A stretch of 64,000 bases of DNA from Acidobacteriota bacterium. GTDB taxonomy: Bacteria > Acidobacteriota > Terriglobia > Acidiferrales > UBA7541. A program made the translations under genes and the position numbers. The notes beneath the pieces were generated by a model that was given only the letters and a program-made list of their open reading frames with translations, made no database searches and had not been told where the DNA came from. The stretch is from positions 28,593 through 92,592 of the forward strand of contig JAJYLB010000011.1 of assembly GCA_021788095.1 (NCBI GenBank). Reading direction: 5' to 3'. This document shows, one piece after another, positions 1 through 64,000 of the stretch; position 1 is the stretch's first letter, and each line of letters starts with the position of its first letter.

Positions 1-5
1 GGCCG

Positions 6-1655
6 ATGCGCGACGCGTTCGTCAGCAACCTCCGGCCGGCGTTGCTGGTGCTGTTCGCTGCCGTCGCGCTTGTGCTGTTGATTGCCTGCGCCAATGTAGC
101 GAATCTGTTTCTTGTGCGCGGCGCGGTCCGCACGAAGGAAATTGCCCTGCGCGTCGCCCTCGGCGCCAGCCGCGGGCGGATCCTCCGCCAGATGCTTACC
201 GAGAGCTTTGTACTTGCCCTTCTAGGCGGCGGGCTAGGCTTGGCGCTTGCGGTCGCGGCAATTCAATCAATGGCCCGGCTGATTCCGGGGGATATCCTGC
301 TAGGCGCGCGCGTGAACCTAAGCAGCACGGTGCTGCTGGTCACAGCCGGCGTGGACTTGCTGGCAGCAACCCTTTTGGGGCTTGTCCCCCTGGTCCAGTG
401 GGCAGGTCCCGACGCACACGCTGAGCTCAGGACGAGCGCGCGAACGGCTAGCGCGGGCGTGGCACAGGGGCGGCTGCGCGGTGCGCTTGTCGTGGCGGAA
501 ATTTCGCTGGCGCTCGTCCTACTGGCGGGGGCGGGTCTGATGATGAAGAGCCTTTATCTTTTGCTTTTGGTTAGCCCCGGCTTTCAACCGAGCCGCGTGG
601 TGACGGTCGGAATCGGCCTGCGCGCGCCGCAATATTCGACGGATGCAGCTGTGCTCGGCTTTTGGCGGCGGCTCTTAGACCACGTGCGCTCGCTGCCGGG
701 AGCGAGAGGCGCCGCGCTGGGCACCGTCGTTCCGTTCACCGGCGATCACAGCCGTACGGACGTTACCATCGAAGGGATGCGCCTGCCGGGCCTGGGGGCG
801 TGGCCGCACCCCGACGTCCACGTCATTACTCCGGGCTACGTGCGCACCCTCGAGGTGCCACTCCTACGCGGCCGTGCTTTTGCGGATGCTGATAGCGCGA
901 AGGCGCCCGCCGTGGCGCTGGTAAACGAGATGCTTGCCAGGAAGTTCTTTCCCCATGGGGATGCCGTTGGCAAGCGATTCATGTTCGGCCATCCGTCGCC
1001 GGAACATCCGCCCTCCTGGATAACCATCGTCGGCGTGGTGGGCGATACGAAACTGTACGGGCTCGCAAACCCGGCGCGCCTCGAGGTCTACGTTCCTCTG
1101 GCCCAGGCCCCGCAGAGCCATATGGAGCTGCTGGTGAAGTCGGCAACCGGGCCGCCACTGCTGATTTCTGAGATTCGCCGCGCCGTGGCCTCGATTGATC
1201 GGAGCCAGCCCGTGTCTGATATTTCAACTATGGAAGACTTGGTGAGCAACTCGACCGGGCCGAGACGGATCACGTTGGTTCTGCTTGGCGCATTCAGTGG
1301 ACTTGCGCTTGTTTTGGCGGCGGTCGGAATCTACGGCGTCATGTCGTATTCCGTCGCCCAGCGAACGCACGATATCGGCATTCGCGTGGCGCTCGGAGCC
1401 GGGAGGGGTGACATCTTGAAACACGTCCTCGCGGAAGGTATGAGGCTGACGATGCTCGGCGCGGCTATCGGGATTGCCGGCGCGCTGGGTCTGACTCACT
1501 TCCTGGAGAGCTTGCTCTACGGCGTGGCCCCAACCGATCCGGTGATCTTCGCTGCTGTTTCGATGATTCTAGCGGCAGTGGCTCTTCTGGCAAGTTTTGT
1601 TCCCGCGCGCCGGGCCGCGCGCGTCGATCCCGTGGTCGCCCTGCGCCAGGAATGA
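6..1655 (+). CDS. FtsX-family ABC-transporter permease (MacB-like, duplicated FtsX/ADOP-type); N-terminus lies outside the window
   Basis: The ORF is open to the window edge. Two FtsX permease modules (IALRVALGASRGRILRQML and IGIRVALGAGRGDILKHVL) are separated by a MacB-type periplasmic domain. The C-terminus PARRAARVDPVVALRQE is typical of the family. Confidence 0.75.
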   Translation: MRDAFVSNLRPALLVLFAAVALVLLIACANVANLFLVRGAVRTKEIALRVALGASRGRILRQMLTESFVLALLGGGLGLALAVAAIQSMARLIPGDILLGARVNLSSTVLLVTAGVDLLAATLLGLVPLVQWAGPDAHAELRTSARTASAGVAQGRLRGALVVAEISLALVLLAGAGLMMKSLYLLLLVSPGFQPSRVVTVGIGLRAPQYSTDAAVLGFWRRLLDHVRSLPGARGAALGTVVPFTGDHSRTDVTIEGMRLPGLGAWPHPDVHVITPGYVRTLEVPLLRGRAFADADSAKAPAVALVNEMLARKFFPHGDAVGKRFMFGHPSPEHPPSWITIVGVVGDTKLYGLANPARLEVYVPLAQAPQSHMELLVKSATGPPLLISEIRRAVASIDRSQPVSDISTMEDLVSNSTGPRRITLVLLGAFSGLALVLAAVGIYGVMSYSVAQRTHDIGIRVALGAGRGDILKHVLAEGMRLTMLGAAIGIAGALGLTHFLESLLYGVAPTDPVIFAAVSMILAAVALLASFVPARRAARVDPVVALRQE

Positions 1656-1704
1656 GACAGGCAGTGGCAATTGGCTAGCTGGCCGGTGGCTGGAGCCGGA
1701 GCCG

Positions 1705-2415
1705 TTAGCCGGACACGGGAGATTGCTCCGAGAACGTGTGGATGCCGCACTCGAGTTTCTGCCCGCCCCAGCGACCCGAGCGGGGATTCGCGGGGTCGGT
1801 CGGCAGCGTGGTGCAGGGCTCGCAACCGATGCTGGTGTAGCCGCGATCGTATTGAGGCAAGTAGCTGAGCCCGTGCGCCCGCGTATATTCCCAGACGCGC
1901 TCCCGGCTCCAATCGGCCAGCGGATTCACCTTCAGCAGGCTCTTTCCGCCGGGCAGCCGGTGCTGCTCGATTTTCTTCAGGTCCCTCCTCGTCGGTGATT
2001 GCTCCCGGCGCAAGCCGGTGAACCAAATGTCGTAAGGATCGAGGCCCGCCATGAGCGGCTCGACCTTGCGCAACTGGCAGCAGCGCGTGGGGTTCTGCTG
2101 GTAGAGGATTCCGAACTCGGACTCCTGCTGCGCCACCGTCTGCTTCGCCGTCAGATTCACGAGTTTCAGACCCCACTCGCGAACGAGTCTGTCCCGGAAC
2201 GCGTACGTCTCGGCGAAATGGTAGCCGGTGTCGAGGAACAGGACGGGAACGTTCGGCAGGCGCTTGCGAACCAGATGCAGTACGACGATGCCTTCCGCCT
2301 GGAAACTGCAGGTGAGGCATGCCCGGAAGTTCCCGGCTGCCTCGAATGCCAGTTCCACAATCTCTTCCGCGCTCCTACCCTCGAGATACTGGCTATTTTC
2401 CCATTCGCGCGTCAT
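1705..2415 (-). CDS. cysH: assimilatory APS/PAPS reductase (Fe-S type CysH)
   Basis: PAPS_reduct fold (VLFLDTGYHFAETY), a CC pair (NPTRCCQLRKVEPL), a C-terminal CEPC motif and an ECGIH motif. The Cys pairs indicate the Fe-S-containing APS-reductase subtype. Confidence 0.9.
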   Translation of the reverse strand: MTREWENSQYLEGRSAEEIVELAFEAAGNFRACLTCSFQAEGIVVLHLVRKRLPNVPVLFLDTGYHFAETYAFRDRLVREWGLKLVNLTAKQTVAQQESEFGILYQQNPTRCCQLRKVEPLMAGLDPYDIWFTGLRREQSPTRRDLKKIEQHRLPGGKSLLKVNPLADWSRERVWEYTRAHGLSYLPQYDRGYTSIGCEPCTTLPTDPANPRSGRWGGQKLECGIHTFSEQSPVSG

Positions 2416-2451
2416 TCGCTCTCTCTCCCTTCTCAGGTCGTCTGGTCCTCG

Positions 2452-2494
2452 AAAAACAAAAAGCCCACCGGCCAGGCACTCTGGCGGCGGGCTT
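2452..2494 (-). terminator. intrinsic terminator-like hairpin inside the cysH 5' leader
   Basis: Minus-strand RNA reads aagcccgccgccagagugccuggccggugggcuu followed by uuuuuguuuuu. This gives a 10-bp GC-rich stem plus a 4-bp inner stem and a U-tract, ending 37 nt upstream of the cysH ATG. No upstream minus-strand gene is present for it to terminate. Confidence 0.6.
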
Positions 2495-2522
2495 CACTAC
2501 CCCTCGTTCGGAACGGGATCTC

Positions 2523-2624
2523 TTAGATCACGCGCCTCCCCACGCCAGAGCGCACCCAGGCGCTACACATCGCGCCGCGACAGCACCGGTTCGCTGGGGC
2601 ACTCTTGCGTGCGTCGAAACTCAT
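2523..2624 (-). CDS. candidate 33-aa leader peptide with Cys codons (MSFDARKSAPANRCCRGAMCSAWVRSGVGRRVI)
   Basis: The ATG lies 7 nt downstream of a -10-like hexamer. It has tandem TGC-TGT codons at positions 14-15 and TGT at position 20. The ORF covers the antiterminator segment CTCTGGCG and stops 28 nt before the terminator stem. Confidence 0.3.
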   Translation of the reverse strand: MSFDARKSAPANRCCRGAMCSAWVRSGVGRRVI

Positions 2625-2631
2625 AGCCGCT

Positions 2632-2660
2632 ACGTTACCTGATAAAGAAGGAGGTCGCAA
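2632..2660 (-). promoter_or_regulatory. sigma70-like promoter for the cysH leader (TTGCGA-17 nt-TAACGT)
   Basis: On the minus strand, TTGCGA (2660-2655), a 17-nt spacer and TAACGT (2637-2632). It sits in a locally AT-richer stretch. Confidence 0.35.
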
Positions 2661-2800
2661 GCTAATTCTACTGTTTGTAGGGTATTTCTCCATCCCTATC
2701 GCAACTCGCACATCCATAAGAAGTTGCAATGGAACACACCCCGCCAGACGCCAAGTCGCAAGGTCTTCGGTCCGCGGCCAGCCCTACGCTGCTAAACGAG

Positions 2801-3076
2801 CACAGACTAAAGAATCTGTGTGGCAACCCGGGTCTTACGAAAGGGCACGGCTTCAGCCGTGCCGAAAGTCCTTGCCCATCAACGCGGCTTTAGCCGCTGA
2901 GGGCTGTATCCGCCAGTTGCCACACAGACTCTAAAGTCTGTGCCGCGGCACCGCGCGGCCGGCATCGGACCTCTCAAGTTCTCCGGCTCCTCACCGGGTC
3001 ATTCCCGCGCAAGCGGGAATCCAGTCCTGTCGATGCCCCGCCGCTGAAACTGGATTCCTGCTTGAGGGAATGACCG
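2801..3076. repeat. cluster of short GC-rich hairpin repeats plus an ~80-nt imperfect palindrome
   Basis: Hairpins are cacagaCTAAAGAAtctgtg (2801-2820), ggcacggcTTCAgccgtgcc (2844-2863), gcggcTTTAgccgc (2884-2897) and cacagaCTCTAAAGtctgtg (2923-2942). The palindrome gggtcattcccgcgcaagcgggaatccagt...actggattcctgcttgagggaatgacc spans 2996-3076. Related copies occur at 16538, 23037 and 62887-63227. Confidence 0.7.
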
Positions 3077-3376
3077 TTACACAGCGCGGCCATGCGGCCG
3101 CGACCCGGCGCGCCCGACCCCAACGAGAGCACAAACTTCAGTCTGTGGGCCTTGAGTGACTCCCATTCTCCGGACACCCTCCGGGCCTGCGCCTGGTCCA
3201 ATCGAAACCCATACTTGTTTCACGGGGTCTACAGTGATGGAATAGACGGTTCGGTGTGTCCCGAAGCGCCCTGTACGCTGCTCGGAACCGCCGGAACATC
3301 CGACCGGAGGAAAGGAATCCCGACCGGGTGGCTGCTGAAACAAGAGTTCGATTTCGATAGGGGGTGGAAGTCCCTT

Positions 3377-4984
3377 ATGAAGCCTTCACAAATTGCTGGA
3401 CGAGCAGGCCCGTCGTTGGTCAAAACCCTCGTGTCCGCATTGCTGGTCCTTCTGGCGCTGGCGTTCGCGCCCGGTTGGGTGCCTGCTTCCCACGCGCAAA
3501 CGAATATTTCCGGGGTGTGGGTGATCAAGACCACCGCGCCCGATGGCAACGTCCGCAGCCTCTATTTCGAATTCAAACAAGTTGGCGAAGCGGTCACCGG
3601 CCAGATGATGTTCGGTCCCGGCCGCGGCCGCCCGATCAGTGATGGGAACTTTAAGGATGGCAAGCTGCACTTCGTGATGACGTTCGGCCGGGCGCCGCAG
3701 TCGCGCCAGATCCCCTACGACGGCACTTTGAAAGACGGCAAGCTGTATCTGACTCTTCCGGGGTTTCGCGGCCAGCCGCCGCGCACAGCCGTTGCCGAGC
3801 GGGCGAGCGCAGAGGATTTGAAAGCGCTGCAGCCGCCGCCTCGGCTTCCCCTGCCCGCCTTGCACCACGTGCGGTACAACGGCTTGGCGAAGACGCCGCC
3901 GATGGGCTGGAACAGTTGGAATAAGTTCGCCGGCCAAGTCAACGATCAAGACGTTCGCGGAATGGCCAAGGCCATGGTGACGAGCGGCATGAAAGCCGCC
4001 GGCTACACCTACGTCAACATTGACGACACGTGGGAAGGCCCGCGCGACGCCAAGGGCGAGATCACTACAAACAACAAGTTCCCGGACATGAAGGCACTGG
4101 CCGACTACGTTCATTCCCTCGGCTTGAAATTCGGAATCTATTCCTCGCCGGGTCCCACCACCTGCGCCGGGTATACGGGCACCTACGGCCACGTGCAGCA
4201 GGACGCCGATACCTACGCCAAGTGGGGAGTCGACTATTTGAAATACGACTGGTGCAGCGAAACCGAAATCTACCCTGTCGGCGGCCACGGGTATCCCACG
4301 GTGGACGAGATGCGCGGCGTCTACCAGGAGATGGGCGACGCCTTGCTGAAAACCGGCCGGCCCATCGTCTTCAGCCTCTGCGAATACGGCTGGGACGACG
4401 TCTGGAACTGGGGCGCCACGGTCGGCGGGAACCTCTGGCGCATCACCGGAGACATCGGCGACAACTGGAATTCCATGATCCGCAACGGCCTTGGGGGAGT
4501 CAACCTCTCGAAATACACGCGGCCGGGACACTGGAACGATCCCGACATGCTCGAAATCGGCAATGGCCACATGACGGACGAGGAATACCGCACGCACATG
4601 AGTCTGTGGTCCATGCTCGCCGCGCCCTTGATTGCAGGCAACGATTTGCGCAGTATGACGCCCGACATCAAGGCCATCCTCACCAATCGCGAAGTCATCG
4701 CCATCGACCAGGATCCGGCCGGGAAACCGGTGGATAGACTCACCGACCCGCAATCGACCCAGTTGGTTTTGACGCGCCCGCTCGCCGATGGCTCGCACGC
4801 GGTGGGCCTATTCAATCTTGCCGACCAGCCGCAAAGCATCACCGTAAACTGGAGCGCAGCAGGCATTAGCGGGAAGAAACTCCGCGCGCGGGACCTATGG
4901 GAACACACGAACGTCCGTGTCTCCCTACCCGCCTACACGGCAACGGTCCCGGCACACGGAGTCGTCCTGCTTCGAGTGAAGTAG
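3377..4984 (+). CDS. secreted GH27 alpha-galactosidase with an extra N-terminal domain
   Basis: The in-frame ATG at 3377 gives the signal peptide MKPSQIAGRAGPSLVKTLVSALLVLLALAFAPGWVPASHA. GH27 motifs: PPMGWNSWNKF, YVNIDDTW, KFGIYSSPG, LKYDWC, DPDMLEIGN. The upstream part of the 3092 ORF overlaps the repeat cluster. Confidence 0.85.
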   Translation: MKPSQIAGRAGPSLVKTLVSALLVLLALAFAPGWVPASHAQTNISGVWVIKTTAPDGNVRSLYFEFKQVGEAVTGQMMFGPGRGRPISDGNFKDGKLHFVMTFGRAPQSRQIPYDGTLKDGKLYLTLPGFRGQPPRTAVAERASAEDLKALQPPPRLPLPALHHVRYNGLAKTPPMGWNSWNKFAGQVNDQDVRGMAKAMVTSGMKAAGYTYVNIDDTWEGPRDAKGEITTNNKFPDMKALADYVHSLGLKFGIYSSPGPTTCAGYTGTYGHVQQDADTYAKWGVDYLKYDWCSETEIYPVGGHGYPTVDEMRGVYQEMGDALLKTGRPIVFSLCEYGWDDVWNWGATVGGNLWRITGDIGDNWNSMIRNGLGGVNLSKYTRPGHWNDPDMLEIGNGHMTDEEYRTHMSLWSMLAAPLIAGNDLRSMTPDIKAILTNREVIAIDQDPAGKPVDRLTDPQSTQLVLTRPLADGSHAVGLFNLADQPQSITVNWSAAGISGKKLRARDLWEHTNVRVSLPAYTATVPAHGVVLLRVK

Positions 4985-5104
4985 TCAAAATGCGCCTCCC
5001 GCGGTTCCGGCGCCGTCCCCGCGGCGCAGCAGACGGCGTCGCAGCCGTGCGGCTGTGCGGAAATCCGGTATCATGGGCGGGTCACGCCGGGGACCGAACG
5101 CCCA

Positions 5105-6463
5105 GTGAAAACGAGCGGCCTCGAACCCGCCTCCCTCAATATGCAGGGCGCCATTCGCGTCACCGATCTCGTCGTTCACTCCATCGCCATCGCCGATCCG
5201 CCGCTTCGCAGCTCCTATGGCCGCCACCAACCCTACGCGTTGCGCACGATCGTCGAGCTTCGAAGCGACGCCGGAATCACCGGCATCGCGGAAACGCACG
5301 GCGGCGAAGCCATCGCCGGAGCATTTCACTCCCTCCGCCCGCGGGTTATCGGAATGGATCCGTACCGGCTGGCGGGGGATCTGCTGCCGATGCTCGAGCC
5401 TCCCGCCGAAAGCACGAATGAAGGCCGCTCCCAAACGCATTTCGTTCCCGGCGAAAATCCGCTGGACATCGGCGCTCGCCTCTATGCGGCTCTCGAGATC
5501 GCCAGCCTGGATCTGGTCGGCAAAGCGGTCGGCATCCCCGTTTGCGACCTGCTGGGCGGCCGCGCGCGCGACGAAGTCCCCTTTTGCGCCTACGCGTTTT
5601 ACAAGCACGCGGGAGGCGGCGGCGAGGCCGATGACGCGCGCGAAGATCGCTACGGCGAAGCCCTCACGCCGCCCGCGCTGGTCCGGCAAGTCGAACGGAT
5701 GATCGCCGAATACGGCTACGAAGAGGTGAAGCTGAAAGCCGGCGTCCTCGATCCCGAACTCGAAATCGAAACGATCCGCCAGCTTCGCGCCGCGCTGGGC
5801 CCGGCCGTTCCCCTGCGCCTGGACCCGAACTGCGCGTGGTCGGTCGAAACGTCGGTGCGCCTGGGGAAGGCGCTGGCCGGCGAATTGGCCGGCGGAGGCT
5901 ACCTCGAGGATCCCACGGCCGGCCTGGCGGGAATGGCGGAGGTGCGCCGGCGGCTGCTGGCCGAAGGAGTGCCGGCGCCCTTGGCGAGCAACGTGGCGGT
6001 CACCGGGTTCGCCGACATCCCCGAGAGCATCCCGAGAGACGCGGTGCAGATCGTTCTTTGCGATCCGCATTACTGGGGCGGCATCCGGCAGGTGCAGCAC
6101 CTCGGCAAAATCTGCCGCGTTTTCGGCTTGGGACTTTCCATGCACTCGAACACCCACCTCGGCGTCTCGCTCATGGCCATGACCCACGCCGCCGCCGCTA
6201 CTCCCCACCTCTCGTACGCTTGCGATACGCATTACCCGTGGCAAGCGGAGGAGGATGAAGTCGTGGCGGGAGGCCGCGTGCCCATCGTGAAGGGCCGAGT
6301 GCGAATTCCCGACAAGCCGGGGCTGGGCGTGGAACTCGATTACGACCGGCTGGCGCGGGGCCGCGAGCGCTACGCCCGCTGCGCGTACCGGCGCCGTGAC
6401 GACGAAGCGGAAATGCGCAAGCACGTGGACCCGAATTGGCGGCGTATCCTGCCGCGATGGTGA
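5105..6463 (+). CDS. gudD: glucarate dehydratase (enolase superfamily)
   Basis: Motifs KLKAGV, LRLDPNCAWS, YLEDP, LCDPHYWGG, SMHSNTHLGVS and CDTHYPWQ. GTG start at 5105, with an alternative ATG at 5141. Confidence 0.8.
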   Translation: MKTSGLEPASLNMQGAIRVTDLVVHSIAIADPPLRSSYGRHQPYALRTIVELRSDAGITGIAETHGGEAIAGAFHSLRPRVIGMDPYRLAGDLLPMLEPPAESTNEGRSQTHFVPGENPLDIGARLYAALEIASLDLVGKAVGIPVCDLLGGRARDEVPFCAYAFYKHAGGGGEADDAREDRYGEALTPPALVRQVERMIAEYGYEEVKLKAGVLDPELEIETIRQLRAALGPAVPLRLDPNCAWSVETSVRLGKALAGELAGGGYLEDPTAGLAGMAEVRRRLLAEGVPAPLASNVAVTGFADIPESIPRDAVQIVLCDPHYWGGIRQVQHLGKICRVFGLGLSMHSNTHLGVSLMAMTHAAAATPHLSYACDTHYPWQAEEDEVVAGGRVPIVKGRVRIPDKPGLGVELDYDRLARGRERYARCAYRRRDDEAEMRKHVDPNWRRILPRW

Positions 6464-7377
6464 ACGCCATGAAACCCGAAGAATTGCGAGCGAGGCTTCG
6501 CGGAGTGATCGCGTTTCCCGTGACGCCGTTCGCGCCCGATCTTTCCCTGGACCTCGGAGGCCTCCGGCAGAATATCCGCCGGCTGCTGCGCTATCCGATT
6601 TGCGGGATCGTTGCCGCCGGCGGCACTGGCGAACTCTATTCCCTCTCCCCCGCCGAACATGCGGAAGTGGTGAGGGCCGTCGTCGAGGAAGCCGCCGGCC
6701 AAGTGCCCGTTTTCGCCGGGGCGGGATTCAATTGTGCCATCGCCACGGAATTGGCAAAGCAATCCGCTCGCCTCGGCGCCGGCGCCGTTCTCGCCTTCCC
6801 GCCCTACTTTCCGAATGCCGACGAGGAAGCTCTGGCCGACTACTACGCCACCATCGGCGCGGCGACTGCGCTGCCCTTGTTCGTCTACAGTCGCGACTGG
6901 GTTAATCCCTCCCCGGCCTGGGTCGAGAAATTGGCCCTTCGCGTTCCCACGCTCCTTGGCTGGAAGGACGGCCAGGGCGACCTGCGGCGCTACCAGCAGA
7001 TCATCGACCGGCTGGGTGATCGTCTGCACTGGATCGGCGGCGTGGGAGATGACGCCGTGCCCGGCTATTACAGCATCGGTATTCGCGTCTACACTTCCAG
7101 CATCGCCAATGTCGCGCCGAAGCTTTCCCTCGAGCTGCACGAAGCCGCCGCCGGAGATTCCGTTGCGCTCGGCCGCTTGATGCGCGAATTCGTGATCCCT
7201 CTCTACGCCCTTCGCTCGAGGCGGAAGGGCTACGAAGTCAGTGTCATGAAGGAAATGATGAATCTTGCTGGCCTTCCTGCCGGGCCCGTGCGGCCTCCGC
7301 TGCCGCACTTGCGCGCGGAAGACGCCGCCGCGCTCCGCGCCATGATGGAGCGCTGGCGCCCAGAGATCGGTTCCTGA
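6436..7377 (+). CDS. kdgD: 5-dehydro-4-deoxyglucarate dehydratase (DapA/NAL family)
   Basis: Motifs IAFPVTPF, AAGGTGELYSL and FPPYF, plus the gudD neighbour. The ORF overlaps gudD by 28 nt, so the true start may be ATG 6457 or 6469. Confidence 0.8.
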   Translation: MAAYPAAMVNAMKPEELRARLRGVIAFPVTPFAPDLSLDLGGLRQNIRRLLRYPICGIVAAGGTGELYSLSPAEHAEVVRAVVEEAAGQVPVFAGAGFNCAIATELAKQSARLGAGAVLAFPPYFPNADEEALADYYATIGAATALPLFVYSRDWVNPSPAWVEKLALRVPTLLGWKDGQGDLRRYQQIIDRLGDRLHWIGGVGDDAVPGYYSIGIRVYTSSIANVAPKLSLELHEAAAGDSVALGRLMREFVIPLYALRSRRKGYEVSVMKEMMNLAGLPAGPVRPPLPHLRAEDAAALRAMMERWRPEIGS

Positions 7378-7388
7378 ATGCGGCTCAT

Positions 7389-8714
7389 GTGTCCATGAAA
7401 CCCACGGGGGAGCGCTGGAAGGTCCTCGCCTGGCTCTGCTGCCTTTCCGTCTTCACCTACATCGGGCGAATCGGCATCAGCAGCCAAATCCGCGAAAACA
7501 TCGAACGCGATCTGCACCTGATTCCTTCCCTCACCGCCTACGCCATCGCCGCCTTTACCCTCTCTTACGCGCTGTTCGAGTTGCCCTTCGGCTGGCTGGG
7601 TGACCGGCTCGGCCCGCGCAAGGTCCTGATGCGCGTGGTGGTTTGCTGGATGGTTTTCACCGCGCTCACGGGCGCCGCTTGGAACCTGGCCAGCTTGATC
7701 TTTTTCCGCTTCATGATCGGGGTAGGGGAAGCGGGCGCGTTTCCCAACATCGCGCGCGCGACGCGCGAGTGGTTTCCGTACCGCGAGCGCGGCCTGGCGC
7801 AGGGCTACGTCTGGATGCTGGCGCGACTGGGCGGCGCCATCACGTTCCCTGCTCTGTTGGCGCTGACTTGGGTGCTGGGCTGGCGCTGGGCTTTCGTCTC
7901 CATCGGGGCGATCGGCGTCCTCTGGGCCTGGGCGTTCTGGAAGCGATTCCGCGACAGGCCGGCGCAAGATCCGAAAGTGAACGCAGCCGAGCTGGCCCTG
8001 ATCTCCGAGGGCCGGGGCGAAACCGCGAAATTGGCTCCTCTCTCCTGGCGCACCATGCTCCTGAGCCCGACGATCTGGTTCCTGCTGGTGATGTATTTCG
8101 CGAGCAACGCCGGCTGGTCGTTCTTCGCCAGTTGGATCACGCCGTACGTCGAAAGCGACCTGCGCTTGAATGGCATGGCCCTGGCCCTGGCGTCGGGTTC
8201 CCCGCTCTTCTTCGGTGGAATCGCCTGCTTCCTCGGCGGATTTCTGACGGACCGGATGGTCCGCGGCTGGGGCCGGCGCTGGGGCCGTACGCTGATCGGC
8301 GCCGTCGGCTACGGAGTGGCGGGAACCCTCATGCTCGTCGCGTTCAAAACCACGGCTCACCACCGCGACTGGGCCCTGGCCGCCATTTGCCTCTCCTCTT
8401 TTGCCAAGGACTTGGGAATGGCCGCCACCTGGGCGATCGCCATCGACGTCGGCCACCGCTACAGCGGAACGGTTTCCGGGCTGATGAATTCCTTCGGCAA
8501 TATGGCTCAGGTGATCTCGGTGCCCGTCGTCGCTTACCTGGCCGTCTGGGCGGGTAAACGAGGCCATTTGAACTGGCAGGTGTCGCTTTATTACTACGGC
8601 GCAATGTTCTTCATCGCCGCGGTTTGCTTCCTGTTCATCGAGCCGCGCAAGGTGGTTGTCTATTCCGAAGAAGACCGCCTGCGCCTCGAAGCCGCCGGCG
8701 CGCTTGGCCGCTAA
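7389..8714 (+). CDS. MFS transporter (anionic sugar-acid / glucarate-hexuronate type)
   Basis: Twelve-TM pattern with the MFS loop motif GWLGDRLGPRKV. It lies directly downstream of gudD-kdgD. Confidence 0.8.
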   Translation: MSMKPTGERWKVLAWLCCLSVFTYIGRIGISSQIRENIERDLHLIPSLTAYAIAAFTLSYALFELPFGWLGDRLGPRKVLMRVVVCWMVFTALTGAAWNLASLIFFRFMIGVGEAGAFPNIARATREWFPYRERGLAQGYVWMLARLGGAITFPALLALTWVLGWRWAFVSIGAIGVLWAWAFWKRFRDRPAQDPKVNAAELALISEGRGETAKLAPLSWRTMLLSPTIWFLLVMYFASNAGWSFFASWITPYVESDLRLNGMALALASGSPLFFGGIACFLGGFLTDRMVRGWGRRWGRTLIGAVGYGVAGTLMLVAFKTTAHHRDWALAAICLSSFAKDLGMAATWAIAIDVGHRYSGTVSGLMNSFGNMAQVISVPVVAYLAVWAGKRGHLNWQVSLYYYGAMFFIAAVCFLFIEPRKVVVYSEEDRLRLEAAGALGR

Positions 8715-9706
8715 CGCCCCGGCACCTCGTACACCCGCACTTCGGCTCCGTGACCGGGCCGGCGCGGAACGGCCACGTAGAGTCGGCCGAGTTCCGGCGC
8801 GAAGAACGAAGTCCGCGCTCCGGGGGCGGTGGGAATACTGCCTAGGCTTCGATAATGGTCCCGGTCTAGCTGCTCGATGACGCTGAGGAAACCCCCGCCG
8901 CCCGAGATGTAAATCCGCTTTCGCGCGGAGTCGTACCAGAGGTCGTCCGAATCGCCAACCGCCGTGAGGTGCGCCACAATGCGGCCGGTGGCCGCATCGA
9001 GAGCCAGAAACTGCGGGGGCCGGCGAGTGACGACGAAGAGCCGTTGATCCTTGGCGTCGAGCGCCATGGGGAAATTCGACCGGTATTCCTGCATGGGCCA
9101 CCGGGCGACGATCGCGCGCTTCGGCCAACTCGCTACGGCGATTTCGCCCGCATCCGGAATGTTGATGTAGATTTTTCCGCCGCCCTTCTCCACTTCGAAC
9201 GCCTCGGGATGGGCTGGGACCGGAATTTTGCCCAGCAGTTTTCCCGTCCGGGAATCCAAGACTCCGATGCCGCCGTCGCCGTAGCCCACGTACACCCGGC
9301 CGCTGGCGGCGTCGTACCGCGTGTCGTCGGCGTCGTCCCCAAAATCCAGCGTAGAGAGGAGCCTGTACGTCGTGCCGTCGAAAATCCTGACCTTGCCGCC
9401 GTCGGCGTTGGCCACGAAGATTTTGTTGGAGTCGGGGGCGTAGGTCACGCCTTGCGGTTCGTGAAGGCCGGTGAGGGTGCGAAGCAGCCGATTGGTTCGC
9501 AGGTCGAGCACTTCCACGGTATTGTTGCCGAGCGCTGAGAGAAACAGTCTTCGGCCTTCGAGGTCGATTCCGTAATGGTCGATTCGCCCTCGCACATTGG
9601 GCAGAGGGATCACCCCGACGAGGTGCAGAGGAGCGGATTCCGGTGCTCGAACGGAAACCCCAATCGCGGCCGCCAAGGCCAGAACTAAGACGGTTCGCAC
9701 GCCCAC
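8711..9706 (-). CDS. secreted YncE/YVTN-type beta-propeller repeat protein
   Basis: Repeated units such as NNTVEVLDLRTNRLLRTL, PQGVTYAPDSNKIFVANADGGKVRIFD and GRVYVGYGDGGIGVLD. A signal-like segment VRTVLVLALAAAIGV follows GTG codons at 9706/9700. The ORF track extends to 9874, so the start is uncertain. Confidence 0.6.
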   Translation of the reverse strand: MGVRTVLVLALAAAIGVSVRAPESAPLHLVGVIPLPNVRGRIDHYGIDLEGRRLFLSALGNNTVEVLDLRTNRLLRTLTGLHEPQGVTYAPDSNKIFVANADGGKVRIFDGTTYRLLSTLDFGDDADDTRYDAASGRVYVGYGDGGIGVLDSRTGKLLGKIPVPAHPEAFEVEKGGGKIYINIPDAGEIAVASWPKRAIVARWPMQEYRSNFPMALDAKDQRLFVVTRRPPQFLALDAATGRIVAHLTAVGDSDDLWYDSARKRIYISGGGGFLSVIEQLDRDHYRSLGSIPTAPGARTSFFAPELGRLYVAVPRRPGHGAEVRVYEVPGR

Positions 9707-9975
9707 TCCTTGCGGTCCCTTCGGAAATTCCTTGCGCCGAAACGCGCGATTCGTCCCGGCGCCTGCCAAAGCACGAAAGCTCCTGGATTCCTGTAGCCGG
9801 ACACACGACCAGCGCCCGGACTGGGGCTGATCTTCGTCCGAGCGGAGCCGATAATACCTCTCGGCGCCGGCCAACGCGCGATTCCCCGGCCCAGGTCAGC
9901 CTCCGACTCTTGCCGCCGCGCCCCACCGGCGGCGAGCGGCGCGCTACGCGCCGGGGGAAATGACCGTCTCGGTGC

Positions 9976-10101
9976 TTACTTCCTCTTCGCCTTCTTCTTC
10001 CGACCCTTCCCCTTTGCCGCCTTTTTCTTTGGTTTCTTCGCCTTCTTCTTCTTTACGACGGCCGCGCGGCCAAAGGCGGGGCCAATGAAGTTTTCCGGCA
10101 T
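9976..10101 (-). CDS. 41-aa lysine-rich small basic protein (MPENFIGPAFGRAAVVKKKKAKKPKKKAAKGKGRKKKAKRK)
   Basis: The ATG at 10101 is preceded by GGAGGAATCACAAG (a Shine-Dalgarno sequence at good spacing). The C-terminal two thirds are K/A/G/R/P low complexity. Confidence 0.4.
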   Translation of the reverse strand: MPENFIGPAFGRAAVVKKKKAKKPKKKAAKGKGRKKKAKRK

Positions 10102-10302
10102 CTTGTGATTCCTCCCTCTTCCCGTTCGCCACCCAAGTTGCGAGATGGCCTCGGCAAACTGCTCCATCCAAAACTGGCCCTTTCTATAGGGAGGTTACCG
10201 CAAATTGTCAAGAGAATTCGGAGAATTCGGAGCGCAGAGGCAAGGCGCTTGCGCACGCCGTCCTGGACATCTACACTTGCGCAACCCCCAGGGGGAATTG
10301 CC

Positions 10303-10845
10303 ATGAAGCGATCCGTATTCTGCGGCGTGAGCCTTGACGGCTTCCTGGCCCGGCCAAACGACTCGTTCGACTTCTTGTTTGCAGGCGGGGCCAAGCCCCA
10401 TGATTTCGAGGAATTCTACGCCAGCGTCGACGTCGTGGTCCTCGGGCGCAGGACCTTCGAAGTCGTGCTGAAGCTCGGCCATATGTCGCTTTACGGCAAG
10501 AAGCCGGTGGTCGTGTTGAGCAGCCATCCGCTCGATTTCTCGACGGTCAAGAACGCCGCGGTCGAACAGATGTCGGGGGAACCCACCGATATCGTAAAGC
10601 GGCTCGAAGCGCGCGGATTCCAGCACGCCTATATCGACGGCGGCGTCACCATCCAGCGATTCCTCGCGGCCGGTCTCGTCGACCGCTTGACGGTCACGCG
10701 GGTACCGGTTTTGATCGGCGCGGGGATTCCGCTGTTTGGCTCGGTGCCAGGCGACATCACGCTACGGCATGTGGCCACGCGTGCTTACAAGGATGGACTC
10801 GTGCAGAGCGAATACGAGATCGGCGGCGGGGCCGAGGAGCGGTGA
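10303..10845 (+). CDS. dihydrofolate-reductase-like protein (RibD C-terminal domain family)
   Basis: From ATG 10303: MKRSVFCGVSLDGFLARPND, VVLGRRTFE, AYIDGGVTIQRFLAAGLVDRLTVTRVPVLIGAGIPLF. Confidence 0.75.
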   Translation: MKRSVFCGVSLDGFLARPNDSFDFLFAGGAKPHDFEEFYASVDVVVLGRRTFEVVLKLGHMSLYGKKPVVVLSSHPLDFSTVKNAAVEQMSGEPTDIVKRLEARGFQHAYIDGGVTIQRFLAAGLVDRLTVTRVPVLIGAGIPLFGSVPGDITLRHVATRAYKDGLVQSEYEIGGGAEER

Positions 10846-10946
10846 GGGAGCCGTCTGCTAAGGGCGCCAGCGCTCATATTTTGGCGGTGGCCTATGCCTC
10901 CTGATAGGCGCCGCTGCCAGAAAGGGAGTGGAGATTTCTCCCGCGA

Positions 10947-11501
10947 ATGATGGCACTTGTGATTTTCCTGCGCGGCGTGAACGTCGGAGGTCACCGAACG
11001 TTTCGCCCCAGTCTCCTCGCCAAGAAACTGCGCGCTTACGACGTCGTCAATATCGGCGCTGCCGGCACCTTCGTCGTCCGCCGACCCCCATCGAAGGCGA
11101 AATTCGCCGCCACCTTGCGGCGGGAGTTGCCCTTCGTGGCGGAAGTAGTGCTGTGCGAGGGCCGGGAAATCCTCCGCCTCGCTGCGGAGAATCCCTTTGG
11201 GGCCGAGCCGGCGCCGCCCGGTAGAGTTCGCTTTGTAAGCCTGTTGGCGAAAGCCGCCCGCCTCCATCCGGCCCTTCCCCTCGCGCTTCCGCCCGGCGGC
11301 GAGTGGCTGCTGCGAGTCCTCGCGCGAAAGGACCGATTCGTTCTGGGGGAGTATCGCCGCCATATGAAGACGATCGGGTATCTAGGTCAACTGGACAAGA
11401 TCTTCGGAGTACCGGCGACAACGCGGAATTGGAACACCATCGTTGCGGTCGTGCGGATTTTGAGAGATGGGAAGAAGGGGGCCGGGACGCCAGGCGAGTA
11501 G
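10947..11501 (+). CDS. DUF1697 family protein
   Basis: The N-terminus MALVIFLRGVNVGGHRTFRPSLL is characteristic of DUF1697. Confidence 0.7.
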   Translation: MMALVIFLRGVNVGGHRTFRPSLLAKKLRAYDVVNIGAAGTFVVRRPPSKAKFAATLRRELPFVAEVVLCEGREILRLAAENPFGAEPAPPGRVRFVSLLAKAARLHPALPLALPPGGEWLLRVLARKDRFVLGEYRRHMKTIGYLGQLDKIFGVPATTRNWNTIVAVVRILRDGKKGAGTPGE

Positions 11502-11561
11502 ACGGCAAAAGACCGCGGGCAACGTGCCGGGGCTACAACTGCAACGCACGGGTGGCGCGGG

Positions 11562-13556
11562 TCAGGGCAGGACGTTCAAGGCCGGCTCCGGGCGGATCCA
11601 CTCGCGCCCGGCGGTCAGCGGCGAATTCGGCGTCGCCAGTTCCGCCATCAGTGCCGGCTTCGCCACCGCCAAGGGCACGAACCAGCCGTCCAGTATCACG
11701 GCCAGCCGATCTTCGATGGCCCGTGCGGCGACGGCATTCGAAGCGCGCGGCTGCGGCGTGAGCAGCAGCGCCGCCTCGTCTCGCGTCAGTTTTCGCGGGC
11801 TTTGGATTCGCGCCACCTGCCGGGTGTCGACCAAAACGTATTTTCCATCCGCTTCCGAAATCCGTAACTCCTCCCCAGGCTGTTTCCCGTCGCTCCACGA
11901 GCTGCGCCAGCGGGCGACGGCGCCGAGCAACCGCTCGATCACGTCCACGCGGCGGTGCGACCCGCTGGCGTACTCCCCGGTAAAGTGGTAAGCGATGCGG
12001 GCAACGTCCGCCTGTTTCGGGAGAAAATCGGCGTAGTCGGGAACTGGCCGCAGATTCTTCACTCCAAACTGTTTGGCGTCGTCGAAGTAGGGGCTGAACC
12101 GGTCGATGCTGATATGCCAAAGCGCCTCGGGAGGAGGCAGGTGGTGAAGCAGGGGAACGAGCCCGAGAGTCTCCTCGTACGCTTCGGCTTCGTCGCCGGG
12201 AAATCCCCAGAGCAGGTTCCAGGCAATCGCGATGCCCGTAGCGCGCGCGTAGCGCAGCAACGCCACGTTTTGTCGCGCCGAGACACCCTTCCTCATCCGC
12301 TCGAGAAGCCGCGTCGACAGCGCTTCGATTCCCGGCTGAATCGACCGCACACCCGCTTGCGCGAGCGCCACCATCTGTGCGAGAGACAGGTTCGCCTTCT
12401 GCTCGTAAAAAATCTGGAGCTGCCTGCTTTCCCCCGCCAAACGCGGAACGAGCGTCTGGAAGTAGCGGTGGGGCATGATGTTGTCGGTCATGGAGACGTG
12501 CCGCGTCGGGTACGCCCCGAGCCGCCGCAAGTCTTCGAGCACGCGCTCGGGCGATTTTTGCCGGAAGGCCATCCCCTCGCCGTTCAGCCCGCAAAACGTG
12601 CAGTGGTGTTTCTCGCCCCACCAGCATCCCCGGCTCGTCTCGTACAGCAGCACGGTCTCGCTCTCCGGGGTCAAGCTGTCCGGTAGGAACCGCCTGCGCT
12701 GCTCGAAAAACTCGGCGAAGTCGGGGAGCGGCAGGCGATCGAGGTCGCGGCAAAGTTGTCCGGGGAGGATTCGCTCGGCCGGCAGCGTTCCACCGAGCGC
12801 CGCCCGCAGGAACGCGGGAAACGCCTCTTCGCTCTCCCCGGAAAAGACGTAATCGATTCCCGCGTCGAGCCGCGCCAGCCCGCGGCCCATCTCTCCTTCG
12901 CAGTTGGCTCCGCCAAGCACCGTGACGATCGCCGCGTTTCGCCGCTTCACCCGCCGCAGAATCGCTATGCTGGCCGCTGTCTGCTCGAATACCGTCGTGC
13001 AGCCGACCACCGGGTATCCCCGCGCCGCTGCCGCCGCGGCCACGGCGCGGGCAAGCTCCGCCGCCCACGGCTCCTGCCGGCGCAGGTTCCCGAGTGTGAG
13101 CGCGTCGCGCGAGGCGGTAGCGGGCCCGAGGTCGACGTCGGCATCTCCAGGTATCTTCCAGGGAGGATCGAACATCCTCCCGGCGCGTCGGCCCAGTGGC
13201 GGGGCTCCAAACGCCGCGCGGGCGAAGAAGCGTTCGCCGGCGAGCGAGCCGGTTGGCGCGTCGGCAATGCGGCCGTAAACCTCCTCGCCCAGCACGGCAG
13301 CGAGAAGGAAATTGGCGTAAAGGATTTTGACGCGCCAGCCGGCCTCGCGGCAGCAGGCCTGGAGCAGATGAATGCCGAGCGCGGGATGGCGCAACCCGGC
13401 GAAGGGAGGAACGATGAGCAGGACGTCGGCCTCGCCCAGGGTTTCGGCGAGCGCCTCCTCGAGAAACCGGCGTTTCCGCGCGCGGCCATTCACGCGGCGC
13501 CCTCCGCGCCGGCCGGGCCGCGCGCTCGGCTTGGTTCCCTGGCGCCGCAACCCCAA
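11562..13556 (-). CDS. B12-binding-domain radical SAM enzyme of the RiPP-maturation C-methyltransferase-like class
   Basis: N-terminal B12-like domain (DVLLIVPPFAGLRHPALGIHLLQACCREAGWRVKILYANF). The cluster motif ETSRGCWWGEKHHCTFCGLNG is typical of that class. The Arg-rich first ~30 aa suggest the real start may be later. Confidence 0.75.
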   Translation of the reverse strand: MGLRRQGTKPSARPGRRGGRRVNGRARKRRFLEEALAETLGEADVLLIVPPFAGLRHPALGIHLLQACCREAGWRVKILYANFLLAAVLGEEVYGRIADAPTGSLAGERFFARAAFGAPPLGRRAGRMFDPPWKIPGDADVDLGPATASRDALTLGNLRRQEPWAAELARAVAAAAAARGYPVVGCTTVFEQTAASIAILRRVKRRNAAIVTVLGGANCEGEMGRGLARLDAGIDYVFSGESEEAFPAFLRAALGGTLPAERILPGQLCRDLDRLPLPDFAEFFEQRRRFLPDSLTPESETVLLYETSRGCWWGEKHHCTFCGLNGEGMAFRQKSPERVLEDLRRLGAYPTRHVSMTDNIMPHRYFQTLVPRLAGESRQLQIFYEQKANLSLAQMVALAQAGVRSIQPGIEALSTRLLERMRKGVSARQNVALLRYARATGIAIAWNLLWGFPGDEAEAYEETLGLVPLLHHLPPPEALWHISIDRFSPYFDDAKQFGVKNLRPVPDYADFLPKQADVARIAYHFTGEYASGSHRRVDVIERLLGAVARWRSSWSDGKQPGEELRISEADGKYVLVDTRQVARIQSPRKLTRDEAALLLTPQPRASNAVAARAIEDRLAVILDGWFVPLAVAKPALMAELATPNSPLTAGREWIRPEPALNVLP

Positions 13557-13557
13557 C

Positions 13558-15987
13558 TCAGTGCTCCAAACTCGTGCCGCCCAGCAGGCCCATCTTGGCC
13601 AGAAGCGCCTGGAATCGCGGATCGGATCGCAGGCCGTCGAACATCGGCTCCGGACGTATCAGGGGCAGCAGCAAGTCGTGCCGCTGGTAAGCCAATTCGA
13701 GCGAGGCAATCGCTTGGTCTTTCTCCCCGAGACCCAATTCGGCCAGAGCGAGGAAGTAGGGCGACGGGGGAATGCCGGCCGGGCCGCGCTTCAAGGCGCC
13801 GAAAGTGCGTTGGGCCTCGGCCCGCTTTCCCGCGCGCGCGTAGGCGAAAGTGAGCGCGGCCAACGCATCCTCATTCCCGGAAACTAGGGCGTTGGCCTTC
13901 TCCAGCATGGCGATGCCCTCCGCCAGGTTCCCTTCCTCCACCTCCACGGTACCGGCTCGGTATTCAGCCGCGAAATAGCTCGGATTGGCCGCGAGCGTTT
14001 TCCGCAGCGCCTCTCCCGCCTCAGGATACTGCCGCGCCCAGTAGAGTATCTGGCCAACGTAGGCGCCCGCCAGCGCGGATAGGGGATCGAGCCGCGCCGC
14101 GCGCTTCGCCTCCGCCACCGCCTCCTCGGTTCGGCCTATTTCCACCAGCATGAACGAATGCCATTCCCGGGCCCCGGCGTCGCCGGGATCGAGTGCGAGC
14201 GCCCGCTGAAAATCGGCTTCCGCCTGGCTCCAATCCCAGCGGGTCTGATCGATGAAGGCCAGCGCGGCATAGGCTCCGGCTTGGTTCGGGTCGATAGCTA
14301 GCGCCGCTTGCGCCGCCGCCTTCGCCTTCCGCAGGCCTTCCTCCTGATCCATCCAGCCGTCGCCCGCCGCCTCCACGTACGCTTGCGCCAAACCCGCGTA
14401 CCCCTGCGCGTATTTCGGATCGTCCTTCACGGCCTGCTGGAGGTAATTGAGGCCCACCAACGCCCCTTCCCGATTCACCATTTGCGAGTAGTAGCGGCCC
14501 TTGAGATAGGCTTCGAAGGCCCGGGGATCGACCGCCTTCGCGCTGCCGAGCCGCGCCTGCACGTCCGGCTCGAGCTGAGCGCGAATCTGGCGGGCGATGT
14601 CGCCCGCCACGCGGTTTTGCAGGGCGATCACGTCTTTCAGGTTGCCGTCGTAGCTCTCGGCCCACAGGTTCTCGTCGGTCGAGGGCTGGATCAATTGCGC
14701 CGAGATGCGCACCTCACCGCCCGCGCTCAGCACCGTGCCCTCGACGATGGCTGAAACCCCCAGGTCCTTCGCGATGCGCGCCACCGGTTCGGTGGTGTTT
14801 CGGAAGCGCATCACCGACGTTCGTGCGATCACCCGCAGCCCGCCGATCTCGGAAAGCGTGGTGATCAGCTCGTCGGTCATGCCGTCGGCGAAATATAGCT
14901 GGTGAGGATCGCCCGAGAGATTTTCCAGCGGCAGGACGGCAATCGAGTGGATGGCCTGCCCGGCGGGGCGCGCGGCGGGCAGCGGCGCGGTTCCAGACCG
15001 AAACAGCAGGAGGGCTGCCGCGGCCACGGCCGCCGCCACGGCCACGCCGGCCGCGAGGGCGTACCAGAGCTTCTTCCGCGAGCGCGGGGGAAGGGCGACC
15101 GGCTCGGCCACGGTCTCGGTGCGGGGCGAGGCCAGCCGCCGCAAATCCACCTCCAACTCCCGCGCGGATTGGTATCGGTCTTGGGGATCTTTTTCCAGGC
15201 ACTTGAGGACGATGCGCTCGAATTCCGGCGACAGACTCCCTTCGATGGCCCGCGGGGAGACGGGCGGCCGCTGCAAGATCGCCTGGACCAGTCGCGGCGC
15301 CGACTTCTCCTGAAATGCGCGGCGCCCGGTCGTTATCTCGTAAAGAATCAGCCCGAGCGCGTAGATGTCGATCCGCGAGTCCACCTCTTCCCCGGTGAAC
15401 TGCTCCGGCGCCATATAGGCGGGCGTGCCCAACGCGCCGCGAGTCGCCGTCACATCCTGGGTGACGCCCTCGTCTCCCACCGGGTGAAGCAGCTTCGCCA
15501 AGCCGAAGTCGAGCACCTTCGCCGTGCCCTTTGGCGTCAGCATCACGTTTCCCGGCTTCAGGTCGCGATGAATCACCCCGTGGCTGTGGGCTTCTTCGAG
15601 CGCCGAGGCAATCTGCAAGCCCAGCGTCGCCGCCTGCTTTTCCGGCAGAAATCCCGAAGCAATTCGCGCCCCGAGCGTGGGTCCGGCGACGTATTCCATC
15701 ACCAGGAAATCGATTCCCTCCTGGGTATCGAAGTCGTAGATGGCGCCGATATTGGGGTGGTTCAGCCGCGCCAGGGCCACGGCCTCTTTCCGGAATCGCG
15801 CTCGCCCCTGGTCGCCGCCCACCGCCGCCGGATTCAGAATTTTGAGCGCGACGTCCCGGTCGAGTCGCCCATCGTGCGCCCGGTAGACGGTGCCCATACC
15901 GCCGGCTCCGGCTTCTTCCAGCACCTGGTAGCGGCCCAGTTGTTTGCCGATCATGGAAGGGAAATGCCCGCGCGCGAATCCTAGCAA
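13558..15987 (-). CDS. membrane Ser/Thr protein kinase with TolB-N-like and TPR domains
   Basis: Hanks kinase motifs GAGGMGTVYRA, VALKIL, HRDLKPGNVML, DFGLAK and GTPAYMAPE. One TM segment (LWYALAAGVAVAAAVAAAALLLF), then IAVLPLENLSGDP and multiple TPR repeats. Confidence 0.85.
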   Translation of the reverse strand: MLGFARGHFPSMIGKQLGRYQVLEEAGAGGMGTVYRAHDGRLDRDVALKILNPAAVGGDQGRARFRKEAVALARLNHPNIGAIYDFDTQEGIDFLVMEYVAGPTLGARIASGFLPEKQAATLGLQIASALEEAHSHGVIHRDLKPGNVMLTPKGTAKVLDFGLAKLLHPVGDEGVTQDVTATRGALGTPAYMAPEQFTGEEVDSRIDIYALGLILYEITTGRRAFQEKSAPRLVQAILQRPPVSPRAIEGSLSPEFERIVLKCLEKDPQDRYQSARELEVDLRRLASPRTETVAEPVALPPRSRKKLWYALAAGVAVAAAVAAAALLLFRSGTAPLPAARPAGQAIHSIAVLPLENLSGDPHQLYFADGMTDELITTLSEIGGLRVIARTSVMRFRNTTEPVARIAKDLGVSAIVEGTVLSAGGEVRISAQLIQPSTDENLWAESYDGNLKDVIALQNRVAGDIARQIRAQLEPDVQARLGSAKAVDPRAFEAYLKGRYYSQMVNREGALVGLNYLQQAVKDDPKYAQGYAGLAQAYVEAAGDGWMDQEEGLRKAKAAAQAALAIDPNQAGAYAALAFIDQTRWDWSQAEADFQRALALDPGDAGAREWHSFMLVEIGRTEEAVAEAKRAARLDPLSALAGAYVGQILYWARQYPEAGEALRKTLAANPSYFAAEYRAGTVEVEEGNLAEGIAMLEKANALVSGNEDALAALTFAYARAGKRAEAQRTFGALKRGPAGIPPSPYFLALAELGLGEKDQAIASLELAYQRHDLLLPLIRPEPMFDGLRSDPRFQALLAKMGLLGGTSLEH

Positions 15988-16078
15988 AAATCGCGGGCGC
16001 TAGCTACTTCCGCGCGACGCGTGTGTCCCCGCGACGGGTGGCCTGGGAGAAGCACTCCACCTCAAAGCCAAGGCGCGA

Positions 16079-16588
16079 TTGACGCGGGAGCTGGAAGAAC
16101 TCCGCCGGGAGCGCGCGGAGGTTCGCAAAACGCTTCGCGCCGTGGAAAGAGGCGATCTCACGGTGCGCGCCTCGACGCCCGGCTCGCCCAGCGAGGTGGT
16201 GCGGTCGCTGAACAACGTCATTGCCATGAACGAGCGGGAGGCGGGCAAATTCGAACGCGTCAGCCGCGTGGTGGGCAAGGAAGGCAAATTGATGGCGCGA
16301 GCCTCGGTGAAGGGTGCGCGCGGCTCCTGGGGGACTTCCGTCTCCTCGGTTAACACCCTGATCGGCGACCTCGTCCAGGCCACCATCGAAGTGGCGCGTG
16401 TGATTGGAGAGGTGGCCAAAGGCAATCTCTCCCGCACCATGCCCATGGCAATCGAGAGCCGGCCGGTGAAGGGCGCTTTCCTTCAAATGGCCGAGACGAT
16501 CAACACGATGGTGGGTCACCTCAAGGCTTTCGCCTCCAGCGGGAATCCAGTCCGGTCAACGCACCGATTCTCCCGGTCGTCTCCGTGA
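16079..16588 (+). pseudogene. remnant of a multi-HAMP sensor kinase (HAMP repeats only, truncated at both ends)
   Basis: RVSRVVGKEGKLMARASVKGARGSWGTSVSSVNTLIGDLVQATIEVARVIGEVAKGNLSRTM...FLQMAETINTMVGHLKAF matches the repeated HAMP unit of very large sensor kinases. No kinase, TM or receiver part is present. From 16538 the frame runs into a copy of the agcgggaatccagtcc repeat. Confidence 0.55.
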
Positions 16589-16760
16589 AACTCCGTGCCG
16601 AAGACCAGCAAGCCGTTGCCTGAAGAAGCCGCCGGGCGTATTCTACCCATCCGTCGGAAATCCGAATGGAAATTTCCGATCCCATTTCCGATCCAGGGCG
16701 CTACCCGCCATCGCAGGTTTCGCTTCCGCCAGCCGTTCACCATACCGGGAGATTCCCACC

Positions 16761-17705
16761 ATGCCAAAAGACGTGCGGGATTTCGTTTATTGGGTGTTGT
16801 CCAAACCGGCCGTAGGCCGCACCCTGGGGCGAGCGGGGATGCGCGCGGGATTCGCGCGAAGATTCGTCGCGGGAGAAACGATCGAGGAAGCCCTGGCGGC
16901 CAGCCGTAACCTCGGCGCCGGCGGCCGGCGCGTCATCCTGAATCATCTCGGAGAAAACGTCGCGAGCGAGGCGCAGGCGCGGGCGGCGGCCGCCGCCTAC
17001 GTCGAAATGCTGGGCCGGATACGCGCCAGCTCGATCGACGCCCATATCGCGCTCAAGCTGACCCATCTCGGGCTCGACCTCGGCCGCGAACTGGCCACCG
17101 AACTCACGGCGGCCGTCGCCGCGCGGGCGCGTGAGTTGGGGCTCGGCGTCGAAATAGACATGGAAGCCTCGGCCTACACCTCGGCCACCCTCGACGTGTT
17201 CGAGGCGGTGCGGCGCAAATTCGAAAACGTCGCCTTGGCCATCCAGTGCTACCTGCGGCGGAGCGAAGCCGATCTCGAGCGGCTCGCGCCGCTCGCGCCG
17301 AAGATCCGGCTGGTGAAAGGAGCCTATCGCGAGCCGCCGGAGCTCGCTTTCCCGACGAAGGAGGAGGTCGACGCCAGCTTCCGGCGGCTGCTCGATCGCC
17401 TCTTCGACGGGCCGTTCTTCCCCGCCATCGGCACGCACGATCCGCAACTGGTCGACTACGCGGAACGGCGTATCCGCGAGCGGAAGCTCGCGCCCGACCG
17501 GTACGAATTCCAGATGCTGTTCGGCGTGCGGCGGGATCTGCAGAGCAAGCTGCGCGCCCAGGGGCATCCGCTCCGCATCTACGTCCCCTTCGGCACCGAG
17601 TGGTTTCCCTACTTCATGCGGCGGCTGGTGGAGCGGCCGGCGAACACGCTCTTCGTCCTCCGCTCGCTCGTGGCCGAGGAATTCCGGCGCCCGCGCGCGT
17701 CGTGA
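16761..17705 (+). CDS. monofunctional proline dehydrogenase
   Basis: Motifs RLVKGAYREP, IGTHDPQLV, YEFQMLFGVRRDLQ, LRIYVPFGTEWFPYFMRRLVERPAN. Confidence 0.85.
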   Translation: MPKDVRDFVYWVLSKPAVGRTLGRAGMRAGFARRFVAGETIEEALAASRNLGAGGRRVILNHLGENVASEAQARAAAAAYVEMLGRIRASSIDAHIALKLTHLGLDLGRELATELTAAVAARARELGLGVEIDMEASAYTSATLDVFEAVRRKFENVALAIQCYLRRSEADLERLAPLAPKIRLVKGAYREPPELAFPTKEEVDASFRRLLDRLFDGPFFPAIGTHDPQLVDYAERRIRERKLAPDRYEFQMLFGVRRDLQSKLRAQGHPLRIYVPFGTEWFPYFMRRLVERPANTLFVLRSLVAEEFRRPRAS

Positions 17706-17719
17706 CTACCCGCCGCGGC

Positions 17720-20050
<2,331 letters not shown>

Positions 20051-20476
20051 CTAACGGGAAGCGCGCCGCGGGGCGCACCGGGTGCAGAGCCCCCGGAAAA
20101 TCAGCTCGCACTCGCGAAGGTTCCGCCTGCCGAGCGCGCCCGAAGCAGGCTTGGGCACGTCGTACCACCCCACGTCCTCGACATTTCCGCAGCAGTCGCA
20201 GATGAAGTGATGGTGGCGCGCGCCTCTCGCGTCGAACCGGGCGGCGCGCCCCTCGACCGCCACTTCGCGCACCAGACCCGCCTGCACCAAATCCCGCAGA
20301 TTGTTGTACGTCGTAGCCCGCGAAGAGCGCGGATTCGCCCGGTTCACCGCCTGGAAGATCTCCGCGGCCGTCGGGTGCCGCTTGCACTCCGTCAAAAATG
20401 CCATCACGGCATAGCGCTGCGGCGTGCACCGCAACCCGCTCCCCTCGAGCGACCGTCGAATCGCCGTAGCGCCCAT
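20051..20476 (-). CDS. fur: Fur-family (FurA/PerR-like) transcriptional regulator upstream of katG
   Basis: Motifs LRCTPQRYAVMAFL, the winged helix ATTYNNLRDLVQAGLV, and metal sites HHHFICDCCG and CTRC. It lies 42 nt upstream of katG. Confidence 0.85.
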   Translation of the reverse strand: MGATAIRRSLEGSGLRCTPQRYAVMAFLTECKRHPTAAEIFQAVNRANPRSSRATTYNNLRDLVQAGLVREVAVEGRAARFDARGARHHHFICDCCGNVEDVGWYDVPKPASGALGRRNLRECELIFRGLCTRCAPRRASR

Positions 20477-20482
20477 GCATTG

Positions 20483-20497
20483 TTAGAATCTATCTAA
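20483..20497. promoter_or_regulatory. AT-rich inverted repeat TTAGAatctaTCTAA, candidate Fur/PerR operator
   Basis: This is the only strongly AT-rich patch (attgttagaatctatctaatatgac) in a GC-rich region, immediately upstream of the fur start codon. Confidence 0.3.
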
Positions 20498-20682
20498 TAT
20501 GACAGTTCGTCAAATCGACCCGGCCCCGGGAGCGGGAACGGACACAGACCTCGTTGCTCACGATGAAGGCGATGACCTCAATGACGTGGATCGCCACAAG
20601 CCGGGAAGTTTCCTCTTCAGCTGCCGCCGGCATGGAGGGAGATTTCACGCCTATCGGGCGGAACTGAGAACGGTTTCCTGCG

Positions 20683-21096
20683 CTAGAGTTGCACTACGGA
20701 CAAGCCGGGGATTCGCTCGAAGTGGCGGACGTTGACCGTCAACACCGAGTAACTGAGCGCCAGTGCCGTAGCCCCTATGAGCAAGTCGGCGAAGGGGATG
20801 ACCACACCCTTGCTCTGCTGCTCTCCGTCGAGTTTTCCGGCCAGCATCGCCGTCTCTTTCGTGTAGGGATAGACCGTTAGGTCTGAGAGCAGTTCATTCA
20901 GGAATGCTTCGCGGCGCGAACGGATTTGCGGTGCCGAGGCGCGGTAGATGCCATGTACCAGTTCGGTCAGGCCCACGGCAGAGAGCGCCGCATCCTGATC
21001 GCCGGTCGAGCGAACGATGCGCTCGATCAGCCGTTCGACGGTCTCCCCGCGTCGTTCCGCATCGATGATGACGCTGGAATCGAGGATCAGTCCCAT
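20683..21096 (-). CDS. vapC: PIN-domain toxin VapC
   Basis: MGLILDSSVIIDAER with the PIN acidic residue pattern. It overlaps the antitoxin gene by 10 nt. Confidence 0.85.
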   Translation of the reverse strand: MGLILDSSVIIDAERRGETVERLIERIVRSTGDQDAALSAVGLTELVHGIYRASAPQIRSRREAFLNELLSDLTVYPYTKETAMLAGKLDGEQQSKGVVIPFADLLIGATALALSYSVLTVNVRHFERIPGLSVVQL

Positions 21097-21368
21097 GCAA
21101 GCGGGTTGAGCGGTTCGCGATGGCTGGCTACAGCGGCCTCTACATCCTTGGCGAAGTCAGGATCGAGCGTGGCCGTCGAGCCGTGCTCTCTGGCGAGGCG
21201 AAGCGATTCCGACAGCCGCCGCACCGCAGGCTCGGCAGGACGCACCACGGCCACGGGACGCGCATCGTGCTCGATCACGATTTCCGCGCCCGCACGCACG
21301 CGGTCCAGCAGCGAAGCGAAGTCGCTCGCCGCTTCCGCTTCCGAGATGTGAATCACGCGCTTGGGCAT
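21087..21368 (-). CDS. Phd/YefM-type antitoxin partner of VapC
   Basis: From the internal ATG at 21368: MPKRVIHISEAEAASDFASLLDRVRAGAEIVIEHDARPVAVVRP. The longer 174-aa ORF has an Arg/Ala-rich, non-coding-looking N-terminus. Confidence 0.7.
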   Translation of the reverse strand: MPKRVIHISEAEAASDFASLLDRVRAGAEIVIEHDARPVAVVRPAEPAVRRLSESLRLAREHGSTATLDPDFAKDVEAAVASHREPLNPLAWD

Positions 21369-21614
21369 AACCAAATTATACACGGGCCACTCCTCTTCGG
21401 CTTCGGCGTCCAGCGCGGCGAAGGGTTCCTCGGCATGTTGATCCCGGCCTCCGAGCGCGGCGGCCCGCCGGGCCGGCAGAAGCCGGCGAGCCGGGGCATG
21501 CTGTTGGCGGGCTGACGCAGTGCGGACAAAGAACGGGGCAGATCGCGCACCCGCATACGCCGCGTAGCGCGGGAGCAGGCTGCGGAAGGCCCTTCGACGG
21601 GCGCCCTGCAAAAG

Positions 21615-22412
21615 TCAGTTTGCCGCCTTCGAGTAAGCGAACTGCCGTTGGCGCTCGAACCAATTCAGTTGGTCGGTGAAGCGGCAGGCTTCGCCGACGA
21701 CGATCAGGATGGGGGCGCGAAGGCCTTCGTTGGCAACTTCCGCTTCGATCGTATCCAGCGTGGCGAGAACCGTGGTCTGCTCTTCCCCGCTCACGTTGCT
21801 GATGGCGGCCACCGGCCGGCTTCCGGGAAGGCCGGACTCGATCAACGCCGCCGCGATTTCCCCGAGCCACTTCCCGCCCATGAAGATCACCAGCGTATCC
21901 ACCCTCGCCGCCAGCTCGATCCAGCTAAGGTCGGGCGAACCGGGGCAACCCGCGCCATGGGCGGATACGAACGCCACCGAGGAGGAAACATCGCGGTGGG
22001 TCAGAGGAATGCCCGCATAGCTTGCGGCAGCCAAGGCCGCGGAGATGCCGGGAACGATCTCGCAGTCGATTCCCGCTTCCGCGCAGGCCAGGGCCTCCTC
22101 GCCGCCGCGCCCGAAGATCATCGGATCGCCGCCCTTCAAGCGCACGACGGTCTTCCCTTCCCGAGCCTTCGAAACCAGGAGCGAGTTGATCTCGTCCTGG
22201 CCGATGGAATGTTTCCCGCAGCGTTTGCCCACATAGATGCGTTCGGCGCGCAGCGGGGCATGGTCGAGGAGTCGGGGGCCGACGAGCGCGTCGTAGAGAA
22301 CCACGTCGGCGGCGCGCAAGGCATCGAGCCCGCGCACGGTGATCAGGTCCTCCGCACCAGGACCCGCCCCGACGAGGAACACCTTACCTGGGTGGTTTCC
22401 CCGCTCGCTCAT
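21615..22412 (-). CDS. cobA: uroporphyrinogen-III C-methyltransferase (SUMT)
   Basis: Motifs GKVFLVGAGPGAEDLITVRGL, VVLYDAL and VVRLKGGDPMIFGRGGEE. Confidence 0.9.
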   Translation of the reverse strand: MSERGNHPGKVFLVGAGPGAEDLITVRGLDALRAADVVLYDALVGPRLLDHAPLRAERIYVGKRCGKHSIGQDEINSLLVSKAREGKTVVRLKGGDPMIFGRGGEEALACAEAGIDCEIVPGISAALAAASYAGIPLTHRDVSSSVAFVSAHGAGCPGSPDLSWIELAARVDTLVIFMGGKWLGEIAAALIESGLPGSRPVAAISNVSGEEQTTVLATLDTIEAEVANEGLRAPILIVVGEACRFTDQLNWFERQRQFAYSKAAN

Positions 22413-22986
22413 GGGTACGCACTCCTTCCAGGAAATCTTCGAGCAGCTTCTTCCGCCCTGGGAGATCGCTCGGAATCTCGAATTTCAATTTCGGGCGGAG
22501 CAGCGCCAAGGCTTCCGTCAAGTCTGCCGCGTTTTCCGGTATCGCTTCGTCGAGCCACGCGCGTAGCCGGCCCGCCAGGAACGGACTCTGCCCTCCGGTG
22601 CCGATGGCGATGGCCAAATCTCCCCGTTCGACGACGGCGGGGGTATAGAAGTTCGAAAGGGCGGGATTGTCGACCACGTTGAGCAGAGCCCCGTGCCGCT
22701 CGGCTTCCTCCGCCACGGCGACTTGCACCGCGGGATCGCTGGTCGCCGCAATCACCACGAAGAATGCTTCGGATACGTCTCCCGGCTGGAAGGGGCGGCG
22801 AACCAGCTCGAGGGTGCCTTCCCGGGCCCACGCCTCGATTTCCGCGCCGACTTCGGGAGCGATGACGGTGACCAGGGCCCTGGCCCGAAGCAATTGCCCC
22901 GCGCGCTGTGTCGCGATGGCGCCGCCGCCTACCACGAGCGCCCGACGGCCGCTCAGTTTCAGAAAAAGCGGGAAAAGCTGGCTCAC
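22384..22986 (-). CDS. precorrin-2 dehydrogenase / sirohydrochlorin ferrochelatase (CysG N-terminal-type, SirC-like)
   Basis: FPLFLKLSGRRALVVGGGAIATQRAGQLL Rossmann motif. It overlaps cobA by 29 nt. Confidence 0.8.
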   Translation of the reverse strand: MSQLFPLFLKLSGRRALVVGGGAIATQRAGQLLRARALVTVIAPEVGAEIEAWAREGTLELVRRPFQPGDVSEAFFVVIAATSDPAVQVAVAEEAERHGALLNVVDNPALSNFYTPAVVERGDLAIAIGTGGQSPFLAGRLRAWLDEAIPENAADLTEALALLRPKLKFEIPSDLPGRKKLLEDFLEGVRTHERAGKPPR

Positions 22987-23036
22987 CGGCCACCTCGATC
23001 TGAAAGCTGTTGCATAACCTGTCTTCGCCCGCCCTC

Positions 23037-23091
23037 AGGGGCTAAAGCCCCTGATTCTCGGCCACGCTTACGGCACGGCTGAAGCCGTGCC
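23037..23091. repeat. hairpin repeats of the same family as at 2801-3076
   Basis: aggggCTAAAGcccct (23037-23052) and ggcacggcTGAAgccgtgcc (23072-23091), in the 248-nt gap between the cytidylate-kinase-like gene and the siroheme genes. Confidence 0.65.
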
Positions 23092-23234
23092 CTACAAAGA
23101 TCGCGGCCATCCAACGACTCCTAATACGCATGCGTCCCCAGGACAACCTTCACGCCGAAACTTGCTTTCGAGCATCGGCTTCAAGTTGCCATAGAGGATA
23201 GCGATCTTTGCCATTCGGCCTCCCGCCGCCGGCC

Positions 23235-24071
23235 TCAGTCCGGGAATTCCGGGAACCGGCGGAGGGTGACGTTCGCTTCCTTCACCCCTTCCACCGTTTG
23301 CGCGATCAGCCGGATATCGTCTTCGCTCGGCCCCACTTTCCGAATGAGAACGCCCGACGTCGCCATTTCGCCGAAGACTTCCACCTTGTCGCCGTCGGCT
23401 TTGACTTCGAACGAGACCGCACGCGACTTGACGTTGGCGGCGAGCGCGACTTTCACCCGGCAAGCCAGGGCGAAGTCGCCGAACTGTTTCCGGACCGTTT
23501 CCGTCGCCTCGTACGCCGGCAGCTTCACGACGGCGCCAATCAGGGTGCAGGCCGTCGGGATGGTGAAGTTCTTGAGATTGATGACCAAGTCGTAGTTTCT
23601 GGGGTCGCGCCAATCGAGTCCGTAGACGAATTTCGTCCACCGCACCCGCTCCTCGTCGAGCGCGGCGATCGACTCCTTCGCGGCGCTGTAATCGAGCCCT
23701 TTCCGGTTCATTAGCTCGCGAATGCGCATGGCCATCGGAGCGATCAGCCGGATGCGGAGCACGGCGGGAAGGTCGTCGAGAAGGAGATGGCCGGCGTGGC
23801 CGTGGTAGATGAGGTTGCCGCCCACGCAAGCGTCTGCCAGCGCGGATTCGAGGGCGACGAGGTAGATTCTTCGATCGGAGGTCATGCGCTCCCAAAACCG
23901 CGCGCTCTTCTCGATTTTGCCGCGCAGCACCTCCTCGGAAGCGCCCAGCTTCTCGGCGGCTTTGACGAGCACCTCGCGCGCCAAAGTGGGGTAACCAAGG
24001 TTCTGGGCCAGGCATTCGGCCAGGGCCATTCCTCCGCTCATCGAGCCGCGCGAAATCGTGATGATGGCCAT
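23235..24071 (-). CDS. cytidylate-kinase-like family protein (degenerate P-loop) with a C-terminal extension, paralog 1
   Basis: The internal ATG at 24071 lies 2 nt after the TSUP stop. The N-terminus MAIITISRGSMSGG lacks the Walker-A lysine. Other motifs: LIYHGHAGHLLL, LRIRLIAP, WTKFVYGLDWRDPRNYDLVINL, plus a ~90-aa extra C-terminal domain. Confidence 0.7.
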   Translation of the reverse strand: MAIITISRGSMSGGMALAECLAQNLGYPTLAREVLVKAAEKLGASEEVLRGKIEKSARFWERMTSDRRIYLVALESALADACVGGNLIYHGHAGHLLLDDLPAVLRIRLIAPMAMRIRELMNRKGLDYSAAKESIAALDEERVRWTKFVYGLDWRDPRNYDLVINLKNFTIPTACTLIGAVVKLPAYEATETVRKQFGDFALACRVKVALAANVKSRAVSFEVKADGDKVEVFGEMATSGVLIRKVGPSEDDIRLIAQTVEGVKEANVTLRRFPEFPD

Positions 24072-24073
24072 CC

Positions 24074-24910
24074 CTAGAGTCTCCTTGTGACGCCGCTGTA
24101 GATCATTTCCAGCGCCATGAGCAGGATCACCGCGCTGAAGAAGAGCCGCAGCGGCTTGGTAGGAACCCGCATGAGCAGCCGCGCGCCGCTGAAAGCGCCC
24201 AGGAACACGCCTAGCATCACCGGCATGGTCAACCCTGGATCGATAAACCCTTCGAACAGGTAGATACCGGCGCTGGCGGCCGCCGTAATCCCGATCATGA
24301 AATTGCTGGTGGTAGTGGATACTTTGTAAGGCAGGCGCATGAGTTGGTCCATGGCCAAAACCTTCACGGCGCCCGAGCCGATGCCGAGCAGGCCGGAGAG
24401 TGTGCCCGCTGCCAGCATCAACGAAAACCCGCCCGTCACATTGTATACCCGGTACGGTTTCCATCCCCCGACGACGGGATAGCGGGATTCCAAGCGGAGG
24501 CGGACGGCCAGCGGGTCGGAGGGCCGGTCGGTCTCCTCTTCCTCCTGGCGGCGAAAAGAGAGGTACGCCGAATAGATCAAAACGAGGCCAAAGACAATCG
24601 CAATCGTGGCGGCGTGAAGGATGCCCGCGACGATGGCGCCGAGGATGGCGCCCGCCGTCGCCGCCACCTGCAGGAACATGCCGATGCGCAGATTGGTGTA
24701 CCCCTCGTTGAGATAGGCGGAGGCCGCCCCCGACGACGTCGCGATCACCGAGATCAAAGAGGCGCCGACCGCATAGCGCAGGTTCACGTGGAAGAGCAGT
24801 ACGAGCATGGGAACCAGAATGACACCACCCCCCAGGCCCGTGAGCGCGCCGATCACCCCCGCGAGCAGGGATCCTAGAAACAGGAACGCGGTGAACTGCG
24901 TGACGTGCAT
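24074..24910 (-). CDS. TSUP (TauE/SafE) family anion permease, paralog 1
   Basis: Two 4-TM halves, with GALTGLGGGVILVPMLV and MRLPYKVSTTTSNFMIGITAAASAG. The conserved central loop is FRRQEEEETDRPSDPLAVRLRLESRYPVVGGW. Confidence 0.85.
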   Translation of the reverse strand: MHVTQFTAFLFLGSLLAGVIGALTGLGGGVILVPMLVLLFHVNLRYAVGASLISVIATSSGAASAYLNEGYTNLRIGMFLQVAATAGAILGAIVAGILHAATIAIVFGLVLIYSAYLSFRRQEEEETDRPSDPLAVRLRLESRYPVVGGWKPYRVYNVTGGFSLMLAAGTLSGLLGIGSGAVKVLAMDQLMRLPYKVSTTTSNFMIGITAAASAGIYLFEGFIDPGLTMPVMLGVFLGAFSGARLLMRVPTKPLRLFFSAVILLMALEMIYSGVTRRL

Positions 24911-24922
24911 TTCAGCGGCCTT

Positions 24923-25765
24923 TCACGCCGCCCTGCCAGATTCCTGCCCGCCGGCGAGGTGGATCGCGACCTTCTTCACGCCCTCCACCGTCATGGCCGC
25001 CTGCCGGATACGGGCTTCCTCCGGCCTGCGCAGCGGCGAGCCGGGTCCGAGGCGCGGAAGCTGCCAGACGATGTCCACTTGGCCATTCTCCGCGCGCACT
25101 TCGAACTCGAAGCAGCGAAGTTCGGAATCCCTGGCCAGAGCGAGTTGGATCCGGCAGAGGAACGCGAACGAGCGCAGACCCTTCTTCACGTTCTCCGTCA
25201 CGGCGTACGCCGGCAGCGCGATGACGGCCGACACCATGGCGCAAGCGGCTTCAATCGTCACGTCGCGCAGATGGATGACGAGGTCGTAGTTTTTGGGGTC
25301 GCGCCAGTCTACTCCGTAAACGAATTTCGTCCATTGGGCGCGTTCGCGGTCCACAAAATCGAGGTACTCGCGAGCGGCGTCGGGAGCCAGTCCCTGCCGT
25401 TTCACCAGCTCGCGGATGCGGGTTTGCCGGGGTGCGATCAGGCGCACCCGCAAGACGCCGGGCAGGCCCTTGAGCAGGAAATGGCCGGCGTTACCGTGAT
25501 AGATCAACTTGCCGGTGACCGAGCGGTCGGCCAGTGCCGACTGCAAAGCGAGGAGGTAGATTCGGCGGTCTTCCCGCAAGGTCTCTACCGCTCCCGAGGC
25601 CATCTGGATCTTTTCCCGCAAGATGTCTTCCGATATGCCGAGCGTCGCCGCCGCCTCCACCAGCACTTCACGCGCCAGGACGGGATAATGCAGCCGGGCG
25701 CCCAGGCAGCGGGCCAACTCTTCTCCTCCACTCATCGATCCGCGCGAAATGGTGACAATCGCCAT
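24923..25765 (-). CDS. cytidylate-kinase-like family protein (degenerate P-loop), paralog 2
   Basis: MAIVTISRGSMSGG, LIYHGNAGHFLL, LRVRLIAP, WTKFVYGVDWRDPKNYDLVIHL. It is colinear with paralog 1. Confidence 0.7.
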   Translation of the reverse strand: MAIVTISRGSMSGGEELARCLGARLHYPVLAREVLVEAAATLGISEDILREKIQMASGAVETLREDRRIYLLALQSALADRSVTGKLIYHGNAGHFLLKGLPGVLRVRLIAPRQTRIRELVKRQGLAPDAAREYLDFVDRERAQWTKFVYGVDWRDPKNYDLVIHLRDVTIEAACAMVSAVIALPAYAVTENVKKGLRSFAFLCRIQLALARDSELRCFEFEVRAENGQVDIVWQLPRLGPGSPLRRPEEARIRQAAMTVEGVKKVAIHLAGGQESGRAA

Positions 25766-25831
25766 GGGAAACCTCCTCGGAGCAAGCTGCCTTTCCCAGG
25801 CTCCGGCTGGGCCAAGAGAGCTGCGCGAGGG

Positions 25832-26209
25832 TTATCCTCGCCCCGCGAAAAAGAGCGCATACGTCAGAAGTCCCAAGACCAGCGCCGTGATGATGACGAA
25901 ACTCTTGTCCCGGCTCAGGAGAAAGAGCAGGCCGGTTAACGCCACGCGGATCAGTTGCACCGCCACCAGGAAGATCAACCCGAGCTGAATCAGGCCCCTT
26001 CCCGACCCCCTCTTCATGTCGTCCCAAATCCCCGCGAGCGATCTCAGGTCGGAAGGCTCTCCCCGAAAGATTCGGTAATGAACCACGTCGGAGCCGTGGC
26101 GCCACAGAAAGATGGAACCACCCGCCAGAACCGTCACCGCCGAGGCCAATACCCCGACGAGCAGAACCATGCCGATCAGCTTTTCCATCCGGCGCATCAC
26201 CAGAGTCAT
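25832..26209 (-). CDS. DUF1634 small membrane protein
   Basis: 125 aa from ATG 26209, overlapping the TSUP stop in an ATGA motif. Four hydrophobic helices (MEKLIGMVLLVGVLASAVTVLAGG ... FVIITALVLGLLTYALFF). Confidence 0.65.
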   Translation of the reverse strand: MTLVMRRMEKLIGMVLLVGVLASAVTVLAGGSIFLWRHGSDVVHYRIFRGEPSDLRSLAGIWDDMKRGSGRGLIQLGLIFLVAVQLIRVALTGLLFLLSRDKSFVIITALVLGLLTYALFFAGRG

Positions 26210-27036
26210 CGCGTCGCACCCTTGTAGATCATCTCGAGAGCCATTAGCAGAACGATGGCGCTGAACAGAACCCGCAGCGGCTTGGCATTCACAAACATCA
26301 AAACCTTCGCCCCCACCACCGCCCCGCCGAACACCCCGAGCATCACGGGCAGCGTCAGGCCGGGATCGATGAAGCCGTCGTTGAGGTAAACGCCCGCGCT
26401 CGCCGCGGCCGTAATCCCGATCATGAAATTGCTGGTGGTGGTCGAGACCTTGTACGGAAGCCGCATGACCTGATCCATCGCCAGGACGTTGACCGCGCCG
26501 GAGCCGATTCCCAGCAGGCCGGACAACACCCCTGCGACGCTCATCAGCAGGAAAGAGGGAATCACGCGATACACCCGGTAACGCCGCCAGCCTCCCAAAA
26601 CGGGGTAACTGCTCTCGAGGCCGAGCCGGAGCGCCAGGCGGTCGGAAGGGCGATCCCTCTCGCTTTCTTCCTTCCGGCGAAAGGACAGGTAGCCCGAAAA
26701 CAAGAGGACGAGTCCGAAAACCATGAACAGCGCCGGCACGGGCACCACCGCCGCCAACAGCGCCCCTCCGATGCCCCCCGCGATACACGGCAGTTGCAGG
26801 AACATCCCCAACCGCAGGTTGGTGTAGCCCTCGCTCAAGTACGCGGCAGCCGCTCCGGACGACGTGGCGATGACCGCGATCAACGACGCTCCGGCGGCAT
26901 AGTGCATCTCCACGTGGAACACCAGGACGAGCATCGGGACGAGGATGATCCCCCCGCCCATGCCGGTCAGCGCGCCGACGGCTCCCGCCGCGCACGATCC
27001 CGCGGCCACCAGGAGCAAGAAAGGAGCCGTAGTCAT
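26206..27036 (-). CDS. TSUP (TauE/SafE) family anion permease, paralog 2
   Basis: Alignable without gaps to paralogs 1 and 3, and shares MRLPYKVSTTTSNFMIGITAAASAG and the DRPSDRLALRLGLESSYPVLGGW loop. Confidence 0.85.
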   Translation of the reverse strand: MTTAPFLLLVAAGSCAAGAVGALTGMGGGIILVPMLVLVFHVEMHYAAGASLIAVIATSSGAAAAYLSEGYTNLRLGMFLQLPCIAGGIGGALLAAVVPVPALFMVFGLVLLFSGYLSFRRKEESERDRPSDRLALRLGLESSYPVLGGWRRYRVYRVIPSFLLMSVAGVLSGLLGIGSGAVNVLAMDQVMRLPYKVSTTTSNFMIGITAAASAGVYLNDGFIDPGLTLPVMLGVFGGAVVGAKVLMFVNAKPLRVLFSAIVLLMALEMIYKGATR

Positions 27037-27082
27037 CGGGAACCTCCGCGCCCTTCGATCCTCGCCTGCATCTTCCTTTCCC

Positions 27083-27922
27083 TCATGGCAGCCAGCGCAG
27101 CACGCCCTTGACTACCATCTCGATCGCCATTGCCAGCACGAGCGTGCTGAACAGGAATCGCAAGAGCTTCGCCCGCACCACCAACAGGAGCCGCGCCCCC
27201 GCGATCGCGCCTGCGAAGATGCCCAGCACCGCCGCCATCGTGAGCACGGGATCGATGTAGCCGTGGCGAACGTAAATCCCCACGCTCGCGGCGGCGGTGA
27301 TGCCGATCATGAAGTTGCTCGTGGTGGTCGACACCTTGTACGGGAGCCGCATCACCTGATCCATCACCAGCACATTTACCGCGCCCGCGCCGATTCCGAG
27401 CAAACCCGAAATGATTCCCGCCGCTCCCATCAGCAGGGAACCGGGAACGACGCGGCGCACCTTGTAAAACTTCCAGCCCCCCAGCACGGGATAGCTGCTC
27501 TCCATCCCCAGACGGATCGCCAAGGGATCGGAGGGCCGATCGGGCTCCTCTTCTTCCCTCCGGCGAAAGGACAGGTAGCTCGAGTAGAGCAGGGTGAACC
27601 CGAAAACCATCATGAGCGCCGGCACGGGCACGTAAGCCGCGAGCATGGCGCCCGCGATTCCGCCCACGATCGAGGTGAGCTGGAGGAACATCGCAACCCG
27701 CAGGTTGGTGTAACCCTGGTGCAGAAAGGTGACGGTGGCCGCGGTCGAGGTCATCGTGACCGCGATCAGGGACGCCCCCGCCGCGTTGTGCAGGTTGACG
27801 TGCAGGAGCAGCACGAGGACGGGAACCAGGAGGATCCCTCCTCCTTCGCCCGTCAGCGCCCCCACCATCCCCGCGGCCGCCCCGCCCACAGCCACCAGGA
27901 ATAAGAACAGCCATGCTGCCAT
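27083..27922 (-). CDS. TSUP (TauE/SafE) family anion permease, paralog 3
   Basis: Same architecture, with the DRPSDPLAIRLGMESSYPVLGGW loop and MRLPYKVSTTTSNFMIGITAAASVG. Confidence 0.85.
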   Translation of the reverse strand: MAAWLFLFLVAVGGAAAGMVGALTGEGGGILLVPVLVLLLHVNLHNAAGASLIAVTMTSTAATVTFLHQGYTNLRVAMFLQLTSIVGGIAGAMLAAYVPVPALMMVFGFTLLYSSYLSFRRREEEEPDRPSDPLAIRLGMESSYPVLGGWKFYKVRRVVPGSLLMGAAGIISGLLGIGAGAVNVLVMDQVMRLPYKVSTTTSNFMIGITAAASVGIYVRHGYIDPVLTMAAVLGIFAGAIAGARLLLVVRAKLLRFLFSTLVLAMAIEMVVKGVLRWLP

Positions 27923-28085
27923 CGCCGATCTCCTGGGCCACTCCCTCGACGGCCGGCCGCCGGCCTATCGGACGAGGGGAAGCCGCTCGAGCGGAGTTCT
28001 TCTGGCCCGCCAGGAGTCCCTGGCGGCATTTCAGCGCTCGCGCTCGGGCGGTTTCCACCTCGTCTCCCTCATGGGCTCGCCGCGG

Positions 28086-29348
28086 CTAGCGCGCTCCGCC
28101 CGTGGCGGCGTTGTGAAGTTTCACCTCGACCTTCTCTTCCAAGTGGTCGTAATACTCCTTCAAGACGGCGATGACTTCCGGCTTGGAGAACTCCGCCGGC
28201 ACCGGCTTGCCTTCGCTCATCAGCTTGCGCAGCAAGGTCCCCGAGAGCAGCAGCCGGGCGCCGCCCTTGTAGTTGCCGTTGTCGTCGATCACCGCCTTGC
28301 TTTCGTGCGGGCAGGTTTTCATCGAGGCCATTGAGCCGCACTCGTAGCAGTAGAACGTCCAGTCCATCGAGAGCGGTTGAATGGCCAGGGCGCCGGCCGG
28401 CACTTCGCCAAAGATCTTCTGGGCGTCGAACGGGCCGTAATAATTCCCTACGCCGGCATGGTCGCGGCCGACGATCAGGTGGGAGCAGCCGTAGTTCTGG
28501 CGGAAGACGGCGTGCAGAAGCGCCTCGCGCGGCCCCGCGTAGCGCATCTCCATCGGGTACCCGCCCTGGATCACGCGGTCGCGGCGAAAGTACTTGTTCA
28601 CCAGGGCGTCGATCGCGCGCACGCGCACGTCCGCCGGAATATCCCCCGGCTTGAGTTTGCCCAGCAGTTGATGGATGTAGACGCCGTCGCACACCTCGAT
28701 CGCGATCCACGCCAGGTACGCATGGGAGTTGTGCATGGGGTTGCGGAGCTGCAAGGCCGCCACCGTGCTCCAGCCGCGCTCCTCGAAGAGCTTGCGCGCT
28801 TCCGCCGGCCGCTGGTAGATACCCGCGAATTCCTTCGGGAAGAAGGATTCGGACACCACCCTCACCGGGCCCGCCAGATTCACCGGGCCCTGCTCCATCA
28901 CCTTCTGCACGCCGGGATGGTTGGGGTCTTTGGTTTTGAAGACTTCCTTGCACTCGCGGTCTTTGTCGATCTTGTACTTTTCGGTCACCTTCATGGTGCC
29001 CATGAATTCATTCGTCTCGCTGTCCCAAAGCGCTACTTCCTCGCCCAGCGCCACCGCCGCGGCTAGGGCCTCGGTCGCGGAAAGCGTGATGGGAATGGGC
29101 CAGAACGCGCCTTTGCGGGAGGCGAGGCTCAGGGTGTCGCAAGTCGATTTCCAGTCCTCGGCGCCCATGAACCCTTCGAGCGGCGTGAATGCCCCGATGC
29201 CCATCATGAGCAGATCGCCGGTCTCCCGGCTCGTCATGGGAACTTTCTTGAGTTTGGCGGCGCGCTGGGTCTCCTCCCGGGCGGCGGCGGGATCGAGCAA
29301 CAGCGGCTTCAATTCCGGACTTCCATGCGGCGGTACGAGTTGGCTCAT
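28086..29348 (-). CDS. sat: sulfate adenylyltransferase (ATP sulfurylase)
   Basis: Motifs [21 protein letters not shown] and the N-terminal PUA-like domain. About 420 aa, as in dissimilatory Sat. Confidence 0.95.
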
Positions 29349-29394
29349 GGCAAATCTCCTTTTCGCGGAACTGCTTGGGAACTCGATCGTTTCC

Positions 29395-31323
29395 TCAGTG
29401 CACCTCGCTGACCTTGGGCGGCGGCAAGATCACGAGCCGGCCGGCCGGGGCGTGCGGGCTGTAAAGGTAATGGCGCGTGTCGGAGAAATTCAGCCGGCCC
29501 TTGTGGCATTCGGCGCAGCGGGCGATTTCCGGCTTTTTCTCTCGCGCGGCCACTTTCACGTGGCAGCCGTTGCATACCTCGTGCATCGCGTCGACGTAGG
29601 AAACGGCGTTGTAATTCGGGATCTCGATCGTGGCCCCGGCGGGCACAAGATTCTTGTGGCAATCGGCGCAGGGCTTCACGTGCGCCGAGGTGCGTGCGTA
29701 TCCCGGCTCGTGACACTCGACGCAGGCGAGATTCGCGCCGTGGGGCGAAGCGTGCCAATCGTGGCGGGAAGCGTCGCTCTTCTGGTACATGTCGCGATGG
29801 CACGCGTAGCAGCCGGAGTCCTGGTCGTGCGGCATGTTCATGTGGTGGCAGAGCACGCACGACTTCTCCCGGCCATTCCGCTCGATTTCCCGCTGGTGGT
29901 AGAAGGTCACGCCGTACCGCGTGAGGTCGCCATCGATGTAGAGCACGCCCCGGGGCAATTCCCCCGGCTGTCCGAGACTGGCGGCTTCCGAGACCCCGCT
30001 CCTCAAGTACCCCGCGTCGCCCCGCGCGCGATGGACGGGCGCGGGCACCGAGCCTTGCCGGGCCGCCAGGGGACTGCCCAGGAGAGCGAAACCTGCGCCG
30101 GCGGCAAATACGAACCCCAAGGAGTACTTGACGCGGCCGGCGACCGCCGGCGTGCCCAGCCAAGTGAAGCCCACCTTGTCGAATTCCGGCAGCTTCCGCG
30201 GATCGGCTTCCGGATCCGCGGGCCGGCTTTCCCAAACCCTGAAGTGTTCTATCATGAACAGAAAGGCGAGGGTCGCCGCCGCTACGATGCCCAGGCTGAC
30301 CGCGATTTCGGTCCACTTCGGCGCGTAGAGAGGGCCGCCGCGGCCGATGTCGGCCAAGCCGCCCACGTCAATTCGGTTCAGAACGACACCGGCCACGCCA
30401 ATGGCTGCCGCGGCCCCTTGCCACCCCGCTTGGCGCCGGAACCGCGTAGCGGACATCAAGGCGAGCGGCAAAATCGCCATGAGCGCCAGCTCCAGCCAGA
30501 ACAACTTGGCCTGCCACGCCCCACTCGCGAGGTAGTGGAGTTGTCCCCGAGCTGCCAGATCGCCGAACCGCGCTGCGACGTACACCGCCAGAACCCAGCG
30601 CGTCGCGGCGCCCAAGGGAGCCAACAAGCCGGTTTCCGGTTTGCGCCGGTAGAGGTATGCGGTGACGTGGCTTTCGAGGATCACCATCATGAGTCCCAGA
30701 GCGACCGCGGAGATAAAGAACAGCACGGGCAGGAGGGGCGAATACCAGAGCGGATAAAGGCGGTAAGGCATGATCAGGAAAAGCGAGCCGAGCGAGGACT
30801 GATGGAGCGTGGAAAGCGCGACGCCGAGGATGACCAAGGGGATGCGCAGCGTGAGCAGGAAACGCCGTAGGCTGGCCAGAGCGGAGATCCCCTCTGTCGG
30901 CACGGGAAAGAATTCCAGCATCAGCACCGTGAGGTAGAGCATCACGCACCAGCCGACTTCGAAGAGCGGCGAGCGCGGATTCCAGTAGATCGTTAAGTGC
31001 CAGATGTTCCAGGGCAGTCCGAGATCGAAGAGCAATCCGACGACGACGGCAACGTAGCCGAGGAAAGCGGTTAGAACCGCGGGCCGAACGATCGAGTGAT
31101 ACTCTTCCATCTTGAAGATATAGACCGTTGCGGTAACGACAAAGCCGCCGGCGGCCAGCGCGACGCCGCCCATCACGTCGAATCCGACCCACAGACCCCA
31201 AGGCGTGGCATCGGAAAGGTGCGTGGTCGCGCCAAGGCCGAAGGCGAACCTCGCCGTGGCGATGGCCGCTGCCAGCCCCACCATCACCCACAAAACGAGC
31301 TTTAGCCGAACCACCCTATCCAT
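29395..31323 (-). CDS. NrfD/PsrC-type integral membrane subunit fused to a C-terminal hexahaem cytochrome c domain
   Basis: The N-terminal ~400 aa form a polytopic NrfD-like domain ([31 protein letters not shown]). The C-terminal ~170 aa carry six CxxCH motifs: CVLCH, CYACH, CVECH, CADCH, CNGCH, CAECH. Confidence 0.8.
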
Positions 31324-32106
31324 TTACTTCTCCGGCTCCCTCTGGCCCTTGGCTTCCCCTGCGGCTTTCTCCGCTTGCAGGCGGTTGCGCCGCTCGATGA
31401 TCCAGTACAGACCGCCCATGGCCGCGCCCATCCCCAAAAAGGCAAAGGGCACGGACTCCATGGCCAAGGTCGTCGTCTGTGGCAGCGGTTCCTTACCGAA
31501 ATGCTCGCCATAGGTCAGGAAGGACAAATCGATGCCGGAGATATAGAGCACCGACGTGCCTCCCACTTCCGATTCACCCCAGACCCGGTCGAGGTACTTG
31601 CCCGGATTGCGCCGAATCCGGCGGTGAGCCTCGGCGAGCAGTTCGTCGCGGTCGCCGAAGATGGTTGCTTTCGCCGGGCACGCCTCGGTGCATGCCGGTT
31701 GGCCGCCCGCTTTGATCCGGTCGTAGCACAAGACGCATTTGCGAACGTACGGAACCACGTTGCTCCACTCGTAGCGCGGGATACCGAACGGGCAGGCCAT
31801 CATGCAGTAACGGCAGCCAATGCACTTGCTCGTATCGCAGAGCACCGGCCCGGCCGCGGTTTTGTGCATGGCGCCCACGGGGCAGGCATCGACGCACGCG
31901 GGATCGAGGCAATGCCGGCATTGCTTGCGCACGAAGGTGTTGTCCGCCGCGTCCACCACCGAACACCAGTTCTCGGCAGACAGCCCGTCGCCGAAATCCC
32001 ACCGGCGCGGGATGTCTCTCTCCAGGCGGTTCACCCTTTGGCAAGCGATCGCGCATTCGCTGCAGCCAGTGCATTTGGTGGTGTCGGTCAGGATGGCCGG
32101 TTTCAT
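31324..32106 (-). CDS. 4Fe-4S ferredoxin-type subunit (NrfC/HmcB/DsrO-like) with a C-terminal TM anchor and no obvious Tat signal
   Basis: It starts directly at the first cluster motif (MKPAILTDTTKCTGCSECAIAC). Further CxxCxxCxxxCP groups follow, then a C-terminal helix VPFAFLGMGAAMGGLYWII. Confidence 0.8.
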   Translation of the reverse strand: MKPAILTDTTKCTGCSECAIACQRVNRLERDIPRRWDFGDGLSAENWCSVVDAADNTFVRKQCRHCLDPACVDACPVGAMHKTAAGPVLCDTSKCIGCRYCMMACPFGIPRYEWSNVVPYVRKCVLCYDRIKAGGQPACTEACPAKATIFGDRDELLAEAHRRIRRNPGKYLDRVWGESEVGGTSVLYISGIDLSFLTYGEHFGKEPLPQTTTLAMESVPFAFLGMGAAMGGLYWIIERRNRLQAEKAAGEAKGQREPEK

Positions 32107-32876
32107 CGCTCCGACCCTCCTTTCCCGGCCGCTCCTTCAGGCAGCTCGGCGGTAAGACGGGCTTTCGGCAGCCAGGTAGGCCGGTCGCCGAACCCGAGCG
32201 TTTCGGCCACGCGGTCGCCGGCTCCCGCCGGGAACTTCCACGCGACAGCCGTCACCAATTGCGAGAGCGGCGCCAGCACGCAATGCGCGAGCTTGGTGAA
32301 GGGAATCATCAGGAGGATGAGGTCACCCGCGTACAGGTGGACCAGCAGGAATTCCTGGTAGGTCCGCGGACTGAGGATGGCGTTCGAGGCGATATAGCCC
32401 GTGACGAAGGGCGCCGCGATCAGCAGGGGCCAAAGGAAATCCTGCGCCTTGCTTATCTTTCGCGCCGCGGGGGAAAGCAGCCGGCCCAAGAAAAGTCCTG
32501 CCCCGGCAAAGATCACCAGCAACGTGAGCCAGTTCGCCAGCCGCCGCGGCAGAGCCGCCCAGCCAATCCCCAGCGCGTTGCGCCACAGAAGGATGTGCGA
32601 GGCCAGGAAGAGGGGTGTAACGATCATCCCCGCGTGGAAGAGAAAGGAAATCAGGCTGTAGATCGGCCTTTGCCGCCACAAACGCGCCATCGGGAACAGC
32701 CAGCCGAGGGTCTGCCGGCGGACCTCCTTCCATGCCACGATCTTGTCCGAACTGTTCTGGTATCCCTCTCGAACGCCGGCGAGCGTCAGGAGGACGATGC
32801 GCAGCAGCCCCAGCGCCATCAAGGCGAACGAGAGGCGGAACAGCGGGCCGCGCGCGAAATCGATCCAGGCGGTCAC
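32103..32876 (-). CDS. NarI/DsrM/HmcE-like membrane cytochrome b subunit
   Basis: The GTG start at 32876 overlaps the upstream stop in a GTGA motif. It is polytopic with conserved His residues (SFLFHAGMIV, SHILLW, LLVHLYAGD, KLAHCVLAP). The longer track ORF overlaps the upstream gene out of frame. Confidence 0.7.
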   Translation of the reverse strand: MTAWIDFARGPLFRLSFALMALGLLRIVLLTLAGVREGYQNSSDKIVAWKEVRRQTLGWLFPMARLWRQRPIYSLISFLFHAGMIVTPLFLASHILLWRNALGIGWAALPRRLANWLTLLVIFAGAGLFLGRLLSPAARKISKAQDFLWPLLIAAPFVTGYIASNAILSPRTYQEFLLVHLYAGDLILLMIPFTKLAHCVLAPLSQLVTAVAWKFPAGAGDRVAETLGFGDRPTWLPKARLTAELPEGAAGKGGSER

Positions 32877-34450
32877 GGTGATTCTCCCTGCCGGCCGGGC
32901 GTTTCGCCCCCTTCGATCCCTTCGCTTGCCGGCGCTTGGGCGGAGGCGGCTTCGGCCGCCGAATCGGGAGGCAAAACGATGGCCTTGTAAATCAAGTCGT
33001 GCAGGCCGACGATTTCGCAACTTACGCCCTGGTCTTCCATCAGCTCGCGCAGTTGCTTCTTGCAGTTGGCGCAAGGGGCGACGCAGTAATTCGCCTCCGT
33101 CCTCCGGATCTGCTCGGCTTTCAGCCTGCCGCTTACGGTGGTGCGGTAGGGGCGAACCTCGTCGAGCGATACCGTTCCCGCGCCGCCGCCGCAGCAGAGG
33201 TTGCTGCGGCCGTTCGGAACCATTTCCACGTACTGGGGGCAGAAAGCTTCGAGCGTGCTCCTCGGCTGCCGCACGATCCAGCCCGTGCGCGCGATGTTGC
33301 AGGGATCGTGATACGTCACCCTCTCCGAGACGATTTTCGGATCGAGCGGGATCCGCCCTTGCCGGATCGCCCGGTCGGTGTACTCGAGGATGCTGACCAC
33401 CGGCAGGGCATCCTTGCCGCCGCAAAACGCGGGATAGAAAAACTTCGCGGTGCGCGCCGCGTGCCCGCATTCGCCGATGATGATTTTCCTGGCCTTGAGC
33501 CGCTCCGCCTCCGCCCGCATTTTGCGGAGAACGTGCTCCATCACCTGATCGCTATAGAACAGGCCGTAATTGATCCCGTCGTAATACTGGCTGCCAATCG
33601 TCCAGCTATCCCCCGTGGCCTTGAAGGCGGCGGCGATGCCCTTCAGCGTCTCCGCCTCCATCATGAAGTCGGAAACGGAAGTGAAGAAAATGTACTCGGC
33701 GCCTTCCCGATCCACCGGGAAAGGCACGTGCACGCCTTTTTCGTCTTGGATGTCTTCGGTGAGGAATTCCAGCGTATCGAGCAGCGCGGGCAGGGGAATC
33801 GCCGAGGTATTGGCCGTCTTGCCCGTCAATTGCTCCCGCGTGCTGACCACCAGGGCCCGCGGCGCGATGCCGATTTCCGAGAGGATGTAGCGTCCCAGGT
33901 GGGCGATTAGCGCGTGGTCGATGCCCATCGGGCATTCGAAATGGCAGCGGCGGCAGGCGGTGCAGTTGTAGTAGGAATCCGCCATCTCCTGAATCTTCTC
34001 GTCGGTCAGGCCGGGATCGGCCAGAACGCGCGCGCGCAGTATCCCGGAAAGCGTGAAATGCCTGCGGTAAATCGAGAGAAGCATCTCCGAGCGGTAACAA
34101 GGGACATCGCGAGAATCGCCCGTGGCGTCGTAAATGGGGCAGGCGACGGCGCAGCGGGCGCAACGCGCCGCCACACGAACGTAGTGGTCGAGCGCAAGGC
34201 GATAGTTCGTATGCTTGAGGATGGAAGCGAAGACCTCGAGGAAGCGCCGCGGGCGGTCCGCGACGTCGCAATCCTCCACGTGGTAGCGCACCGGCAGGCG
34301 CTGCCGGGCCATCGCGTCGGGTTTCTTGGGCGTCGAGTACGCCTTCTCCCGCTCGCCCGGTTCGAGCGGCCGCGTGAGCGACTTCATCACCGATCCCATT
34401 CTGGTCTGCCCGTTTCGAAATCCCTTGGCTTCGCGAGCGACTTCCGCCAT
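32873..34450 (-). CDS. HdrD/DsrK/HmcF-like CCG-domain iron-sulfur protein (third DsrK paralog)
   Basis: Ferredoxin motifs CARCAVACP and CTACRRCHFECP. CCG-domain motifs HDPCNIAR, LCCGGGAG and CAPCANCKKQL. Confidence 0.8.
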   Translation of the reverse strand: MAEVAREAKGFRNGQTRMGSVMKSLTRPLEPGEREKAYSTPKKPDAMARQRLPVRYHVEDCDVADRPRRFLEVFASILKHTNYRLALDHYVRVAARCARCAVACPIYDATGDSRDVPCYRSEMLLSIYRRHFTLSGILRARVLADPGLTDEKIQEMADSYYNCTACRRCHFECPMGIDHALIAHLGRYILSEIGIAPRALVVSTREQLTGKTANTSAIPLPALLDTLEFLTEDIQDEKGVHVPFPVDREGAEYIFFTSVSDFMMEAETLKGIAAAFKATGDSWTIGSQYYDGINYGLFYSDQVMEHVLRKMRAEAERLKARKIIIGECGHAARTAKFFYPAFCGGKDALPVVSILEYTDRAIRQGRIPLDPKIVSERVTYHDPCNIARTGWIVRQPRSTLEAFCPQYVEMVPNGRSNLCCGGGAGTVSLDEVRPYRTTVSGRLKAEQIRRTEANYCVAPCANCKKQLRELMEDQGVSCEIVGLHDLIYKAIVLPPDSAAEAASAQAPASEGIEGGETPGRQGESP

Positions 34451-34501
34451 CCTGGCGAGCCGCGAAGCCCCTGCCCGCGGGCGTATCCGGCATCGTGGCC
34501 G

Positions 34502-34903
34502 TCACGCATGCCCGCGTTCCCGCACGCCAAGAAGCTGGTGGATCTTGGCCAGAAGCTTTTCACGGTCCAAGGGCTTGTCGAAGTACCCTGCGGGCGGGCG
34601 CACTTGCTTGCGCGTCTCGATGAACTGCTTGAAGTCATGCGTAATCCCGGTGATGATGATGACCGGGACGTTCGACGTTACCGGGTCCGTTTGCAAGTCC
34701 CGGAACATGCGAACTCCCGATTCCTTCGGCATCGAGATGTCGAGCGTGATCAGATCCGGATGATTCGCCTTCGCCTTTTCAAAGCCCTCGCGGCCATCCG
34801 GCGCCGTGATCACGGCGAAACCCTCGTCCTGCAAAAACGCCTTGAGGTAGGCGGTCTGGTCCGGCTCGTCTTCGACGACCAGGATTGTCTTCAGGGTGGT
34901 CAT
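34502..34903 (-). CDS. single-domain response regulator (receiver only)
   Basis: ILVVEDEPD, DLITLDISMP, PVIIITG. 133 aa with no output domain. Confidence 0.85.
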   Translation of the reverse strand: MTTLKTILVVEDEPDQTAYLKAFLQDEGFAVITAPDGREGFEKAKANHPDLITLDISMPKESGVRMFRDLQTDPVTSNVPVIIITGITHDFKQFIETRKQVRPPAGYFDKPLDREKLLAKIHQLLGVRERGHA

Positions 34904-35424
34904 GGGGTTACCCCCCTCTTCTTTTTCAAGGCATCGAGTGCCCTTTCGACTGCCTCACGGTCGGCGCCGGAGACGGCGCGAGAGACTTCCTGGCGCAAGT
35001 CTTCGGATCGAGCTTGCGGTGGCTCCTGGGCCTGCAGGCCCAGGATGCGGCGGACGGCAGCCACGTAAGTGTCGGGATGCAAGGGCTTCTCCAGATACAC
35101 CCCGGGGCCCGACATCGTCATCTCTTCGAAGTCCGCCTTGCCCAGGTCGTCCCGCGCGTGACCGGTGACGATGAGGACCGGGATCTTCGAGAGCAGTTTG
35201 TCCTTCCGCAGTTCGTGATAGAACTGGCCTCCGGAATACCGGGGCATCACCAGATCCAGCGAAACGAGATCCGGCGGATCGCATCTCACCTTCTCCAGCG
35301 CTTCCAGGCCGTCCGCGGCCGTCTCCACAACGAATCCCGCATCCGTGAGCGCGCTCCTTAAGTACTCGCGGATGTCCGGCTCGTCATCCACCACCAACAC
35401 CCGCCTCGGCTGATCGTCGTTCAT
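34900..35424 (-). CDS. response regulator, receiver domain plus a short helical tail, no DNA-binding domain
   Basis: VLVVDDEPD, DLVSLDLVMP, PVLIVTGH. A ~50-aa C-terminal tail has no recognisable output domain. Confidence 0.85.
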   Translation of the reverse strand: MNDDQPRRVLVVDDEPDIREYLRSALTDAGFVVETAADGLEALEKVRCDPPDLVSLDLVMPRYSGGQFYHELRKDKLLSKIPVLIVTGHARDDLGKADFEEMTMSGPGVYLEKPLHPDTYVAAVRRILGLQAQEPPQARSEDLRQEVSRAVSGADREAVERALDALKKKRGVTP

Positions 35425-36920
35425 GGCAGCTTCCCCTCCGCTGGCACGCTGGCAGGAGGCGCCGCGAGCGCCTGCAAGCGGCTGCGCGGCAGCCGGATAC
35501 GAAAAATCGATCCCTGCCCGGGAACGGACTCGAAGTCCATCCGCCCTCCATGCTCCTGCACGATCTTCCGCGTCGTCAGGAGGCCCAGCCCGGTTCCCTT
35601 TCCTCCCTTGGTGGTAAAGAACGTGGTGAAGATCTTGGATTTGATCTCCTGATCGATCCCGCAGCCGTTATCGGCGACTTCGAAAACCAGGTCGTTACCC
35701 ACGTCCCGGGTGCGCACGCTTACCTTGCCGCCCGTCTGGCCGGGTTTGGTGGCGGCGTCGATACCGTTCGAAACAAGGTTGGTCAGGCAGGTCTCCATGC
35801 CGCGTGCATCGAGCATCGCTTCCGAAACGTCTGGCGAAGCTTCCAGGACGAGGTCGACGCCTTGATTCGCTGCGGCATCGTGGTAGAGGTCCACGACGTT
35901 GCGAGCCAGGGCTTTCGGGTTGGCTGGCGCAAGCTCCGGCGGCCGGCCTTTGGCAAAACTGAGGAAATCCTTCACCAGTGTGGTCGTCTTCTCGAAGTTG
36001 CGCTTCAGGATTTCCCAGCCGTTCACGATGCGCTCGGCATCGCTTCGTGCGAGGCCGGTGTCCACCATGTACATCCCGCCCTCGAGCCCCATCAGCAGGT
36101 TCTTGATCGTGTGCGCCAGCCCCGCCACGGTCTGGCCGACCGCCGCCAATCGCTCCGCGTCCAGCCGCTCCTGTTCAAGCTGCTTCATCTCCCGAAGGTC
36201 CTGCATCAACGCCGCCCTGCCCAGCTTCGTTCCCCGGCTCCTCAACTCGACGGCGGAGAACCGAACGGGGACCTCCTCGCCGCCGACGGCGTGCAGGGAG
36301 GTTTCCGGCATGTTGACGACGGTCCCGTTTTCCTGCGCCGGCGCGAAAAATTCCTGGGGAAGCATCGCGCGCAGCTGGTCCGGCGCGGGCGGTCGAGCCG
36401 ATGTCCAATGGAGTAGGGCGCGTGCAGCCGGATTGATGATGCGAATCTCGCCGGCCGTATCCACGGCCAGGATGCCCGATGCCGCATTCCGCACCAGGCT
36501 CTCGTAGAAATCGTCGGCTTTCCTGAGGTCCGTCTCTAACTCGCGGACTTCCGTGACGTCGGCAGCCATCTCGATGACGTGAGCCACGCCGTGCGCGCCC
36601 CGGGAAAGCGCCGCCGTGGTGACCACGTAGTACGCTGGCGTCCCATCCTGGCGGAGGCCCACCTGCTCGGAGACATGCTCGGTGCCGTCCCGAAAGGTGA
36701 GCGCCGCGGGACAGCGCGAACACGGTTTCTTCCGCCGCTTGTAAACCTGGTAGCAATACCTGCCCTCAGCCTCGCCGAAGGCTTGACGGAATTTCTCATT
36801 GGCCCTGACGATGCGGAAATCCCGGTCGATCACCGAGACGTAGCACGGCACGCGCTCGAAGAGCAGATTGTATTGGCGCTGCCAACGCCCCGTTTCCCTC
36901 ATGCGGGCCCATTCCCTCAT
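35421..36920 (-). CDS. cytoplasmic PAS-PAS histidine kinase with a four-Cys first PAS domain
   Basis: The ATG at 36920 shares one nt with the upstream TGA. H-box GLAHTIKNLL and HATPase motifs NLVSNGIDA, DNGCGID and GGKGTGLGL are present, with no TM segment. Cys26, Cys56, Cys67 and Cys70 lie in PAS1 (CYQVYKRRKKPCSRCP). Confidence 0.8.
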   Translation of the reverse strand: MREWARMRETGRWQRQYNLLFERVPCYVSVIDRDFRIVRANEKFRQAFGEAEGRYCYQVYKRRKKPCSRCPAALTFRDGTEHVSEQVGLRQDGTPAYYVVTTAALSRGAHGVAHVIEMAADVTEVRELETDLRKADDFYESLVRNAASGILAVDTAGEIRIINPAARALLHWTSARPPAPDQLRAMLPQEFFAPAQENGTVVNMPETSLHAVGGEEVPVRFSAVELRSRGTKLGRAALMQDLREMKQLEQERLDAERLAAVGQTVAGLAHTIKNLLMGLEGGMYMVDTGLARSDAERIVNGWEILKRNFEKTTTLVKDFLSFAKGRPPELAPANPKALARNVVDLYHDAAANQGVDLVLEASPDVSEAMLDARGMETCLTNLVSNGIDAATKPGQTGGKVSVRTRDVGNDLVFEVADNGCGIDQEIKSKIFTTFFTTKGGKGTGLGLLTTRKIVQEHGGRMDFESVPGQGSIFRIRLPRSRLQALAAPPASVPAEGKLP

Positions 36921-38527
36921 CAATGCCACTCCCACTCGAGGAAGCCCGGCTTCACGTCCGACATGGCATTCACGATCAGCTCGACCAACCCGCCGTAGAG
37001 GATCCGGTGTTTCTCCCAGAGGCCGTAATAGGTGAACATGTCCCGGAACTGGCCTTTGCAGTTGCTGCACGGGGCGCAGACGTATTTCGGGATCGAGGGG
37101 TCGAGGCAATCCTCGAAAGCGGTGAGGATTTGCAAGAGTTTCTTGCGGCCCGACACCTGGAAGCGCCAGTCCTGGAAATTGTTCCCGCTGATGATGGCGA
37201 ACCCGCTTCCCCCGCCGCAGCAATAGTTCATCACGCCGTGAGGTTCCATCTCCCTGAACTGCGGGCACAGCTTGCGAAGGATTTCCCGCTGCGGTTCGAC
37301 CACGCCCATCAAACGCACCAGATTGCAGGGATCGTGCAGGGTCACGGGGAAATCGTTGCGGGCGGGGTCGAACCGGATCCGGCCGCTCGTGACGATGTCG
37401 CGCAAGAGCGTCAAGGAGCTTTCCCGCGGGATGTTGAGATCCCCCGTGAGCACGCGGTCGGCGATCAGCGTCAGGGCCTTGTGCGCGTGACCGCATTCGC
37501 CCAGAACGATCTTCTTGACTTTGAGTTTGCGCGCCGCTTCGGCGTGCTTGATCGCCACACGCGCGAATTGGGCGTCGTCGTAAAACACCCCGTAGTTGAT
37601 CGAGTCGTATCCCGCCAGCTCCGAAGACAGCGTCCAGGAAATCCCGGCGGCATTCAGCAGGAGGGCGAAGGCGCCGGGATTGTCGGGCCAGGCCACGATC
37701 TCGCCCGCATTGTGGATCAGCAGAATATCCGCCCCCTCGACGTCCCAGGGAGTCTTCACCGCAATGCCAGCCCGCTCGCTCGTGTCCTCGTCGATGAAAT
37801 CCATGTTGTCTCTTACGGCTGCGGCATTCATCCCCGTGGAAGAGCCGACGCGGAGCTGCAGCATGGACCCTTTCTCGTGCAGCTCTTTGGCGGTGATCCC
37901 CATCTCCTGGCTGAACACTTTCCGCAATTCGCGGGCGACCAAGCCGTTGTCGGCCCCGATGGGACACGCCTGGGCGCAGCGCCGGCACAGGTTGCAGCGG
38001 TAGCAAAGCTCGAGCAATCGGGCGACCAGAGGCCAGTTGAGTTGGATGTCGCCGTGCTGCCAGGCCGAGAGCAAGCCCCCGCGCTTGACGTATTTGAAGT
38101 AGAGGCGGCGCACGATCTCGGTGCGGAACGTGGGGCGGTAAATCTCGTTCCGGCCGCTGGCTTCGAAAATGTGGCAGGCGTCGGAACACGTCTGACACTT
38201 GGTGCAATGCTCCATCGTCAGCACGAGCGGTTGGAGGAAAGTCCAGTTGTTGTCCCGGTTGAACAGCTTCTCGAGGCCCGAAAGGAATTTCCCGACGAGT
38301 TCGTCTTCCTCCTGCTTGGTTTTCGGTTGTGGGAAATTGACGACGCACGTGTCGTCAAGGAAGCATTCGCACCCCGCCAGGGTTTGCGCCGGGAGCGGAG
38401 GCCAGTCGTGCTGGCCGGCGGGACCGTCGTAGGGCGGCGGCAGCGGCATCAGGTCCCTGCCCTCAAGATGAGTCAACGGTTCCCTGGCGGTCTTGGAGAT
38501 ATCCGCGACCTTGATTTTCTGCCTCAT
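36920..38527 (-). CDS. DsrK/HdrD-like CCG-domain iron-sulfur protein (second DsrK paralog)
   Basis: The ATG at 38527 overlaps the upstream stop (ATGA). Motifs CTKCQTCSDACH, CYRCNLCRRCAQACP, HDPCNLVR, NYCCGGGSG and CAPCSNCKGQF. Confidence 0.8.
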   Translation of the reverse strand: MRQKIKVADISKTAREPLTHLEGRDLMPLPPPYDGPAGQHDWPPLPAQTLAGCECFLDDTCVVNFPQPKTKQEEDELVGKFLSGLEKLFNRDNNWTFLQPLVLTMEHCTKCQTCSDACHIFEASGRNEIYRPTFRTEIVRRLYFKYVKRGGLLSAWQHGDIQLNWPLVARLLELCYRCNLCRRCAQACPIGADNGLVARELRKVFSQEMGITAKELHEKGSMLQLRVGSSTGMNAAAVRDNMDFIDEDTSERAGIAVKTPWDVEGADILLIHNAGEIVAWPDNPGAFALLLNAAGISWTLSSELAGYDSINYGVFYDDAQFARVAIKHAEAARKLKVKKIVLGECGHAHKALTLIADRVLTGDLNIPRESSLTLLRDIVTSGRIRFDPARNDFPVTLHDPCNLVRLMGVVEPQREILRKLCPQFREMEPHGVMNYCCGGGSGFAIISGNNFQDWRFQVSGRKKLLQILTAFEDCLDPSIPKYVCAPCSNCKGQFRDMFTYYGLWEKHRILYGGLVELIVNAMSDVKPGFLEWEWH

Positions 38528-39465
38528 TTCTTGCCGCCCTGTGCTGGATTGGTGATCGCGATTTCCGCCCACGTCTTGGCGCCATCGGCGCCGATGTGCG
38601 GCGCGGCCCACGTCGGCCGATAGGTCAGCATCTCGGCGATCCTCTTCTCGATCCCGCTTCCCCTCCCATTGGGCTGGTCGCCCCAGCGCACGGAGTGGTA
38701 GGTGAAATACTTCGCGATGAAATGCGACATATGCGTCAGCGGGATGTAGGCCACGAGCAGCGCGCCCAGTACCAAACCGAATCCGAAGAGCGCCGGGACC
38801 CGCAACCCTGCGTCGAAAGTCAGCAGGCCTCGCGCGAGGGCGAACGCGCTGAAGGAACCCTTGCCGCGCCAAAGGTAGCCGGCGGCCAAAAACCCAGCTG
38901 CGACGATGAAGAACAATAGATTAAAGATGTCGGCGGGCGTCGTATAGGGCTTGAGATCAGCGTCCGTGAGCCTCTGGAGGAGCAAACCCGCCGCGCCCGC
39001 CAGCGTCAATCCGATCCCGGCCGGCCCGAGGATCACGCAGGCGCCGTGGAGAACGATGCCTGGCCCGGCAGCCCAAGATCGAGGTGCGACGATCCAGAGG
39101 AAGGCGCTCGAAAAGAGAAGCGCTGTCGCGCCAAACAGCAGGTAGAGACCGAGGTGAAAGGGATAGGAGCGATACCACGTCTTCTTCTTGAACTCCCAGA
39201 GCCCTTTCAGGAAGAGCATCTCCGCCAGCATGGCCTTCAGCTCGCCAGACCGGTTGAATTTGGCGGGTTGGGTCCACCAGTCCTTCATTTCAAAATACGA
39301 ACCGCCATGCGCTGCTCGCCCCTTCTCCTCGTGAGGCACGGGGTAGATTTCCCAGCGCAGGTGCAGCGGCAGCCGCGCATAGCCCGCGGCTCGAACGATG
39401 CTGGCCACGACAAAGACCGCCAAGCTGGCGTACAAGACGGCATAGATTGCGATCGTGCTCACCAT
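38524..39465 (-). CDS. DsrM/NarI-like membrane cytochrome b (second DsrM paralog)
   Basis: Polytopic, with N-terminus MVSTIAIYAVLYASLAVFVVASIVRAAGYARLPLHLRWEIYPVPHE and PFHLGLYLLF. It is paired with a DsrK-like gene. Confidence 0.75.
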   Translation of the reverse strand: MVSTIAIYAVLYASLAVFVVASIVRAAGYARLPLHLRWEIYPVPHEEKGRAAHGGSYFEMKDWWTQPAKFNRSGELKAMLAEMLFLKGLWEFKKKTWYRSYPFHLGLYLLFGATALLFSSAFLWIVAPRSWAAGPGIVLHGACVILGPAGIGLTLAGAAGLLLQRLTDADLKPYTTPADIFNLLFFIVAAGFLAAGYLWRGKGSFSAFALARGLLTFDAGLRVPALFGFGLVLGALLVAYIPLTHMSHFIAKYFTYHSVRWGDQPNGRGSGIEKRIAEMLTYRPTWAAPHIGADGAKTWAEIAITNPAQGGKK

Positions 39466-39508
39466 GGTTGGGCGTCTCCCTTGACCGCGTTGCGAGCCAC
39501 CGATGCCA

Positions 39509-40810
39509 TCACCGGCGATCCCTTCCGGAGGTCCCGTCTCCCGATGCCGGGAACTGTCCCGGGCTCGATAAAACGCCGGCCTGGCTCGCGTGCGCCGCCG
39601 ACCCGACAGGGCCGCGGGCGCCCCCGGGCTCGTAAGTAGGCGAATGTTCCGCTCCCTCCTCCGCGTTCACGGCGATGGCGATCTTGTAGAACACCGTGAT
39701 CATCAAGGCGCCCGCGGCCCAGACGCCAAGCGTGATGGTGACTTCGGGCAGGGTGGGAACGTAGCTCGTGACGGCGCCCAGGGGCGAGGGGGAGAAGCCG
39801 CACACCACCAGGCACACGCCCTTGTCCATCCAAAGCGAGGTAAACACCGCCGCACACGCGATCGTCAGCCATCTCTCGCTACGGCGCAGCCGAGGAACCA
39901 GTAGTGGCGCCAGCGCCGCGAACATCAGGAGCAGGGAGACTTGGCCGAAAACGCCGAGCAGGGTCGGCCCGCCTTGTCCGAGGTACATCAGCTTGAGGTG
40001 CTCGGTGAGCTCGGGGACGTGGCTGTAAAAGGCCGTGAAGAGTTCCATCATGAGGAGGAAAACGTTGGCGAGCATGGCGTAAGTCACGACCACCGCCAGG
40101 CCGTCGATCGCTTTCTTGCCGACGTCGTATCCCGTGAGTTTTCGCGCCAGCAGACACAGAAGGATCAGTAGGGCGGGCCCGGCGGCGAAGGCCGAAGCCA
40201 GGAAGCGAGGGGCGAGCACCGCCGTGCGCCAGAACATCCGCCCCGGCAAACCGCAGTACAAGAACGCGGTGACCGTATGAATGCTGATGGCCCAAGGAAT
40301 CGAGAGCCGAATCACGGGAGAGAGCCAGCCGGCGAGCGGCAGATTCTGCTGCTCCGCGTGCAGCGCGTTGACCGTGATGATCGCGTTCAGGAAGAGATAA
40401 CCGGAAAGCGAGACCATGTCCCAGAACATGATCGAGTGGAATTGCGGGTAGAGGATGACGTTCAACGCGCGCGTGGGACTTCCCATGTCGATCAGGATGA
40501 ACGCCAGGCACATCGTCACCGCGGCCACCGCCAGCGATTCCCCCAGAATGGTCATGCGGCCGAATTCCCTGCGGTTGTGCAGATAGTAGGGAATCACCAC
40601 CATCACCGCCGACGCCGCAATTCCCACCAGGAAGGTGAACTGGCCGATATACAGCCCCCAGGAAACGTTCCGGCTCATTCCCGTGATGCCCAGCCCGTAG
40701 CGGAGTTGGTGGAGATAGACGACGAAGGCAACCCCGATGAAGGCAACGAGGCCCGCGACCCAGAGCTGGTATCTCCGGCTGCCCTCGAGCGCCTTTTCGA
40801 ACAGGAACAT
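39509..40810 (-). CDS. dsrP: DsrP, NrfD-type membrane subunit of DsrMKJOP
   Basis: Ten-TM NrfD-like protein (GMSRNVSWGLYIGQFTFLVGIAASAV) directly after dsrO. Confidence 0.85.
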   Translation of the reverse strand: MFLFEKALEGSRRYQLWVAGLVAFIGVAFVVYLHQLRYGLGITGMSRNVSWGLYIGQFTFLVGIAASAVMVVIPYYLHNRREFGRMTILGESLAVAAVTMCLAFILIDMGSPTRALNVILYPQFHSIMFWDMVSLSGYLFLNAIITVNALHAEQQNLPLAGWLSPVIRLSIPWAISIHTVTAFLYCGLPGRMFWRTAVLAPRFLASAFAAGPALLILLCLLARKLTGYDVGKKAIDGLAVVVTYAMLANVFLLMMELFTAFYSHVPELTEHLKLMYLGQGGPTLLGVFGQVSLLLMFAALAPLLVPRLRRSERWLTIACAAVFTSLWMDKGVCLVVCGFSPSPLGAVTSYVPTLPEVTITLGVWAAGALMITVFYKIAIAVNAEEGAEHSPTYEPGGARGPVGSAAHASQAGVLSSPGQFPASGDGTSGRDRR

Positions 40811-40820
40811 CGTCCACGCC

Positions 40821-41597
40821 TCAGATCCGGTAATAGATGTTGGGTCCGGTGCCCAACTCGGGCTTTCTCCGCAAGACGTAGCTCTCGCTCAGCACCTCGC
40901 GCACCTCGGAATGGGGATCGTTCACGTCGCCGAAGAGCAGGGCTTTCTCGGGGCAGGCTTCGACGCAAGCCGGCAATTTCCCCGCGACCACACGCTCGGA
41001 ACAGAACGTGCACTTCTCCACCACGCCCAGGGTTCTTGTGGGGAAATCGGGGTTGGGATTCGCGAGGTACGCGCGCGGATCGACCCAATTGAAGCTGCGC
41101 GCTCCGTAGGGACACGCGGCCATGCAGTATCGGCAGCCGATGCAGCGGTGCCAATCCATCATCACGATCCCATCTTCCTCGCGCTTCCAGGTGGCGCCGG
41201 TGGGACACACACGCACGCAAGGCGGCTGGTCGCAGTGGTTGCACAAGACGGGAATTTGCTCGTCGCGGCGCGCGGCGTCCAGGTACTGGACGTCGCTTTC
41301 GTCGAACACAACGTCGGCCGGCTCGTTCCAGATCCACTGGATTTCGTGGGCCTTGTCGGGGATGGCGGGGATGTTGTGCGCCGCGTCGCACGCCTCGATG
41401 CAGCGGGTGCAACCCGGCTCCTTGGCGCACTTCGCCGTATCCACGATCATCGCCCACTGCTTGCGCGGCCGCGGCTTCGCGCCGCCCGGGAAGGTAGCCC
41501 CGGCGGCGCGGTCGAGAGCGGCAAGTTCCCGGCCGCCGAACACCAGAACGAGCCCCGCGCCGGAGAGCTTCAGGAACTCCTTCCTCGTGATCTTCAT
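40821..41597 (-). CDS. dsrO: DsrO, periplasmic 4Fe-4S ferredoxin-like subunit
   Basis: From the ATG at 41597, a Tat-like leader MKITRKEFLKLSGAGLVLV. Cluster motifs CNHCDQPPCVRVCP, CIGCRYCMAACP and CTFC...CVEACP. Confidence 0.85.
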   Translation of the reverse strand: MKITRKEFLKLSGAGLVLVFGGRELAALDRAAGATFPGGAKPRPRKQWAMIVDTAKCAKEPGCTRCIEACDAAHNIPAIPDKAHEIQWIWNEPADVVFDESDVQYLDAARRDEQIPVLCNHCDQPPCVRVCPTGATWKREEDGIVMMDWHRCIGCRYCMAACPYGARSFNWVDPRAYLANPNPDFPTRTLGVVEKCTFCSERVVAGKLPACVEACPEKALLFGDVNDPHSEVREVLSESYVLRRKPELGTGPNIYYRI

Positions 41598-42013
41598 CGC
41601 GCGGCCCCTTTCCCGAGTGCGGGGTCCACGTGGCAATTCCAGCAGTAGGGCGTTCGCGCGCCGACGTAATCGTGGCAGCGATCGCAGAATTCGCGCTTGT
41701 CGTGGCAAGAGAGGCAGGTCTTCGTCAGGCTCTTCGGGTAGGTCTTGCCGTCGTACGCAACGTAGGTCGGGTTGTTTTCGCGCACCGCGCTTTGGCGCCA
41801 GTCCAGTAACAGTTGCATGTGGGAACCGCGCATGAAATCGAGTGGAGCCACGCACTGCTTCGCGTGGGCCGGCAGCACGAGCGCCGGAGGCCGCGTATTG
41901 GCGTGAGTTTCCCAATCGCGCCAGGTGGGAAGGGTCGCCACGCCGACGAACAGAAGCAATCCGCCGAGGATCCAGAACTTGTCACGCATGAATCGCCTCG
42001 GCTCCCTGGCCAA
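41594..42013 (-). CDS. dsrJ: DsrJ, trihaem cytochrome c subunit
   Basis: N-terminal membrane anchor and three haem motifs CLSCH, CDRCH and CWNCH. The more likely start is the ATG at 41989 (MRDKFWIL). Confidence 0.85.
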   Translation of the reverse strand: MAREPRRFMRDKFWILGGLLLFVGVATLPTWRDWETHANTRPPALVLPAHAKQCVAPLDFMRGSHMQLLLDWRQSAVRENNPTYVAYDGKTYPKSLTKTCLSCHDKREFCDRCHDYVGARTPYCWNCHVDPALGKGAAR

Positions 42014-43601
42014 GCGGCTGCCCGCGGAGGTCCGTCGTCCTCTCCTTCTCCCCTTTCATCACCAGCGCGTTGCCCACCAGCTCGTGCACCCCGCCCACTT
42101 CGACTCCGGGCGCCCAGTACGCGAGCGCGGTGGGAAGCGTGGCCTTGTCGATCGCGCAGATGCAGGTGAGCAGATTCACCCCGTACTTGTCGCGCACGTA
42201 CTTCACCGCGTTCGCGCGCGGCAATCCGCCGCGCAGACGCATCTCGATGTTTTCATCCGAGCCCAGGCCGGCCCCGCTGCCGCAGCAGAACGTCTGCTCG
42301 CGAATCGTGTTTTCGGGCATCTCGTGGAAGCGGTTCGCCACCCTTCGCAGGATGTAGCGCGGCTCTTCGAGCAAGCCCATGGCGCGCGCCGGATTGCAGG
42401 AGTCGTGGTAAGTCACCGTCCAGTGGTCGTTGCGGCGGGAATCGAGTTTCAGCTTATGGGCGTGGATCAGGTCGGCGGTGAATTCGCAGATGTGCACCAT
42501 CTTCGTCGAGCGCGCGTTCTCGAATCGGGTTCCCGTAACCGGGGAAACCGGCTCTTCCAGGAAATCCGCCGGGCCGTTGAGCGTGTCCATGTATTGATGG
42601 ATCACGCGCCACATGTGCCCGCACTCCCCGCCCAGAACCCACTTCACGCCCAGCCGCTTCGCTTCCGCGTAGATCTTGGCGTTCAGCCGCTTCATCATTT
42701 CGTGCGAGCTGAACAGGCCGAAATTCCCGCCTTCGGAAGCGTAGGCGCTGAAGGTGTAATCGAGCCCGATCTCGTGGAAGAGCGCCAGGTACCCCAGCAG
42801 CGTGTAGTAGTGCGGCGTGGCGAAGTAATCGGCGGAAGGAACCACGAAGAGAATCTCGGCGCCCTTGCGGTTGATGGGCGCCTCCACCCGGACCCCGGTC
42901 AGGTCCTCCAGATCGTCCACCGCGAAGTCGATGCTGTCTTTGAATCCGTGGGGCTGAATGCCCAGGTGGTTCCCGGTCCGGTAGCAGTTCGCGGCGGGCT
43001 CCAGCACCCAGTTGGTGTTCACGCCCACCAGGTTCAACAGCTCGCGCACCATCATCGTGATCTCGGCGGTATCGATTCCGAAGGGGCAAAAGACGGAGCA
43101 GCGCCGGCATTCCGTGCATTGGTAGAAGTAGTAGAACCACTCCTTGAGGACGTCTTCGGTCAGGTCCCGGGCTCCCGCCAGGCTTCGAAAGACCTTCCCC
43201 GCCGTCGTGAAATAGCGGCGGTAGACTGAGCGGATGAGTTCGGCCCGCAGGACCGGCATGTTCTTCGGATCGGCCGAGCCAAGATAGAAATGGCACTTGT
43301 CCGCGCACGCCCCGCAGCGTACGCAGATGTCCATGAACAGGCGGAAGGAGCGGAATCGTTCCAGCCGCTCCTTCATCCCCGCGAGGATGATCTCCTTCCA
43401 ATTCGGCGGCAGCTTCCAATCCTGGTCGGTCGGCTGCCAATCGCGGGGATTGGGCAGCTCCAGATAACGCACGCTCTTCGCCCCTGCGGCGTGGCAGAAA
43501 GTTCCCTTGCGGAATTCCACCGGGCTCCCGCGCCAGTCCCCCGGCGGCGGATCGTAGCTGATCCGAACCAGTTCCTCGGGTCGTGTCGCGGTCTCAGGCA
43601 C
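41982..43601 (-). CDS. dsrK: DsrK, catalytic CCG-domain subunit of DsrMKJOP
   Basis: Motifs CVRCGACADKCH, CTECRRCSVFCP, HDSCNPAR and TFCCGSGAG, in the canonical position after dsrM. Confidence 0.9.
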   Translation of the reverse strand: MPETATRPEELVRISYDPPPGDWRGSPVEFRKGTFCHAAGAKSVRYLELPNPRDWQPTDQDWKLPPNWKEIILAGMKERLERFRSFRLFMDICVRCGACADKCHFYLGSADPKNMPVLRAELIRSVYRRYFTTAGKVFRSLAGARDLTEDVLKEWFYYFYQCTECRRCSVFCPFGIDTAEITMMVRELLNLVGVNTNWVLEPAANCYRTGNHLGIQPHGFKDSIDFAVDDLEDLTGVRVEAPINRKGAEILFVVPSADYFATPHYYTLLGYLALFHEIGLDYTFSAYASEGGNFGLFSSHEMMKRLNAKIYAEAKRLGVKWVLGGECGHMWRVIHQYMDTLNGPADFLEEPVSPVTGTRFENARSTKMVHICEFTADLIHAHKLKLDSRRNDHWTVTYHDSCNPARAMGLLEEPRYILRRVANRFHEMPENTIREQTFCCGSGAGLGSDENIEMRLRGGLPRANAVKYVRDKYGVNLLTCICAIDKATLPTALAYWAPGVEVGGVHELVGNALVMKGEKERTTDLRGQPLGQGAEAIHA

Positions 43602-44601
43602 GGGTCCGCTCCTTCTCCAGAGGAAGACCCGCGCTCGCGATCTTGTCGTGAAATTCCTCTTCCCACTCCTGGTAGGTGTGCACTTTGACGGGATAGTCCC
43701 AGGGATTCACATGCCGCCGGGCGCGGCTGTCGTTGGCCAGGTTGCGCGTGGGACTGAGGAAGATCCCGCCCATGTGCATCAGCTTGCTGAATGGGAAGTA
43801 GGCGAGCAGAAGGCTCGCGAAAGTCAGATGAACGAAAAACAGCGGCCCCACGCTCGCGGGGACCAACGGGGAAAACGTGACCAGTCCCAGAGCGAGTTGC
43901 TTGATGCCCTCGAGATCCACTTTCGTGAAGTACCGCATCAGGATTCCGGTGATCGCGATTCCCAGGAGCAGAAAAAGGGCGAAAAAGTCGCCGGGGAGCG
44001 ACAGGTAGCGAACGCGCCCGTTCGCAAACCGCCGCGCGAGAAGGTAGAGAAGCGCGGCGACGATGACGGCGTCGGTCACGAACAACTGAGGAGCGCCGAT
44101 CTGCAGGAAGCCGTCCACGGCGTCCAGAGCCGGCAGGAAAGCGGGCACGGGGCTGAGGAAGTAGCGGAGATGGCGAACCAAAACGACGAGCAGCGACCAG
44201 TGGAAGGCCAGGGCCCCCAGCCACAGCCACTTGTTCTCGGCGTAGAGCAGCCTCGGTCCCTCTTCTTCGAGCCGCGCCTGGCTGTTTCGGAAAAGCGACC
44301 GGAACAGGAGGATCTCCAAAGCCATGCGCGCCGCAACACCCGCCTTGTGATTCGGGTTCTCGATGGGGTTCGATCGAATCCACCCGAGGCTCTTTTGCTG
44401 TCCGCAAGTGGTGGGAATGTGGAAAGGCAGCGCGGACCAGGCCCAACGCACTACGCGGAAACTGAATCCGATGAGGAAAATTCCCATGGCGGCGTAGGGC
44501 AGGACGACGCCCAGCAGCGCGCGCGTTCCCGGCAGCAGCCCGCCCGCGTAGGCGAGGCCGGCAACCCCGAGAATCGCGGCCAGTGGAACGAGCGCTTTCA
44601 T
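43594..44601 (-). CDS. dsrM: DsrM, membrane dihaem cytochrome b
   Basis: NarI-like polytopic protein (LPFHIPTTCGQQKS, LAFHWSLLVVLVRHLRYF, FSKLMHMGGIF), the first gene of the dsrMKJOP block. Confidence 0.9.
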   Translation of the reverse strand: MKALVPLAAILGVAGLAYAGGLLPGTRALLGVVLPYAAMGIFLIGFSFRVVRWAWSALPFHIPTTCGQQKSLGWIRSNPIENPNHKAGVAARMALEILLFRSLFRNSQARLEEEGPRLLYAENKWLWLGALAFHWSLLVVLVRHLRYFLSPVPAFLPALDAVDGFLQIGAPQLFVTDAVIVAALLYLLARRFANGRVRYLSLPGDFFALFLLLGIAITGILMRYFTKVDLEGIKQLALGLVTFSPLVPASVGPLFFVHLTFASLLLAYFPFSKLMHMGGIFLSPTRNLANDSRARRHVNPWDYPVKVHTYQEWEEEFHDKIASAGLPLEKERTRA

Positions 44602-44614
44602 GAACCCTTCACCC

Positions 44615-45091
44615 TTACCCCTCCCGGGAATACATCCTCTCCAGTTGCGCGACCCGTCGCCGGGCCTCGTCCGCTTGGATCTGGTAGATCTGCTCGCGAA
44701 AGCGCATGAAGAGATCGAAGGCGGCCAGCGCCAGCTCGTCCACGCGTTCCTCCCACCGGGCGAGCGTCTCCCAGTCCGCCGCGGACTCCTCCCGCAAGAT
44801 GGTCTTCAACCCGAAGAGGAAACCCACCGCTTCCCTCGCGGAGAACCGCTGCACGGCGCGCAGTCGCATCAGGTCTTCCAAGGCGGCGCCCACCTTCCCC
44901 GCATCCATCTCCCCGAAAAGCTCCTCCACGAGTTCGGGAATGCGCTTGCGAAGCGCCTGGCCCGCGGGATTCCGGAACGGATCCCTCTGATCCACCAGGA
45001 ACCGCCGCGACGGGACCGGATACGTCTGGACCGCCAGGGCGAGCCATCGCTCCGCCATCGCGTGCTTCCGCGCGGGGGAAATGCCGGCCAT
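44615..45091 (-). CDS. dsrT: DsrT-like protein (RsbRD N-terminal-domain family)
   Basis: The ATG at 45091 is preceded by AGGAGGAGCC. DPFRNPAGQALRKRIPELVEELF and LMRLRAVQRFSAREAVGFLFGLKTILREE resemble the RsbRD_N domain. The position between dsrC and dsrM fits DsrT. Confidence 0.6.
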   Translation of the reverse strand: MAGISPARKHAMAERWLALAVQTYPVPSRRFLVDQRDPFRNPAGQALRKRIPELVEELFGEMDAGKVGAALEDLMRLRAVQRFSAREAVGFLFGLKTILREESAADWETLARWEERVDELALAAFDLFMRFREQIYQIQADEARRRVAQLERMYSREG

Positions 45092-45099
45092 GGCTCCTC

Positions 45100-45417
45100 C
45101 TAAACGCAGCCGGTCGGCTTGGGCAGGCCGGCCAGCTTGCAGGCGCCTTTCGCCGGTCCCGAGGGAAACAGGTTGTAGATCTCCTTCAGGGAGAACCCGG
45201 TCTGCTTGCACACCTTGCGAACCATGGGCGCGATGCCGAACTGCAGGTAGTAATCGCGGATGTAGCGAATCACTTTCCAATGATCTTGGGATAGGTCGCC
45301 GATCCCTTCGGTGGCCATGAAGTCTTTGGCCACTTCTTCGTTCCACAAACTGGGGTCTTGCAAGAACCCGTCCTCGTCGACTTCGTAGACCCGGCCGTGG
45401 GATGTATAGTTAGGCAT
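45100..45417 (-). CDS. dsrC: DsrC, sulfur-carrier substrate protein of DsrAB/DsrK
   Basis: 105 aa. The C-terminal arm GACKLAGLPKPTGCV carries both conserved cysteines. Confidence 0.95.
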   Translation of the reverse strand: MPNYTSHGRVYEVDEDGFLQDPSLWNEEVAKDFMATEGIGDLSQDHWKVIRYIRDYYLQFGIAPMVRKVCKQTGFSLKEIYNLFPSGPAKGACKLAGLPKPTGCV

Positions 45418-45432
45418 TCTGGCTCCTTCCTC

Positions 45433-46641
45433 TTACGTCATGTCGATGTACCGGCAAGGGCACTCCTCGGCGCATTTCTGACACCCGTTGCATAGTTCGA
45501 GTTTGATTTGGAAGTGTTGGCCCTTCGGAAGCCGGGCGAAGCAGTTGTTGGTGCAATACATCCAGCACACTTCGCAATCCATGCACATCCCGCAGGACAT
45601 GCAGCGCGCCGCTTCGGCGACGACTTCCGCTTCGCTCAGCTCGGGCGCGCTGCTGTCGCAGCGCGCTGCCGGCTTGTAGTAGTCCAGCTTCAGCTTGTCG
45701 GCCTTGATGACCGGCGGGCGAAGGTCTGGGCGGGCGGGCCGCCGTTCCAGGAAAGCGGCGATGGCTTCGGCGACCGCGCGTCCCTGCGCGATGGCGATGC
45801 TGACCGTGTTCAACACGCGCGGCTGAATGCCCGTGGGCTCCTCGTTGGGGATCGTGGGCGGTTCGGCAGCAAGCGCGCCTGCGAGACACGCCTCCCCATC
45901 CCGCCCCGGGCGAAGTTCGAGTTGCGCCGCCTTCTGGAAGCCCATCGCGAAGAATACGGCGCGATAGTCGCGTTGCAATTGCTCGAGGGGGATGTCGCGG
46001 CCGACCACGCAGCGCGTCTTCAGTTCCACTCCTAGCTGAAGGATATTCGCGATTTCCGCATCCAGAACGGTTGCGGGAAGGGTACTGCGCGGAATCTGGT
46101 AGCGCATCATGCCCCCGGGCCGCGGCGCCGCTTCCAGCACCGTGACCGCATAACCCAGGAGCGTCAGGTGATACGCCGCCGCGAGCCCGGCCGGGCCCGA
46201 GCCTACGATGGCGATCTTCGATGCGTTGGCGCTTGGGCCGGCCTTTCGCTCCGCCCGCCAGCCCTGCGCAATCGCGTAGTCGCCGACGAACCGTTCCAGG
46301 CGGTTGATCGCCACCGGGCCTTCTTTCGCCTTGCGATTGCAATTCAGCTCGCACGGATGCTGGCACACCCGCCCGCAGATCGCCGGAAACGGATTGCGCT
46401 CGAGAATCGTGCGCCACGCGAATTCGAACGCCTGCGCGGGCGTGCGGCCATATTCCTTGTGCTGGGCGATGGCCACCAGCCAGGCGCGGACGTCGGTTCC
46501 CGTCGTGCAGCTATGAAGGCAGGGCGCGGTCTTCGGCGCGTAGCGGGGGCGCAGCGCGCTGATCTCGGCGCCCGGCGTCACCGCCGCCTTCACCGTCGGT
46601 TTCTTCACCGCCTTGAAAATCGTCATCGCATCGCTCCGCAC
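45433..46641 (-). CDS. shortened DsrL/GltD-like iron-sulfur flavoprotein lacking the NAD(P)H-binding domain
   Basis: GltD-type N-terminal Cys motifs (CLHSC, PFPAICGRVCQHPCELNC), the FAD GxGxxG motif (KIAIVGSGPAGLAAA) and the DsrL-type C-terminal ferredoxin domain (CMSCGMCMDCEVC, CNGCQKCAEECPC). Only ~25 aa lie between ...AVFFAMGFQKAAQLELRPG and ...TVSIAIAQGRAVAEAI, where a second Rossmann domain normally sits. GTG start at 46641, or ATG at 46626. Confidence 0.65.
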   Translation of the reverse strand: MRSDAMTIFKAVKKPTVKAAVTPGAEISALRPRYAPKTAPCLHSCTTGTDVRAWLVAIAQHKEYGRTPAQAFEFAWRTILERNPFPAICGRVCQHPCELNCNRKAKEGPVAINRLERFVGDYAIAQGWRAERKAGPSANASKIAIVGSGPAGLAAAYHLTLLGYAVTVLEAAPRPGGMMRYQIPRSTLPATVLDAEIANILQLGVELKTRCVVGRDIPLEQLQRDYRAVFFAMGFQKAAQLELRPGRDGEACLAGALAAEPPTIPNEEPTGIQPRVLNTVSIAIAQGRAVAEAIAAFLERRPARPDLRPPVIKADKLKLDYYKPAARCDSSAPELSEAEVVAEAARCMSCGMCMDCEVCWMYCTNNCFARLPKGQHFQIKLELCNGCQKCAEECPCRYIDMT

Positions 46642-46700
46642 CGCTCCTGCCGGGTCGGTCCTCGCCCGCGGTCACCGGCTACGAAGAGTGGCCGGCACGC

Positions 46701-46949
46701 CTACTCCGGGGCCGCGCCCTCCTTGTGAGGAAGGGTGATGTAACTGCCGCCGAAGTAGCTGTAGACGCAGCGTCCCGAGTCGATCAGCAAACGGATGGCG
46801 TGCTTGCAGTCTTCCTTCGTGCACTCCGCCTCCCCGAACTTGGCGATCATCGCCTTGGTCAGATCGGTGGCCTTCAGGTTCTTCTTCCCCATGTATTCCG
46901 CCACCATCTGGTACATCGCTTCCGCGATCGTTTCTGTTGCGGCGGGCAT
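46701..46949 (-). CDS. dsrD: DsrD-like small winged-helix protein
   Basis: 82 aa immediately after dsrB. AIRLLIDSGRCVYSYFGGSYITL resembles the DsrD C-terminal motif (VLEYWSSGSTTMYGL in Desulfovibrio). Confidence 0.65.
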   Translation of the reverse strand: MPAATETIAEAMYQMVAEYMGKKNLKATDLTKAMIAKFGEAECTKEDCKHAIRLLIDSGRCVYSYFGGSYITLPHKEGAAPE

Positions 46950-46958
46950 AACAGCCTC

Positions 46959-48038
46959 CTAATACCGGATATGCGTGGAGCGGGCGTACGTCTGCCCCGC
47001 GTACCGGAAATCGTCGATGTGGTACCGCGTGAACGGGATCCCGGTCAGCTCGAAGAACCGCGGCCAGCCGATTCTCTCGATCCAGTCCCCCACCCGTTCG
47101 AACTTCCGGGCGTTCCGCGCGTAGACGTCCACGATGTTCGCGACCGCCTCCACCACCTCGGGCCAGCGCGGCGGGTTGTTGGGAATGAACGGAATCGCCA
47201 GCTTGGAAAACCGCGGCGCCGACCGCGCGTTGCTCACCTTCCCCCCTACCCAGATGGAGAGGCCGTCGTTTTCGGGATCGTTGAGCGGCATCGAGGGGCA
47301 CACGGTGTAGCAGTTGGCGCAAAACATGCACTGCTCCTCGATCACCTCCACCGAAGGCTGCCCGTCCACCGTGGCCGAGCGAATGGCGCCGGTGGGACAC
47401 GACGAGATCACGTTGGGGATTTCGCACAGCTTCCGCAGGGTGTCGTGCTGCACGCGCGGCGCCCGCCGGTGGATTCCCAGGATCGCGATGTCGGAGCAGT
47501 GGACCGCGCCGCACATGTTCAGGCAGCAGGCCAGGGCGATCCGCAGCTTCCCCGGCAGCTTCTGCTCGGTGAACTGATCGCACAGCCGGTCCATGACCGC
47601 CTTCACGATCCCCGAAGCGTCCGTGGCCGAGGAATGGCAGTGGACCCAGCCCTGCGTATGCACGATGTTGCTGATCGAGTTCTGCGTACCCCCGACGGGG
47701 AACCCCGCCGCGGCGAGTTCCTGCTTGAGCGGCTCGATGTTCTGGGGATCGGCCAGCAGAAATTCGACGTTGTTTCGGCTGGTGAATCGCAGGTAGCCGC
47801 TCGAGTACTTCTCCGCCAGATCGGCCATCAAGCGCACGGAGGCCAGGCCCACCAGGCGCGGCCAGCCGGCCCGCACGGTATACAGGCGGTCGCCGCTCTC
47901 GGCGACGTGGCACAAGACGCCCGGAGCCAGAATTTCGTGATACCTCCACTGGCCGTAGTTCTTCTTGATGAGGGGATGGAGGAACTGCCGGAAGTCCGGC
48001 GGTCCGATGTCTGTCAATCGCTCCGCTTGCGTTGCCAT
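46959..48038 (-). CDS. dsrB: dissimilatory sulfite reductase beta subunit
   Basis: Motifs [17 protein letters not shown] and [14 protein letters not shown], and the ferredoxin insert CPTGAI...[12 protein letters not shown]. Confidence 0.95.
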
Positions 48039-48062
48039 TCTCTTGCCTCCTGAATTTCGCGC

Positions 48063-49283
48063 CTACCTTTGCGCCGCGGCCCCGTTGCCGTCTCCCGCCG
48101 CCTCCGCGTCTTCCTTCTTGAAAAAGATGTAGGGGTTGTCGCGAGGAGCGGAAATCATCTCGGGAACGGGATCGAGCCCGATGGCGTCGAGGAACGTCGC
48201 CATCCCTACCCGCTGAATCAGCTCGCCCACCCTCTCGCGGTTGTTTCCGTACTCGCCCCAGAAATCCCAGATCCTCGATACCAGCTCCTTCAGCGTTTCG
48301 AGCAGCTCGTCGGCCGGAACGAAGGGAATCAGCACGGAGGAGAGCAGGGCCCCTTGCAGGATGGGGGCCTTGGCGCCGATCAGCACGACGGCGCCTTTCT
48401 CCTTCCCCGGGCGCAGCGCCTTGGGCAAAACGTTGATGCAGTGCATGCACCGCACGCATTCGCGGTTCTGGATCTTCAGCTTCTTGCCGTCCCATTCCAT
48501 GCACTTCGTGGGACAGTGGTCGCAGACGTCCTTCTGAATGTCCACCCCGGCGGCGGCGTACTCGGCGATGGCCGCGTTGTCCTGCTGGATGTCGTCTTTC
48601 CAGGTGCCGATGATGGAGAGGTCGGCCCGCGCGATCGACGCCACGCAATCGTTCGGGCAGCCGCTGAATTTGAATTTGAACTTGTAGGGGAACGGGGGCC
48701 GGTGCAGCTCGTCCTGGTAGGTGTGCGTGATCTCGTTGCAGAGATCCATCGTGTCGTAACAGGCCCACTCGCACCGCGCCTGGCCCACGCATGCCGAAGG
48801 CGACCGCATCACCGAGCCGGATCCGCCCAGGTCGAACCCGAGATGGGTCAATTCCTGGAACGTCGGCTCGAGCTGATCGGTTCTCGTGCCCAGAAGGATG
48901 ATGTCGCCCGTCGAGCCGTGGAAATTGAACAGGCCGGAGCCGTGCCGCTCCCAGATGTCGCAGATCTTCCTCAGCACTTCGCTCGTGTAGAACCAGCCGG
49001 AGGGCATGTTCACGCGCATCGTGTGGAAATGAGCCACGTTCGGGAACTTCTCGGGCACGTCGCTGTAGCGCCCGATCACTCCCCCGCCGTAACCCATCAC
49101 GCCGACGATGCCCCCGTGCTTCCAATGGCTGATCTTCTCCTGGTAGGAAAGCTCCAGTTGTCCGAGCAGGTCCGCCGCCATCGGCTCGCTCTCGGCCGCG
49201 CTCTTGATCTCCTTGACGAAACTCGGCCAGGGTCCCTTCTCCAGCTCGTCCAGCAACGGCGTCTTCTTGTTGTCGTCGGGCAT
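48063..49283 (-). CDS. dsrA: dissimilatory sulfite reductase alpha subunit
   Basis: The ATG at 49283 is preceded by GGAAGGAGAAAGAGGGC. Siroheme/Fe-S motifs CVGQARC and GCPNDC, and ferredoxin insert CDHCPTKC...CVRCMHC. The upstream part of the 816-aa track ORF overlaps qmoC out of frame. Confidence 0.95.
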
Positions 49284-49309
49284 GCCCTCTTTCTCCTTCC
49301 TTCCGTTTC

Positions 49310-50455
49310 TCAGCCGCGCGCGGCCAAGGCGTCTTTTCGCACCGCGTCCACGTAGATCGCGACGGGGCGGTAAAGCAGATGCGCCCACTTCCCAAACGGC
49401 ACTTCCACCACGAGCATCGGCGCCGCGACCGCCAAGTGGATCGTGTACATCACGTAGGTAGGCATCGGCAGGTTCTCGACCCGCAAGAGGTTCACCAGGA
49501 TGCCGGTCGCGGCGGTGAGCAGCAGCAAGGCCGGAAACAGCCAGTCGGAAAGATGGCTGAAGCGGTACATCTCCCCGCGCTGGCGCGCCCGATCCAGAAT
49601 CATCCAGCCCGAGCCGGCCACCAGCACCCCCGTGGCGTAGTACCCGAGATAACTCGTCCAGTGAAGGCTGTCGTTCTGCACCTGAAACCACGGGAGGAAA
49701 ATCACCACCAGCGTGAACATCAGCATGTAGCCGCTCGCCAGCGCCAGGTGCCGCACCCAGTTCTTGATCGCATCGTCGGCTTGGCAGCCCTTCCACCGCG
49801 ACTGGGTAAAGAGTTGCAGCGCGAGCGTCGGCAGGCGGCGGAGGTAGGTCGCGAGCGGAATCCCGTCGTTGCGCGTCAGCCGCCGGAACATCCTGGCCGC
49901 GTTGGTCAGCAGGAAGAAGCCAAGCAGCAGCGCCAGCATCGTGTCCGCCAGGTGCACGGTCTCGACCGGCGCGAACTTGTCGAGCATCACCGAGCGAAGC
50001 GCCTGCGGACCCGCTTGATTGAGCAGCCCGAAGCCGAAACCGCGCGGCAGGGTGAACAGCAACACCACCACGCTCGCCACCAACCCCAGAATTCCCAGTT
50101 CCCAGGCCGCCGACCGGTACATCAGCCGCGAGAGGCCCGTCCAGTCGTATTGCGTGGTGAGGTAACGGCGCAAAGCCATCATCGTTTCTCCGGGATTGGC
50201 TTTGCGTAGGCAGTCCTTCGAGCATTCCCCGCAATAAAAACAGAGCCAAGGACCGGGATCCTCGACGAGCCGCTCCTTCAGCCCCCACTGCGCGAGCAGC
50301 ATCTGCTTGCGCGGGAAACCGTTCTCGGCCGTGGAAAGCTTGCAGACCGCGGTGCAGGTCGCGCATTGGAAGCACTTCTTCACGTCGCCTGCGCCGAGCG
50401 ACATCAGTTGGTCCACCAACCGGAGATCGGGCTCGACCATGACCGCTTGTTCCAT
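49310..50455 (-). CDS. qmoC: QmoC (HdrC-like Fe-S domain fused to HdrE-like membrane cytochrome b)
   Basis: N-terminal [11 protein letters not shown] and [11 protein letters not shown] motifs, followed by six TM helices. Confidence 0.9.
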
Positions 50456-50457
50456 CT

Positions 50458-52713
50458 CTAGAAGCCCTTATAGGGGTTCGGCCCCATTTCCCGAATGCGG
50501 CCCGCGAAGGCATCGATCGCCGCCGGCAGCCGCCGGTATTCGTCCAGCGAAACCTCGATCGTTTCGATCCGCCCCGGCTCCAGTTGCAGCCGTTCGAGCG
50601 TCTCCTTCACGTTCTCCAGGCGGCGGCTGGCGATCTCGCTGCCCTTGGCGAAGTGGCACTGGTAGTCGTCGCCGTGCTTGCAGCCGGCGAGCATCACGCC
50701 GTCGATGCCGCGCGACAGGGCGTCGGCAATCCACACCACGTTCAGCGAGCCCAGGCAGCGCAGGGGAATCACCCGCACCGAGGCGTCGTACCGCCCGCGC
50801 CCCATCGCGATGGCGTCGAGCGCCGGATAGGCGTCGTTCTCGCACAGAAAGAGGAGGATCCGGGGCTTCTCCTCTTCCTCGCCCGGCACGTCGATCGCTT
50901 TGATCATTCCCGCGATCGTGTCCACCGAATAGTTCTTGAACGAGATGATGCGTTCCGGGCAGGCGCCCATGCACACCCCGCAGCGCCGGCACCGCGTGGG
51001 ATTGAACTTCGGCGTGCCCTTTTCGTCCTCGTCGATCGCCCCGAAGGGGCACTCCACCGTGCACCGCTTGCACTGCGTGCATCGCTGCAGGAGGAAACTC
51101 GGATAGGACCCATCGCCGGCGCGGGGATGAACGGCTTGCCCGCGCGACGCCATTTCAACGCATTGGATGGCTTTCATCGCCGCGCCCAGGCCGTCCTCTT
51201 CCGCCGCCGAAGCGTCCATCGGCGCGTGGACCGCGCCCGCGGCGTAGATGCCGGTCCGCAACGTTTCATAGGGGAAGCAGATGAAGTTCGAGCCGGGGAA
51301 TCCGTCTTTCAGCAGCGGAAGCTCCGGTCCCTGGCGATACGCCAAGTGGAGCGCGCCACCCGGATCGACCGGCCACCCGGCGGCCTTCGCCCCCGCTCCC
51401 GCTTCGCTTGCGGCTTGCCCCGCGTCGCCGCTCGAGGCTCCCTGCGCTGGCGTCGAGCTTCCGCCGTTCTTGCCATTCGGCGCGTTGGGAACGAAACCCG
51501 TCGCCAGCACCACCAAATCCGCCGGCACGCGAATCGTCTCGCCGAGCGAGCTGTTCTTGACCTCGACGGCGAGATTGTCTCCCGTGTGACGGGTGACGCT
51601 CGATACTTCGCCGCGCAGCAGGAACGTCGCGGGATGGTTCTGCACCTCGGCGAAGTAACGTTCGTATTGCCCCGTAACGATGATGTCCCTGTGAAGGATG
51701 GAAACCTTCACGCGCGGATCGCGCCGGTGAATCAAGTCGGTCTGCTGGAGCGTGGTCAGGCAACACACCGCCGAGCAGTACGGCAGATGGTTCTTGTCCC
51801 GCGAGCCCGCGCATTGGATGAACGCGACGCTTTCCGCCGGCTTGCCGTCCGACGGCCGAACCGGCGGGCCGGCCCCCAGCATCGTCTCGAGCTGGTCGCC
51901 GGTGATGACGTTTGGAGAAGCGCCGTAGCCGAGCTGGCCCAGCCGCGCCGGATCGTAAGGCGTCCAGCCGGTGGCCATGACGATGGCGCCGACGCGATGG
52001 GAGAAGTGTTGGCCACCGCTTTCGATCGTGACTTCGAACGCTCCCGGTTGGCCCTCGGTTCGGGCGACGCGTGCGCCGGCGTGCGCGGTGATCCTGGGAT
52101 GGACGGCGAGTCTGGTGATGTTCCGGGCCAAGCCGCGCTCTGGGAGTTCGGTGTGGGGCGTGCCGTGGGGAAAATCGTTCCGCGTGGCTCCGAGACGCCC
52201 GCCCAGCCCCGCTTCCTTCTCCACCAGAACGACTTCGTAGCCGGCGTCGGCCGCTCCCAAAGCCGCCGCGATCCCCGCCGTGCCGCCTCCGACCACCAGA
52301 ATCGCGCGGGAAACCTCGGCAACGCAGGGCTCGAGCGGCTCCATCTTCTGCGCCTTCACCACGCCCATGCGCAAGTAGTCCTCGGCAAGCCGCTGCGTCT
52401 CTTCTTCCCGCGGCGCATGGCTCCAAGCGACGTGCTCGCGCAGATTGACGCGCTCGACGACCAGCCGGGGATCGAAGGTGAACGCCGCCGATTTCATCCG
52501 CGGCGAACACGCCGCGATCACCACCGCATCCACCGTTTTCTCCGTGACGTCTTTCCGGATCGCCGAAAGCCCGGCTTCGCTGCACAGGAAGGGATGCACG
52601 CGGCAAACCGGAACCTTGCATTCTTCTCGGGCGACGCCGGCCAGGCGCTCTACGTCGAGCGATTCCCCGATCGAGCACCCGCTGCAGATGTAGGCTCCGA
52701 CGCTCTTACTCAT
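50458..52713 (-). CDS. qmoB: QmoB (HdrA-like flavoprotein with ferredoxin and MvhD-like domains)
   Basis: Motifs [36 protein letters not shown] and the C-terminal MvhD-like [14 protein letters not shown]. Confidence 0.9.
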
Positions 52714-53980
52714 GGGGAGCGCTCCCCGCGACGTGCGGCAAGGCCGCGAGCGCCGCTCCCGTCGCGTCCCGGACGCTGGCGGCCACTTCCTCGGGCCGCT
52801 TCACGCACCCGGCGGCGTAGAGCCCTGGCGTTCCGTTCACCACGAACCCGAACTCGTCTCGCGCAAACGCGGCGGGAAGCCCCTCCGACCGCGGCACCAT
52901 CCCCGTGGCCAGCACGACGAGACCGAATCTGGCCGTCGATTTCCTTCCCGGGGGCACGTCCTCGGCGGTGACGAGCAGGTCCTGCGTGCCGGGGTCTTCT
53001 TCGATCGCGCCTACTTTCCCTCTCACCAGCCTCAGGCGATCGCTCGCTGCCGCCTTGGCGCGGAACTCTTCGAGCAGCCCCGGGGTGCGCAGGTCGATGT
53101 AGAAAATCGCGATCTCGGTTTCGGGGTAGAGGGCGTGGAGGTAGGTGCTGTGCTTCAGGGAGGCCGTGCAGCATACGGTCGAGCAATACGCCAGGTGGTT
53201 TTCGTCACGCGACCCCGCGCATTGCACGAACGCAACGCTCGCCGGGGCCTGTCCGTCCGATGGCCGCAGGATCTTGCCGCCCGTGGGGCCGTCGGGAGCC
53301 GCCATCCGCTCGAGCGCGACGTTCGTGACGACGTTCTCGAATTTGCCGTAGCCGAAACGGTCCAGCCGCGCCGCGTCGTAAGGCGCCCAGCCCGTCGCCG
53401 CGATCGCCGCGGCCACGCGAAACGTCCGGATCTCCGTCCGCTGGTAGAGATCGATGGCCCCGTAGCGGCACGCATCCACGCACCTGCCGCAACCCTCCGC
53501 GCAAGCCGCTCGATCGATGGCGTACGCCCCGGGAAATGCCATCGCCCGCGGAAAGTAGATGGCCTTGCTCTTCCCCAGCCCCAAGTTGAAATCATCGGCT
53601 CGTTCGGCGGGGCAAACGTCCACGCAAGCCCCGCACAGCGTGCAGGCGCCGGTGACGTATCGCGGCCGTACGCGAATCCTGGCCTCGAAGTTTCCGGCCG
53701 TCCCCGAAAGCGATTCGAGTACCGCTTCCGTCAAGACGGTGATCCGCGGATTCTGCTTCAGGCGCCGGAAGTTGATCTCGAAGCCGCAGGTGGGAGGGCA
53801 GAGCTTGGGGAAATAGAGGTGCATCGCCGCCGCCCTCCCTCCCAGGAACGGCGAACGCTCGATGAGAAGGACGCTGGCGCCGGCTTCGGCCGCCTCGAGC
53901 GCGGCCGTCACTCCTGCTATTCCACCGCCAACGACCAGAATCCTACTTCGCTCCAGGTCTAGGAAACTCCCACTGCTCAT
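52706..53980 (-). CDS. qmoA: QmoA (HdrA-like flavoprotein)
   Basis: Motifs ILVVGGGIAGVTAALEAAEAG and CTLCGACVDVCP. It overlaps qmoB by 8 nt. Confidence 0.9.
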   Translation of the reverse strand: MSSGSFLDLERSRILVVGGGIAGVTAALEAAEAGASVLLIERSPFLGGRAAAMHLYFPKLCPPTCGFEINFRRLKQNPRITVLTEAVLESLSGTAGNFEARIRVRPRYVTGACTLCGACVDVCPAERADDFNLGLGKSKAIYFPRAMAFPGAYAIDRAACAEGCGRCVDACRYGAIDLYQRTEIRTFRVAAAIAATGWAPYDAARLDRFGYGKFENVVTNVALERMAAPDGPTGGKILRPSDGQAPASVAFVQCAGSRDENHLAYCSTVCCTASLKHSTYLHALYPETEIAIFYIDLRTPGLLEEFRAKAAASDRLRLVRGKVGAIEEDPGTQDLLVTAEDVPPGRKSTARFGLVVLATGMVPRSEGLPAAFARDEFGFVVNGTPGLYAAGCVKRPEEVAASVRDATGAALAALPHVAGSAPHE

Positions 53981-53986
53981 ACATCC

Positions 53987-54817
53987 TCAGCGTTCCAGCG
54001 CCGCCTGCGCCCGAGCCGGGTCGGGCTGGCGCCATGCTAGCGGCGGCGCGTCCTTCCTCAGCCGCATGGTCTGTTCCTGGAACAGGCAGAACCGCAGCCA
54101 TTCCATGGCGAATTCCAGCAACTCCTCGTCGTCCGATCGCAGCGCTTCCACCCTCTCCTCGTGCACCTCGAAAAACTTGAAGAAACGCGTCTCGAAGAGG
54201 AACCGGCGGAAGCGGTCCAAATCGAAGCAGGCCATCAGGTACATCGAGACCTGTTCCGCCGATAGCGGCTCCTCCTTCCGCCAGAATTCGTTCAGCATGA
54301 GCTGCTGGAAGGAAGCGCCCATCATCTCGAAGGCGTCGATCCCTTGCTCGGAAATCCATTCCTGCACGGTGCGGCTTCCCCTGCCGTGCCCGTGGCAGAA
54401 CTTTTCCTGAAGGAGGAAATAGAAGCCGCGCTCGGTCGGGGTCGGGTGGTCCGGTTCGGCTCGGCCCAGCGGGTACATGCGGCACGCCCAGGGCCGGTCC
54501 TTATAGACCGAGCAGCCCTTCTCCGTAACGAAGGGGCAGCGCTTGTCTTCCTCTCCCATCCGCAGCAGCACGATGGGCAGCTTCTTGTTCCGCGTGCAGG
54601 AAAGCACGGTATGGCGGCTCAGAAATTCACTCGAGCTGATCCCCAGTGCGCGTTTCATCCGCAGCGCGTCGTAGGGGGTAAGAACGATGGAAACATCGCG
54701 GCAGCAGTGCGTGTAGCAGTCCAGACTCCCTTCGCAGCGAAAGTCCAGGATGTCGCCCGCGCCCAAGCGGGCCGGCGCCGCTTCGCTTCTCGCCCGCTCG
54801 GCGATTCCTTCAGGCAT
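53987..54817 (-). CDS. YkgJ-family Cys-cluster (putative zinc/iron-chelating) protein
   Basis: Motifs CYTHCCRD and CPFVTEKGCSVYKDRPWACRMYP are characteristic of the CxxCxxCC/YkgJ family. A ~130-aa C-terminal extension follows. Confidence 0.65.
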   Translation of the reverse strand: MPEGIAERARSEAAPARLGAGDILDFRCEGSLDCYTHCCRDVSIVLTPYDALRMKRALGISSSEFLSRHTVLSCTRNKKLPIVLLRMGEEDKRCPFVTEKGCSVYKDRPWACRMYPLGRAEPDHPTPTERGFYFLLQEKFCHGHGRGSRTVQEWISEQGIDAFEMMGASFQQLMLNEFWRKEEPLSAEQVSMYLMACFDLDRFRRFLFETRFFKFFEVHEERVEALRSDDEELLEFAMEWLRFCLFQEQTMRLRKDAPPLAWRQPDPARAQAALER

Positions 54818-54820
54818 GGC

Positions 54821-55096
54821 TCATGCCTCCTCGCCCAGAATCCCGTCGCGCAGGGCGTCTCGCGACCACACCGGAAGCGGGCCCGAGTCCCCGCTCAGGG
54901 GATCGAGGCGATGCCGGTACGACGCTCTCATCTGGTAATGGCTCTCCATCCATTCCCATCCCCGGACGAAATACGGGCATTCGTCGTTGAAGCAGACGTA
55001 CTGGAATTCGCCGCTCCAGCTGCTTAGCTCCGGAGTCGCCCATCGGCTCATCGGCTTTTGGCAATGAGGGCACGAGGCTCTCGCCCGCTCGCTCAT
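54821..55096 (-). CDS. 91-aa Cys4 zinc-ribbon-like protein
   Basis: The internal ATG at 55096 gives [19 protein letters not shown]...[11 protein letters not shown] (CxxC...CxxxC). Its stop lies 3 nt before the YkgJ start. Confidence 0.5.
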
Positions 55097-55185
55097 GGAA
55101 ATCCTGCGCGTCAGCGAGGCTCGCCCGCCGCGGCGGGCGAGCCTGCCCGTGACGGCGCCGGCGCACGAGCGCCGGCGCGCAAACG

Positions 55186-57084
55186 CTACGCAAAAATCTG
55201 ATGGATGGGTCGCTTCAACATCTGCCAATGGTCGGTGCCGGGATCGTACCGGCAGTTGGCGAAGACGTGCCAATGCTCCTCGTCCATCTTGGGTTTGTCC
55301 GACCGGAAGTAATAGCCCGGCCAGCGTGTTTCCTCGCGGAAGAGCATCGTGCGTACGTGGGCTTCGGCCTGCCACATCCGGTGGATGTTTTCCCAGCACC
55401 GCATGAGTTCGTGCAGATTGGCCGCCGCCAGCTTCGTCGAGTCTTCCTTGAGGTAGTCCAGCAATTCGACCGCGCGATCGAGCTGGGCCTTGTTGGTGGT
55501 GAACTGCGAGGTCACGCCGCCCGCGTATTCGTCCATGATCTTTTGCAGGCGGAACATGAACATCCGCGGCTTCACGTAGTGCGGATTGATCTCCGGATCG
55601 GTCGTCGCGCCCGCGTGCGCTTCGTAAAGCGCCAAGGGCGCCAGGATCTCCTTGGCTTGCGCATCGAGCGCCTGCGGATCGATTCGCGGCGGGTGGTTGT
55701 GATCCACGATGAACTGGATCGCCGCTTTCGCCGCGATGCGCCCCTCGGTGCAGGAGCCCGAGGAGAACTTATGGCTGGAAGCTCCCGAGGCGTCTCCGGC
55801 GCAGAACAGCCCCGCCACCGTTGACATGTTCGGGTAGCCCCAGAAATATTCGCCCTTGGTCTGCTCGTTTTGCAGGTCCTCCGGGCCGCTCACCCAGGCT
55901 CCCGACGCCCCCGAATGCGAGCCGATGAAGTACGGTTCGGCGGCGGCGATTTCCGAGCTCTTCTCCTCGGGTTGCACGTTGGTTCCGGCCCACAAAATGG
56001 CCTGGGAAATCGTCATGTCGAGGAAGTCTTCCCAAGCCTCCGATTCCAGCTCCTTCATCTTCTTCTTGTGTTCCTTCGGATCGTTCTTGTAGGACTCGGC
56101 GATCTTTTGGATGGCTTCCTCGGTCCGCATGTAGATCGGCCCTTTGCCTTCCATCACGTCGAGCATCCCCAGGTAGTTCCGCAGGTTCGCGGGAACGGGC
56201 TTCACTTTGCCGTAGGGCAGCCAGTTCTCCAGCTCCGCTTGCCGCTCCACCATGTAGTTGCCGCCCGTCGAGTTCGTCGCGCGCGACTTGAACAGCAGGA
56301 ACCACGCGCCCACCGGCCCGTAAGCGTCCTTGAAGCGTACGGGGATGAACCGCACTTCCTGGCAGGTCATTTCCGCGCCCGCCTTCATCGTGAAATAGGC
56401 CGAGGAACCCGAGTTCCACGGCGGATACCATGCGCGGCCCATGCCTTCGCCGGAACTGCGCGGTTTGAAGACGTGTACCGCGCCGCCCATCGCCGCCAGG
56501 GTCGCTTTCGCCATGAAGAAATACAGCTTGTTCTCGCGGACCGAGAAACCCACCGCGCCCGCGCACCGGTCCCCATCCATCAGCGGGCCGACGATGAAGA
56601 CCCGCTCGAAGATCTGGCCATTGCCGCTGCCCAGCAGCGCGTTCTTCGCCGCCTCCGCCACGATCACCTTGTACGATTCGCCGTTGATCATCAGTTGCCA
56701 GCGGCCCTCGTGGACGTACTTGCCTTCCGCGTCCTTCCAGATGGGCAAGCCCCATTTCTCGAACAGGTGCACGGTCGAGTCGACGTGGCGGGCGATATTC
56801 GCCACCAAGTCCTCGCGCGTGATGCCCATCAGGTCGTTGCGCACGTAGGTCACGTAGTCCTTGACCGTATTGGCGCCGTCCTTGAGTCCCACGTACTGGT
56901 TGATCGCGGAAAGCCCCATGGCCACTGCGCCGGAACGGTCCACCGCCGCCTTGTCCACCAGGGTTACCCGCAAACCGTTCTCCTTGGCCCAATAGGCTGC
57001 CTCGACGGCCGCTCCACAGGCGGCCATCCCGCCTCCCAGGATCAATAGGTCGGTTTCGACGATCACTTTTTCGAACTCAGGCAT
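55186..57084 (-). CDS. aprA: adenylylsulfate (APS) reductase alpha subunit
   Basis: FAD motif [17 protein letters not shown]. It is a ~630-aa fumarate-reductase-fold flavoprotein and overlaps aprB by 8 nt. Confidence 0.95.
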
Positions 57085-57532
57085 GTGGCGCCTCCTTCTT
57101 CAGCGTGAAGACCTCCGGCAGCCCCAGGGAGCCGGGCTCGGTGAAGAGGGCCGGGCTGCTCAGATCCTTGGAACTCGAATATCCGCCATCGGGAACCGCC
57201 GCTCCTTCCGGCGTTGTGCGGATGGGGAACTTGAACCGCTTCAGGGTGCCGTTGCGGAATTTCACCGTCCACAGAATCGAGTCGGTGGACCGCAGCGGCG
57301 TCACGCTCGCTCCCAAGGGAACGAAATCGGCGTAGCCGCGGACTTCAATGGCTTGTGTCGGGCAGATCTTCACGCAGTTGTAGCATTCCCAACACATCGA
57401 AACGTCGCGGTTGTACGCTTTCATCGTCTCCCTGTCCAAGACCATCAGGTCGTTGGGACAGATGTACTGGCAGGCGGTCTTGTCGAGCGCCTTGCATCCG
57501 TCGCATTTCTCTGGATTCACGTAACTGGGCAT
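57077..57532 (-). CDS. aprB: adenylylsulfate (APS) reductase beta subunit
   Basis: The ATG at 57532 is preceded by GCGAGGAGGCGCA. MPSYVNPEKCDGCKALDKTACQYICPNDLM, CWECYNCVKICP and the AprB C-terminal tail. Confidence 0.95.
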   Translation of the reverse strand: MPSYVNPEKCDGCKALDKTACQYICPNDLMVLDRETMKAYNRDVSMCWECYNCVKICPTQAIEVRGYADFVPLGASVTPLRSTDSILWTVKFRNGTLKRFKFPIRTTPEGAAVPDGGYSSSKDLSSPALFTEPGSLGLPEVFTLKKEAPHA

Positions 57533-57641
57533 TGCGCCTCCTCGCAAAAAAGCCTTTTGACAGGTAGCCTCGCGAGCGTCCGCAGGGCTGGCTCTCCGGA
57601 CGCCCGCGCCGTCTTTCCGGGTCCCAGGAAGATTGCCTCGG

Positions 57642-59192
57642 TCACCAGGCCGCCTCCGAGGCCAAACTCAGTCGGCGCGTCCCCGCTCCTCGCCGCGCCG
57701 CGTGCGCCCGCGCGGCGCGCAGCATTCCCTTCGCCCATTTCGGCGTCGCGGCCGCGTGAACGTGGGCGTAGCTCGCCCAAACGTTGTTCCGAAGCACGCC
57801 GTCGCGCCCGTCGAATGTCCCCACGCCCCGCCGCACCGCGCAGGCAGTCTCGGGCGCCGCCGGGCAGGAAAGCAGCCGGGAATAATGAAATTCGTGCGCG
57901 CGAATCGTCGTCCCTACCGGATAGAAAGGATTGGCGCGGTCGACCAATAACTCCACGTACCCGTGCCCTTGCGGCGTGCGGAAGACCTCCGCCTCGTAGG
58001 GGAGTACGCCCGCCATGGGAAACCTCTTGCCCTCCCGGCGAATCGCCTCCGCAAGGAACATCAATCCGCCGCATTCGGCGTAGATGGGCAGGCCCTCGAG
58101 CGCGCGCTGCCGCACCGACGACCGCAGCCCCGCGTTCGCCGTGAGCCGCGCCGCGTGCGTTTCCGGAAACCCGCCGCCGATGTACATCGCGTCCACGTCT
58201 TCGGGCAGGCTCGCCGCCGAAAGCGCGGGAATCGGCTCGAGTTGCGCCCCTGCATTCTCCAGGGCCTCCAGGTTGTCCGGGTAATAAAAGGTGAAAGGAG
58301 AACCTTCCAGGTAGGCAATCTTGAGTCCCGCTCCGGCGTCCTCGGCGGAAGGACGCTCGCCGAAGTATTCCACCGCGGGCGCGCTCGCCGCGATTTCCAG
58401 TATCCTCGCCGCATCCAGCCGGGAACCTGCCAGCGCTAGCAACTCGCTCCGCAGCTCCTCGAGCCGATCGTGCTCTTCCGGAGTGACCAAACCCAGATGA
58501 CGGTTCGAGGGAAGCGCCCCTGCTTCCCGCTTCGGTAGCGCCCCCAGCACGGGGATGCCGCAGATCGATTCCACGGCCTTCCGCAGAATCGCTTCCTGGC
58601 GCGGGTTGGCGACGCGGTTGAGAATCACTCCCCGAATCGATAGGTGGCGATCGAGCGTCTGGCATCCCAGCACGAGCGCCGCAACCGTCCGAGTCGCCTT
58701 CGTGGCGTCTACCACCAGCGCCACTGGCGCCTTCAAGAGTTTCGCCAGTTCCGCCGTGCTGTGCGTTCCGATTTCGTCGACGCCGTCGTACAAACCGCGG
58801 TTTCCTTCCACCACGTTGAGGCCATCGGCTCGGGCGTGGGTCGCGAACAACCGCGTCGCCGTCTTCCCACCCATCAGAAAAGTGTCCAGGTTCCGCGCCG
58901 CTTTCCCCGATGCCCAGCTCAGCCAGGCCGCGTCGATGTAATCGGGACCCTTCTTGAACGCTCGGGTCGGTATCCCCTGCTGCCGTGCCAGCAGAAGCAG
59001 AGCCAGCGATACGAGGGTCTTGCCGGAGTCTCCGGAGAGACCGGCAATCACAATCCTGGGCGCTCGATTCGCGATAGACACCAGCCTCTGGACCTCACCT
59101 CGCAAGCCATCATGAGGAAGCGAGTGCCTGAAGACAATTCGGCAGGTCCCATATTTCCTGAAGTTTTGCTCACTAAGAGCCCTTAAGGGCAT
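57642..59192 (-). CDS. dsrN: DsrN (cobyrinic acid a,c-diamide synthase-like, siroheme amidase)
   Basis: CbiA-type N-terminus IVIAGLSGDSGKTLVSLALL and the C-terminal glutamine amidotransferase domain (YAECGGLMFL). The start is uncertain and the first ~45 aa may not be translated. Confidence 0.8.
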   Translation of the reverse strand: MPLRALSEQNFRKYGTCRIVFRHSLPHDGLRGEVQRLVSIANRAPRIVIAGLSGDSGKTLVSLALLLLARQQGIPTRAFKKGPDYIDAAWLSWASGKAARNLDTFLMGGKTATRLFATHARADGLNVVEGNRGLYDGVDEIGTHSTAELAKLLKAPVALVVDATKATRTVAALVLGCQTLDRHLSIRGVILNRVANPRQEAILRKAVESICGIPVLGALPKREAGALPSNRHLGLVTPEEHDRLEELRSELLALAGSRLDAARILEIAASAPAVEYFGERPSAEDAGAGLKIAYLEGSPFTFYYPDNLEALENAGAQLEPIPALSAASLPEDVDAMYIGGGFPETHAARLTANAGLRSSVRQRALEGLPIYAECGGLMFLAEAIRREGKRFPMAGVLPYEAEVFRTPQGHGYVELLVDRANPFYPVGTTIRAHEFHYSRLLSCPAAPETACAVRRGVGTFDGRDGVLRNNVWASYAHVHAAATPKWAKGMLRAARAHAARRGAGTRRLSLASEAAW

Positions 59193-59445
59193 TCCCGTAG
59201 TCGAATTCGCCCTCGCTCGGTCGTATATCGATCCCCGAAACTTTCCCCCGCCCTTTCTCCGCTTCCGCTATAATGCCCGTAGCAAGCGAAGGAAGGCTCG
59301 GACGGTTTTCCCGAGCGCGCAGCTTCTGGCGCCGCCTTTCGCCATAGGCGCTCCGCTTGGCGCGCTTTCCGCCAGCCTTTCTTTATGCTCTGGGCCGTAA
59401 CCTCGCTCCGTTGGAAAAGACCGCTCGCTTCCCGATTGAGCAGGG

Positions 59446-62244
59446 ATGCCTGAGGCGAAGGTTTTCCGCATTCCGTCGTGGGCCAAGCGGGCCGCGGCCT
59501 TCTCCCGTCTGTTGACGCTTGTCTCCTGCCTCAGGGCGTTGCGGCTGATTGCGCGGATATGGCAGGTCAATATCCACAAGACTCAGCAGTGGCTGCCGGA
59601 AGGACAAACGCTGATCCTACGGTCGGGCAGGGGCTGGAGCAGCGCGCTGATTGGCCGCAACCCTGCGCGTGGTAGCGTGTCCGATCTTTCTGAGCGGCCC
59701 GCGCCGAGGCGCGTCCCGGCTGTACTGGTCGAGGACCTGACGGAAGCGCCCGCTTCCTCCTTCGCGAGATCCCGCGAGTTTGCCGCGGAGAATCTCCACC
59801 TCCTCGAAACCGTTTCCGATCCCTTGCGCGCCGCGATCGACCGCAGCCGCGTCGAGCAAGACTTGCAGCAATCCAGCCGCGCCCTGCGCACCCTGAGCGC
59901 TTGCGATGCCGCGATGGTGCGGGCGCTCTCCGAACCCGACCTCTTGCAGAAGATCTGCAAAATTCTGGTGGATCAGGCCGGATACCGCATGGCCTGGGTC
60001 GCTTATGCCGAGAAAGATGTGGCCAGGACCGTTCGTCCCGTCGCCGTGGCTGGCGAAGAGAGCGGCTACCTAGACTCCGCCAGGATTACTTGGGCGGACG
60101 AAGTGCACGGCCGCGGGCCCTCGGGCGTGGCCATCCGCACGGGGAAACCTTGCGTCGTTCGGGATATCCTGCGAGAGGAGAATTTCGCGCCGTGGCGGGA
60201 AGACGCCCTGCGGCACGAGTACGCCTCCACCATCGCGCTGCCACTCCTCGTGGATGGTCAGACGCTCGGCGCTCTCCGCCTCTACTCCACGCGGCCAGAC
60301 GCCTTCGACGACCTCGAGATCCGCCTGCTCGAGGAGTTGGCTGGAAATCTGGCCTATGGTATTCAGGCCCTGCGCGCCGCCTCCGCGCGCGCGAAAGCGG
60401 CCGAAGAGCTGTCCCAAAGCGAGGAACGTTTTCGCCAGATGACCGGGAACATCCGCGAAGCCCTTTGGATGGTGGATCCTACCGGCATGCACGTCCTCTA
60501 CGCGAACCCGGCCTTCGAACAGGTTTGGGGACGTCCTCCACTCCCCACCTACCCGCGTCCGCTGGGCTGGCTCGATGCCGTACACCCCGACGATCGGCAT
60601 CGCGTCCGCGCCTCCCTGGCCGGCGAGGTCCCGCAAAAGGAGTTCGAAGCCGAATTCCGCGCCGTCTGGCCCGATGGATCGGTTCACTGGATCCGCGACC
60701 GCTCCTTCCCCATTCGCGACGGCCAGGGTCAGCTCCGGCGAATCGTGGGCATTTCCGAGGACATCACCGAACGCCGACTCGCTGACGAGGCCCTATTCGA
60801 AAGCGAAAGTCGCTTTCGCCGACTCTTCACGCAGATGAACCGCGGCTGCGTGTTGTTCGAGCTGACTTCCCCCGATGCCCCCTCCCCTCACGACGCCCGC
60901 TTTGTCGAAGTCAACCCGGCCTTCGAAAAACTTACCGGATTCTCGCGAATGGCCGTTCAGGGAAAGGGGCTGCTTGAAGTCTTCCCGGAGGCCGAGCCCG
61001 CCTGGATCGCCCGCTTGGCCAAGGTGGCGGAGACGGGCGAGTCGTTCACCCTCGAGGGGTACTCCGACTTCTTCCACCGGTATTTCGTCCTGAGCGTCAT
61101 GCGGCTTGGCCAGGGACAGGTGGCCGTCGCCTTTGCCGATGTCACCGAGCGTCAGCGCGCCCACGAAGCCCTCGAACATGCCGAGCGGAAATACCGAAGC
61201 ATGTTCGAAAACGCCATGGAAGGCATCTTCCAGATCCGCGACGATGGGGTCATCCTGACCGCGAATCCCGCCATGGCTCGCCTGCTCGGCTACCAAAGCC
61301 CGGAGCAATTCCTCTGGGAAGAATGCAATTTCGAAAAGCACTTGTTTGCCGAGTCGGGCCGCTCCATCGGCTTCCTCACGCTGCTGCGGGAACAGGGGGC
61401 CATCCCCGAATTCGAAACACAGATGCGCCGCCGGGATGGAACGCTCACCTGGGTCATGGGCAGCGCCTACCCAGTGCGGGACGCCTCGGGTAAGCTGCTC
61501 TACTACGAAGGAACGCTGCGCGACATCACCGCCCGCAGGCAGGCCGAGGAGGCCTGCCGGCTATTGTCCGCCGAACTGCTCCGCACGCAGGACGACGAGC
61601 GCCGCCGCATCGCCCGCGAGTTGCACGACAGCACCGGCCAATCCCTCGCCGCTCTCGCCATGAATCTCTCCTGGATCGAGCAATCCTCCGCGGCCGCCGA
61701 GCCGCCCGTCCGGACGGTCGTCAACGAGAGCATCGAACTGGTGAAGAGCACGCTGTCGGAAATCCGCAATTTCTCCTACCTCTTGCACCCGCCGATGCTC
61801 GATGATTATGGGCTCCCCAGCGCCCTCCAATCCTATGCCGAAGGCTTTTCCGAACGGAGCGGCATCCAGGTAGACTTGGACCTGCCCGCCGAAATGCACC
61901 GCCTCTCCCTGCCCGCCGAAACCGCCCTCTTTCGCATCGTGCAGGAATGCCTCACCAACGTGCACCGTCACTCGGAAAGCCCGCGTGCCACCATCCGCGT
62001 TCGCCAGGACAAGGCCAGCTTGACGCTCGAAGTGGCGGACGAAGGCAAAGGCATGGCTTTCGTCCGTAGGCAGGGCGCCGGCGGCGGCAAGGTAGGCGTC
62101 GGGATCACCGGCATGCGCGCGCGAATCCGGGAGCTCGGCGGACGATTGGAAATACAATCGAACAGCCGCGGCACCAGCGTGCGCGTGACCCTCCCTGTCA
62201 CCTTCGAAGAGGCTCTCGATGAAAAGAAAGATTCTGGTCGGTGA
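59446..62244 (+). CDS. GAF/multi-PAS sensor histidine kinase of the NarL-partner (HisKA_3) type
   Basis: A GAF domain (ICKILVDQAGYRMAWVAYAE...ALRLYS), at least three PAS domains, the H-box ELHDSTGQSLAAL and HATPase motifs (ECLTNVHRHS, GVGITGMRARI). The first ~110 codons look non-coding, so the start is uncertain. Confidence 0.8.
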   Translation: MPEAKVFRIPSWAKRAAAFSRLLTLVSCLRALRLIARIWQVNIHKTQQWLPEGQTLILRSGRGWSSALIGRNPARGSVSDLSERPAPRRVPAVLVEDLTEAPASSFARSREFAAENLHLLETVSDPLRAAIDRSRVEQDLQQSSRALRTLSACDAAMVRALSEPDLLQKICKILVDQAGYRMAWVAYAEKDVARTVRPVAVAGEESGYLDSARITWADEVHGRGPSGVAIRTGKPCVVRDILREENFAPWREDALRHEYASTIALPLLVDGQTLGALRLYSTRPDAFDDLEIRLLEELAGNLAYGIQALRAASARAKAAEELSQSEERFRQMTGNIREALWMVDPTGMHVLYANPAFEQVWGRPPLPTYPRPLGWLDAVHPDDRHRVRASLAGEVPQKEFEAEFRAVWPDGSVHWIRDRSFPIRDGQGQLRRIVGISEDITERRLADEALFESESRFRRLFTQMNRGCVLFELTSPDAPSPHDARFVEVNPAFEKLTGFSRMAVQGKGLLEVFPEAEPAWIARLAKVAETGESFTLEGYSDFFHRYFVLSVMRLGQGQVAVAFADVTERQRAHEALEHAERKYRSMFENAMEGIFQIRDDGVILTANPAMARLLGYQSPEQFLWEECNFEKHLFAESGRSIGFLTLLREQGAIPEFETQMRRRDGTLTWVMGSAYPVRDASGKLLYYEGTLRDITARRQAEEACRLLSAELLRTQDDERRRIARELHDSTGQSLAALAMNLSWIEQSSAAAEPPVRTVVNESIELVKSTLSEIRNFSYLLHPPMLDDYGLPSALQSYAEGFSERSGIQVDLDLPAEMHRLSLPAETALFRIVQECLTNVHRHSESPRATIRVRQDKASLTLEVADEGKGMAFVRRQGAGGGKVGVGITGMRARIRELGGRLEIQSNSRGTSVRVTLPVTFEEALDEKKDSGR

Positions 62245-62857
62245 CGACCACGAAATTGTCCGCCACGGCCTGCGCCGGTTGATTGAAACGCAGCCGGACT
62301 GGGAGGTGTGCGGCGAAGCGGTTTCCGGCTGGGAAGCGATCGAGAAAGCGCGCGACCTGCAGCCGGAAGTGATCGTCCTCGATTTCAGCATGCCGGAACT
62401 GAACGGTGTCGAAGCCGCCCGTCATATCCTCAAAGACTCGCCTCGCACCGAAATCGTGATGCTCACCATCCACAACTCCGAAAAGCTGCTCCGCGAGGCC
62501 TTGGACGCCGGGGTGCGTGGCTACGTGCTGAAGTCGGATGCCATGAGCGATGTCGTCGCCGCCATCCGTGCCCTCCTCCAGCACCGTACCTACCTCTCTC
62601 CCGGACTTTCGGGCACGGTGGTCACCGGCTTCCTCCGGGGAGCCGAGGCGGAACCCTCGGGCCGCCTTACCCCTCGCGAGCGCGAGATCGTTCAGTTGCT
62701 CGCCGAAGGCAAAAGCAACAAAGAGGTCGCCGAGCGCTTGAATATCAGCGCGAAAACCGTCGAGGTGCACAGGGCCAATATCATGCACAAGCTCAACTTG
62801 GGTTCCGTGAGCGATCTGGTCCATTACGCTATCCGCAACAAAATCGTCGAAGCTTAG
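62219..62857 (+). CDS. NarL/FixJ-family response regulator (receiver + LuxR HTH)
   Basis: ILVGDDHEIVRHGL, VIVLDFSMP and LTPREREIVQLLAEGKSNKEVAERLNISAKTVEVHR. Confidence 0.9.
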   Translation: MKRKILVGDDHEIVRHGLRRLIETQPDWEVCGEAVSGWEAIEKARDLQPEVIVLDFSMPELNGVEAARHILKDSPRTEIVMLTIHNSEKLLREALDAGVRGYVLKSDAMSDVVAAIRALLQHRTYLSPGLSGTVVTGFLRGAEAEPSGRLTPREREIVQLLAEGKSNKEVAERLNISAKTVEVHRANIMHKLNLGSVSDLVHYAIRNKIVEA

Positions 62858-62886
62858 GAGCTATTTGAAAACCTCCTTCTTCGGGG

Positions 62887-63227
62887 GTCGGAGCTTCAGC
62901 TCCGACAAAAAGCGGCCGAAAAATAGGGGCTTTATTGATCCTTGCAGAAGAAATGTCCTACTTGGTCATTCCGAGCGCAGCGAGGAATCTGCTTTCCCCG
63001 CCTGCCTCGTGGGACATTTCTTTTGCAGTAGTCAATAGCCCCTGAAGGGACCTGGCGGAAGGTTTCGAAATAGCTTCCAGATGCCATTTGAAATCCGCGG
63101 AACCGCCCTGGCTCTAACAGGTTGCTGCAAAAGGCCTCTTTTCGTAAGGGCACGTCCCGAATCCCGAAAGTTCGGGACGGGATTAGTCGTGCCGTAAGCG
63201 CTTGCGCAAGAAAGCGGCTTCAGCCGC
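62887..63227. repeat. third cluster of hairpin/palindromic repeats
   Basis: Hairpins gtcggagcTTCAgctccgac (62887-62906), the nested ggcacgtcccgaatcccgaaagttcgggacgggattagtcgtgcc (about 63148-63193) and gcggcTTCAgccgc (63214-63227). Inverted arms tgcagaagaaatgtcc (62943-62958) and ggacatttcttttgca (63012-63027) flank gtcattccgagcgcagcgaggaatc. Confidence 0.7.
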
Positions 63228-63480
63228 TGGGGGCCGCTCAGCCGACTTTTGCAGCATCCTGCTAAGGGCCCTCCCTGCGTCAAATCGCTCACAGGGGCGA
63301 TGAATTTTTACCTGCCGAAAAACACCCCCCTGACGCCGCCCCCTCCAAGTGCTTGAATCCTCAACCCTTCGCAAGCAGCCGCCCCACCCCGCTTCTGGCA
63401 AGAGCAATGCAAAAGACGCAGAGGGGTGTTGTCGCCCGAGGCCAACAGGCAGGAATTGAGGATCACGGAAGGCGGATCGA

Positions 63481-63942
63481 ATGTTTACGACAAAAGTTCT
63501 GGTGGCGCTAGAGTGCGCGGAATGCTCCGCTCCCTCGCTCCGGGTCGTAGCCAGCCAGTTCCAGCCGGACAGCGTTGAGCTTTATCTCCTCCACGTCATT
63601 GACCCGGCGGCTTACCCTGCCCCCTCCGAAGGCGCCGCGCGGGACCCGGCGCAGATCGATGCGCTTCGCCAAGCCAATCTCCAGCGGGCTCATGATCTTG
63701 TCGACCGTGCGATGCGAGTCTTCCTCGATTCCGGCTACCGGGTCCAAACGGCGGTGAGAGAAGGTGAGCTGAGGTTGACGATTGTCGCCTATGCCAGGTG
63801 GGTTAAGGCCGACGTGATCCTTCTGAGTTCGCACAAAAGCCGCGGTTTGGGTGCCCTGACTTTCGATGGCGTCTCCGACTACGTCGTCAGCCACGCTCCC
63901 TGCTCCGTCGAGGTCATTCGCAACTGGTCTCACGCCGCTTGA
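63481..63942 (+). CDS. universal stress protein (UspA family)
   Basis: VLVALECAECS, LYLLHVIDP, ADVILLSSHKSRGLGALTFDGVSDYVVSHAPCSVEVIR. Confidence 0.8.
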   Translation: MFTTKVLVALECAECSAPSLRVVASQFQPDSVELYLLHVIDPAAYPAPSEGAARDPAQIDALRQANLQRAHDLVDRAMRVFLDSGYRVQTAVREGELRLTIVAYARWVKADVILLSSHKSRGLGALTFDGVSDYVVSHAPCSVEVIRNWSHAA

Positions 63943-64000
63943 TTGCCTTCCAGGACCATGCTCCTCGATCTCGTTGCGACCTGCTTCGCTCGGTTGACAT

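Follow-up and report, generated by a model that had tools for sequence, protein, structure and literature searches.

A co-directional sulfate-respiration gene cluster in an Acidobacteriota contig and its counterparts in uncultured relatives

Does a run of genes that gathers sulfate respiration on one strand of an Acidobacteriota contig represent a mobile island, a single operon, or an arrangement typical of its lineage? The window, a 64,000-nucleotide stretch (GCA_021788095.1 JAJYLB010000011.1:28593-92592), carries this run on the minus strand at 21615-59192 (Table 1). Both GC3-guided ORF analysis and independent gene calls on a twin ENA contig yielded 37 consecutive genes, as an earlier sequence-only reading had claimed, and neither revealed a credible plus-strand gene within these limits. 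Start/stop overlaps occur at 11 junctions and most other gaps are shorter than 50 nt; the 26 nt previously given between the qmoC stop (49310) and the dsrA start (49283) proved exact. Measured from gene-caller starts, the widest gaps are 248 nt (second PF13189 gene to cysG-N), 163 nt (sat-TauE), 114 nt (RR2-hmcF), 109 nt (dsrN-aprB) and 89 nt (aprA to the Ogr-like gene); the sequence-only reading had the values 248, 163 and 109 right but overlooked the 114-nt gap.

Table 1. Features of the block, listed from dsrN to cobA
Feature	Position	Strand	Basis
dsrN, CobB/CbiA-type amidase, siroheme amidase homologue	57642..59192	-	NCBIfam CobB 407 bits, cut-off 254; Pfam CbiA, GATase_3
aprB, APS reductase beta subunit	57077..57547	-	TIGR02060 203.5 bits, cut-off 135.65
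aprA, APS reductase alpha subunit	55186..57084	-	TIGR02061 879.6 bits, cut-off 641.75
GC-rich double stem-loop directly 3' of aprA	55097..55185	-	MFE -63.6 kcal/mol, z -4.69
Ogr/Delta-like zinc-finger protein, 91 aa	54821..55096	-	PF04606, E 7e-12; syntenic in 31/62 loci
CxxCxxCC (PF03692) protein, 276 aa, no assigned function	53987..54817	-	PF03692, E 4e-9; syntenic in relatives
qmoA, HdrA-like flavoprotein	52706..53980	-	HdrA-family matches; location between aprA and qmoB
qmoB, HdrA-like with C-terminal FlpD/MvhD-like domain	50458..52713	-	HdrA2 and VhuD matches; Pfam FlpD
qmoC, membrane subunit	49310..50455	-	NF038018 end to end, 220.8 bits, below cut-off 300
dsrA	48063..49283	-	TIGR02064 580.5 bits, cut-off 392.85
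dsrB	46959..48038	-	TIGR02066 504.5 bits, cut-off 341.5
DsrD-like ORF, 82 aa	46701..46949	-	conserved after dsrB, or beside dsrN, in relatives, 62-84% identity
Short DsrL-like iron-sulfur flavoprotein	45433..46641	-	Fer4_20, FAD Rossmann fold, C-terminal ferredoxin domain
dsrC	45100..45417	-	TIGR03342 116 bits, cut-off 53.5
dsrT, RsbRD_N domain	44615..45091	-	PF14361; directly upstream of dsrM, as described in PMC10504309
dsrM	43594..44601	-	NF038037 491.9 bits, cut-off 300
dsrK	41982..43601	-	NF045796 733.6 bits, cut-off 400; CCG motif
dsrJ, triheme cytochrome c	41594..41989	-	three CxxCH motifs, N-terminal membrane helix
dsrO, with Tat signal	40821..41597	-	NF045797 291.5 bits, cut-off 200; N-terminus MKITRKEFLK...
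dsrP	39509..40810	-	NF045798 423.5 bits, cut-off 350
dsrM2, NarI-like paralogue	38524..39465	-	PF02665; homologues adjoin dsrK2 in relatives
dsrK2, DsrK paralogue	36920..38527	-	NF045796 317.6 bits, below cut-off 400; CCG motif
PAS histidine kinase	35421..36920	-	NCBIfam histidine-kinase matches; Pfam PAS_4, HATPase_c
RR1, receiver-domain protein	34900..35424	-	DVU0259/DivK-family match
RR2, receiver-only protein	34502..34903	-	DVU0259/DivK-family match
HmcF/TmcB/DsrK-like CCG iron-sulfur protein	32873..34450	-	DsrK 286, TmcB 197, HmcF 186 bits, all below cut-offs
HmcE/TmcC-like membrane subunit	32103..32876	-	TmcC 133.9, HmcE 131.2 bits, below cut-offs
HmcB/HybA-like four-cluster ferredoxin	31324..32106	-	HmcB 233 bits, below cut-off 420
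HmcC/NrfD-like membrane subunit fused to C-terminal hexaheme cytochrome c domain	29395..31323	-	HmcC 302 bits, below cut-off 550
sat, ATP sulfurylase	28086..29348	-	NF003166 474 bits, cut-off 387
TauE/TSUP permease 1	27083..27922	-	PF01925, E 6e-46
TauE/TSUP permease 2	26206..27036	-	PF01925, E 6e-47
DUF1634 membrane protein	25832..26209	-	PF07843, E 3e-22
PF13189 cytidylate-kinase-like protein 1	24923..25765	-	PF13189, E 4e-35
TauE/TSUP permease 3	24074..24910	-	PF01925, E 6e-48
PF13189 cytidylate-kinase-like protein 2	23235..24071	-	PF13189, E 4e-36
Largest intergenic gap	22987..23234	-	CGGC-domain gene remnant, double-hairpin repeat copy
cysG N-terminal-type precorrin-2 dehydrogenase/ferrochelatase	22384..22986	-	TIGR01470 147.7 bits, cut-off 62.3
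cobA, uroporphyrinogen-III C-methyltransferase	21615..22412	-	NF004790 315 bits, cut-off 198

The source is a metagenome assembly, and a chimeric contig joining separate loci could in principle mimic such consolidation. No supporting evidence for this was found, and we give it next to no probability. The ENA assembly is collinear with the window over 13235-59283 at 99.98-99.995% identity; a Logan assembly of run SRR13170411 matches 31636-36861 at 100% identity, across the two-component-system-hmcF junction specific to the window; and positions 23071-24311 are covered by two further runs. Both assemblies contradict a chimera, a risk that the sequence-only reading had itself raised, and the same junctions recur in many other MAGs.

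Protein identities were assigned by NCBIfam and Pfam profile searches, with scores compared against curated cut-offs; AprA, AprB, DsrA, DsrB, DsrC, DsrM, DsrK, DsrO, DsrP, Sat and CobA exceed theirs, and every Hmc-like subunit scores below that of its family. The core of the earlier gene list was borne out by these searches, but its DsrL is short, its DsrD gave no significant match, and five genes had been left unnamed (the Ogr/Delta-like zinc finger, the PF03692 CxxCxxCC protein, DUF1634 and the two PF13189 cytidylate-kinase-like genes). The name DsrN is based on genomic context and follows Hausmann 2018; the longest ORF, starting at 59192, encodes 516 aa, and the gene-caller start at 59081 gives 479 aa. 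For the 82-aa ORF, HMM/Pfam, PDB and hhalign comparisons returned nothing significant and structure prediction suggests a winged-helix-like H-H-H-E-E topology (pLDDT 66); its identity as DsrD lacks statistical support, and it is termed DsrD-like by conservation and location. Alignment of the DsrL-like protein (about 400 aa) with 553-aa relatives shows that about 150 aa are missing and, with them, the NAD(P)H-binding domain; short forms group in one clade of the tree. DsrC keeps both C-terminal cysteines (...C-x10-C-V). In the Hmc-like module, the gene-caller start of the hmcF-like gene is 34387 rather than 34450, the HmcB/HybA-like protein has no Tat signal and its HmcB alignment begins at profile position 38, and the HmcC/NrfD-like fusion combines Pfam NrfD and Cytochrom_CIII with six CxxCH motifs.

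From established family functions, we infer the following enzyme roles. Sat would activate sulfate to APS, AprBA would convert APS to sulfite with electrons passing via QmoABC, DsrAB and DsrC would turn sulfite into the DsrC trisulfide, and DsrMKJOP would release sulfide from it, with the siroheme cofactor made and amidated by CobA, the CysG-N-type enzyme and DsrN. Additional routes leading from the periplasm or quinone pool towards a DsrK-like catalytic subunit are probably supplied by DsrM2K2 and by the Hmc/Tmc-like complex, which carries a fused hexaheme cytochrome. Candidates for sulfate or sulfite transport are the TauE, DUF1634 and PF13189 genes, and the kinase and two receiver proteins may control the Hmc-like module or genes beside it. 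The cluster holds essentially all sulfate-respiration genes; to call it the whole pathway, as had been done, was slightly generous, since a pyrophosphatase and a SulP, DASS or CysP transporter are absent from the 37 genes.

Direction cannot be read from the sequence, and the same pathway might run in reverse, in sulfur oxidation or disproportionation. Sulfur oxidation is the process to which DsrL homologues were first tied, and a homologue is encoded here. A KatG/PerR oxidative-stress pair also adjoins the block, and Hausmann 2018 (PMC6018796) raised a reverse pathway as a possibility for the same gene set. Reduction is nevertheless the direction that we infer, and a reversed pathway appears unlikely: the best PDB matches of DsrA are the reductive enzymes of A. 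fulgidus and D. vulgaris (E 1e-160 to 1e-167), the window includes a DsrD-like gene and none of dsrEFH, sox or sqr, and its DsrL is missing the domain through which electrons would reach NAD+. Moreover, Diao 2023 took the pairing of DsrL-2C and DsrD adjoining reductive DsrAB as a sign of reduction.

A single strand throughout, the 11 overlapping junctions and the mostly short gaps could suggest one giant operon, with all 37 genes read from a promoter upstream of dsrN. We consider this very unlikely in view of the five wide gaps, the two-component system inside the block, a dsrN-aprB spacer that measures 225-256 nt in relatives, and the finding of modules apart and in other orders in relatives. 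The stem-loop after aprA, strong in the window, occurs at the equivalent position in 32 of 37 relatives, with U-tracts in some; it is a candidate attenuator or mRNA-stabilising element, and its conservation suggests several transcription units. Also against one operon, the 248-nt gap is a gene-decay scar carrying hairpins. A tblastn search with the intact 117-aa CGGC-domain gene of a relative (L169) located a frameshifted remnant at about 23124-23211 (E 2.7e-5, two frames), and a double-hairpin repeat is present in one copy at 23031-23091. Promoter and terminator scans performed no better than on shuffled sequence. Several co-directional transcription units are most likely, and the block may be divided into modules: dsrN; aprBA-two genes-qmoABC; dsrABD-L-C-T-MKJOP; dsrM2K2; hmcFEBC with HK-RR-RR; sat; TSUP; and cysG-N/cobA. 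These modules would have been passed down within the lineage and shuffled among relatives.

The variability of the arrangement was assessed in the best 79 DsrA matches among GTDB species representatives, which are 73-91% identical and, save a few, Acidobacteriota-labelled. Of 64 loci, 57 keep the order dsrB-L-C-T-MKJOP, and of 62 informative loci, 33 have apr-qmo immediately upstream of, and co-oriented with, dsrA. The longer series aprBA-(2 genes)-qmoABC-dsrAB-(D)-L-C-T-MKJOP occurs in about half of the acidobacterial loci that were recovered from species representatives; the same consolidation, slightly permuted, is seen on two independent metagenome contigs (L081 and L086). The type of arrangement goes with the taxon label: loci labelled Acidobacteriaceae have another layout, in which dsrM2K2 and then an inverted cysG-N precede dsrAB. 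The same 20-gene order is also present in MAGs labelled Binatia or delta proteobacterium, whose DsrAB share 83-84% identity with acidobacterial sequences. Genomes closest to the window bear the labels Candidatus Acidiferrales or Acidobacteria. The two nearest, FK1.bin65 (GCA_021832085.1, 'Acidobacteria bacterium') and Bin_79 (GCA_046704165.1, 'Ca. Acidiferrales bacterium'), share the order from dsrN to cobA (identity to the window: DsrA 91%, AprA 89%, DsrK 85%, HmcF 81-84%). Both are without the five genes (dsrM2K2-HK-RR-RR) inserted in the window between dsrP and hmcF; their DsrL is full-length (553 aa), and an additional ORF of 150 aa follows dsrD. FK1.bin65 also retains an intact CGGC-domain gene before cysG-N, of which the window has only the remnant. 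Upstream of dsrN, the place of the window's divergent PAS/GAF kinase and LuxR regulator is taken by an ECF sigma factor in both genomes, and at the downstream border a hydrolase and AsmA replace VapBC, PerR and KatG; the outer flanks are likewise unlike those of the window.

Synteny with these two genomes ends at both block ends, a pattern also expected of a block moving as a unit, such as a horizontally acquired 'plug-in' island for sulfur respiration. The VapBC toxin-antitoxin pair abutting cobA, an IS200-type Y1 transposase within the TSUP module of one relative (L170), related modules on a 748-kb Binataceae contig, and the gene order shared with Binatia- and delta-labelled MAGs point the same way. 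However, at roughly 70-90% protein identity between genomes a loss of flanking synteny is expected anyway, the closest relatives of every tested protein are acidobacterial, and arrangement types follow taxon labels, MAG labels being taken as given. The island signature is absent: the tetranucleotide distance between block and flanks (0.0126) does not exceed that between block halves (0.0135; flank halves 0.019), GC is uniform, and no tRNA, border repeat, integrase or transposase was found in the window, flanks included. The transferable island that the sequence-only reading gave as one of two options gains, as a recent acquisition, no support from composition, border features or mobility genes, and we regard it as decidedly unlikely; an ancient transfer of the block may nonetheless have taken place. 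We consider it likely that the block is a chromosomal sulfate-respiration cluster typical of Dsr-carrying Terriglobia (Acidobacteriota), modular and comprising several transcription units. Its description as a consolidated, co-directional dissimilatory sulfate/sulfite cluster in an acidobacterial contig agrees with gene order and relatives; its portrayal as unusual does not, as the same order is widespread (about half of loci, in dozens of uncultured soil and peat Acidobacteriota) and was published in 2018 (Hausmann et al.).

The window shares the core families Sat, AprBA, QmoABC, DsrAB, DsrC, DsrD and DsrMKJOP with Desulfovibrio vulgaris and Archaeoglobus fulgidus. In both organisms the core genes lie at several separate loci, and the contrast drawn earlier with these scattered genes was fair. 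Neither is known to have DsrL, unlike the window, and in model sulfate reducers the Hmc/Tmc multiheme cytochrome is a separate subunit, unlike the fused hexaheme domain found here. On gene location see also Neukirchen et al. 2023 (PMC10504309), who described consecutive dsrABDNCTMKJOP clusters in several bacterial lineages; compared with these, the window has dsrN at the head and an inserted dsrL, and its block also takes in apr-qmo, sat and the genes for transport and siroheme. Flieder et al. 2021 (PMC8528874) described marine Ca. Sulfomarinibacter (Thermoanaerobaculia), likewise acidobacteriotal, which encodes the complete pathway together with DsrL-2 and DsrD and has all its dsr genes on a single contig; it belongs to another class, and the text of that paper reports no fusion of apr-qmo-sat to dsr. 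Among the closest published counterparts are two MAGs of peatland Acidobacteria, SbA2 and SbA3 (Hausmann et al. 2018, PMC6018796, Fig. 2 and Table S2a), where, as here, all pathway genes lie on one scaffold, dsrL-dsrC follows dsrAB(D), dsrT precedes dsrMKJOP, and dsrM2K2 paralogues and a precorrin-2 dehydrogenase-like gene, corresponding to our cysG-N-type gene and named dsrV there, belong to the cluster. For one SbA2 scaffold, Table S2a gives consecutive locus tags dsrN-sat-dsrM2K2-aprBA-qmoABC-dsrA...dsrT...dsrV; dsrN heads the cluster, unnamed genes separate aprA (52) from qmoA (48), and qmoC (SBA2_380046) adjoins dsrA (380045), all as in the window. The position of sat and dsrM2K2 differs: SbA2 has both between dsrN and aprB, whereas in the window dsrM2K2 comes after dsrP and sat after the Hmc-like module; the text of PMC6018796 does not name an Hmc-like complex, TSUP, DUF1634, PF13189 or an internal two-component system as cluster members. 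Short DsrL proteins are given there for SbA5 (396 aa) and SbA4 (413 aa). Judged against the published SbA2 data, the block is a further example of the all-in-one layout described in 2018, with minor extras in the DsrL without its NAD(P)H-binding domain, the gene remnant left in the widest gap and the recurrence of the order in Binatia-labelled MAGs.

The 37-gene block is genuine but unremarkable for its lineage: it adds one more member, varied in minor features, to a type of cluster already in the literature. Because the G+C content stays at 62–68% along the whole window, raw ORF lists were noisy; frames were chosen by codon-position GC, start codons were checked by hand, and gene identities were taken from NCBIfam and Pfam scans. 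These calls and those of a collinear ENA contig, which contain the same 37 genes, agree on the consecutive minus-strand genes described in the sequence-only reading and give the same 26-nt spacer between qmoC and dsrA. Start and stop codons overlap at 11 junctions, and the largest spacers measure 248, 163, 114, 109 and 89 nt; the earlier list of gaps (248, 163 and 109 nt) was correct in its values and had left out the 114-nt spacer. Gene order and feature coordinates are collected in the table, where L followed by a number denotes a relative's locus or contig compared with the window.

Gene order of the block and coordinates of features in the window and in loci of relatives
Feature	Source	Position	Strand	Description
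Block	window	21615-59192	-	37 genes, dsrN to cobA
Block order 1	window		-	dsrN (CobB-type amidase), aprB, aprA, Ogr/Delta-like zinc-finger gene, PF03692 CxxCxxCC gene
Block order 2	window		-	qmoA, qmoB, qmoC, dsrA, dsrB, 82-aa DsrD-like ORF, ~400-aa DsrL-like gene, dsrC, dsrT
Block order 3	window		-	dsrM, dsrK, dsrJ, dsrO, dsrP, dsrM2, dsrK2
Block order 4	window		-	PAS histidine kinase, two DVU0259/DivK-type receiver-domain proteins, Hmc/Tmc-like F, E, B, C, sat
Block order 5	window		-	TauE, TauE, DUF1634, PF13189, TauE, PF13189, cysG-N-type gene, cobA
PAPS reductase	window	1705-2415	-	assimilatory type
Genes adjoining cobA	window	17720-21383	-	VapBC toxin-antitoxin, PerR/Fur regulator, catalase-peroxidase KatG
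248-nt gap	window	22987-23234		before cysG-N
Double-hairpin element, copy 1	window	23031-23091	-	in the 248-nt gap
CGGC-domain gene remnant	window	~23124-23211		frameshifted C-terminal part
hmcFEBC with kinase and receiver genes	window	29395-36920	-	hexaheme cytochrome-NrfD fusion; HmcB without Tat signal
Short DsrL	window	45433-46641	-	~400 aa
Genes between aprA and qmoA	window	53987-55096	-	Ogr/Delta-like zinc-finger and PF03692 CxxCxxCC genes; same site in 31/62 related loci
aprA 3' spacer	window	55097-55185	-	two GC-rich stem-loops
Genes upstream of dsrN	window	59446-63942	+	divergent PAS/GAF histidine kinase and LuxR-type regulator, then Usp homologue (47% identity)
Double-hairpin element, copy 2	window	63174-63234	+
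~150-aa ORF	L161	1953-2405		between dsrD and dsrL
~150-aa ORF	L164	1980-2429		between dsrD and dsrL
Genes upstream of dsrN	L167	7719-9913		co-directional ECF sigma factor, divergent Usp
Genes upstream of dsrN	L168	7906-9902		co-directional ECF sigma factor, divergent Usp
CGGC-domain gene	L169	10931-11284		intact in FK1.bin65
Y1 transposase	L170	6821-7198		IS200/IS605 type, within the TauE-DUF1634-PF13189 module

The proposal that one block holds the whole pathway stands for the core enzymes, which score above curated cut-offs. It fails for a pyrophosphatase, for which NCBIfam and Pfam scans of block and window found no candidate, and for a SulP, DASS or CysP transporter, none of which occurs in either; TauE/TSUP permeases alone are present. 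Sat matches NF003166 at 474 bits (cut-off 387), AprA matches TIGR02061 at 879.6 bits (641.75) and AprB matches TIGR02060 at 203.5 bits (135.65). DsrA (TIGR02064, 580.5 bits) and DsrB (TIGR02066, 504.5 bits) each exceed their cut-offs, as do DsrM, DsrK, DsrO and DsrP. DsrC matches TIGR03342 at 116 bits and retains both conserved functional C-terminal cysteines (the sequence ends ...GACKLAGLPKPTGCV), and DsrJ, whose ORF had been masked by an over-long dsrO ORF, contains three CxxCH motifs. QmoC matches NF038018 from end to end at 220.8 bits, under the cut-off of 300, and QmoA and QmoB are HdrA-like by family matches, with no dedicated model to score against; at the sequence level, the Qmo names find support in their place in the cluster and their conservation among relatives. 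The nearest solved structures of the window DsrAB are reductive DsrAB, in a comparison set that held no oxidative-type structure. Three features favour a reductive direction of the pathway: the type of DsrA, the presence of a DsrD-like gene, and the lack of dsrEFH and sox genes. Most likely the block encodes the activation of sulfate, the reduction of APS and, by way of DsrC, of sulfite, and a membrane step that reduces the trisulfide; genes for making the cofactor, for candidate anion transport, for additional membrane redox modules and for local regulation would accompany this core pathway.

The 82-aa DsrD-like ORF owes its name to position, size, topology and prior literature, as none of four approaches gave a significant result. 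It has no Pfam match; neither phmmer nor a profile search against PDB recovered 1UCR; hhalign paired the ORF with 1UCR in the expected register at a non-significant E of 0.58; and an AF2 model built from the single sequence showed a winged-helix-like topology at pLDDT 66, with winged-helix proteins as the best Foldseek matches at E above 2.

To place the arrangement among relatives, a DsrA-anchored scan with one genome per GTDB species was used, which yielded 592 relatives; the best 79 of these loci were examined, and the 37 block proteins were run against the loci by tblastn. Nearly all of these best 79 of 592 loci are labelled Acidobacteriota in the NCBI records, from which all taxon labels were taken, with DsrA identities of 73–91%; the labels include Terriglobia, Ca. 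Acidiferrales, Bryobacterales, Ca. Sulfopaludibacter and others, and a few read Binatia or delta proteobacterium. The apr–qmo genes immediately precede dsrA in the same orientation in 33 of the 62 loci with enough upstream sequence, 31 of those 33 carrying the exact string aprB–aprA–Ogr–CxxC–qmoABC, and the string dsrB–L–C–T–M–K–J–O–P follows downstream in 57/64 loci. The qmoC–dsrA adjacency also agrees with the locus tags listed for SbA2 and SbA3, two peat Acidobacteria MAGs of Hausmann et al. (2018). Layout tracks the taxon label, since loci labelled Acidobacteriaceae mostly have a second layout with inverted aprAB, dsrM2K2, inverted cysG-N and dsrAB. Two metagenome contigs are as consolidated as the window: L081 reads dsrABD–L–C–T–MKJOP–hmcFEBC–sat–TauE–DUF1634–CK..., and L086 reads ...dsrMKJOP–sat–hmcFEBC–TauE–DUF1634–CK–TauE–CK–cysGN–cobA.

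A contig walk through both nearest genomes, FK1.bin65 (GCA_021832085.1) and Ca. Acidiferrales Bin_79 (GCA_046704165.1), gave dsrN–aprBA–Ogr–CxxC–qmoABC–dsrABD–(150-aa ORF)–dsrL(553 aa)–dsrC–T–MKJOP–hmcFEBC–sat and then the same TSUP module, followed in FK1.bin65 by a CGGC-domain gene, cysG-N and cobA. The window differs from both in a five-gene insert between dsrP and hmcF (dsrM2K2, the PAS histidine kinase and two receiver proteins), in its short DsrL and missing 150-aa ORF, in a decayed CGGC-domain gene and in its upstream regulators. The dsrP–dsrM2 junction is shared with a MAG (L005). The ~150-aa ORF has no Pfam match.

The two genes between aprA and qmoA are probably among the "syntenic genes of unknown function" of Hausmann et al. 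(2018); in the SbA2 listing, tags 49–51 fall between aprA and qmoA (PMC6018796). The QmoC proteins of relatives (L002–L080) form two classes, with 63–83% and only 29–35% identity to the window QmoC in an otherwise identical gene order, which suggests that this subunit has been replaced among relatives.

The ~400-aa DsrL of the window occupies the position of a 553-aa DsrL in the two nearest genomes. It keeps the N-terminal two-[4Fe-4S] domain, the FAD-binding fold and the C-terminal ferredoxin domain (Fer4_20, NAD_binding_8/DAO and 4Fe-4S matches), and its alignment with the 553-aa proteins retains the first dinucleotide-binding motif and lacks ~150 residues comprising the NAD(P)H-binding Rossmann domain, with the GGGDTAID and YAGGD motifs gone. 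PDB matches to GltD and Nfn proteins end near residue 250. Judged by its sequence, the short DsrL cannot be classed as an NAD(P)H:acceptor oxidoreductase. A one-off deletion or a pseudogene is rejected as an explanation in view of the monophyly of the seven short forms among the loci, of further ~400-aa co-linear representatives, with short forms in several other Acidobacteriota loci, and of the DsrLs of 396 and 413 aa given in a table footnote of Hausmann et al. (2018; PMC6018796). A DsrL without the NAD(P)H-binding domain can thus stand in for the full-length form within an otherwise identical cluster, which raises the question, open to test, of the electron route to DsrAB in these bacteria.

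All four Hmc-like subunits score under the curated equivalog cut-offs: HmcB-like 233 bits against 420, HmcC-like 302 against 550, HmcE-like 131 against 275 and HmcF-like 186 against 750. Neither a separate 16-heme cytochrome HmcA nor HmcD is present; unlike in the Hmc complex (HmcABCDEF), a six-CxxCH C-terminal domain is fused to the NrfD-type subunit in place of a separate HmcA. An hmcF-anchored scan of metagenome contigs identified hmcFEBC followed by the kinase and two receiver genes as a widespread seven-gene module. Across L082–L160, the three regulatory genes follow hmcFEBC in most metagenome loci, and many of these loci lack any dsr gene within 10 kb; in the window the regulatory genes stand before hmcFEBC. 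A search of the accessible literature found no paper tying this module to Acidobacteria, which is not proof of novelty.

At the downstream end of the block, the TauE/TSUP permeases are candidates for sulfate transport. TSUP permeases beside sat were dropped as a new transporter hypothesis, since Marietou (2018) already proposed TSUP/CysZ-type candidates and noted that in Desulfosporosinus such TSUP genes lie close to sat and apr. In the relative L170, whose TauE–DUF1634–PF13189 module contains a transposase, the hmc–TSUP–siroheme genes are detached from dsr. The 248-nt gap is the scar of the CGGC-domain gene and also holds one of two copies of a ~75-nt double-hairpin element, in which two hairpins are joined by GTAAGCG and a compensatory G/C swap separates the second stems of the copies. 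The element has no Rfam match and no counterpart in the relatives' loci, and an Rfam scan of the window at gathering threshold gave no matches.

The stem-loops in the aprA 3' spacer fold at −63.6 kcal/mol (z −4.7), and at this position 32/37 relatives (L002–L080) likewise have a strong stem-loop, not conserved in sequence and in some followed by a U-tract; as a candidate attenuator or transcript-stabilising element, it would separate aprBA from qmo. A stem-loop after sat was found in only 7/12 relatives. The dsrN–aprB spacer is 109 nt in the window versus 225–256 nt in relatives. Searching the block for promoter and terminator consensus matches yielded the same numbers as shuffled sequence does, which is uninformative on transcription units. 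The post-aprA stem-loop, the spacers, the 248-nt gap with its hairpins and the modular shuffling in relatives point to several co-directional transcription units, not one operon.

The sequence-only reading had also offered a transferable island, and composition speaks against it: the tetranucleotide distance between block and flanks (0.0126) lies within internal variation (0.0135 between block halves, 0.019 between left-flank halves), and GC stays between 0.63 and 0.66 across block and flanks. NCBIfam and Pfam scans of the window detected no integrase, transposase or conjugation genes, VapBC alone adjoining cobA; ARAGORN found no tRNA in the window, and no repeat pair flanks the block. The genes on both sides are ordinary ones. 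The left flank carries an ABC permease, the PAPS reductase, an alpha-galactosidase, an enolase-superfamily protein, an MFS transporter and a radical SAM protein, then a Ser/Thr kinase, proline dehydrogenase, KatG, PerR and VapBC; the opposite flank carries the PAS/GAF kinase, LuxR regulator and Usp. Oxidative-stress genes (PerR/Fur, KatG) thus sit beside an anaerobic respiration cluster.

We think it unlikely that the apr–qmo–dsr core or the whole block has moved as one unit between distant lineages, Acidobacteriota and Binatia among them, though three observations would fit such a move. Synteny with the nearest genomes is lost at the block ends; the flanks beyond dsrN and cobA differ in both, which is weak evidence at such divergence. 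The loci L008 and L011, from MAGs with a Binatia or delta proteobacterium label, have the same 20-gene order as acidobacterial loci, with DsrAB 90.6% identical to each other and 83–84% to acidobacterial sequences. Parts also appear to have been swapped: long and short DsrL, two QmoC types, and a dsrM2K2 and two-component-system cassette that is present or absent. If true, a self-sufficient "plug-in" respiration module would be spreading without recognisable mobility genes. The synteny ends and the Binatia- or delta-labelled loci are compatible with old block transfers and are not evidence for a recent island in the window. In the set L008, L011, L029 and L174, the apr–qmo–dsr order recurs in MAGs with such labels, and a 748-kb Binataceae contig carries dsrM2K2, TauE, three PF13189 genes, cobA and an inverted dsrN, by either inter-phylum transfer or mislabelling of bins.

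A chimeric assembly, named earlier as a possible refutation, has left no sign. The window proteins were found on the NCBI contig (100,746 bp) and on ENA contig ERZ27233565 (91,652 bp), the latter collinear with the window over 13235–59283 at 99.98–99.995% identity. Logan assemblies of other sequencing runs match at 100% identity over 23071–24311 and over 31636–36861, the second match spanning the window-specific junction between the two-component system and hmcF.

According to Hausmann et al. (2018; PMC6018796), seven peat Acidobacteria MAGs carry this gene set, and SbA2 has all the genes on a single scaffold. The SbA2 tags in Table S2a are dsrN 380058, sat 57, dsrM2 56, dsrK2 55, aprB 53, aprA 52, qmoA 48, qmoB 47, qmoC 46, dsrA 45, dsrL 41, dsrT 38 and dsrV 29, and SbA3 has a matching run of tags (PMC6018796). 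Because of these runs, the all-in-one layout, including the qmoC–dsrA adjacency, is already published; of the earlier suggestion of a possibly undescribed arrangement, the consolidated block stands and the novelty does not, the layout being published for SbA2 and frequent in relatives. In later surveys, Acidobacteriota that carry Dsr figure as an established group (PMC8528874, PMC10591310, PMC10504309).

In the window, the consolidated sulfate-respiration cluster known from soil and peat Acidobacteriota is present in a long, clean copy that has been reproduced independently; it establishes no new principle. Bacteria with such clusters are regarded as drivers of cryptic sulfur cycling and as suppressors of methane production in wetlands. 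The window is of value as a reference layout for the accessory modules that accompany the core pathway: the Hmc/Tmc-like complex together with its kinase and pair of receiver proteins, the TauE–DUF1634–PF13189 genes, those for siroheme synthesis, and the pair of genes between aprA and qmoA. With the cluster type described in the text of Hausmann et al. (2018; PMC6018796), the window shares dsrL–dsrC after dsrAB(D), followed by dsrT–dsrMKJOP.

Follow-up and report, generated by a model that had tools for sequence, protein, structure and literature searches.

The array between sat and dsrV

The analysed window, a stretch of 64,000 nucleotides, carries a supercluster for dissimilatory sulfate reduction of about 36 kb, ordered dsrN-aprBA-qmoABC-dsrAB...dsrMKJOP...sat-[array]-dsrV-dsrWa. 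The DNA comes from a Terriglobia-like MAG of an uncultured soil acidobacterium (Acidobacteriota). The array consists of three TauE/TSUP permease genes, a DUF1634 gene and two genes for Cytidylate_kin2 (PF13189) proteins, designated here K1 and K2. The whole order, given below with its flanking genes, lies on the minus strand; dsrV and dsrWa are named after Hausmann et al. 2018.

28086-29348, minus strand: sat, sulfate adenylyltransferase (Pfam ATP-sulfurylase and PUA_2; NCBIfam NF003166, 474 bits, above cut-off)
27083-27922, minus strand: TSUP3, TauE/TSUP permease, 279 aa, first after sat (Pfam TauE, E 5.9e-46)
26206-27036, minus strand: TSUP2, TauE/TSUP permease, 276 aa (Pfam TauE, E 6.4e-47)
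25832-26209, minus strand: DUF1634 small membrane protein, 125 aa (Pfam DUF1634, E 2.9e-22)
24923-25765, minus strand: K2, PF13189 protein with a C-terminal BON-like domain, 280 aa (Pfam Cytidylate_kin2, E 4.4e-35, residues 3-165)
24074-24910, minus strand: TSUP1, TauE/TSUP permease, 278 aa (Pfam TauE, E 6.1e-48)
23235-24071, minus strand: K1, PF13189 protein with a BON-like domain, 278 aa, last before dsrV (Pfam Cytidylate_kin2, E 4.1e-36)
22384-22986, minus strand: dsrV-like, precorrin-2 dehydrogenase/sirohydrochlorin ferrochelatase-like (Pfam NAD_binding_7 and Sirohm_synth_M)
21615-22412, minus strand: dsrWa/SUMT-like, uroporphyrinogen-III C-methyltransferase (Pfam TP_methylase)

The spacings are 163 nt between sat and TSUP3, 46 nt between TSUP3 and TSUP2, -4 nt between TSUP2 and DUF1634 (an ATGA stop/start overlap seen directly in the letters), 66 nt between DUF1634 and K2, 12 nt between K2 and TSUP1, and 2 nt between TSUP1 and K1. 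The gene order, spacings and overlap given in a preliminary description of this DNA are borne out in every detail by the coordinates, and Pfam matches all of the families named there: TauE for the three permeases, Cytidylate_kin2 for both K proteins, and DUF1634.

Each of the permeases covers the TauE profile over its full length (E 6e-46 to 6e-48). Their pairwise identities are 60-70% (60% for TSUP3 and TSUP1), internal gaps are absent, and MRLPYKVSTTTSNFMIGITAAAS is invariant among all three, confirming the gap-free alignment and long identical strings reported earlier. An AF2 model of TSUP1 (pLDDT 80) has five helical segments on either side of a structured central loop. The DUF1634 protein is hydrophobic at residues 8-36 and 68-125, and its gene adjoins a TSUP gene, at spacings of -10 to about +50 nt, in loci L001, L002, L004-L008, L010, L011, L013 and L016; it is likely an accessory subunit of the TSUP permease, translationally coupled to TSUP2. 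TSUP-DUF1634 pairs without K, 61-66% identical, are found in the aerobe Chthonomonas calidirosea (L083) and, among housekeeping genes, in a Desulfovibrionaceae MAG (L086). These pairs retain much of the charged central loop through which K had been proposed to gate the permeases; the loop is thus a trait of the permease subfamily and provides no evidence for a K docking site.

Conservation of the array and its sulfur context

The array is orthologous in Terriglobia MAGs L001-L009 and L016, with the order [T] T2-D-K2-T1-K1-dsrV-dsrWa (T, TSUP; D, DUF1634) and two distinct K lineages. A T2-type orthologue stands just before DUF1634 in L001-L004, L006-L008 and L016, a K2-type orthologue follows DUF1634, and a T1-type orthologue immediately precedes K1 in L001-L009 and L016; the sat-proximal TSUP is present in L002-L004 and L006-L008. 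In every informative Terriglobia locus the array lies between sat and dsrV, with its genes closely packed and in one direction, dsrV/dsrWa follow it in all Terriglobia loci, and sat lies no more than 200 nt upstream of the first TSUP in seven related loci (L002-L004, L006-L008 and L085). The array is genuine conserved gene content, and a chance pattern is ruled out.

Simpler arrangements also occur. L085 has the order sat-T-D-K-dsrV; L082, which is Ca. Sulfotelmatobacter SbA7-type DNA, has a simple T-D-K triad between dsrM2K2 and dsrV-dsrAB; and D-K-T and T-D-K triads lie distant from sulfur genes in L084, L010 and L011, with sugar metabolism surrounding those of L084 and L010. The synteny has not gone entirely unnoticed: the orthologue in SbA7 carries the annotation 'predicted permease protein (dsrJOP associated)', and Hausmann et al. 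2018 flagged unknowns with shared synteny in clusters of this kind; the pairing of TSUP with K is described nowhere in the literature that we searched.

Sulfate uptake supplying Sat would be the best guess for what the permeases do. Two TSUP proteins have been tied to sulfate uptake, a TauE-family protein that complements an E. coli delta-cysA strain (PMC11535334) and CysZ of C. glutamicum (cited in PMC5840216), and one hypothesis assigns the missing sulfate carrier of sulfate reducers to the TSUP proteins (PMC5840216). In SbA7 the sat/apr/qmo/dsr set is complete, and neither sulP nor dass was found, which is weak evidence because this MAG is 55% complete.

We regard it as rather unlikely that the permeases instead carry sulfite, thiosulfate or another sulfur anion, in uptake of sulfite as electron acceptor or in export of surplus sulfite or sulfate, with K still the regulator. 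Export of sulfite and sulfoacetate is the role given to the founding family members (as cited in PMC5840216 and PMC11535334), the A. fulgidus TauE homologue AF1562 is a suggested sulfite importer (PMC3949148), and in Dissulfuribacter a TauE homologue, for which sulfite/sulfate export is suggested, rises with a co-occurring partner membrane protein during thiosulfate disproportionation (PMC13490349); the SbA7 triad, moreover, sits beside dsrV-dsrAB and not beside sat. However, besides the two proteins linked to sulfate uptake, the first TSUP follows directly on sat in the window, as it does in the seven related loci. Furthermore, in SbA5—a near-complete, sulfite-only MAG—the gene numbers of dsrM2, dsrK2, dsrV and dsrA are contiguous, which leaves no room for a triad at the dsrK2-dsrV junction, where SbA7 has one. 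In SbA1, also sulfite-only, dsrV and dsrA have adjacent gene numbers.

Since dsrV and dsrWa, and in relatives dsrN, border the array, we also considered that the permeases supply a metal, or a precursor, used to assemble the siroheme/sirohaem-amide cofactor, which seems very improbable. The constant dsrV/dsrWa neighbours, the position of K beside cobA and CbiA/dsrN in Binataceae locus L080, and weak NCBIfam matches to the MamO TSUP-like C-terminus would fit such a role, but the MamO matches reach 20-28 bits against a cut-off of 800, the adjacency of sat is just as constant, TSUP-DUF1634 pairs also occur in organisms without dsr genes, and we know of no TSUP protein that transports tetrapyrrole precursors.

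The K proteins and their neighbours

K1 and K2 are 54% identical across 270 residues without gaps, and both begin MAI(I/V)TISRGSMSGG. Their PF13189 match spans about residues 3-166 and both reach about 100 residues past it. The family profile matches 3HDT (6e-17) and 3FDI (5e-14) through the N-terminal domain, and the same two entries rank best in Foldseek for the K1 AF2 model (pLDDT 87), with CMP, shikimate and APS kinases next. The P-loop does lack its Walker-A lysine in both proteins, as first described, and the Ser/Thr as well, yet this is not specific to the locus; it is a signature of all PF13189, 3HDT and 3FDI included. Assignment as a CMP kinase was rejected, as the NCBIfam model gives 37 bits for K1 and 21 bits for K2 against a cut-off of 102 and neither the Walker-A Lys nor the Thr is present.

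An extra C-terminal domain of about 90 aa had been recognized, and is present; its BON-like identity had been overlooked. Residues ~176-273 of the family profile match YraP/DolP (1.9e-4) and OsmY (2.5e-4), the C-terminus of the K1 model has an alpha-beta-beta-alpha-beta topology, and the Pfam BON match, weak in K2 (E 0.1), is significant in the K protein of L048 (44 bits), with other relatives passing or nearing the threshold. Association of K with the membrane would be expected from such a domain. Among the relatives are K-BON-CBS and K-receiver fusions and K proteins with C-terminal transmembrane helices. Given these fusions and the missing Walker-A Lys and Ser/Thr, the earlier proposal that K is non-catalytic and regulatory is plausible on sequence grounds.

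Neighbourhoods were surveyed in 79 loci ranked by similarity to a K protein from a dsr cluster. A TauE gene, by far the commonest K neighbour, lies within 5 kb in 55 of them, and in 24 it is on the same strand and no more than 300 nt away; the linkage extends over Acidobacteriota, Desulfobacterota, Binatia, Myxococcota, Chloroflexota, Gemmatimonadota and others. TauE density drops 6.5-fold, from 84 per 791 kb near K to 7 per 427 kb at 5-10 kb, so the TSUP and Cytidylate_kin2 adjacency is conserved beyond this genome. At least seven lineages also have K relatives in the vicinity of dsr/apr/qmo/sat, a linkage inflated by relatedness because the loci were ranked against a dsr-cluster K, and in several phyla the pairing itself shows linkage to sat/apr/dsr.

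K may alternatively serve mainly the soluble pathway, as an AMP/APS/PPi-binding regulator or atypical phosphotransferase for Sat/AprBA, its adjacency to TSUP reflecting shared regulation only; we consider this unlikely. K stands directly upstream of aprBA-qmo in L015, L044, L070 and L078, and in MAGs of Chloroflexota, Planctomycetota, Gemmatimonadaceae and Myxococcota it has dsrAB, sat or qmo no more than 10 kb away. In L070 and L078 the genes upstream of K are unrelated and TSUP is absent, so K is not simply the permease gate that it had been suggested to be. The nearest folds are nucleotide kinases, APS kinase included, and many arginines are invariant (R8, R67, R108, R116, R118 and R142). 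Weighing against a purely soluble role are the family-wide loss of the Walker-A Lys and Thr, the BON domain and transmembrane-anchored relatives, which indicate the membrane, the predominance of TauE among K neighbours, and the occurrence of K with TSUP far from sulfur genes (L084 and L010).

Those last triads would also fit TSUP-K being a general signal-controlled transport or envelope-stress module that is not intrinsically tied to sulfur and has, in some lineages, been recruited into dsr clusters or come to lie beside them. A recurrent module of TauE, Alph_Pro_TM, a PPDK_N/PEP-utilizers protein, two receivers, K and often DUF202 occurs in many loci of Desulfobacterota and Binatia that lack sulfur genes within 10 kb, and its TSUP is only about 23% identical to those of the window. 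The K family is also large (3,664 representatives at E<=1e-10). We nevertheless doubt this explanation, as the window-type array runs tightly from sat to dsrV wherever Terriglobia loci are informative, and unrelated phyla repeat the association of K with apr, dsr, sat and siroheme genes (L080 included).

Three co-directional signalling genes lie in the same supercluster:

35421-36917, minus strand: PAS-PAS histidine kinase (Pfam PAS_4, PAS, HATPase_c)
34900-35424, minus strand: stand-alone receiver protein (Pfam Response_reg)
34502-34903, minus strand: stand-alone receiver protein (Pfam Response_reg)

Compared with a receiver of a family that neighbours K in other phyla, the two reach 52% and 39% identity, and the PAS kinase and receivers may possibly feed a signal to the K proteins.

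A candidate transport module and its relation to known systems

We propose, with a probability of roughly 45%, that the array encodes sulfur-oxyanion TSUP/DUF1634 permeases with K proteins as regulatory partners, forming a module of the sulfate-reduction supercluster. The basic unit would be a triad of a TSUP permease, its coupled DUF1634 subunit and a cytoplasmic K, duplicated and elaborated in the window as TSUP3; TSUP2, DUF1634 and K2; and TSUP1 and K1. The permeases would move the pathway's sulfur oxyanion over the inner membrane, in a direction we can only infer, as with the substrate. K, an NMP-kinase-like fold that has lost the Walker-A Lys/Thr and kept an Arg-rich pocket and glycine-rich loop, would be anchored peripherally at the membrane by its BON-like domain, bind a nucleotide or anion ligand, possibly contact the permease, and tune transport and/or the first pathway steps to cellular status, perhaps with input from the upstream receivers and PAS histidine kinase.

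Of what enters this proposal, the data show the gene and domain content, the fold, the conservation of the array, the statistical linkage of K to TSUP and to dsr/apr/sat, and the regulatory fusions. Counted against it are the K-less pairs of Chthonomonas calidirosea and the Desulfovibrionaceae MAG, the triads away from sulfur genes (L084, L010 and L011), and K upstream of aprBA with a permease out of reach (L070 and L078). The earlier interpretation as a whole is thus partly supported. Our literature search found no experiment on the TSUP subfamily of the window, DUF1634 or the K-BON clade; since the pairing recurs across many phyla, it can be put to the test as a candidate sulfate uptake system, with its regulator, for such organisms.

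The window permeases resemble the TSUP/TauE-SafE family (TC 2.A.102; PF01925), for example Cupriavidus necator TauE, C. glutamicum CysZ and Pseudomonas fluorescens TK06_RS10770, in their full-length TauE match, size of about 280 aa, two modelled helical halves with a central loop, and sulfur-metabolism setting, sulfate uptake being reported for two members in the sources cited above. They differ in being triplicated, coupled to DUF1634 and K-BON, and placed in a dissimilatory rather than assimilatory cluster. K shares sequence, fold and the Lys-less glycine-rich loop R-x-x-G-S-G-G with 3HDT (Clostridium symbiosum) and 3FDI (Eubacterium ventriosum), which are single-domain proteins of about 200 aa with no assigned function; K adds the BON-like domain and the permease and dsr/apr linkage, and has YHG(H/N)AGH where 3HDT has its GR-containing motif. 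With Cmk and other NMP kinases it has in common the P-loop fold and a presumed Arg-rich ligand pocket, and it is set apart by the absent Walker-A lysine/threonine, the sub-threshold model scores and an identity of 11-19% to solved kinases.

OsmY and DolP/YraP, which the C-terminal 90 residues of K match in profile and topology, are periplasmic, whereas K lacks a signal peptide and its sequence opens directly with strand one of the kinase-like fold, which would place the BON domain on the side of the cytoplasmic leaflet. The DolP BON domain is described as binding phospholipid (PMC7806268). K would be analogous to SbtB/GlnK-type sensors in being small, cytoplasmic, of a nucleotide-binding type and encoded beside a permease, with relatives fused to CBS or receiver domains. 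Transporters with such sensors include SbtA, the bicarbonate carrier partnered by SbtB, AmtB with GlnK, and MgtE, OpuA and SulP with CBS or STAS domains; to these PII-like, CBS and STAS proteins K bears no sequence or fold relationship.

The permease array and the surrounding sulfur gene cluster

The array lies on the minus strand of the window (64% GC) and comprises three TSUP (TauE/SafE) permease genes, one DUF1634 gene, and two genes (K1 and K2) for cytidylate-kinase-like proteins with a C-terminal BON-like domain. Gene boundaries from sat to K1 were taken from an ORF listing combined with start-site mapping, and the families are those of Pfam. By the source names of the closest homologues, the window belongs to a Terriglobia-like Acidobacteriota MAG.

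28086-29348, minus: sat
27083-27922, minus: TSUP3 (TauE)
26206-27036, minus: TSUP2 (TauE)
25832-26209, minus: DUF1634 protein (DUF1634)
24923-25765, minus: K2 (Cytidylate_kin2)
24074-24910, minus: TSUP1 (TauE)
23235-24071, minus: K1 (Cytidylate_kin2)
22384-22986, minus: precorrin-2 dehydrogenase-like gene (dsrV), 3' of the array
21615-22412, minus: uroporphyrinogen-III methyltransferase gene (dsrWa), 3' of the array

The seven co-directional genes from sat to K1 are spaced by 163, 46, −4, 66, 12 and 2 nt, the negative value being an ATGA overlap of TSUP2 and DUF1634 that is seen in the DNA itself. ORF mapping, Pfam and pairwise alignment together reproduce in full the gene order, domains and spacings of the preliminary description. 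Neither an Rfam element nor an intergenic terminator falls between sat and dsrWa; from 20 to 30 kb of the window, Rfam families are absent, and intergenic terminator and promoter predictions do not exceed chance.

The array is embedded in one long co-directional minus-strand cluster, whose other sulfur genes and associated features are as follows.

57642-59192, minus: dsrN
55186-57547, minus: aprBA, with a CxxCxxCC protein next in minus-strand order
49310-53980, minus: qmoABC
46959-48038, minus: dsrB
46701-46949, minus: 82-aa ORF in the dsrD position, directly after dsrB
45433-46641, minus: DsrL/GltD-like flavoprotein (402 aa), with a dsrT-like gene next
39509-44601, minus: dsrMKJOP
36920-39465, minus: upstream extra pair, DsrK-like (CCG, Fer4) and DsrM-like (Nitrate_red_gam)
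34502-36917, minus: PAS-PAS histidine kinase and two stand-alone receiver proteins, between the two extra pairs
32103-34450, minus: second extra pair, DsrK-like (CCG, Fer4) and DsrM-like (Nitrate_red_gam)
29395-32106, minus: 4Fe-4S dicluster protein and NrfD::multihaem cytochrome c fusion, directly upstream of sat

The stretch of about 1.3 kb directly upstream of dsrB, which carries no annotation, presumably holds dsrA. Pfam recognises no family in the 82-aa ORF (E≤0.01). The 402-aa DsrL-like protein matches, in two separate segments, relatives of 558 aa that adjoin dsrAB in other loci; short DsrL forms of 396–413 aa are also known (Hausmann et al. 2018, PMC6018796). One of the DsrK-like proteins in the two pairs that are additional to the canonical dsrMKJOP is unusually long (650 aa). 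The NrfD-type membrane protein with its C-terminal multihaem cytochrome c domain is 642 aa long and is preceded by the Fe-S gene, and this pair occupies the same position in six related loci (L001-L004, L006, L008). Just downstream of the sulfur cluster, at 17720-21096 on the minus strand, translations reveal a catalase-peroxidase-like ORF of 762 aa and ORFs of 141 and 137 aa.

Kinase-like proteins, permeases and the central loop

Both kinase-like proteins belong to PF13189 (Cytidylate_kin2), which covers residues 3-166 of each with 125 and 122 bits for K1 and K2, respectively (cut-off 28 bits); the two are 54% identical. A profile (A2) built from 20 relatives matches, over its N-terminal 185 positions, the structural-genomics PF13189 proteins 3HDT (6e-17) and 3FDI (5e-14) and, over positions about 176-273, the BON-domain proteins YraP/DolP and OsmY (~2e-4). 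In the AlphaFold2 model of K (pLDDT 87), a domain resembling P-loop kinases leads into a unit of alpha-beta-beta-alpha-beta order, the topology of BON domains. Foldseek places 3FDI and 3HDT at the top, with TM-scores of 0.78–0.84 normalised to the target, ahead of CMP, shikimate, adenylate and APS kinases at 11–19% identity. The Pfam BON family (PF04972) gives a non-significant match to K2 (E 0.1) and none to K1; in relatives the matches are significant or borderline: a Chloroflexota protein scores 44 bits and two acidobacterial ones score 27 and 21, and P0279 and P0305 are further cases.

The P-loop reads ISRG(S/T)MSGG-x-x, with glycine at the lysine position and a non-hydroxyl residue at the threonine position, and it is invariant in the 20 aligned relatives; it does not conform to the Walker-A pattern GxxGxGK[ST] of CMP kinases. 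A reading of the lysine-less loop as an oddity of this locus does not hold: the loops of 3HDT (REYGSGG) and 3FDI (REFGSGG) lack the lysine too, so that its loss is a hallmark of the family. Scores against the NCBIfam CMP kinases (Cmk; TIGR02173 and relatives) are 37.0 and 21.2 bits, far under the equivalog cut-off of 102.1, and with the Walker-A lysine and threonine both missing, an ordinary CMP kinase is ruled out. It is very unlikely that the PF13189-BON proteins act as kinases. Among the 20 aligned relatives the invariant positions include two cysteines, six arginines, and the runs Y89-H90-G91 and A93-G94-H95, a set of residues compatible with, though not proof of, a putative ligand pocket. 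K has no signal sequence, so any contact of the BON-like domain with a membrane would be at the cytoplasmic leaflet. A literature search returned no function for PF13189, which is named only in passing.

The three permeases match PF01925 (TauE) along its full length (profile positions 1-237 of 237; 158–164 bits, cut-off 32.6; E about 1e-46). They are 60–70% identical in pairwise comparisons, align without internal gaps, and share as invariant the string quoted in the preliminary description. The DUF1634 protein is likewise a full-length member of its family (PF07843 positions 1-102 of 102; 79.1 bits, cut-off 27.5). The AlphaFold2 model of TSUP1 (pLDDT 80) has five helical segments, a central loop and another five, with equivalent helix sets either side of the loop. 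Within the loop, residues 120-132 are acidic and disordered, 133-137 form a short helix and 142-153 a beta-hairpin. Compared by BLASTP, the two halves show no significant similarity (E 12). Among solved structures there is no sequence match for TSUP or DUF1634 and no solved TSUP for comparison, and the best Foldseek match of the TSUP model is BacA/UppP, at an E-value of only 0.01.

It had been proposed that the kinase-like proteins could gate the permeases through this central loop. The closest homologues outside the Acidobacteria are in Chthonomonas calidirosea, an aerobe not known as a sulfate reducer, where a permease 66% identical to TSUP1 is followed by DUF1634 (L083 6300-9348); this pair is without K and diverges from an adjoining sulfatase/phosphodiesterase-like gene. 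A second K-less TSUP-DUF1634 pair is present in a Desulfovibrionaceae MAG. In the alignment the loop core, P-x-D-P-L-A-x-R-L followed by Y-P, G and Y-x-V, is found in K-linked and K-less permeases alike, and it is thus a trait of the TSUP-DUF1634 subfamily. The elements FRR-x-EE and GW-x-x-YRV are commoner in K-linked permeases but are absent from one of these, in L010. The loop therefore has no specific support as a K docking or gating element. It is probably cytoplasmic, judging by its own 7–9 Lys/Arg residues; a crude hydropathy and positive-inside count is indecisive.

Distribution of the permease/kinase-like pairing

Searched with the K profile, a set of 1.84 billion representative proteins gives 8,604 matches at E≤1e-3, of which 3,664 remain at E≤1e-10 and 483 at E≤1e-30. 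In a scan of one genome per species, at least 587 stretches encode K, and the best 79 loci were analysed by clustering all ORFs within 5 kb of K and annotating the cluster representatives. Individual loci are cited by L numbers.

Within the Terriglobia and other Acidobacteriota MAGs, the order [TSUP], TSUP2-type, DUF1634, K2-type, TSUP1-type, K1-type, dsrV, dsrWa is kept in ten loci (L001-L009, L016), which have 2 to 5 TSUP copies and maintain two separate K lineages. The sat gene lies upstream, 72–196 nt from the first TSUP gene in six of these and 123 nt in L085, a simple sat-TSUP-DUF1634-K-dsrV arrangement. In L082, the DNA with the permease of Ca. Sulfotelmatobacter SbA7 (an acidobacterial MAG of Hausmann et al. 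2018), the order is dsrM2-dsrK2-DUF1634-K-TSUP-dsrV-dsrAB. Co-directional placement among sat, apr, qmo and dsr genes is thus found in independent genomes (L001-L009, L016, L082, L085). Triads of the DUF1634-K-TSUP or TSUP-DUF1634-K order also occur in non-sulfur surroundings (L084, L010, L011).

The deposited annotation of the SbA7 orthologue is 'predicted permease protein (dsrJOP associated)', and syntenic genes of unknown function are shown in these clusters by Hausmann et al. 2018 (PMC6018796). The tables for SbA7, a MAG only 55% complete, list sat, aprBA, qmoABC and dsr as present and sulP/dass as absent (PMC6018796). SbA7 genes 670006-670008 are between dsrK2 and dsrV, where L082 has DUF1634, K and TSUP. 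In SbA5, a sulfite-only MAG that is 96% complete, dsrM2, dsrK2, dsrV and dsrA are numbered contiguously, leaving no space for the triad at that position, and in sulfite-only SbA1 dsrV and dsrA are adjacent in numbering. This pattern, drawn from very few genomes of which one is 55% complete, is consistent with a role of the triad at the sulfate end of the pathway.

Across the best 79 loci, TauE is a K neighbour within 5 kb in 55 (in 24 on the same strand and within 300 nt); TauE genes occur once every 9.4 kb in this range, against once every 61 kb at 5–10 kb from K; flanks are incomplete in about half of the 24 TauE-less loci. The co-occurrence expected of the two families is supported well beyond this genome. 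Other neighbours within 5 kb are a ~850-aa PPDK_N/PEP-utilizers protein (32), stand-alone receivers (27), Alph_Pro_TM (24), HAMP histidine kinases (19), DUF202 proteins (11) and DUF1634 (11). The DUF202-containing neighbour was tested as a hidden K paralogue, and this was ruled out.

Many of these neighbours form a module that recurs in Desulfobacterota and Binatia, often far from sulfur genes: TauE, Alph_Pro_TM (PF09608), a PEP-synthase-like protein, two receivers, K and often DUF202 (L015, L037-L043, L051, L059 at about 3000-11800, L072, and also L080 at 2602-10855). ATP-grasp and swivelling-His domains are both present in the PEP-synthase-like protein, whose C-terminal 300 residues have no match among solved structures. 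The TSUP of this module is of another subfamily, ~23% identical to those of the window, and in L013 both versions stand together in one array after sat. The window has no PEP-synthase-like or Alph_Pro_TM gene; its two receivers, upstream of the array and alongside a histidine kinase, are 52% and 39% identical to a member of the K-flanking receiver family. K itself is found fused to BON and CBS domains (P0305, P0275), to receivers (P0342, P0264), and, in ~506-aa forms, to two hydrophobic (transmembrane) helices at the C-terminal end (P0297, P0293). Receiver, CBS and membrane-anchor fusions are expected for a signal-output or sensor domain at the membrane and unexpected for a metabolic kinase.

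Relatives of K at 37–55% identity also lie within 10 kb of dsrAB, aprBA, qmoAB, sat or dsrMKJOP in several phyla, listed here by MAG label.

Loci with K near dissimilatory sulfur genes
Binatia: L015
Anaeromyxobacter: L014
Deltaproteobacteria: L017, L018, L029
Planctomycetota: L040
Chloroflexi/Dehalococcoidia: L048, L054, L055
Gemmatimonadaceae: L071
Thermoanaerobaculia and other Acidobacteriota: L023-L025, L044, L047, L070, L078

A K-BON gene is directly upstream of aprBA-qmo in three Thermoanaerobaculia-like and other acidobacterial MAGs (L070 9971-13522, L078 9887-13731, L044 5987-9570); in L070 and L078 no TSUP is close by, and the genes that precede K serve unrelated functions in lysine, alanine and citrate metabolism. 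A Binataceae locus (L080 2602-10855) has the order dsrMK, Alph_Pro_TM, TauE, PEP-synthase-like, K, K, DUF202, K, cobA, with dsrN near on the opposite strand. The locus sample is skewed to proteins related to a dsr-cluster K, yet the spread over phyla makes a coincidence of K with sulfur genes unlikely, and the anticipated linkage to sat, apr and dsr is borne out by the Terriglobia arrays and by K relatives elsewhere.

Proposed role and relation to known systems

The permease/kinase-like pairing is real, conserved, widespread and tied to dissimilatory sulfur genes. The preliminary description had suggested that the permeases may be sulfate importers and/or sulfite exporters and that the kinase-like proteins could be non-catalytic nucleotide sensors. 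This interpretation is partly supported: the pairing is conserved and sulfur-linked and a regulatory character of K is plausible, and gating through the loop is the part that gains no specific support. The K proteins look like putative membrane-associated regulators. For the permeases, sulfate uptake is the most economical candidate role, judged from their position and precedent.

A reading to which we give about one chance in four is that PF13189-BON proteins are kinase-dead, membrane-peripheral sensors of a hitherto unrecognised class. They would respond to the level of adenylates or sulfur oxyanions (AMP, APS, PPi, sulfate) and would control the TSUP/DUF1634 permeases. The Terriglobia array would then be the dissimilatory sulfate importer, under feedback regulation, that is missing from acidobacterial sulfate reducers; in many other phyla the same sensor may be tied to receiver-domain and PEP-synthase-like phosphotransfer modules.

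The sulfate uptake route of dissimilatory sulfate reducers is unresolved for many lineages (PMC5840216), and the usual carriers are absent from some acidobacterial MAGs with a complete pathway (SbA7, 55% complete; PMC6018796). With TSUP and DUF1634 directly between sat and the siroheme genes, the locus is a concrete, conserved and clonable candidate. It also offers a first functional handle on PF13189-BON, a family of thousands of members and two solved structures, through genomic ties to permeases, apr/dsr genes and signalling domains.

Our literature search found no link between TauE and a cytidylate-kinase-like protein, no report of TauE together with DUF1634, and no mention of DUF1634, PF07843, Alph_Pro_TM, PF09608 or TIGR02186; a 2023 study of dsr synteny does not mention kinases, permeases or transporters. 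Precedents exist for the permease itself. TSUP proteins are candidate sulfate carriers of sulfate reducers, and the sole candidates in some organisms (PMC5840216), and complementation of an E. coli cysA mutant by a TauE-family protein was shown in 2024 (PMC11535334). Sulfite import has been suggested in A. fulgidus (PMC3949148). For Dissulfuribacter the suggestion is export of sulfite/sulfate, and a 'transmembrane protein co-occurring with TauE' is co-regulated there (PMC13490349). If the K proteins are ligand sensors that control anion uptake, they would represent a new transporter-regulator type and a control point at the entry to sulfate reduction in abundant soil and peat bacteria. Among known systems, the array is best classed with the TSUP anion permeases, here joined by an accessory subunit and a regulatory partner that are both uncharacterised.

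Follow-up and report, generated by a model that had tools for sequence, protein, structure and literature searches.

A four-gene membrane redox module with an NrfD-hexahaem cytochrome c fusion, encoded in an acidobacterial sulfur gene island, belongs to a large family known from metagenomes

Within a 64,000-nucleotide stretch of an Acidobacteriota genome (the window), four genes designated K, M, O and P (29395-34450, minus strand) probably encode one membrane-bound redox complex, in which a Qrc-like quinone step would be connected through K to a cytoplasmic di- or trisulfide. The module is not unique to its source genome but represents a large family known only from metagenomes; all 80 related loci compared here come from metagenome-assembled genomes. 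Of these loci, 64 preserve the order K-M-O-P, across about ten phyla (Acidobacteriota, Zixibacteria, Ignavibacteria and relatives, Planctomycetota, Gemmatimonadota, Chloroflexota, and others), and the cofactor ligands of all four subunits are invariant or nearly so across phyla. Five planctomycete loci lack K and have an M-O-P form, so the cytoplasmic disulfide step is not universal. Our functional assignment is putative and draws on homology and one published transcriptome: we infer the union of the four proteins in one complex, as well as its electron path, partner substrate, direction and any energy coupling.

The four genes overlap or abut, and the translational coupling claimed in an earlier sequence-only reading is present at every junction: the GTG start of M overlaps the TGA of K (GTGA), M and O meet in an ATGA overlap, and the ATG of P directly follows the TAA of O (TAAATG). 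Matches to Pfam and NCBIfam likewise bear out the subunit types proposed in that reading (a CCG protein, a NarI-like cytochrome b, a four-cluster ferredoxin and an NrfD-like protein). K (32873..34450, minus strand) is an ORF of 525 aa whose start, by comparison with homologues, is probably M22 at 34387, giving 504 aa. It is an Fe-S protein of the HdrD/DsrK/HmcF/TmcB type with Pfam CCG (2.3e-10) and Fer4_8 domains, scoring higher against DsrK (286 bits, cut-off 400) than against TmcB (197) or HmcF (186), and shares 30% identity with the DsrK encoded in the window and 32% with DsrK2. Cysteines 97, 100, 104, 163, 166, 169, 173, 328, 384, 419, 420 and 460 do not vary among 49 homologues, 46 of which also have C463, and no transmembrane segment was predicted in K. 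These features are consistent with a cytoplasmic protein predicted to carry two [4Fe-4S] clusters and the catalytic cluster of the CCG domain. M (32103..32876, minus strand; 257 aa, GTG start) is a NarI-type membrane cytochrome b with five hydrophobic segments and four His ligands for two haems b (H94 in 44/44 homologues; H81, H180 and H198 in 43/44); its best scores, against TmcC (134 bits) and HmcE (131 bits), are both below cut-off.

P (29395-31323, minus strand; 642 aa) unites an NrfD domain, an 11th helix and a hexahaem cytochrome c in a single chain. Residues 1-361 (30241..31323) form a 10-helix NrfD-type quinone-interacting membrane domain (Pfam NrfD, aa 38-318, 7.6e-21; AF2 pLDDT about 90), and a Foldseek search with the P model found its closest structures in ActC of alternative complex III (6btm_C, 8k9e_C and 6f0k_C; TM-score about 0.62), with PsrC (2vpw_C) next. 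NCBIfam scores for P were 302 bits for HmcC, 275 for HybB, 105 for QrcD and 29.5 for DsrP. A conserved linker between helices 10 and 11 (aa 362-391; 30151..30240) bears the motif W-E-x-R-P-x-D-P-x-A-D-P-x-K-L-P-E-F-D...W-L-G-x-P, in which W388 and G390 never vary among 85 sequences, and at least 90% of these retain W364, P368, P371, P379, F381, L389 and P392. Helix count and K+R bias suggest that this linker is cytoplasmic, and it may be the docking site for K. The 11th transmembrane helix (aa 392-415; 30079..30150; hydropathy peak at 402-420, AF2 helix at 392-415 with pLDDT about 90) returns the chain to the periplasmic side, where aa 416-642 (29398..30078) form a region with a c3-like hexahaem domain.

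The six CxxCH motifs first noted in the C-terminal part of P held up on re-inspection: there are exactly six, at aa 489, 505, 534, 552, 584 and 603. They are not a chance pattern, since none of the six varies among 33 or among 85 homologues; H476, H494, H521, H524 and H581 are also invariant in the 85. The domain matches class III cytochrome c in Pfam (Cytochrom_CIII, aa 528-607, 5e-9) and basic cytochrome c3 in the PDB (2bq4, E 0.0046), and AF2 models it with only moderate confidence (pLDDT 55-73). Hydropathy and the AF2 model both give ten helices in the NrfD domain plus one, which places the haem domain opposite the N-terminus, and the N-terminal side carries 15 K+R residues against 5 on the other. 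The eleven helices, the ActC-like fold and the K+R bias together therefore indicate that the haem domain and the Fe-S-docking face of P are periplasmic; the most conserved loops of P are the periplasmic ones.

More than 200 independent full-length homologues, 602-696 aa long, share the fusion and its Pfam architecture, which speaks against the frameshift or assembly artefact that the sequence-only reading had listed as a possible refutation. Such an error is exceedingly improbable: the same ORF is found in more than 200 clusters and in 80 genome loci, and the conserved linker and 11th helix contradict it as well. The haem domain is held by only 312 representative clusters; in the full-length ones (about 600-690 aa) it is C-terminal, as in P, and most of the shorter matches inspected look like fragments. 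The family has been named elsewhere to the extent that databases call P "HybB-like" and that Dyksma & Pester 2023 (PMC10564751) filed four homologous genes under "Hyb", but the complex is uncharacterised.

O (31324..32106, minus strand; 260 aa) is a four-[4Fe-4S] ferredoxin subunit (Pfam Fer4_11; NCBIfam HmcB 233 bits, HybA 190 bits) with sixteen Cys invariant in 49 homologues, and its best PDB match is FdnH (1kqf_B, E 1.5e-31), C-terminal helix included. It is leaderless and tail-anchored, as originally described. Its ATG is where the reading frame begins, and the first Cys follows at residue 12, which leaves no possibility of an N-terminal leader; alignment starts at profile position 38 (HmcB) or 41 (HybA), with the leader part of both profiles unmatched. 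The neighbouring DsrO, by contrast, does have the Tat-like leader reported for it (MKITRKEFLKL, at 41597). The topology question that this raises is real and concerns the whole family: the leaderless start is conserved across phyla, a signal peptide is absent from every O homologue with a readable start, and no Tat-signal-bearing partner for O is encoded nearby in any related locus. The C-terminal transmembrane helix (aa 219-237) is followed by a charged, RR-rich tail; the W-I-I-x-R-R-x-K that comes after this helix is conserved, the charged stretch spans some 20 aa or more, and the charge pattern is of the N-out, C-in type found in FdnH, HybA and HmcB.

In the window, the module lies inside a complete apr-qmo-dsr-sat island that also encodes a separate, true DsrMKJOP with scores above cut-offs. 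A DsrL-like gene is present as well. The sat gene (28086..29348, minus strand; NCBIfam sulfate adenylyltransferase, 474 bits, above cut-off) lies 46 nt downstream of P, as first noted, but this adjacency is lineage-specific (2/80 loci), and sat is context outside the conserved module. In most of the 80 loci no dsr, apr or sat gene was found within 10 kb, while dsrAB, dsrC or dsrMKJOP occur within that distance in 11 of them, from several phyla, as well as at locus L081. The conserved partner of the module is a two-component system rather than sat: homologues of a PAS-PAS histidine kinase (35421..36920; Pfam PAS_4, PAS, HATPase_c) and of two stand-alone receiver-domain response regulators (34900..35424, Response_reg 9.4e-23; 34502..34903, Response_reg 4.3e-22), all on the minus strand, adjoin it in 32, 45 and 47 of the 80 loci, respectively, including loci in other phyla. 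In the kinase, whose start overlaps the dsrK2 stop, the PAS residues C56 and C67 do not vary, and 29/30 kinases retain C70. The kinase, with its conserved Cys motif, and the two receiver proteins are likely regulators of the module.

Published expression data cover one homologous locus, genes 670-673 of the sulfate-reducing acidobacterial MAG CO124 in the supplementary table of Dyksma & Pester 2023 (PMC10564751), for which contig and gene lengths agree with the locus that we fetched. Expression was about 0 in four oxic and 1-7.6 in four anoxic samples (log2FC -4.1 to -5.9, adjusted P 1.8e-12 to 1.7e-4; PMC10564751). The CO124 homologues are thus co-expressed in anoxic conditions only.

The early description of a compact Hmc/Dsr-type complex with a tethered cytochrome is supported by homology, conserved cofactor ligands and the helix count of P. 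The complex appears to resemble Hmc, Dsr, Tmc, Qrc and Hyb in its working while being a member of none, because every subunit scores below the equivalog cut-offs. Hmc of Desulfovibrio (HmcABCDEF) likewise has c-type haems, a four-cluster tail-anchored ferredoxin, an NrfD subunit, a NarI-type cytochrome b and a CCG protein, and among curated families O is closest to HmcB and P to HmcC, with HmcE near-best for M. However, HmcA is a separate 16-haem protein whereas the module has six haems fused to its NrfD subunit, HmcD has no counterpart, the gene order is F-E-B-C-like instead of ABCDEF, the signal peptide region of HmcB is missing from O, and scores are far below cut-off (HmcB 233/420, HmcC 302/550, HmcE 131/275, HmcF 186/750). 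DsrMKJOP shares five functional parts with the module (cytochrome b, CCG protein, cytochrome c, Fe-S protein and NrfD), but its DsrJ is trihaem rather than a c3-like hexahaem domain, and BLAST of P against DsrP and of M against DsrM gave no match. Tmc (TmcABCD) also combines a CCG protein, a cytochrome b and a c3-type cytochrome; the module differs in its added NrfC-NrfD pair, its cytochrome fused to NrfD and its lack of TmcD. At one related locus (L049), a Tmc-like K'-M' pair is accompanied by a hexahaem cytochrome encoded as a separate protein. In Qrc (QrcABCD) and alternative complex III, a membrane helix anchors a hexa- or pentahaem cytochrome, which is combined with an Fe-S subunit and an NrfD subunit of ten helices, and, as with O, no signal peptide is known for QrcC. 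In these complexes, though, a molybdopterin-like subunit absent from the module (QrcB, ActB1) carries a Tat signal; the module has an extra cytochrome b and CCG unit, and its scores against Qrc are low (QrcC 69.5/400, QrcD 105/570). O is similar in fold and C-terminal anchor to HybA of E. coli hydrogenase 2 and to FdnH, and P resembles HybB, but HybA bears a Tat signal of its own, FdnG acts as the carrier of FdnH, and HybB has no cytochrome domain.

Two other readings concern O, whose position is presumed to be periplasmic. It is unlikely that O is cytoplasmic, wiring K or another cytoplasmic partner while the hexahaem domain talks directly to the quinone site of P, although the missing signal peptides and Tat partners, the twin arginine at the P N-terminus in only 16/151 members and the strongly conserved linker, which could dock a partner, would fit such an arrangement, and the Fe-S subunit of SoeABC is regarded as cytoplasmic. 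Against it, the W-I-I-x-R-R-x-K motif and charged tail of O point to N-out, C-in, conservation in P is highest in the periplasmic loops, and P is oriented like ActC, whose Fe-S partner docks on the periplasmic face in structures of alternative complex III. We consider it quite improbable that O and P serve as membrane subunits for a periplasmic, Tat-exported hydrogenase or formate dehydrogenase whose genes lie elsewhere, in the way that HybA and HybB serve Hyd-2, with O crossing the membrane by hitch-hiking on that enzyme. In favour of this, O and P match HybA and HybB second best, the Hyb label has been applied to P in databases and by Dyksma & Pester, the closest solved relative of O, FdnH, is a leaderless hitch-hiker, and published work describes an FeFe hydrogenase exported together with a tail-anchored ferredoxin that lacks a leader and has a HybB-like partner (PMC10924467). 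Yet the gene clusters that recur across the 80 loci include neither hydrogenase nor formate dehydrogenase genes, no ORF there except P itself has a credible Tat motif, the fused hexahaem domain already supplies periplasmic electron entry, and K and M are co-inherited with O and P, save that K is missing from the five planctomycete loci. The remark "no accessory proteins were identified" in the table of Dyksma & Pester concerns a second Hyb-type NrfD gene of CO124, 1838, and not 670-673.

A wider question is whether the module has a particular tie to sulfate reduction. It is doubtful, though not far-fetched, that it instead serves anaerobic metabolism in general, linking the quinone pool and periplasmic cytochromes to a cytoplasmic thiol/disulfide couple unrelated to DsrC, or working in sulfur oxidation or in outward flow from the cytoplasm or quinol to periplasmic or extracellular acceptors, with the sulfate link a matter of local gene arrangement. 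The rarity of adjoining sat and dsr genes, the presence of the family in Gemmatimonadota, Planctomycetota, Chloroflexota and others, the M-O-P form and the restriction of conserved neighbours to regulators all favour this possibility, as do the DsrL-like gene of the window and the possibly reversed pathway proposed for peatland acidobacteria (PMC6018796). On the other hand, direct adjacency to dsrAB or dsrMKJOP recurs across several phyla, the CO124 homologues are expressed in the same anoxic conditions as dsr genes, and DsrK is the closest curated family to K.

In the complex that we favour, a DsrMK/HmcEF/TmcCB-type pair (dihaem cytochrome b M with K) would be combined with an HmcBC/HybAB-type NrfC-NrfD pair (O with P), and P would have gained its 11th helix and periplasmic c3-like hexahaem domain in place of a separate HmcA, DsrJ, TmcA or QrcA. 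Periplasmic carriers would deliver electrons to the six haems of P, from which the four clusters of O may relay them to the P quinone site, in the manner of a Qrc-type menaquinone reductase. M would then re-oxidise the quinol, its two haems b carrying electrons across the membrane to K. The chain may possibly run in reverse; in the direction proposed here, K would reduce a cytoplasmic disulfide or trisulfide, which in this acidobacterium would most likely be DsrC.

Our analysis placed the module on the minus strand (29395–34450) as four genes, here called K, M, O and P. By Pfam and NCBIfam, K (32873–34450) encodes a CCG domain plus two ferredoxin-type motifs, M (32103–32876) a NarI-type cytochrome b, O (31324–32106) a Fer4_11 four-cluster protein, and P (29395–31323) an NrfD domain with, C-terminal to it, a class III cytochrome c domain. 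P passes the Pfam models for NrfD/PsrC (PF03916; 75.5 bits versus a gathering score of 25.8) and class III cytochrome (PF02085; 36.9 versus 22.9), and K passes that for CCG (PF02754; 40.8 versus 20.6). The sequence-only reading had described the genes as coupled, and the junctions were found as it claimed: the GTG of M overlaps the TGA of K (GTGA), the ATG of O overlaps the TGA of M (ATGA), and the TAA of O is followed without a gap by the ATG of P. Comparison with homologues suggests that the true start of K is M22 (coordinate 34387). Scans for promoters, terminators and sigma-54 sites, over 27900–37200 and over the entire window, gave nothing above chance.

Among 49 homologues, twelve Cys of K never vary: those of the two cluster motifs, C328, and C384, C419, C420 and C460 of the CCG domain, whose fifth Cys, C463, is present in 46. 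In M, H94 occurs in all 44 homologues and H81, H180 and H198 in 43 each, and 16 Cys of O are invariant across homologues. P holds exactly six CxxCH motifs in its C-terminal part (residues 489, 505, 534, 552, 584 and 603), which answers the objection that fewer might be present on re-inspection. All six are fully or almost fully conserved whether 33 or 85 sequences are aligned, and further His at 476, 494, 521, 524 and 581 are invariant in the larger alignment; six haems c covalently carried by P are predicted on this basis. From their conserved ligands, the four proteins are predicted to hold two haems b, six haems c and six [4Fe-4S] clusters (four in O, two in K), besides the CCG cluster of K.

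Searching for NrfD–cytochrome c fusions uncovered a large family of full-length fused P proteins. The best 120 relatives listed were all 602–696 aa long and 60–100% identical, each with the NrfD plus cytochrome architecture, and a search from an ignavibacterial member listed another 120. When the last 247 aa of P were searched exhaustively, only 312 representative clusters came back, in which full-length members (about 600–690 aa) match at their C-terminus; the shorter matches inspected mostly look like fragments of fused P, with a single candidate for a cytochrome standing alone. Both alignments also show full or near-full conservation of helix 11 of P and of the linker that joins it to helix 10. 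Since the same architecture recurs in full-length relatives and motifs, linker and helix 11 are conserved, a frameshift or assembly artefact joining the two parts is excluded, and the fusion claimed from the sequence is borne out by comparative data. No cultured representative was found among the relatives, every named match being a MAG.

An unfused hexahaem unit was seen in one Thermodesulfobacteriota MAG (locus L049), where a second, Tmc-like set (13190–16034) lies on the opposite strand to the fused module (5339–10371) and comprises a CCG protein (K'), a cytochrome b (M') and, as a separate protein, a hexahaem cytochrome of 197 aa that bears a signal peptide. This cytochrome is homologous to the P haem domain (33% identity), indicating that the hexahaem unit occurs unfused too, and suggests that helix 11 of P may derive from a retained signal anchor.

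P is predicted by hydropathy and AF2 modelling to have ten helices plus the 11th (residues 392–415). An AF2 model built on 33 sequences, with a pLDDT of only 57.8, was replaced by one from the 85-sequence alignment, with a mean pLDDT of 75 and about 90 over the membrane domain; the haem domain reached only moderate confidence, and consequently no fold match was obtained for it. The nearest solved folds found by Foldseek were ActC and ActF of alternative complex III, then PsrC. Attachment of c-type haem is periplasmic, and structures of alternative complex III place the Fe-S partner of ActC on the periplasmic face. Given the helix count, this attachment rule and the K+R bias (15 on the N-terminal side versus 5 on the other), P is modelled as N-in with its hexahaem domain outside, in an orientation like that of ActC. 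PDB sequence searches returned only a weak c3 match for P, 9ojn_A as the sole match for K, and nothing useful for M.

Against NCBIfam models (bits/equivalog cut-off), O scored 233/420 for HmcB, 190/263 for HybA and 104/200 for DsrO; P scored 302/550 for HmcC, 275/450 for HybB, 105/570 for QrcD and 29.5/350 for DsrP; M scored 134/240 for TmcC and 131/275 for HmcE; and K scored 286/400 for DsrK, 197/735 for TmcB and 186/750 for HmcF. The Hmc/Dsr-type identity first proposed therefore holds as far as the best matches go, which are to Hmc, Dsr and Tmc families, but no subunit attains any equivalog cut-off. On these scores the module is a mosaic, pairing an Hmc/Hyb-type NrfCD couple with a Dsr/Tmc/Hmc-type cytochrome b and CCG protein.

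Each of the known complexes was weighed as an identity for the module. Hmc supplies the best matches for O and P (HmcB and HmcC) and a near-best match for M (HmcE), all under cut-off, but it has a separate 16-haem HmcA, whereas the module has six CxxCH fused to NrfD and scores 18 bits against an HmcA cut-off of 400; Hmc also includes HmcD and runs in the order ABCDEF, while the module has no extra ORF among its four genes and runs CCG protein, cytochrome b, Fe-S protein, NrfD. Resemblance to DsrMKJOP is limited in a similar way, with K, O and P under the equivalog cut-offs and M without a DsrM match. The window's own DsrJ gene lies at 41594–42013; no DsrJ-like gene was found in the module, where the c3-like hexahaem domain of P stands in place of the trihaem DsrJ. 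K is 30–32% identical to DsrK and DsrK2 of the window and O is 35% identical to its DsrO, and BLAST found no match between P and DsrP or between M and DsrM, indicating that the module did not arise by recent duplication of the dsr genes. Tmc fits through TmcB and TmcC, again under cut-off, and differs in that the module has neither a separate cytochrome gene nor TmcD. Qrc is approached by low scores to QrcC (69.5/400) and QrcD, and the molybdopterin-like QrcB-like gene is absent from the module. HybA and HybB of hydrogenase-2, for which O and P fall under the equivalog cut-offs, are encoded with hydrogenase subunits; no hydrogenase gene occurred among the recurrent gene clusters of the best 80 loci or the window ORFs scanned.

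Scanning GTDB with one genome for each species yielded at least 600 stretches and at least 595 confirmed relatives, of which the best 80 loci, all from MAGs, were scored for gene arrangement by tblastn with the window proteins. Source groups include Acidobacteriota, Zixibacteria, Ignavibacteria, Kapabacteria, Kryptonia, Bacteroidota, Planctomycetota, Gemmatimonadota, Chloroflexota, Eisenbacteria, Thermodesulfobacteriota and others. The K-M-O-P order was kept in 64 of these 80 loci and interrupted by contig ends in nine. Five planctomycete loci (L051, L057, L059, L061 and L063) carried M-O-P with no K; in L061 the genes upstream are unrelated secreted proteins. In the remaining two (L026:10001–11896 and L029:3335–5227) an orphan fused-P gene stands alone, with K, M and O all absent from its vicinity. 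At another locus, a second, divergent fused-P paralogue adjoins the module (L018:12262–13644, minus strand).

The window itself carries a complete dissimilatory sulfate-reduction island on a single strand. From high to low coordinates the order is dsrN, aprBA, a CxxCxxCC protein, qmoABC, dsrAB, a DsrL-like gene, dsrC, dsrMKJOP, a second DsrMK-like pair, a PAS kinase, two receiver proteins, K-M-O-P, sat (ATP sulfurylase), three TauE permeases with cytidylate-kinase-like genes, and siroheme-related genes. The true DsrMKJOP (39509–44601) exceeds all cut-offs. Directly after dsrP, the divergent second pair (dsrM2K2; 36920–39465, minus; DsrK2 318 bits versus the DsrK cut-off of 400) matches what Hausmann et al. 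2018 call dsrM2K2, seen in peatland Acidobacteria. Other genes of the island merit mention. The DsrL-like gene for an NAD(P)-binding Fe-S flavoprotein between dsrB and dsrC (45433–46641, minus) encodes 402 aa and may be a short form or have a mis-set start. The CxxCxxCC-domain (PF03692) protein lies between aprA and qmoA (53987–54817, minus); in the expression table of CO124, a sulfate-reducing acidobacterial MAG, a 798-bp PF03692-annotated gene adjoins qmoA and is expressed under anoxia. Close to the island, a KatG-type catalase-peroxidase (762 aa) and an adjoining Fur-family regulator (17720–20476, minus) fit an oxygen-exposed lifestyle. Directly downstream of sat, TauE/SafE permeases (24074–24910, 26206–27036 and 27083–27922, minus) are interleaved with cytidylate-kinase-like (PF13189) genes over 23235–27922 (minus). 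Such a pair also occurs upstream of the module in CO124 (L083:1704–3626); the permeases may serve sulfate or sulfite transport, alongside a partner with a regulatory role.

The position directly upstream of sat, remarked on from the sequence, is real in the window, where sat starts 46 nt past the end of P, but does not extend to the family, with sat adjoining the module in only two of the best 80 loci. Genes for dsrAB, dsrC or dsrMKJOP lay within 10 kb of the module in 11 of the 80 (Acidobacteriota, Kryptoniota, Bacteroidota-labelled MAGs, Eisenbacteria and others) and also in L081. Regulators were more frequent neighbours: homologues of the PAS-PAS kinase recurred in 32 of the 80 loci, the two receiver proteins in 45 and 47, and a sigma-54 activator in 20. 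The kinase gene (35421–36920, minus), whose start codon overlaps the dsrK2 stop, has a Cys motif in its first PAS domain (C26...C56-x10-C67-x2-C70). Across 30 kinases of several phyla C56 and C67 do not vary, and 29 of them share C70; the motif may be a metal, Fe-S or redox sensor.

We found no description of the NrfD–hexahaem fusion or the four-gene complex in the literature; a mention is possible in Duarte et al. 2021 (BBA) and Pereira et al. 2011. The "syntenic genes 1–4 of unknown function" of Hausmann et al. 2018, Fig. 2, are a possible match to K-M-O-P. In databases P is entered as "Ni/Fe-hydrogenase cytochrome b subunit", "HybB-like" or "NrfD/PsrC", and this mis-annotation as a hydrogenase subunit has hidden the module from metabolic reconstructions. 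The module has, however, been tabulated once, as "Hyb" genes of 1428, 765, 753 and 1842 bp in the supplementary table for CO124 (Dyksma & Pester 2023, PMC10564751), on NODE_7_length_92532, the last (gene 673) labelled hydB though with cytochrome c3/c7 Pfam matches. We equate these genes with the module because the P relative P0072 (613 aa, 62% identical to the window P) lies on a contig of matching length, 92,532 bp, in GCA_031292755.1, and gene sizes agree: it is preceded by genes of 475, 254 and 250 aa, with the TauE and cytidylate-kinase-like pair upstream as in the window. Module expression in CO124 was about 0 in four oxic samples and 1–7.6 in four anoxic samples (log2FC −4.1 to −5.9; adjusted P 1.8e-12 to 1.7e-4; PMC10564751). 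We read the last four columns as the anoxic ones, because values for dsr and qrc follow this pattern too and Dyksma & Pester report qrc transcription under anoxia.

As first described, O lacks a leader and ends in a helix: its own ATG opens the frame, the first Cys is residue 12, and a hydrophobic helix (residues 219–237) precedes a charged tail. DsrO of the window does carry the Tat-like leader MKITRKEFLKL. Of 55 O proteins from the module, 47 have their furthest possible upstream start at most 35 residues before the first Cys, and in 37 of these the distance is 10–13 residues; the other eight are over-extended ORFs in GC-rich loci. No leader was found in the window protein or in homologues with a readable start, as would be expected if O stays cytoplasmic, which is a live rival to a periplasmic placement. 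HybA/HmcB-type Tat-dependent tail-anchored ferredoxins have both a twin-arginine signal and a C-terminal helix, whereas O has the helix only. Gallego-Parrilla et al. 2024 (PMC10924467) show that ferredoxins of this tail-anchored type normally have a Tat signal of their own or hitch-hike on a signal-bearing neighbour. Regex and hydropathy scans of 1074 ORFs from the best 80 loci for a Tat carrier near the module found only two credible candidates, both P proteins; the idea that P itself supplies a Tat signal anchor at its N-terminus was dropped as a family-wide trait, since just 16 of 151 members have a twin arginine there. On the other side, the best PDB match of O is FdnH (1kqf_B, E 1.5e-31), and the W-I-I-x-R-R-x-K motif and charged tail after its helix, present in all phyla, reproduce the N-out, C-in pattern of FdnH, HybA and HmcB. 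We consider it probable that O is periplasmic; it would then be exported with no signal peptide of its own and no Tat carrier encoded nearby. A leaderless tail-anchored Fe-S subunit, family-wide and with no carrier gene nearby, poses a clean, testable puzzle for Tat and membrane-protein biogenesis.

The best-supported reading is that K, M, O and P would form a single transmembrane redox complex. Its hexahaem domain would take electrons from, or give them to, periplasmic carriers; electrons would then pass through O to the quinone site of P, with coupling via the haems b of M to the CCG cluster of K and a cytoplasmic disulfide or trisulfide, which in this genome would most likely be DsrC. Direction, substrate and energy coupling are inferred. 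Expression would occur only under anoxia, with the adjacent two-component system as the probable regulator. The module is ordinary in its parts and widespread; it is distinguished by its fused NrfD–cytochrome subunit, an Fe-S subunit that lacks a leader, and regulators of its own. That the K-M-O-P(c6) complex is the main energy-conserving link from donor to menaquinone to DsrC, and at the same time embodies a new export or hitch-hiking arrangement for O, seems unlikely as a joint proposition. If true, it would serve many sulfate or sulfite reducers outside Desulfobacterota (Acidobacteriota, Zixibacteria, Kryptonia, Ignavibacteria and others), one complex would do the jobs of Qrc, Tmc and Hmc, and a folded four-cluster O would reach the periplasm with no signal peptide or encoded Tat carrier. 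Energy models of sulfate reducers are drawn almost entirely from Desulfovibrio, and dsr-carrying metagenomic lineages such as peatland Acidobacteria have no described link between periplasmic donor, quinone pool and cytoplasmic DsrC. The module, conserved and anoxia-induced, is a concrete candidate for that link.
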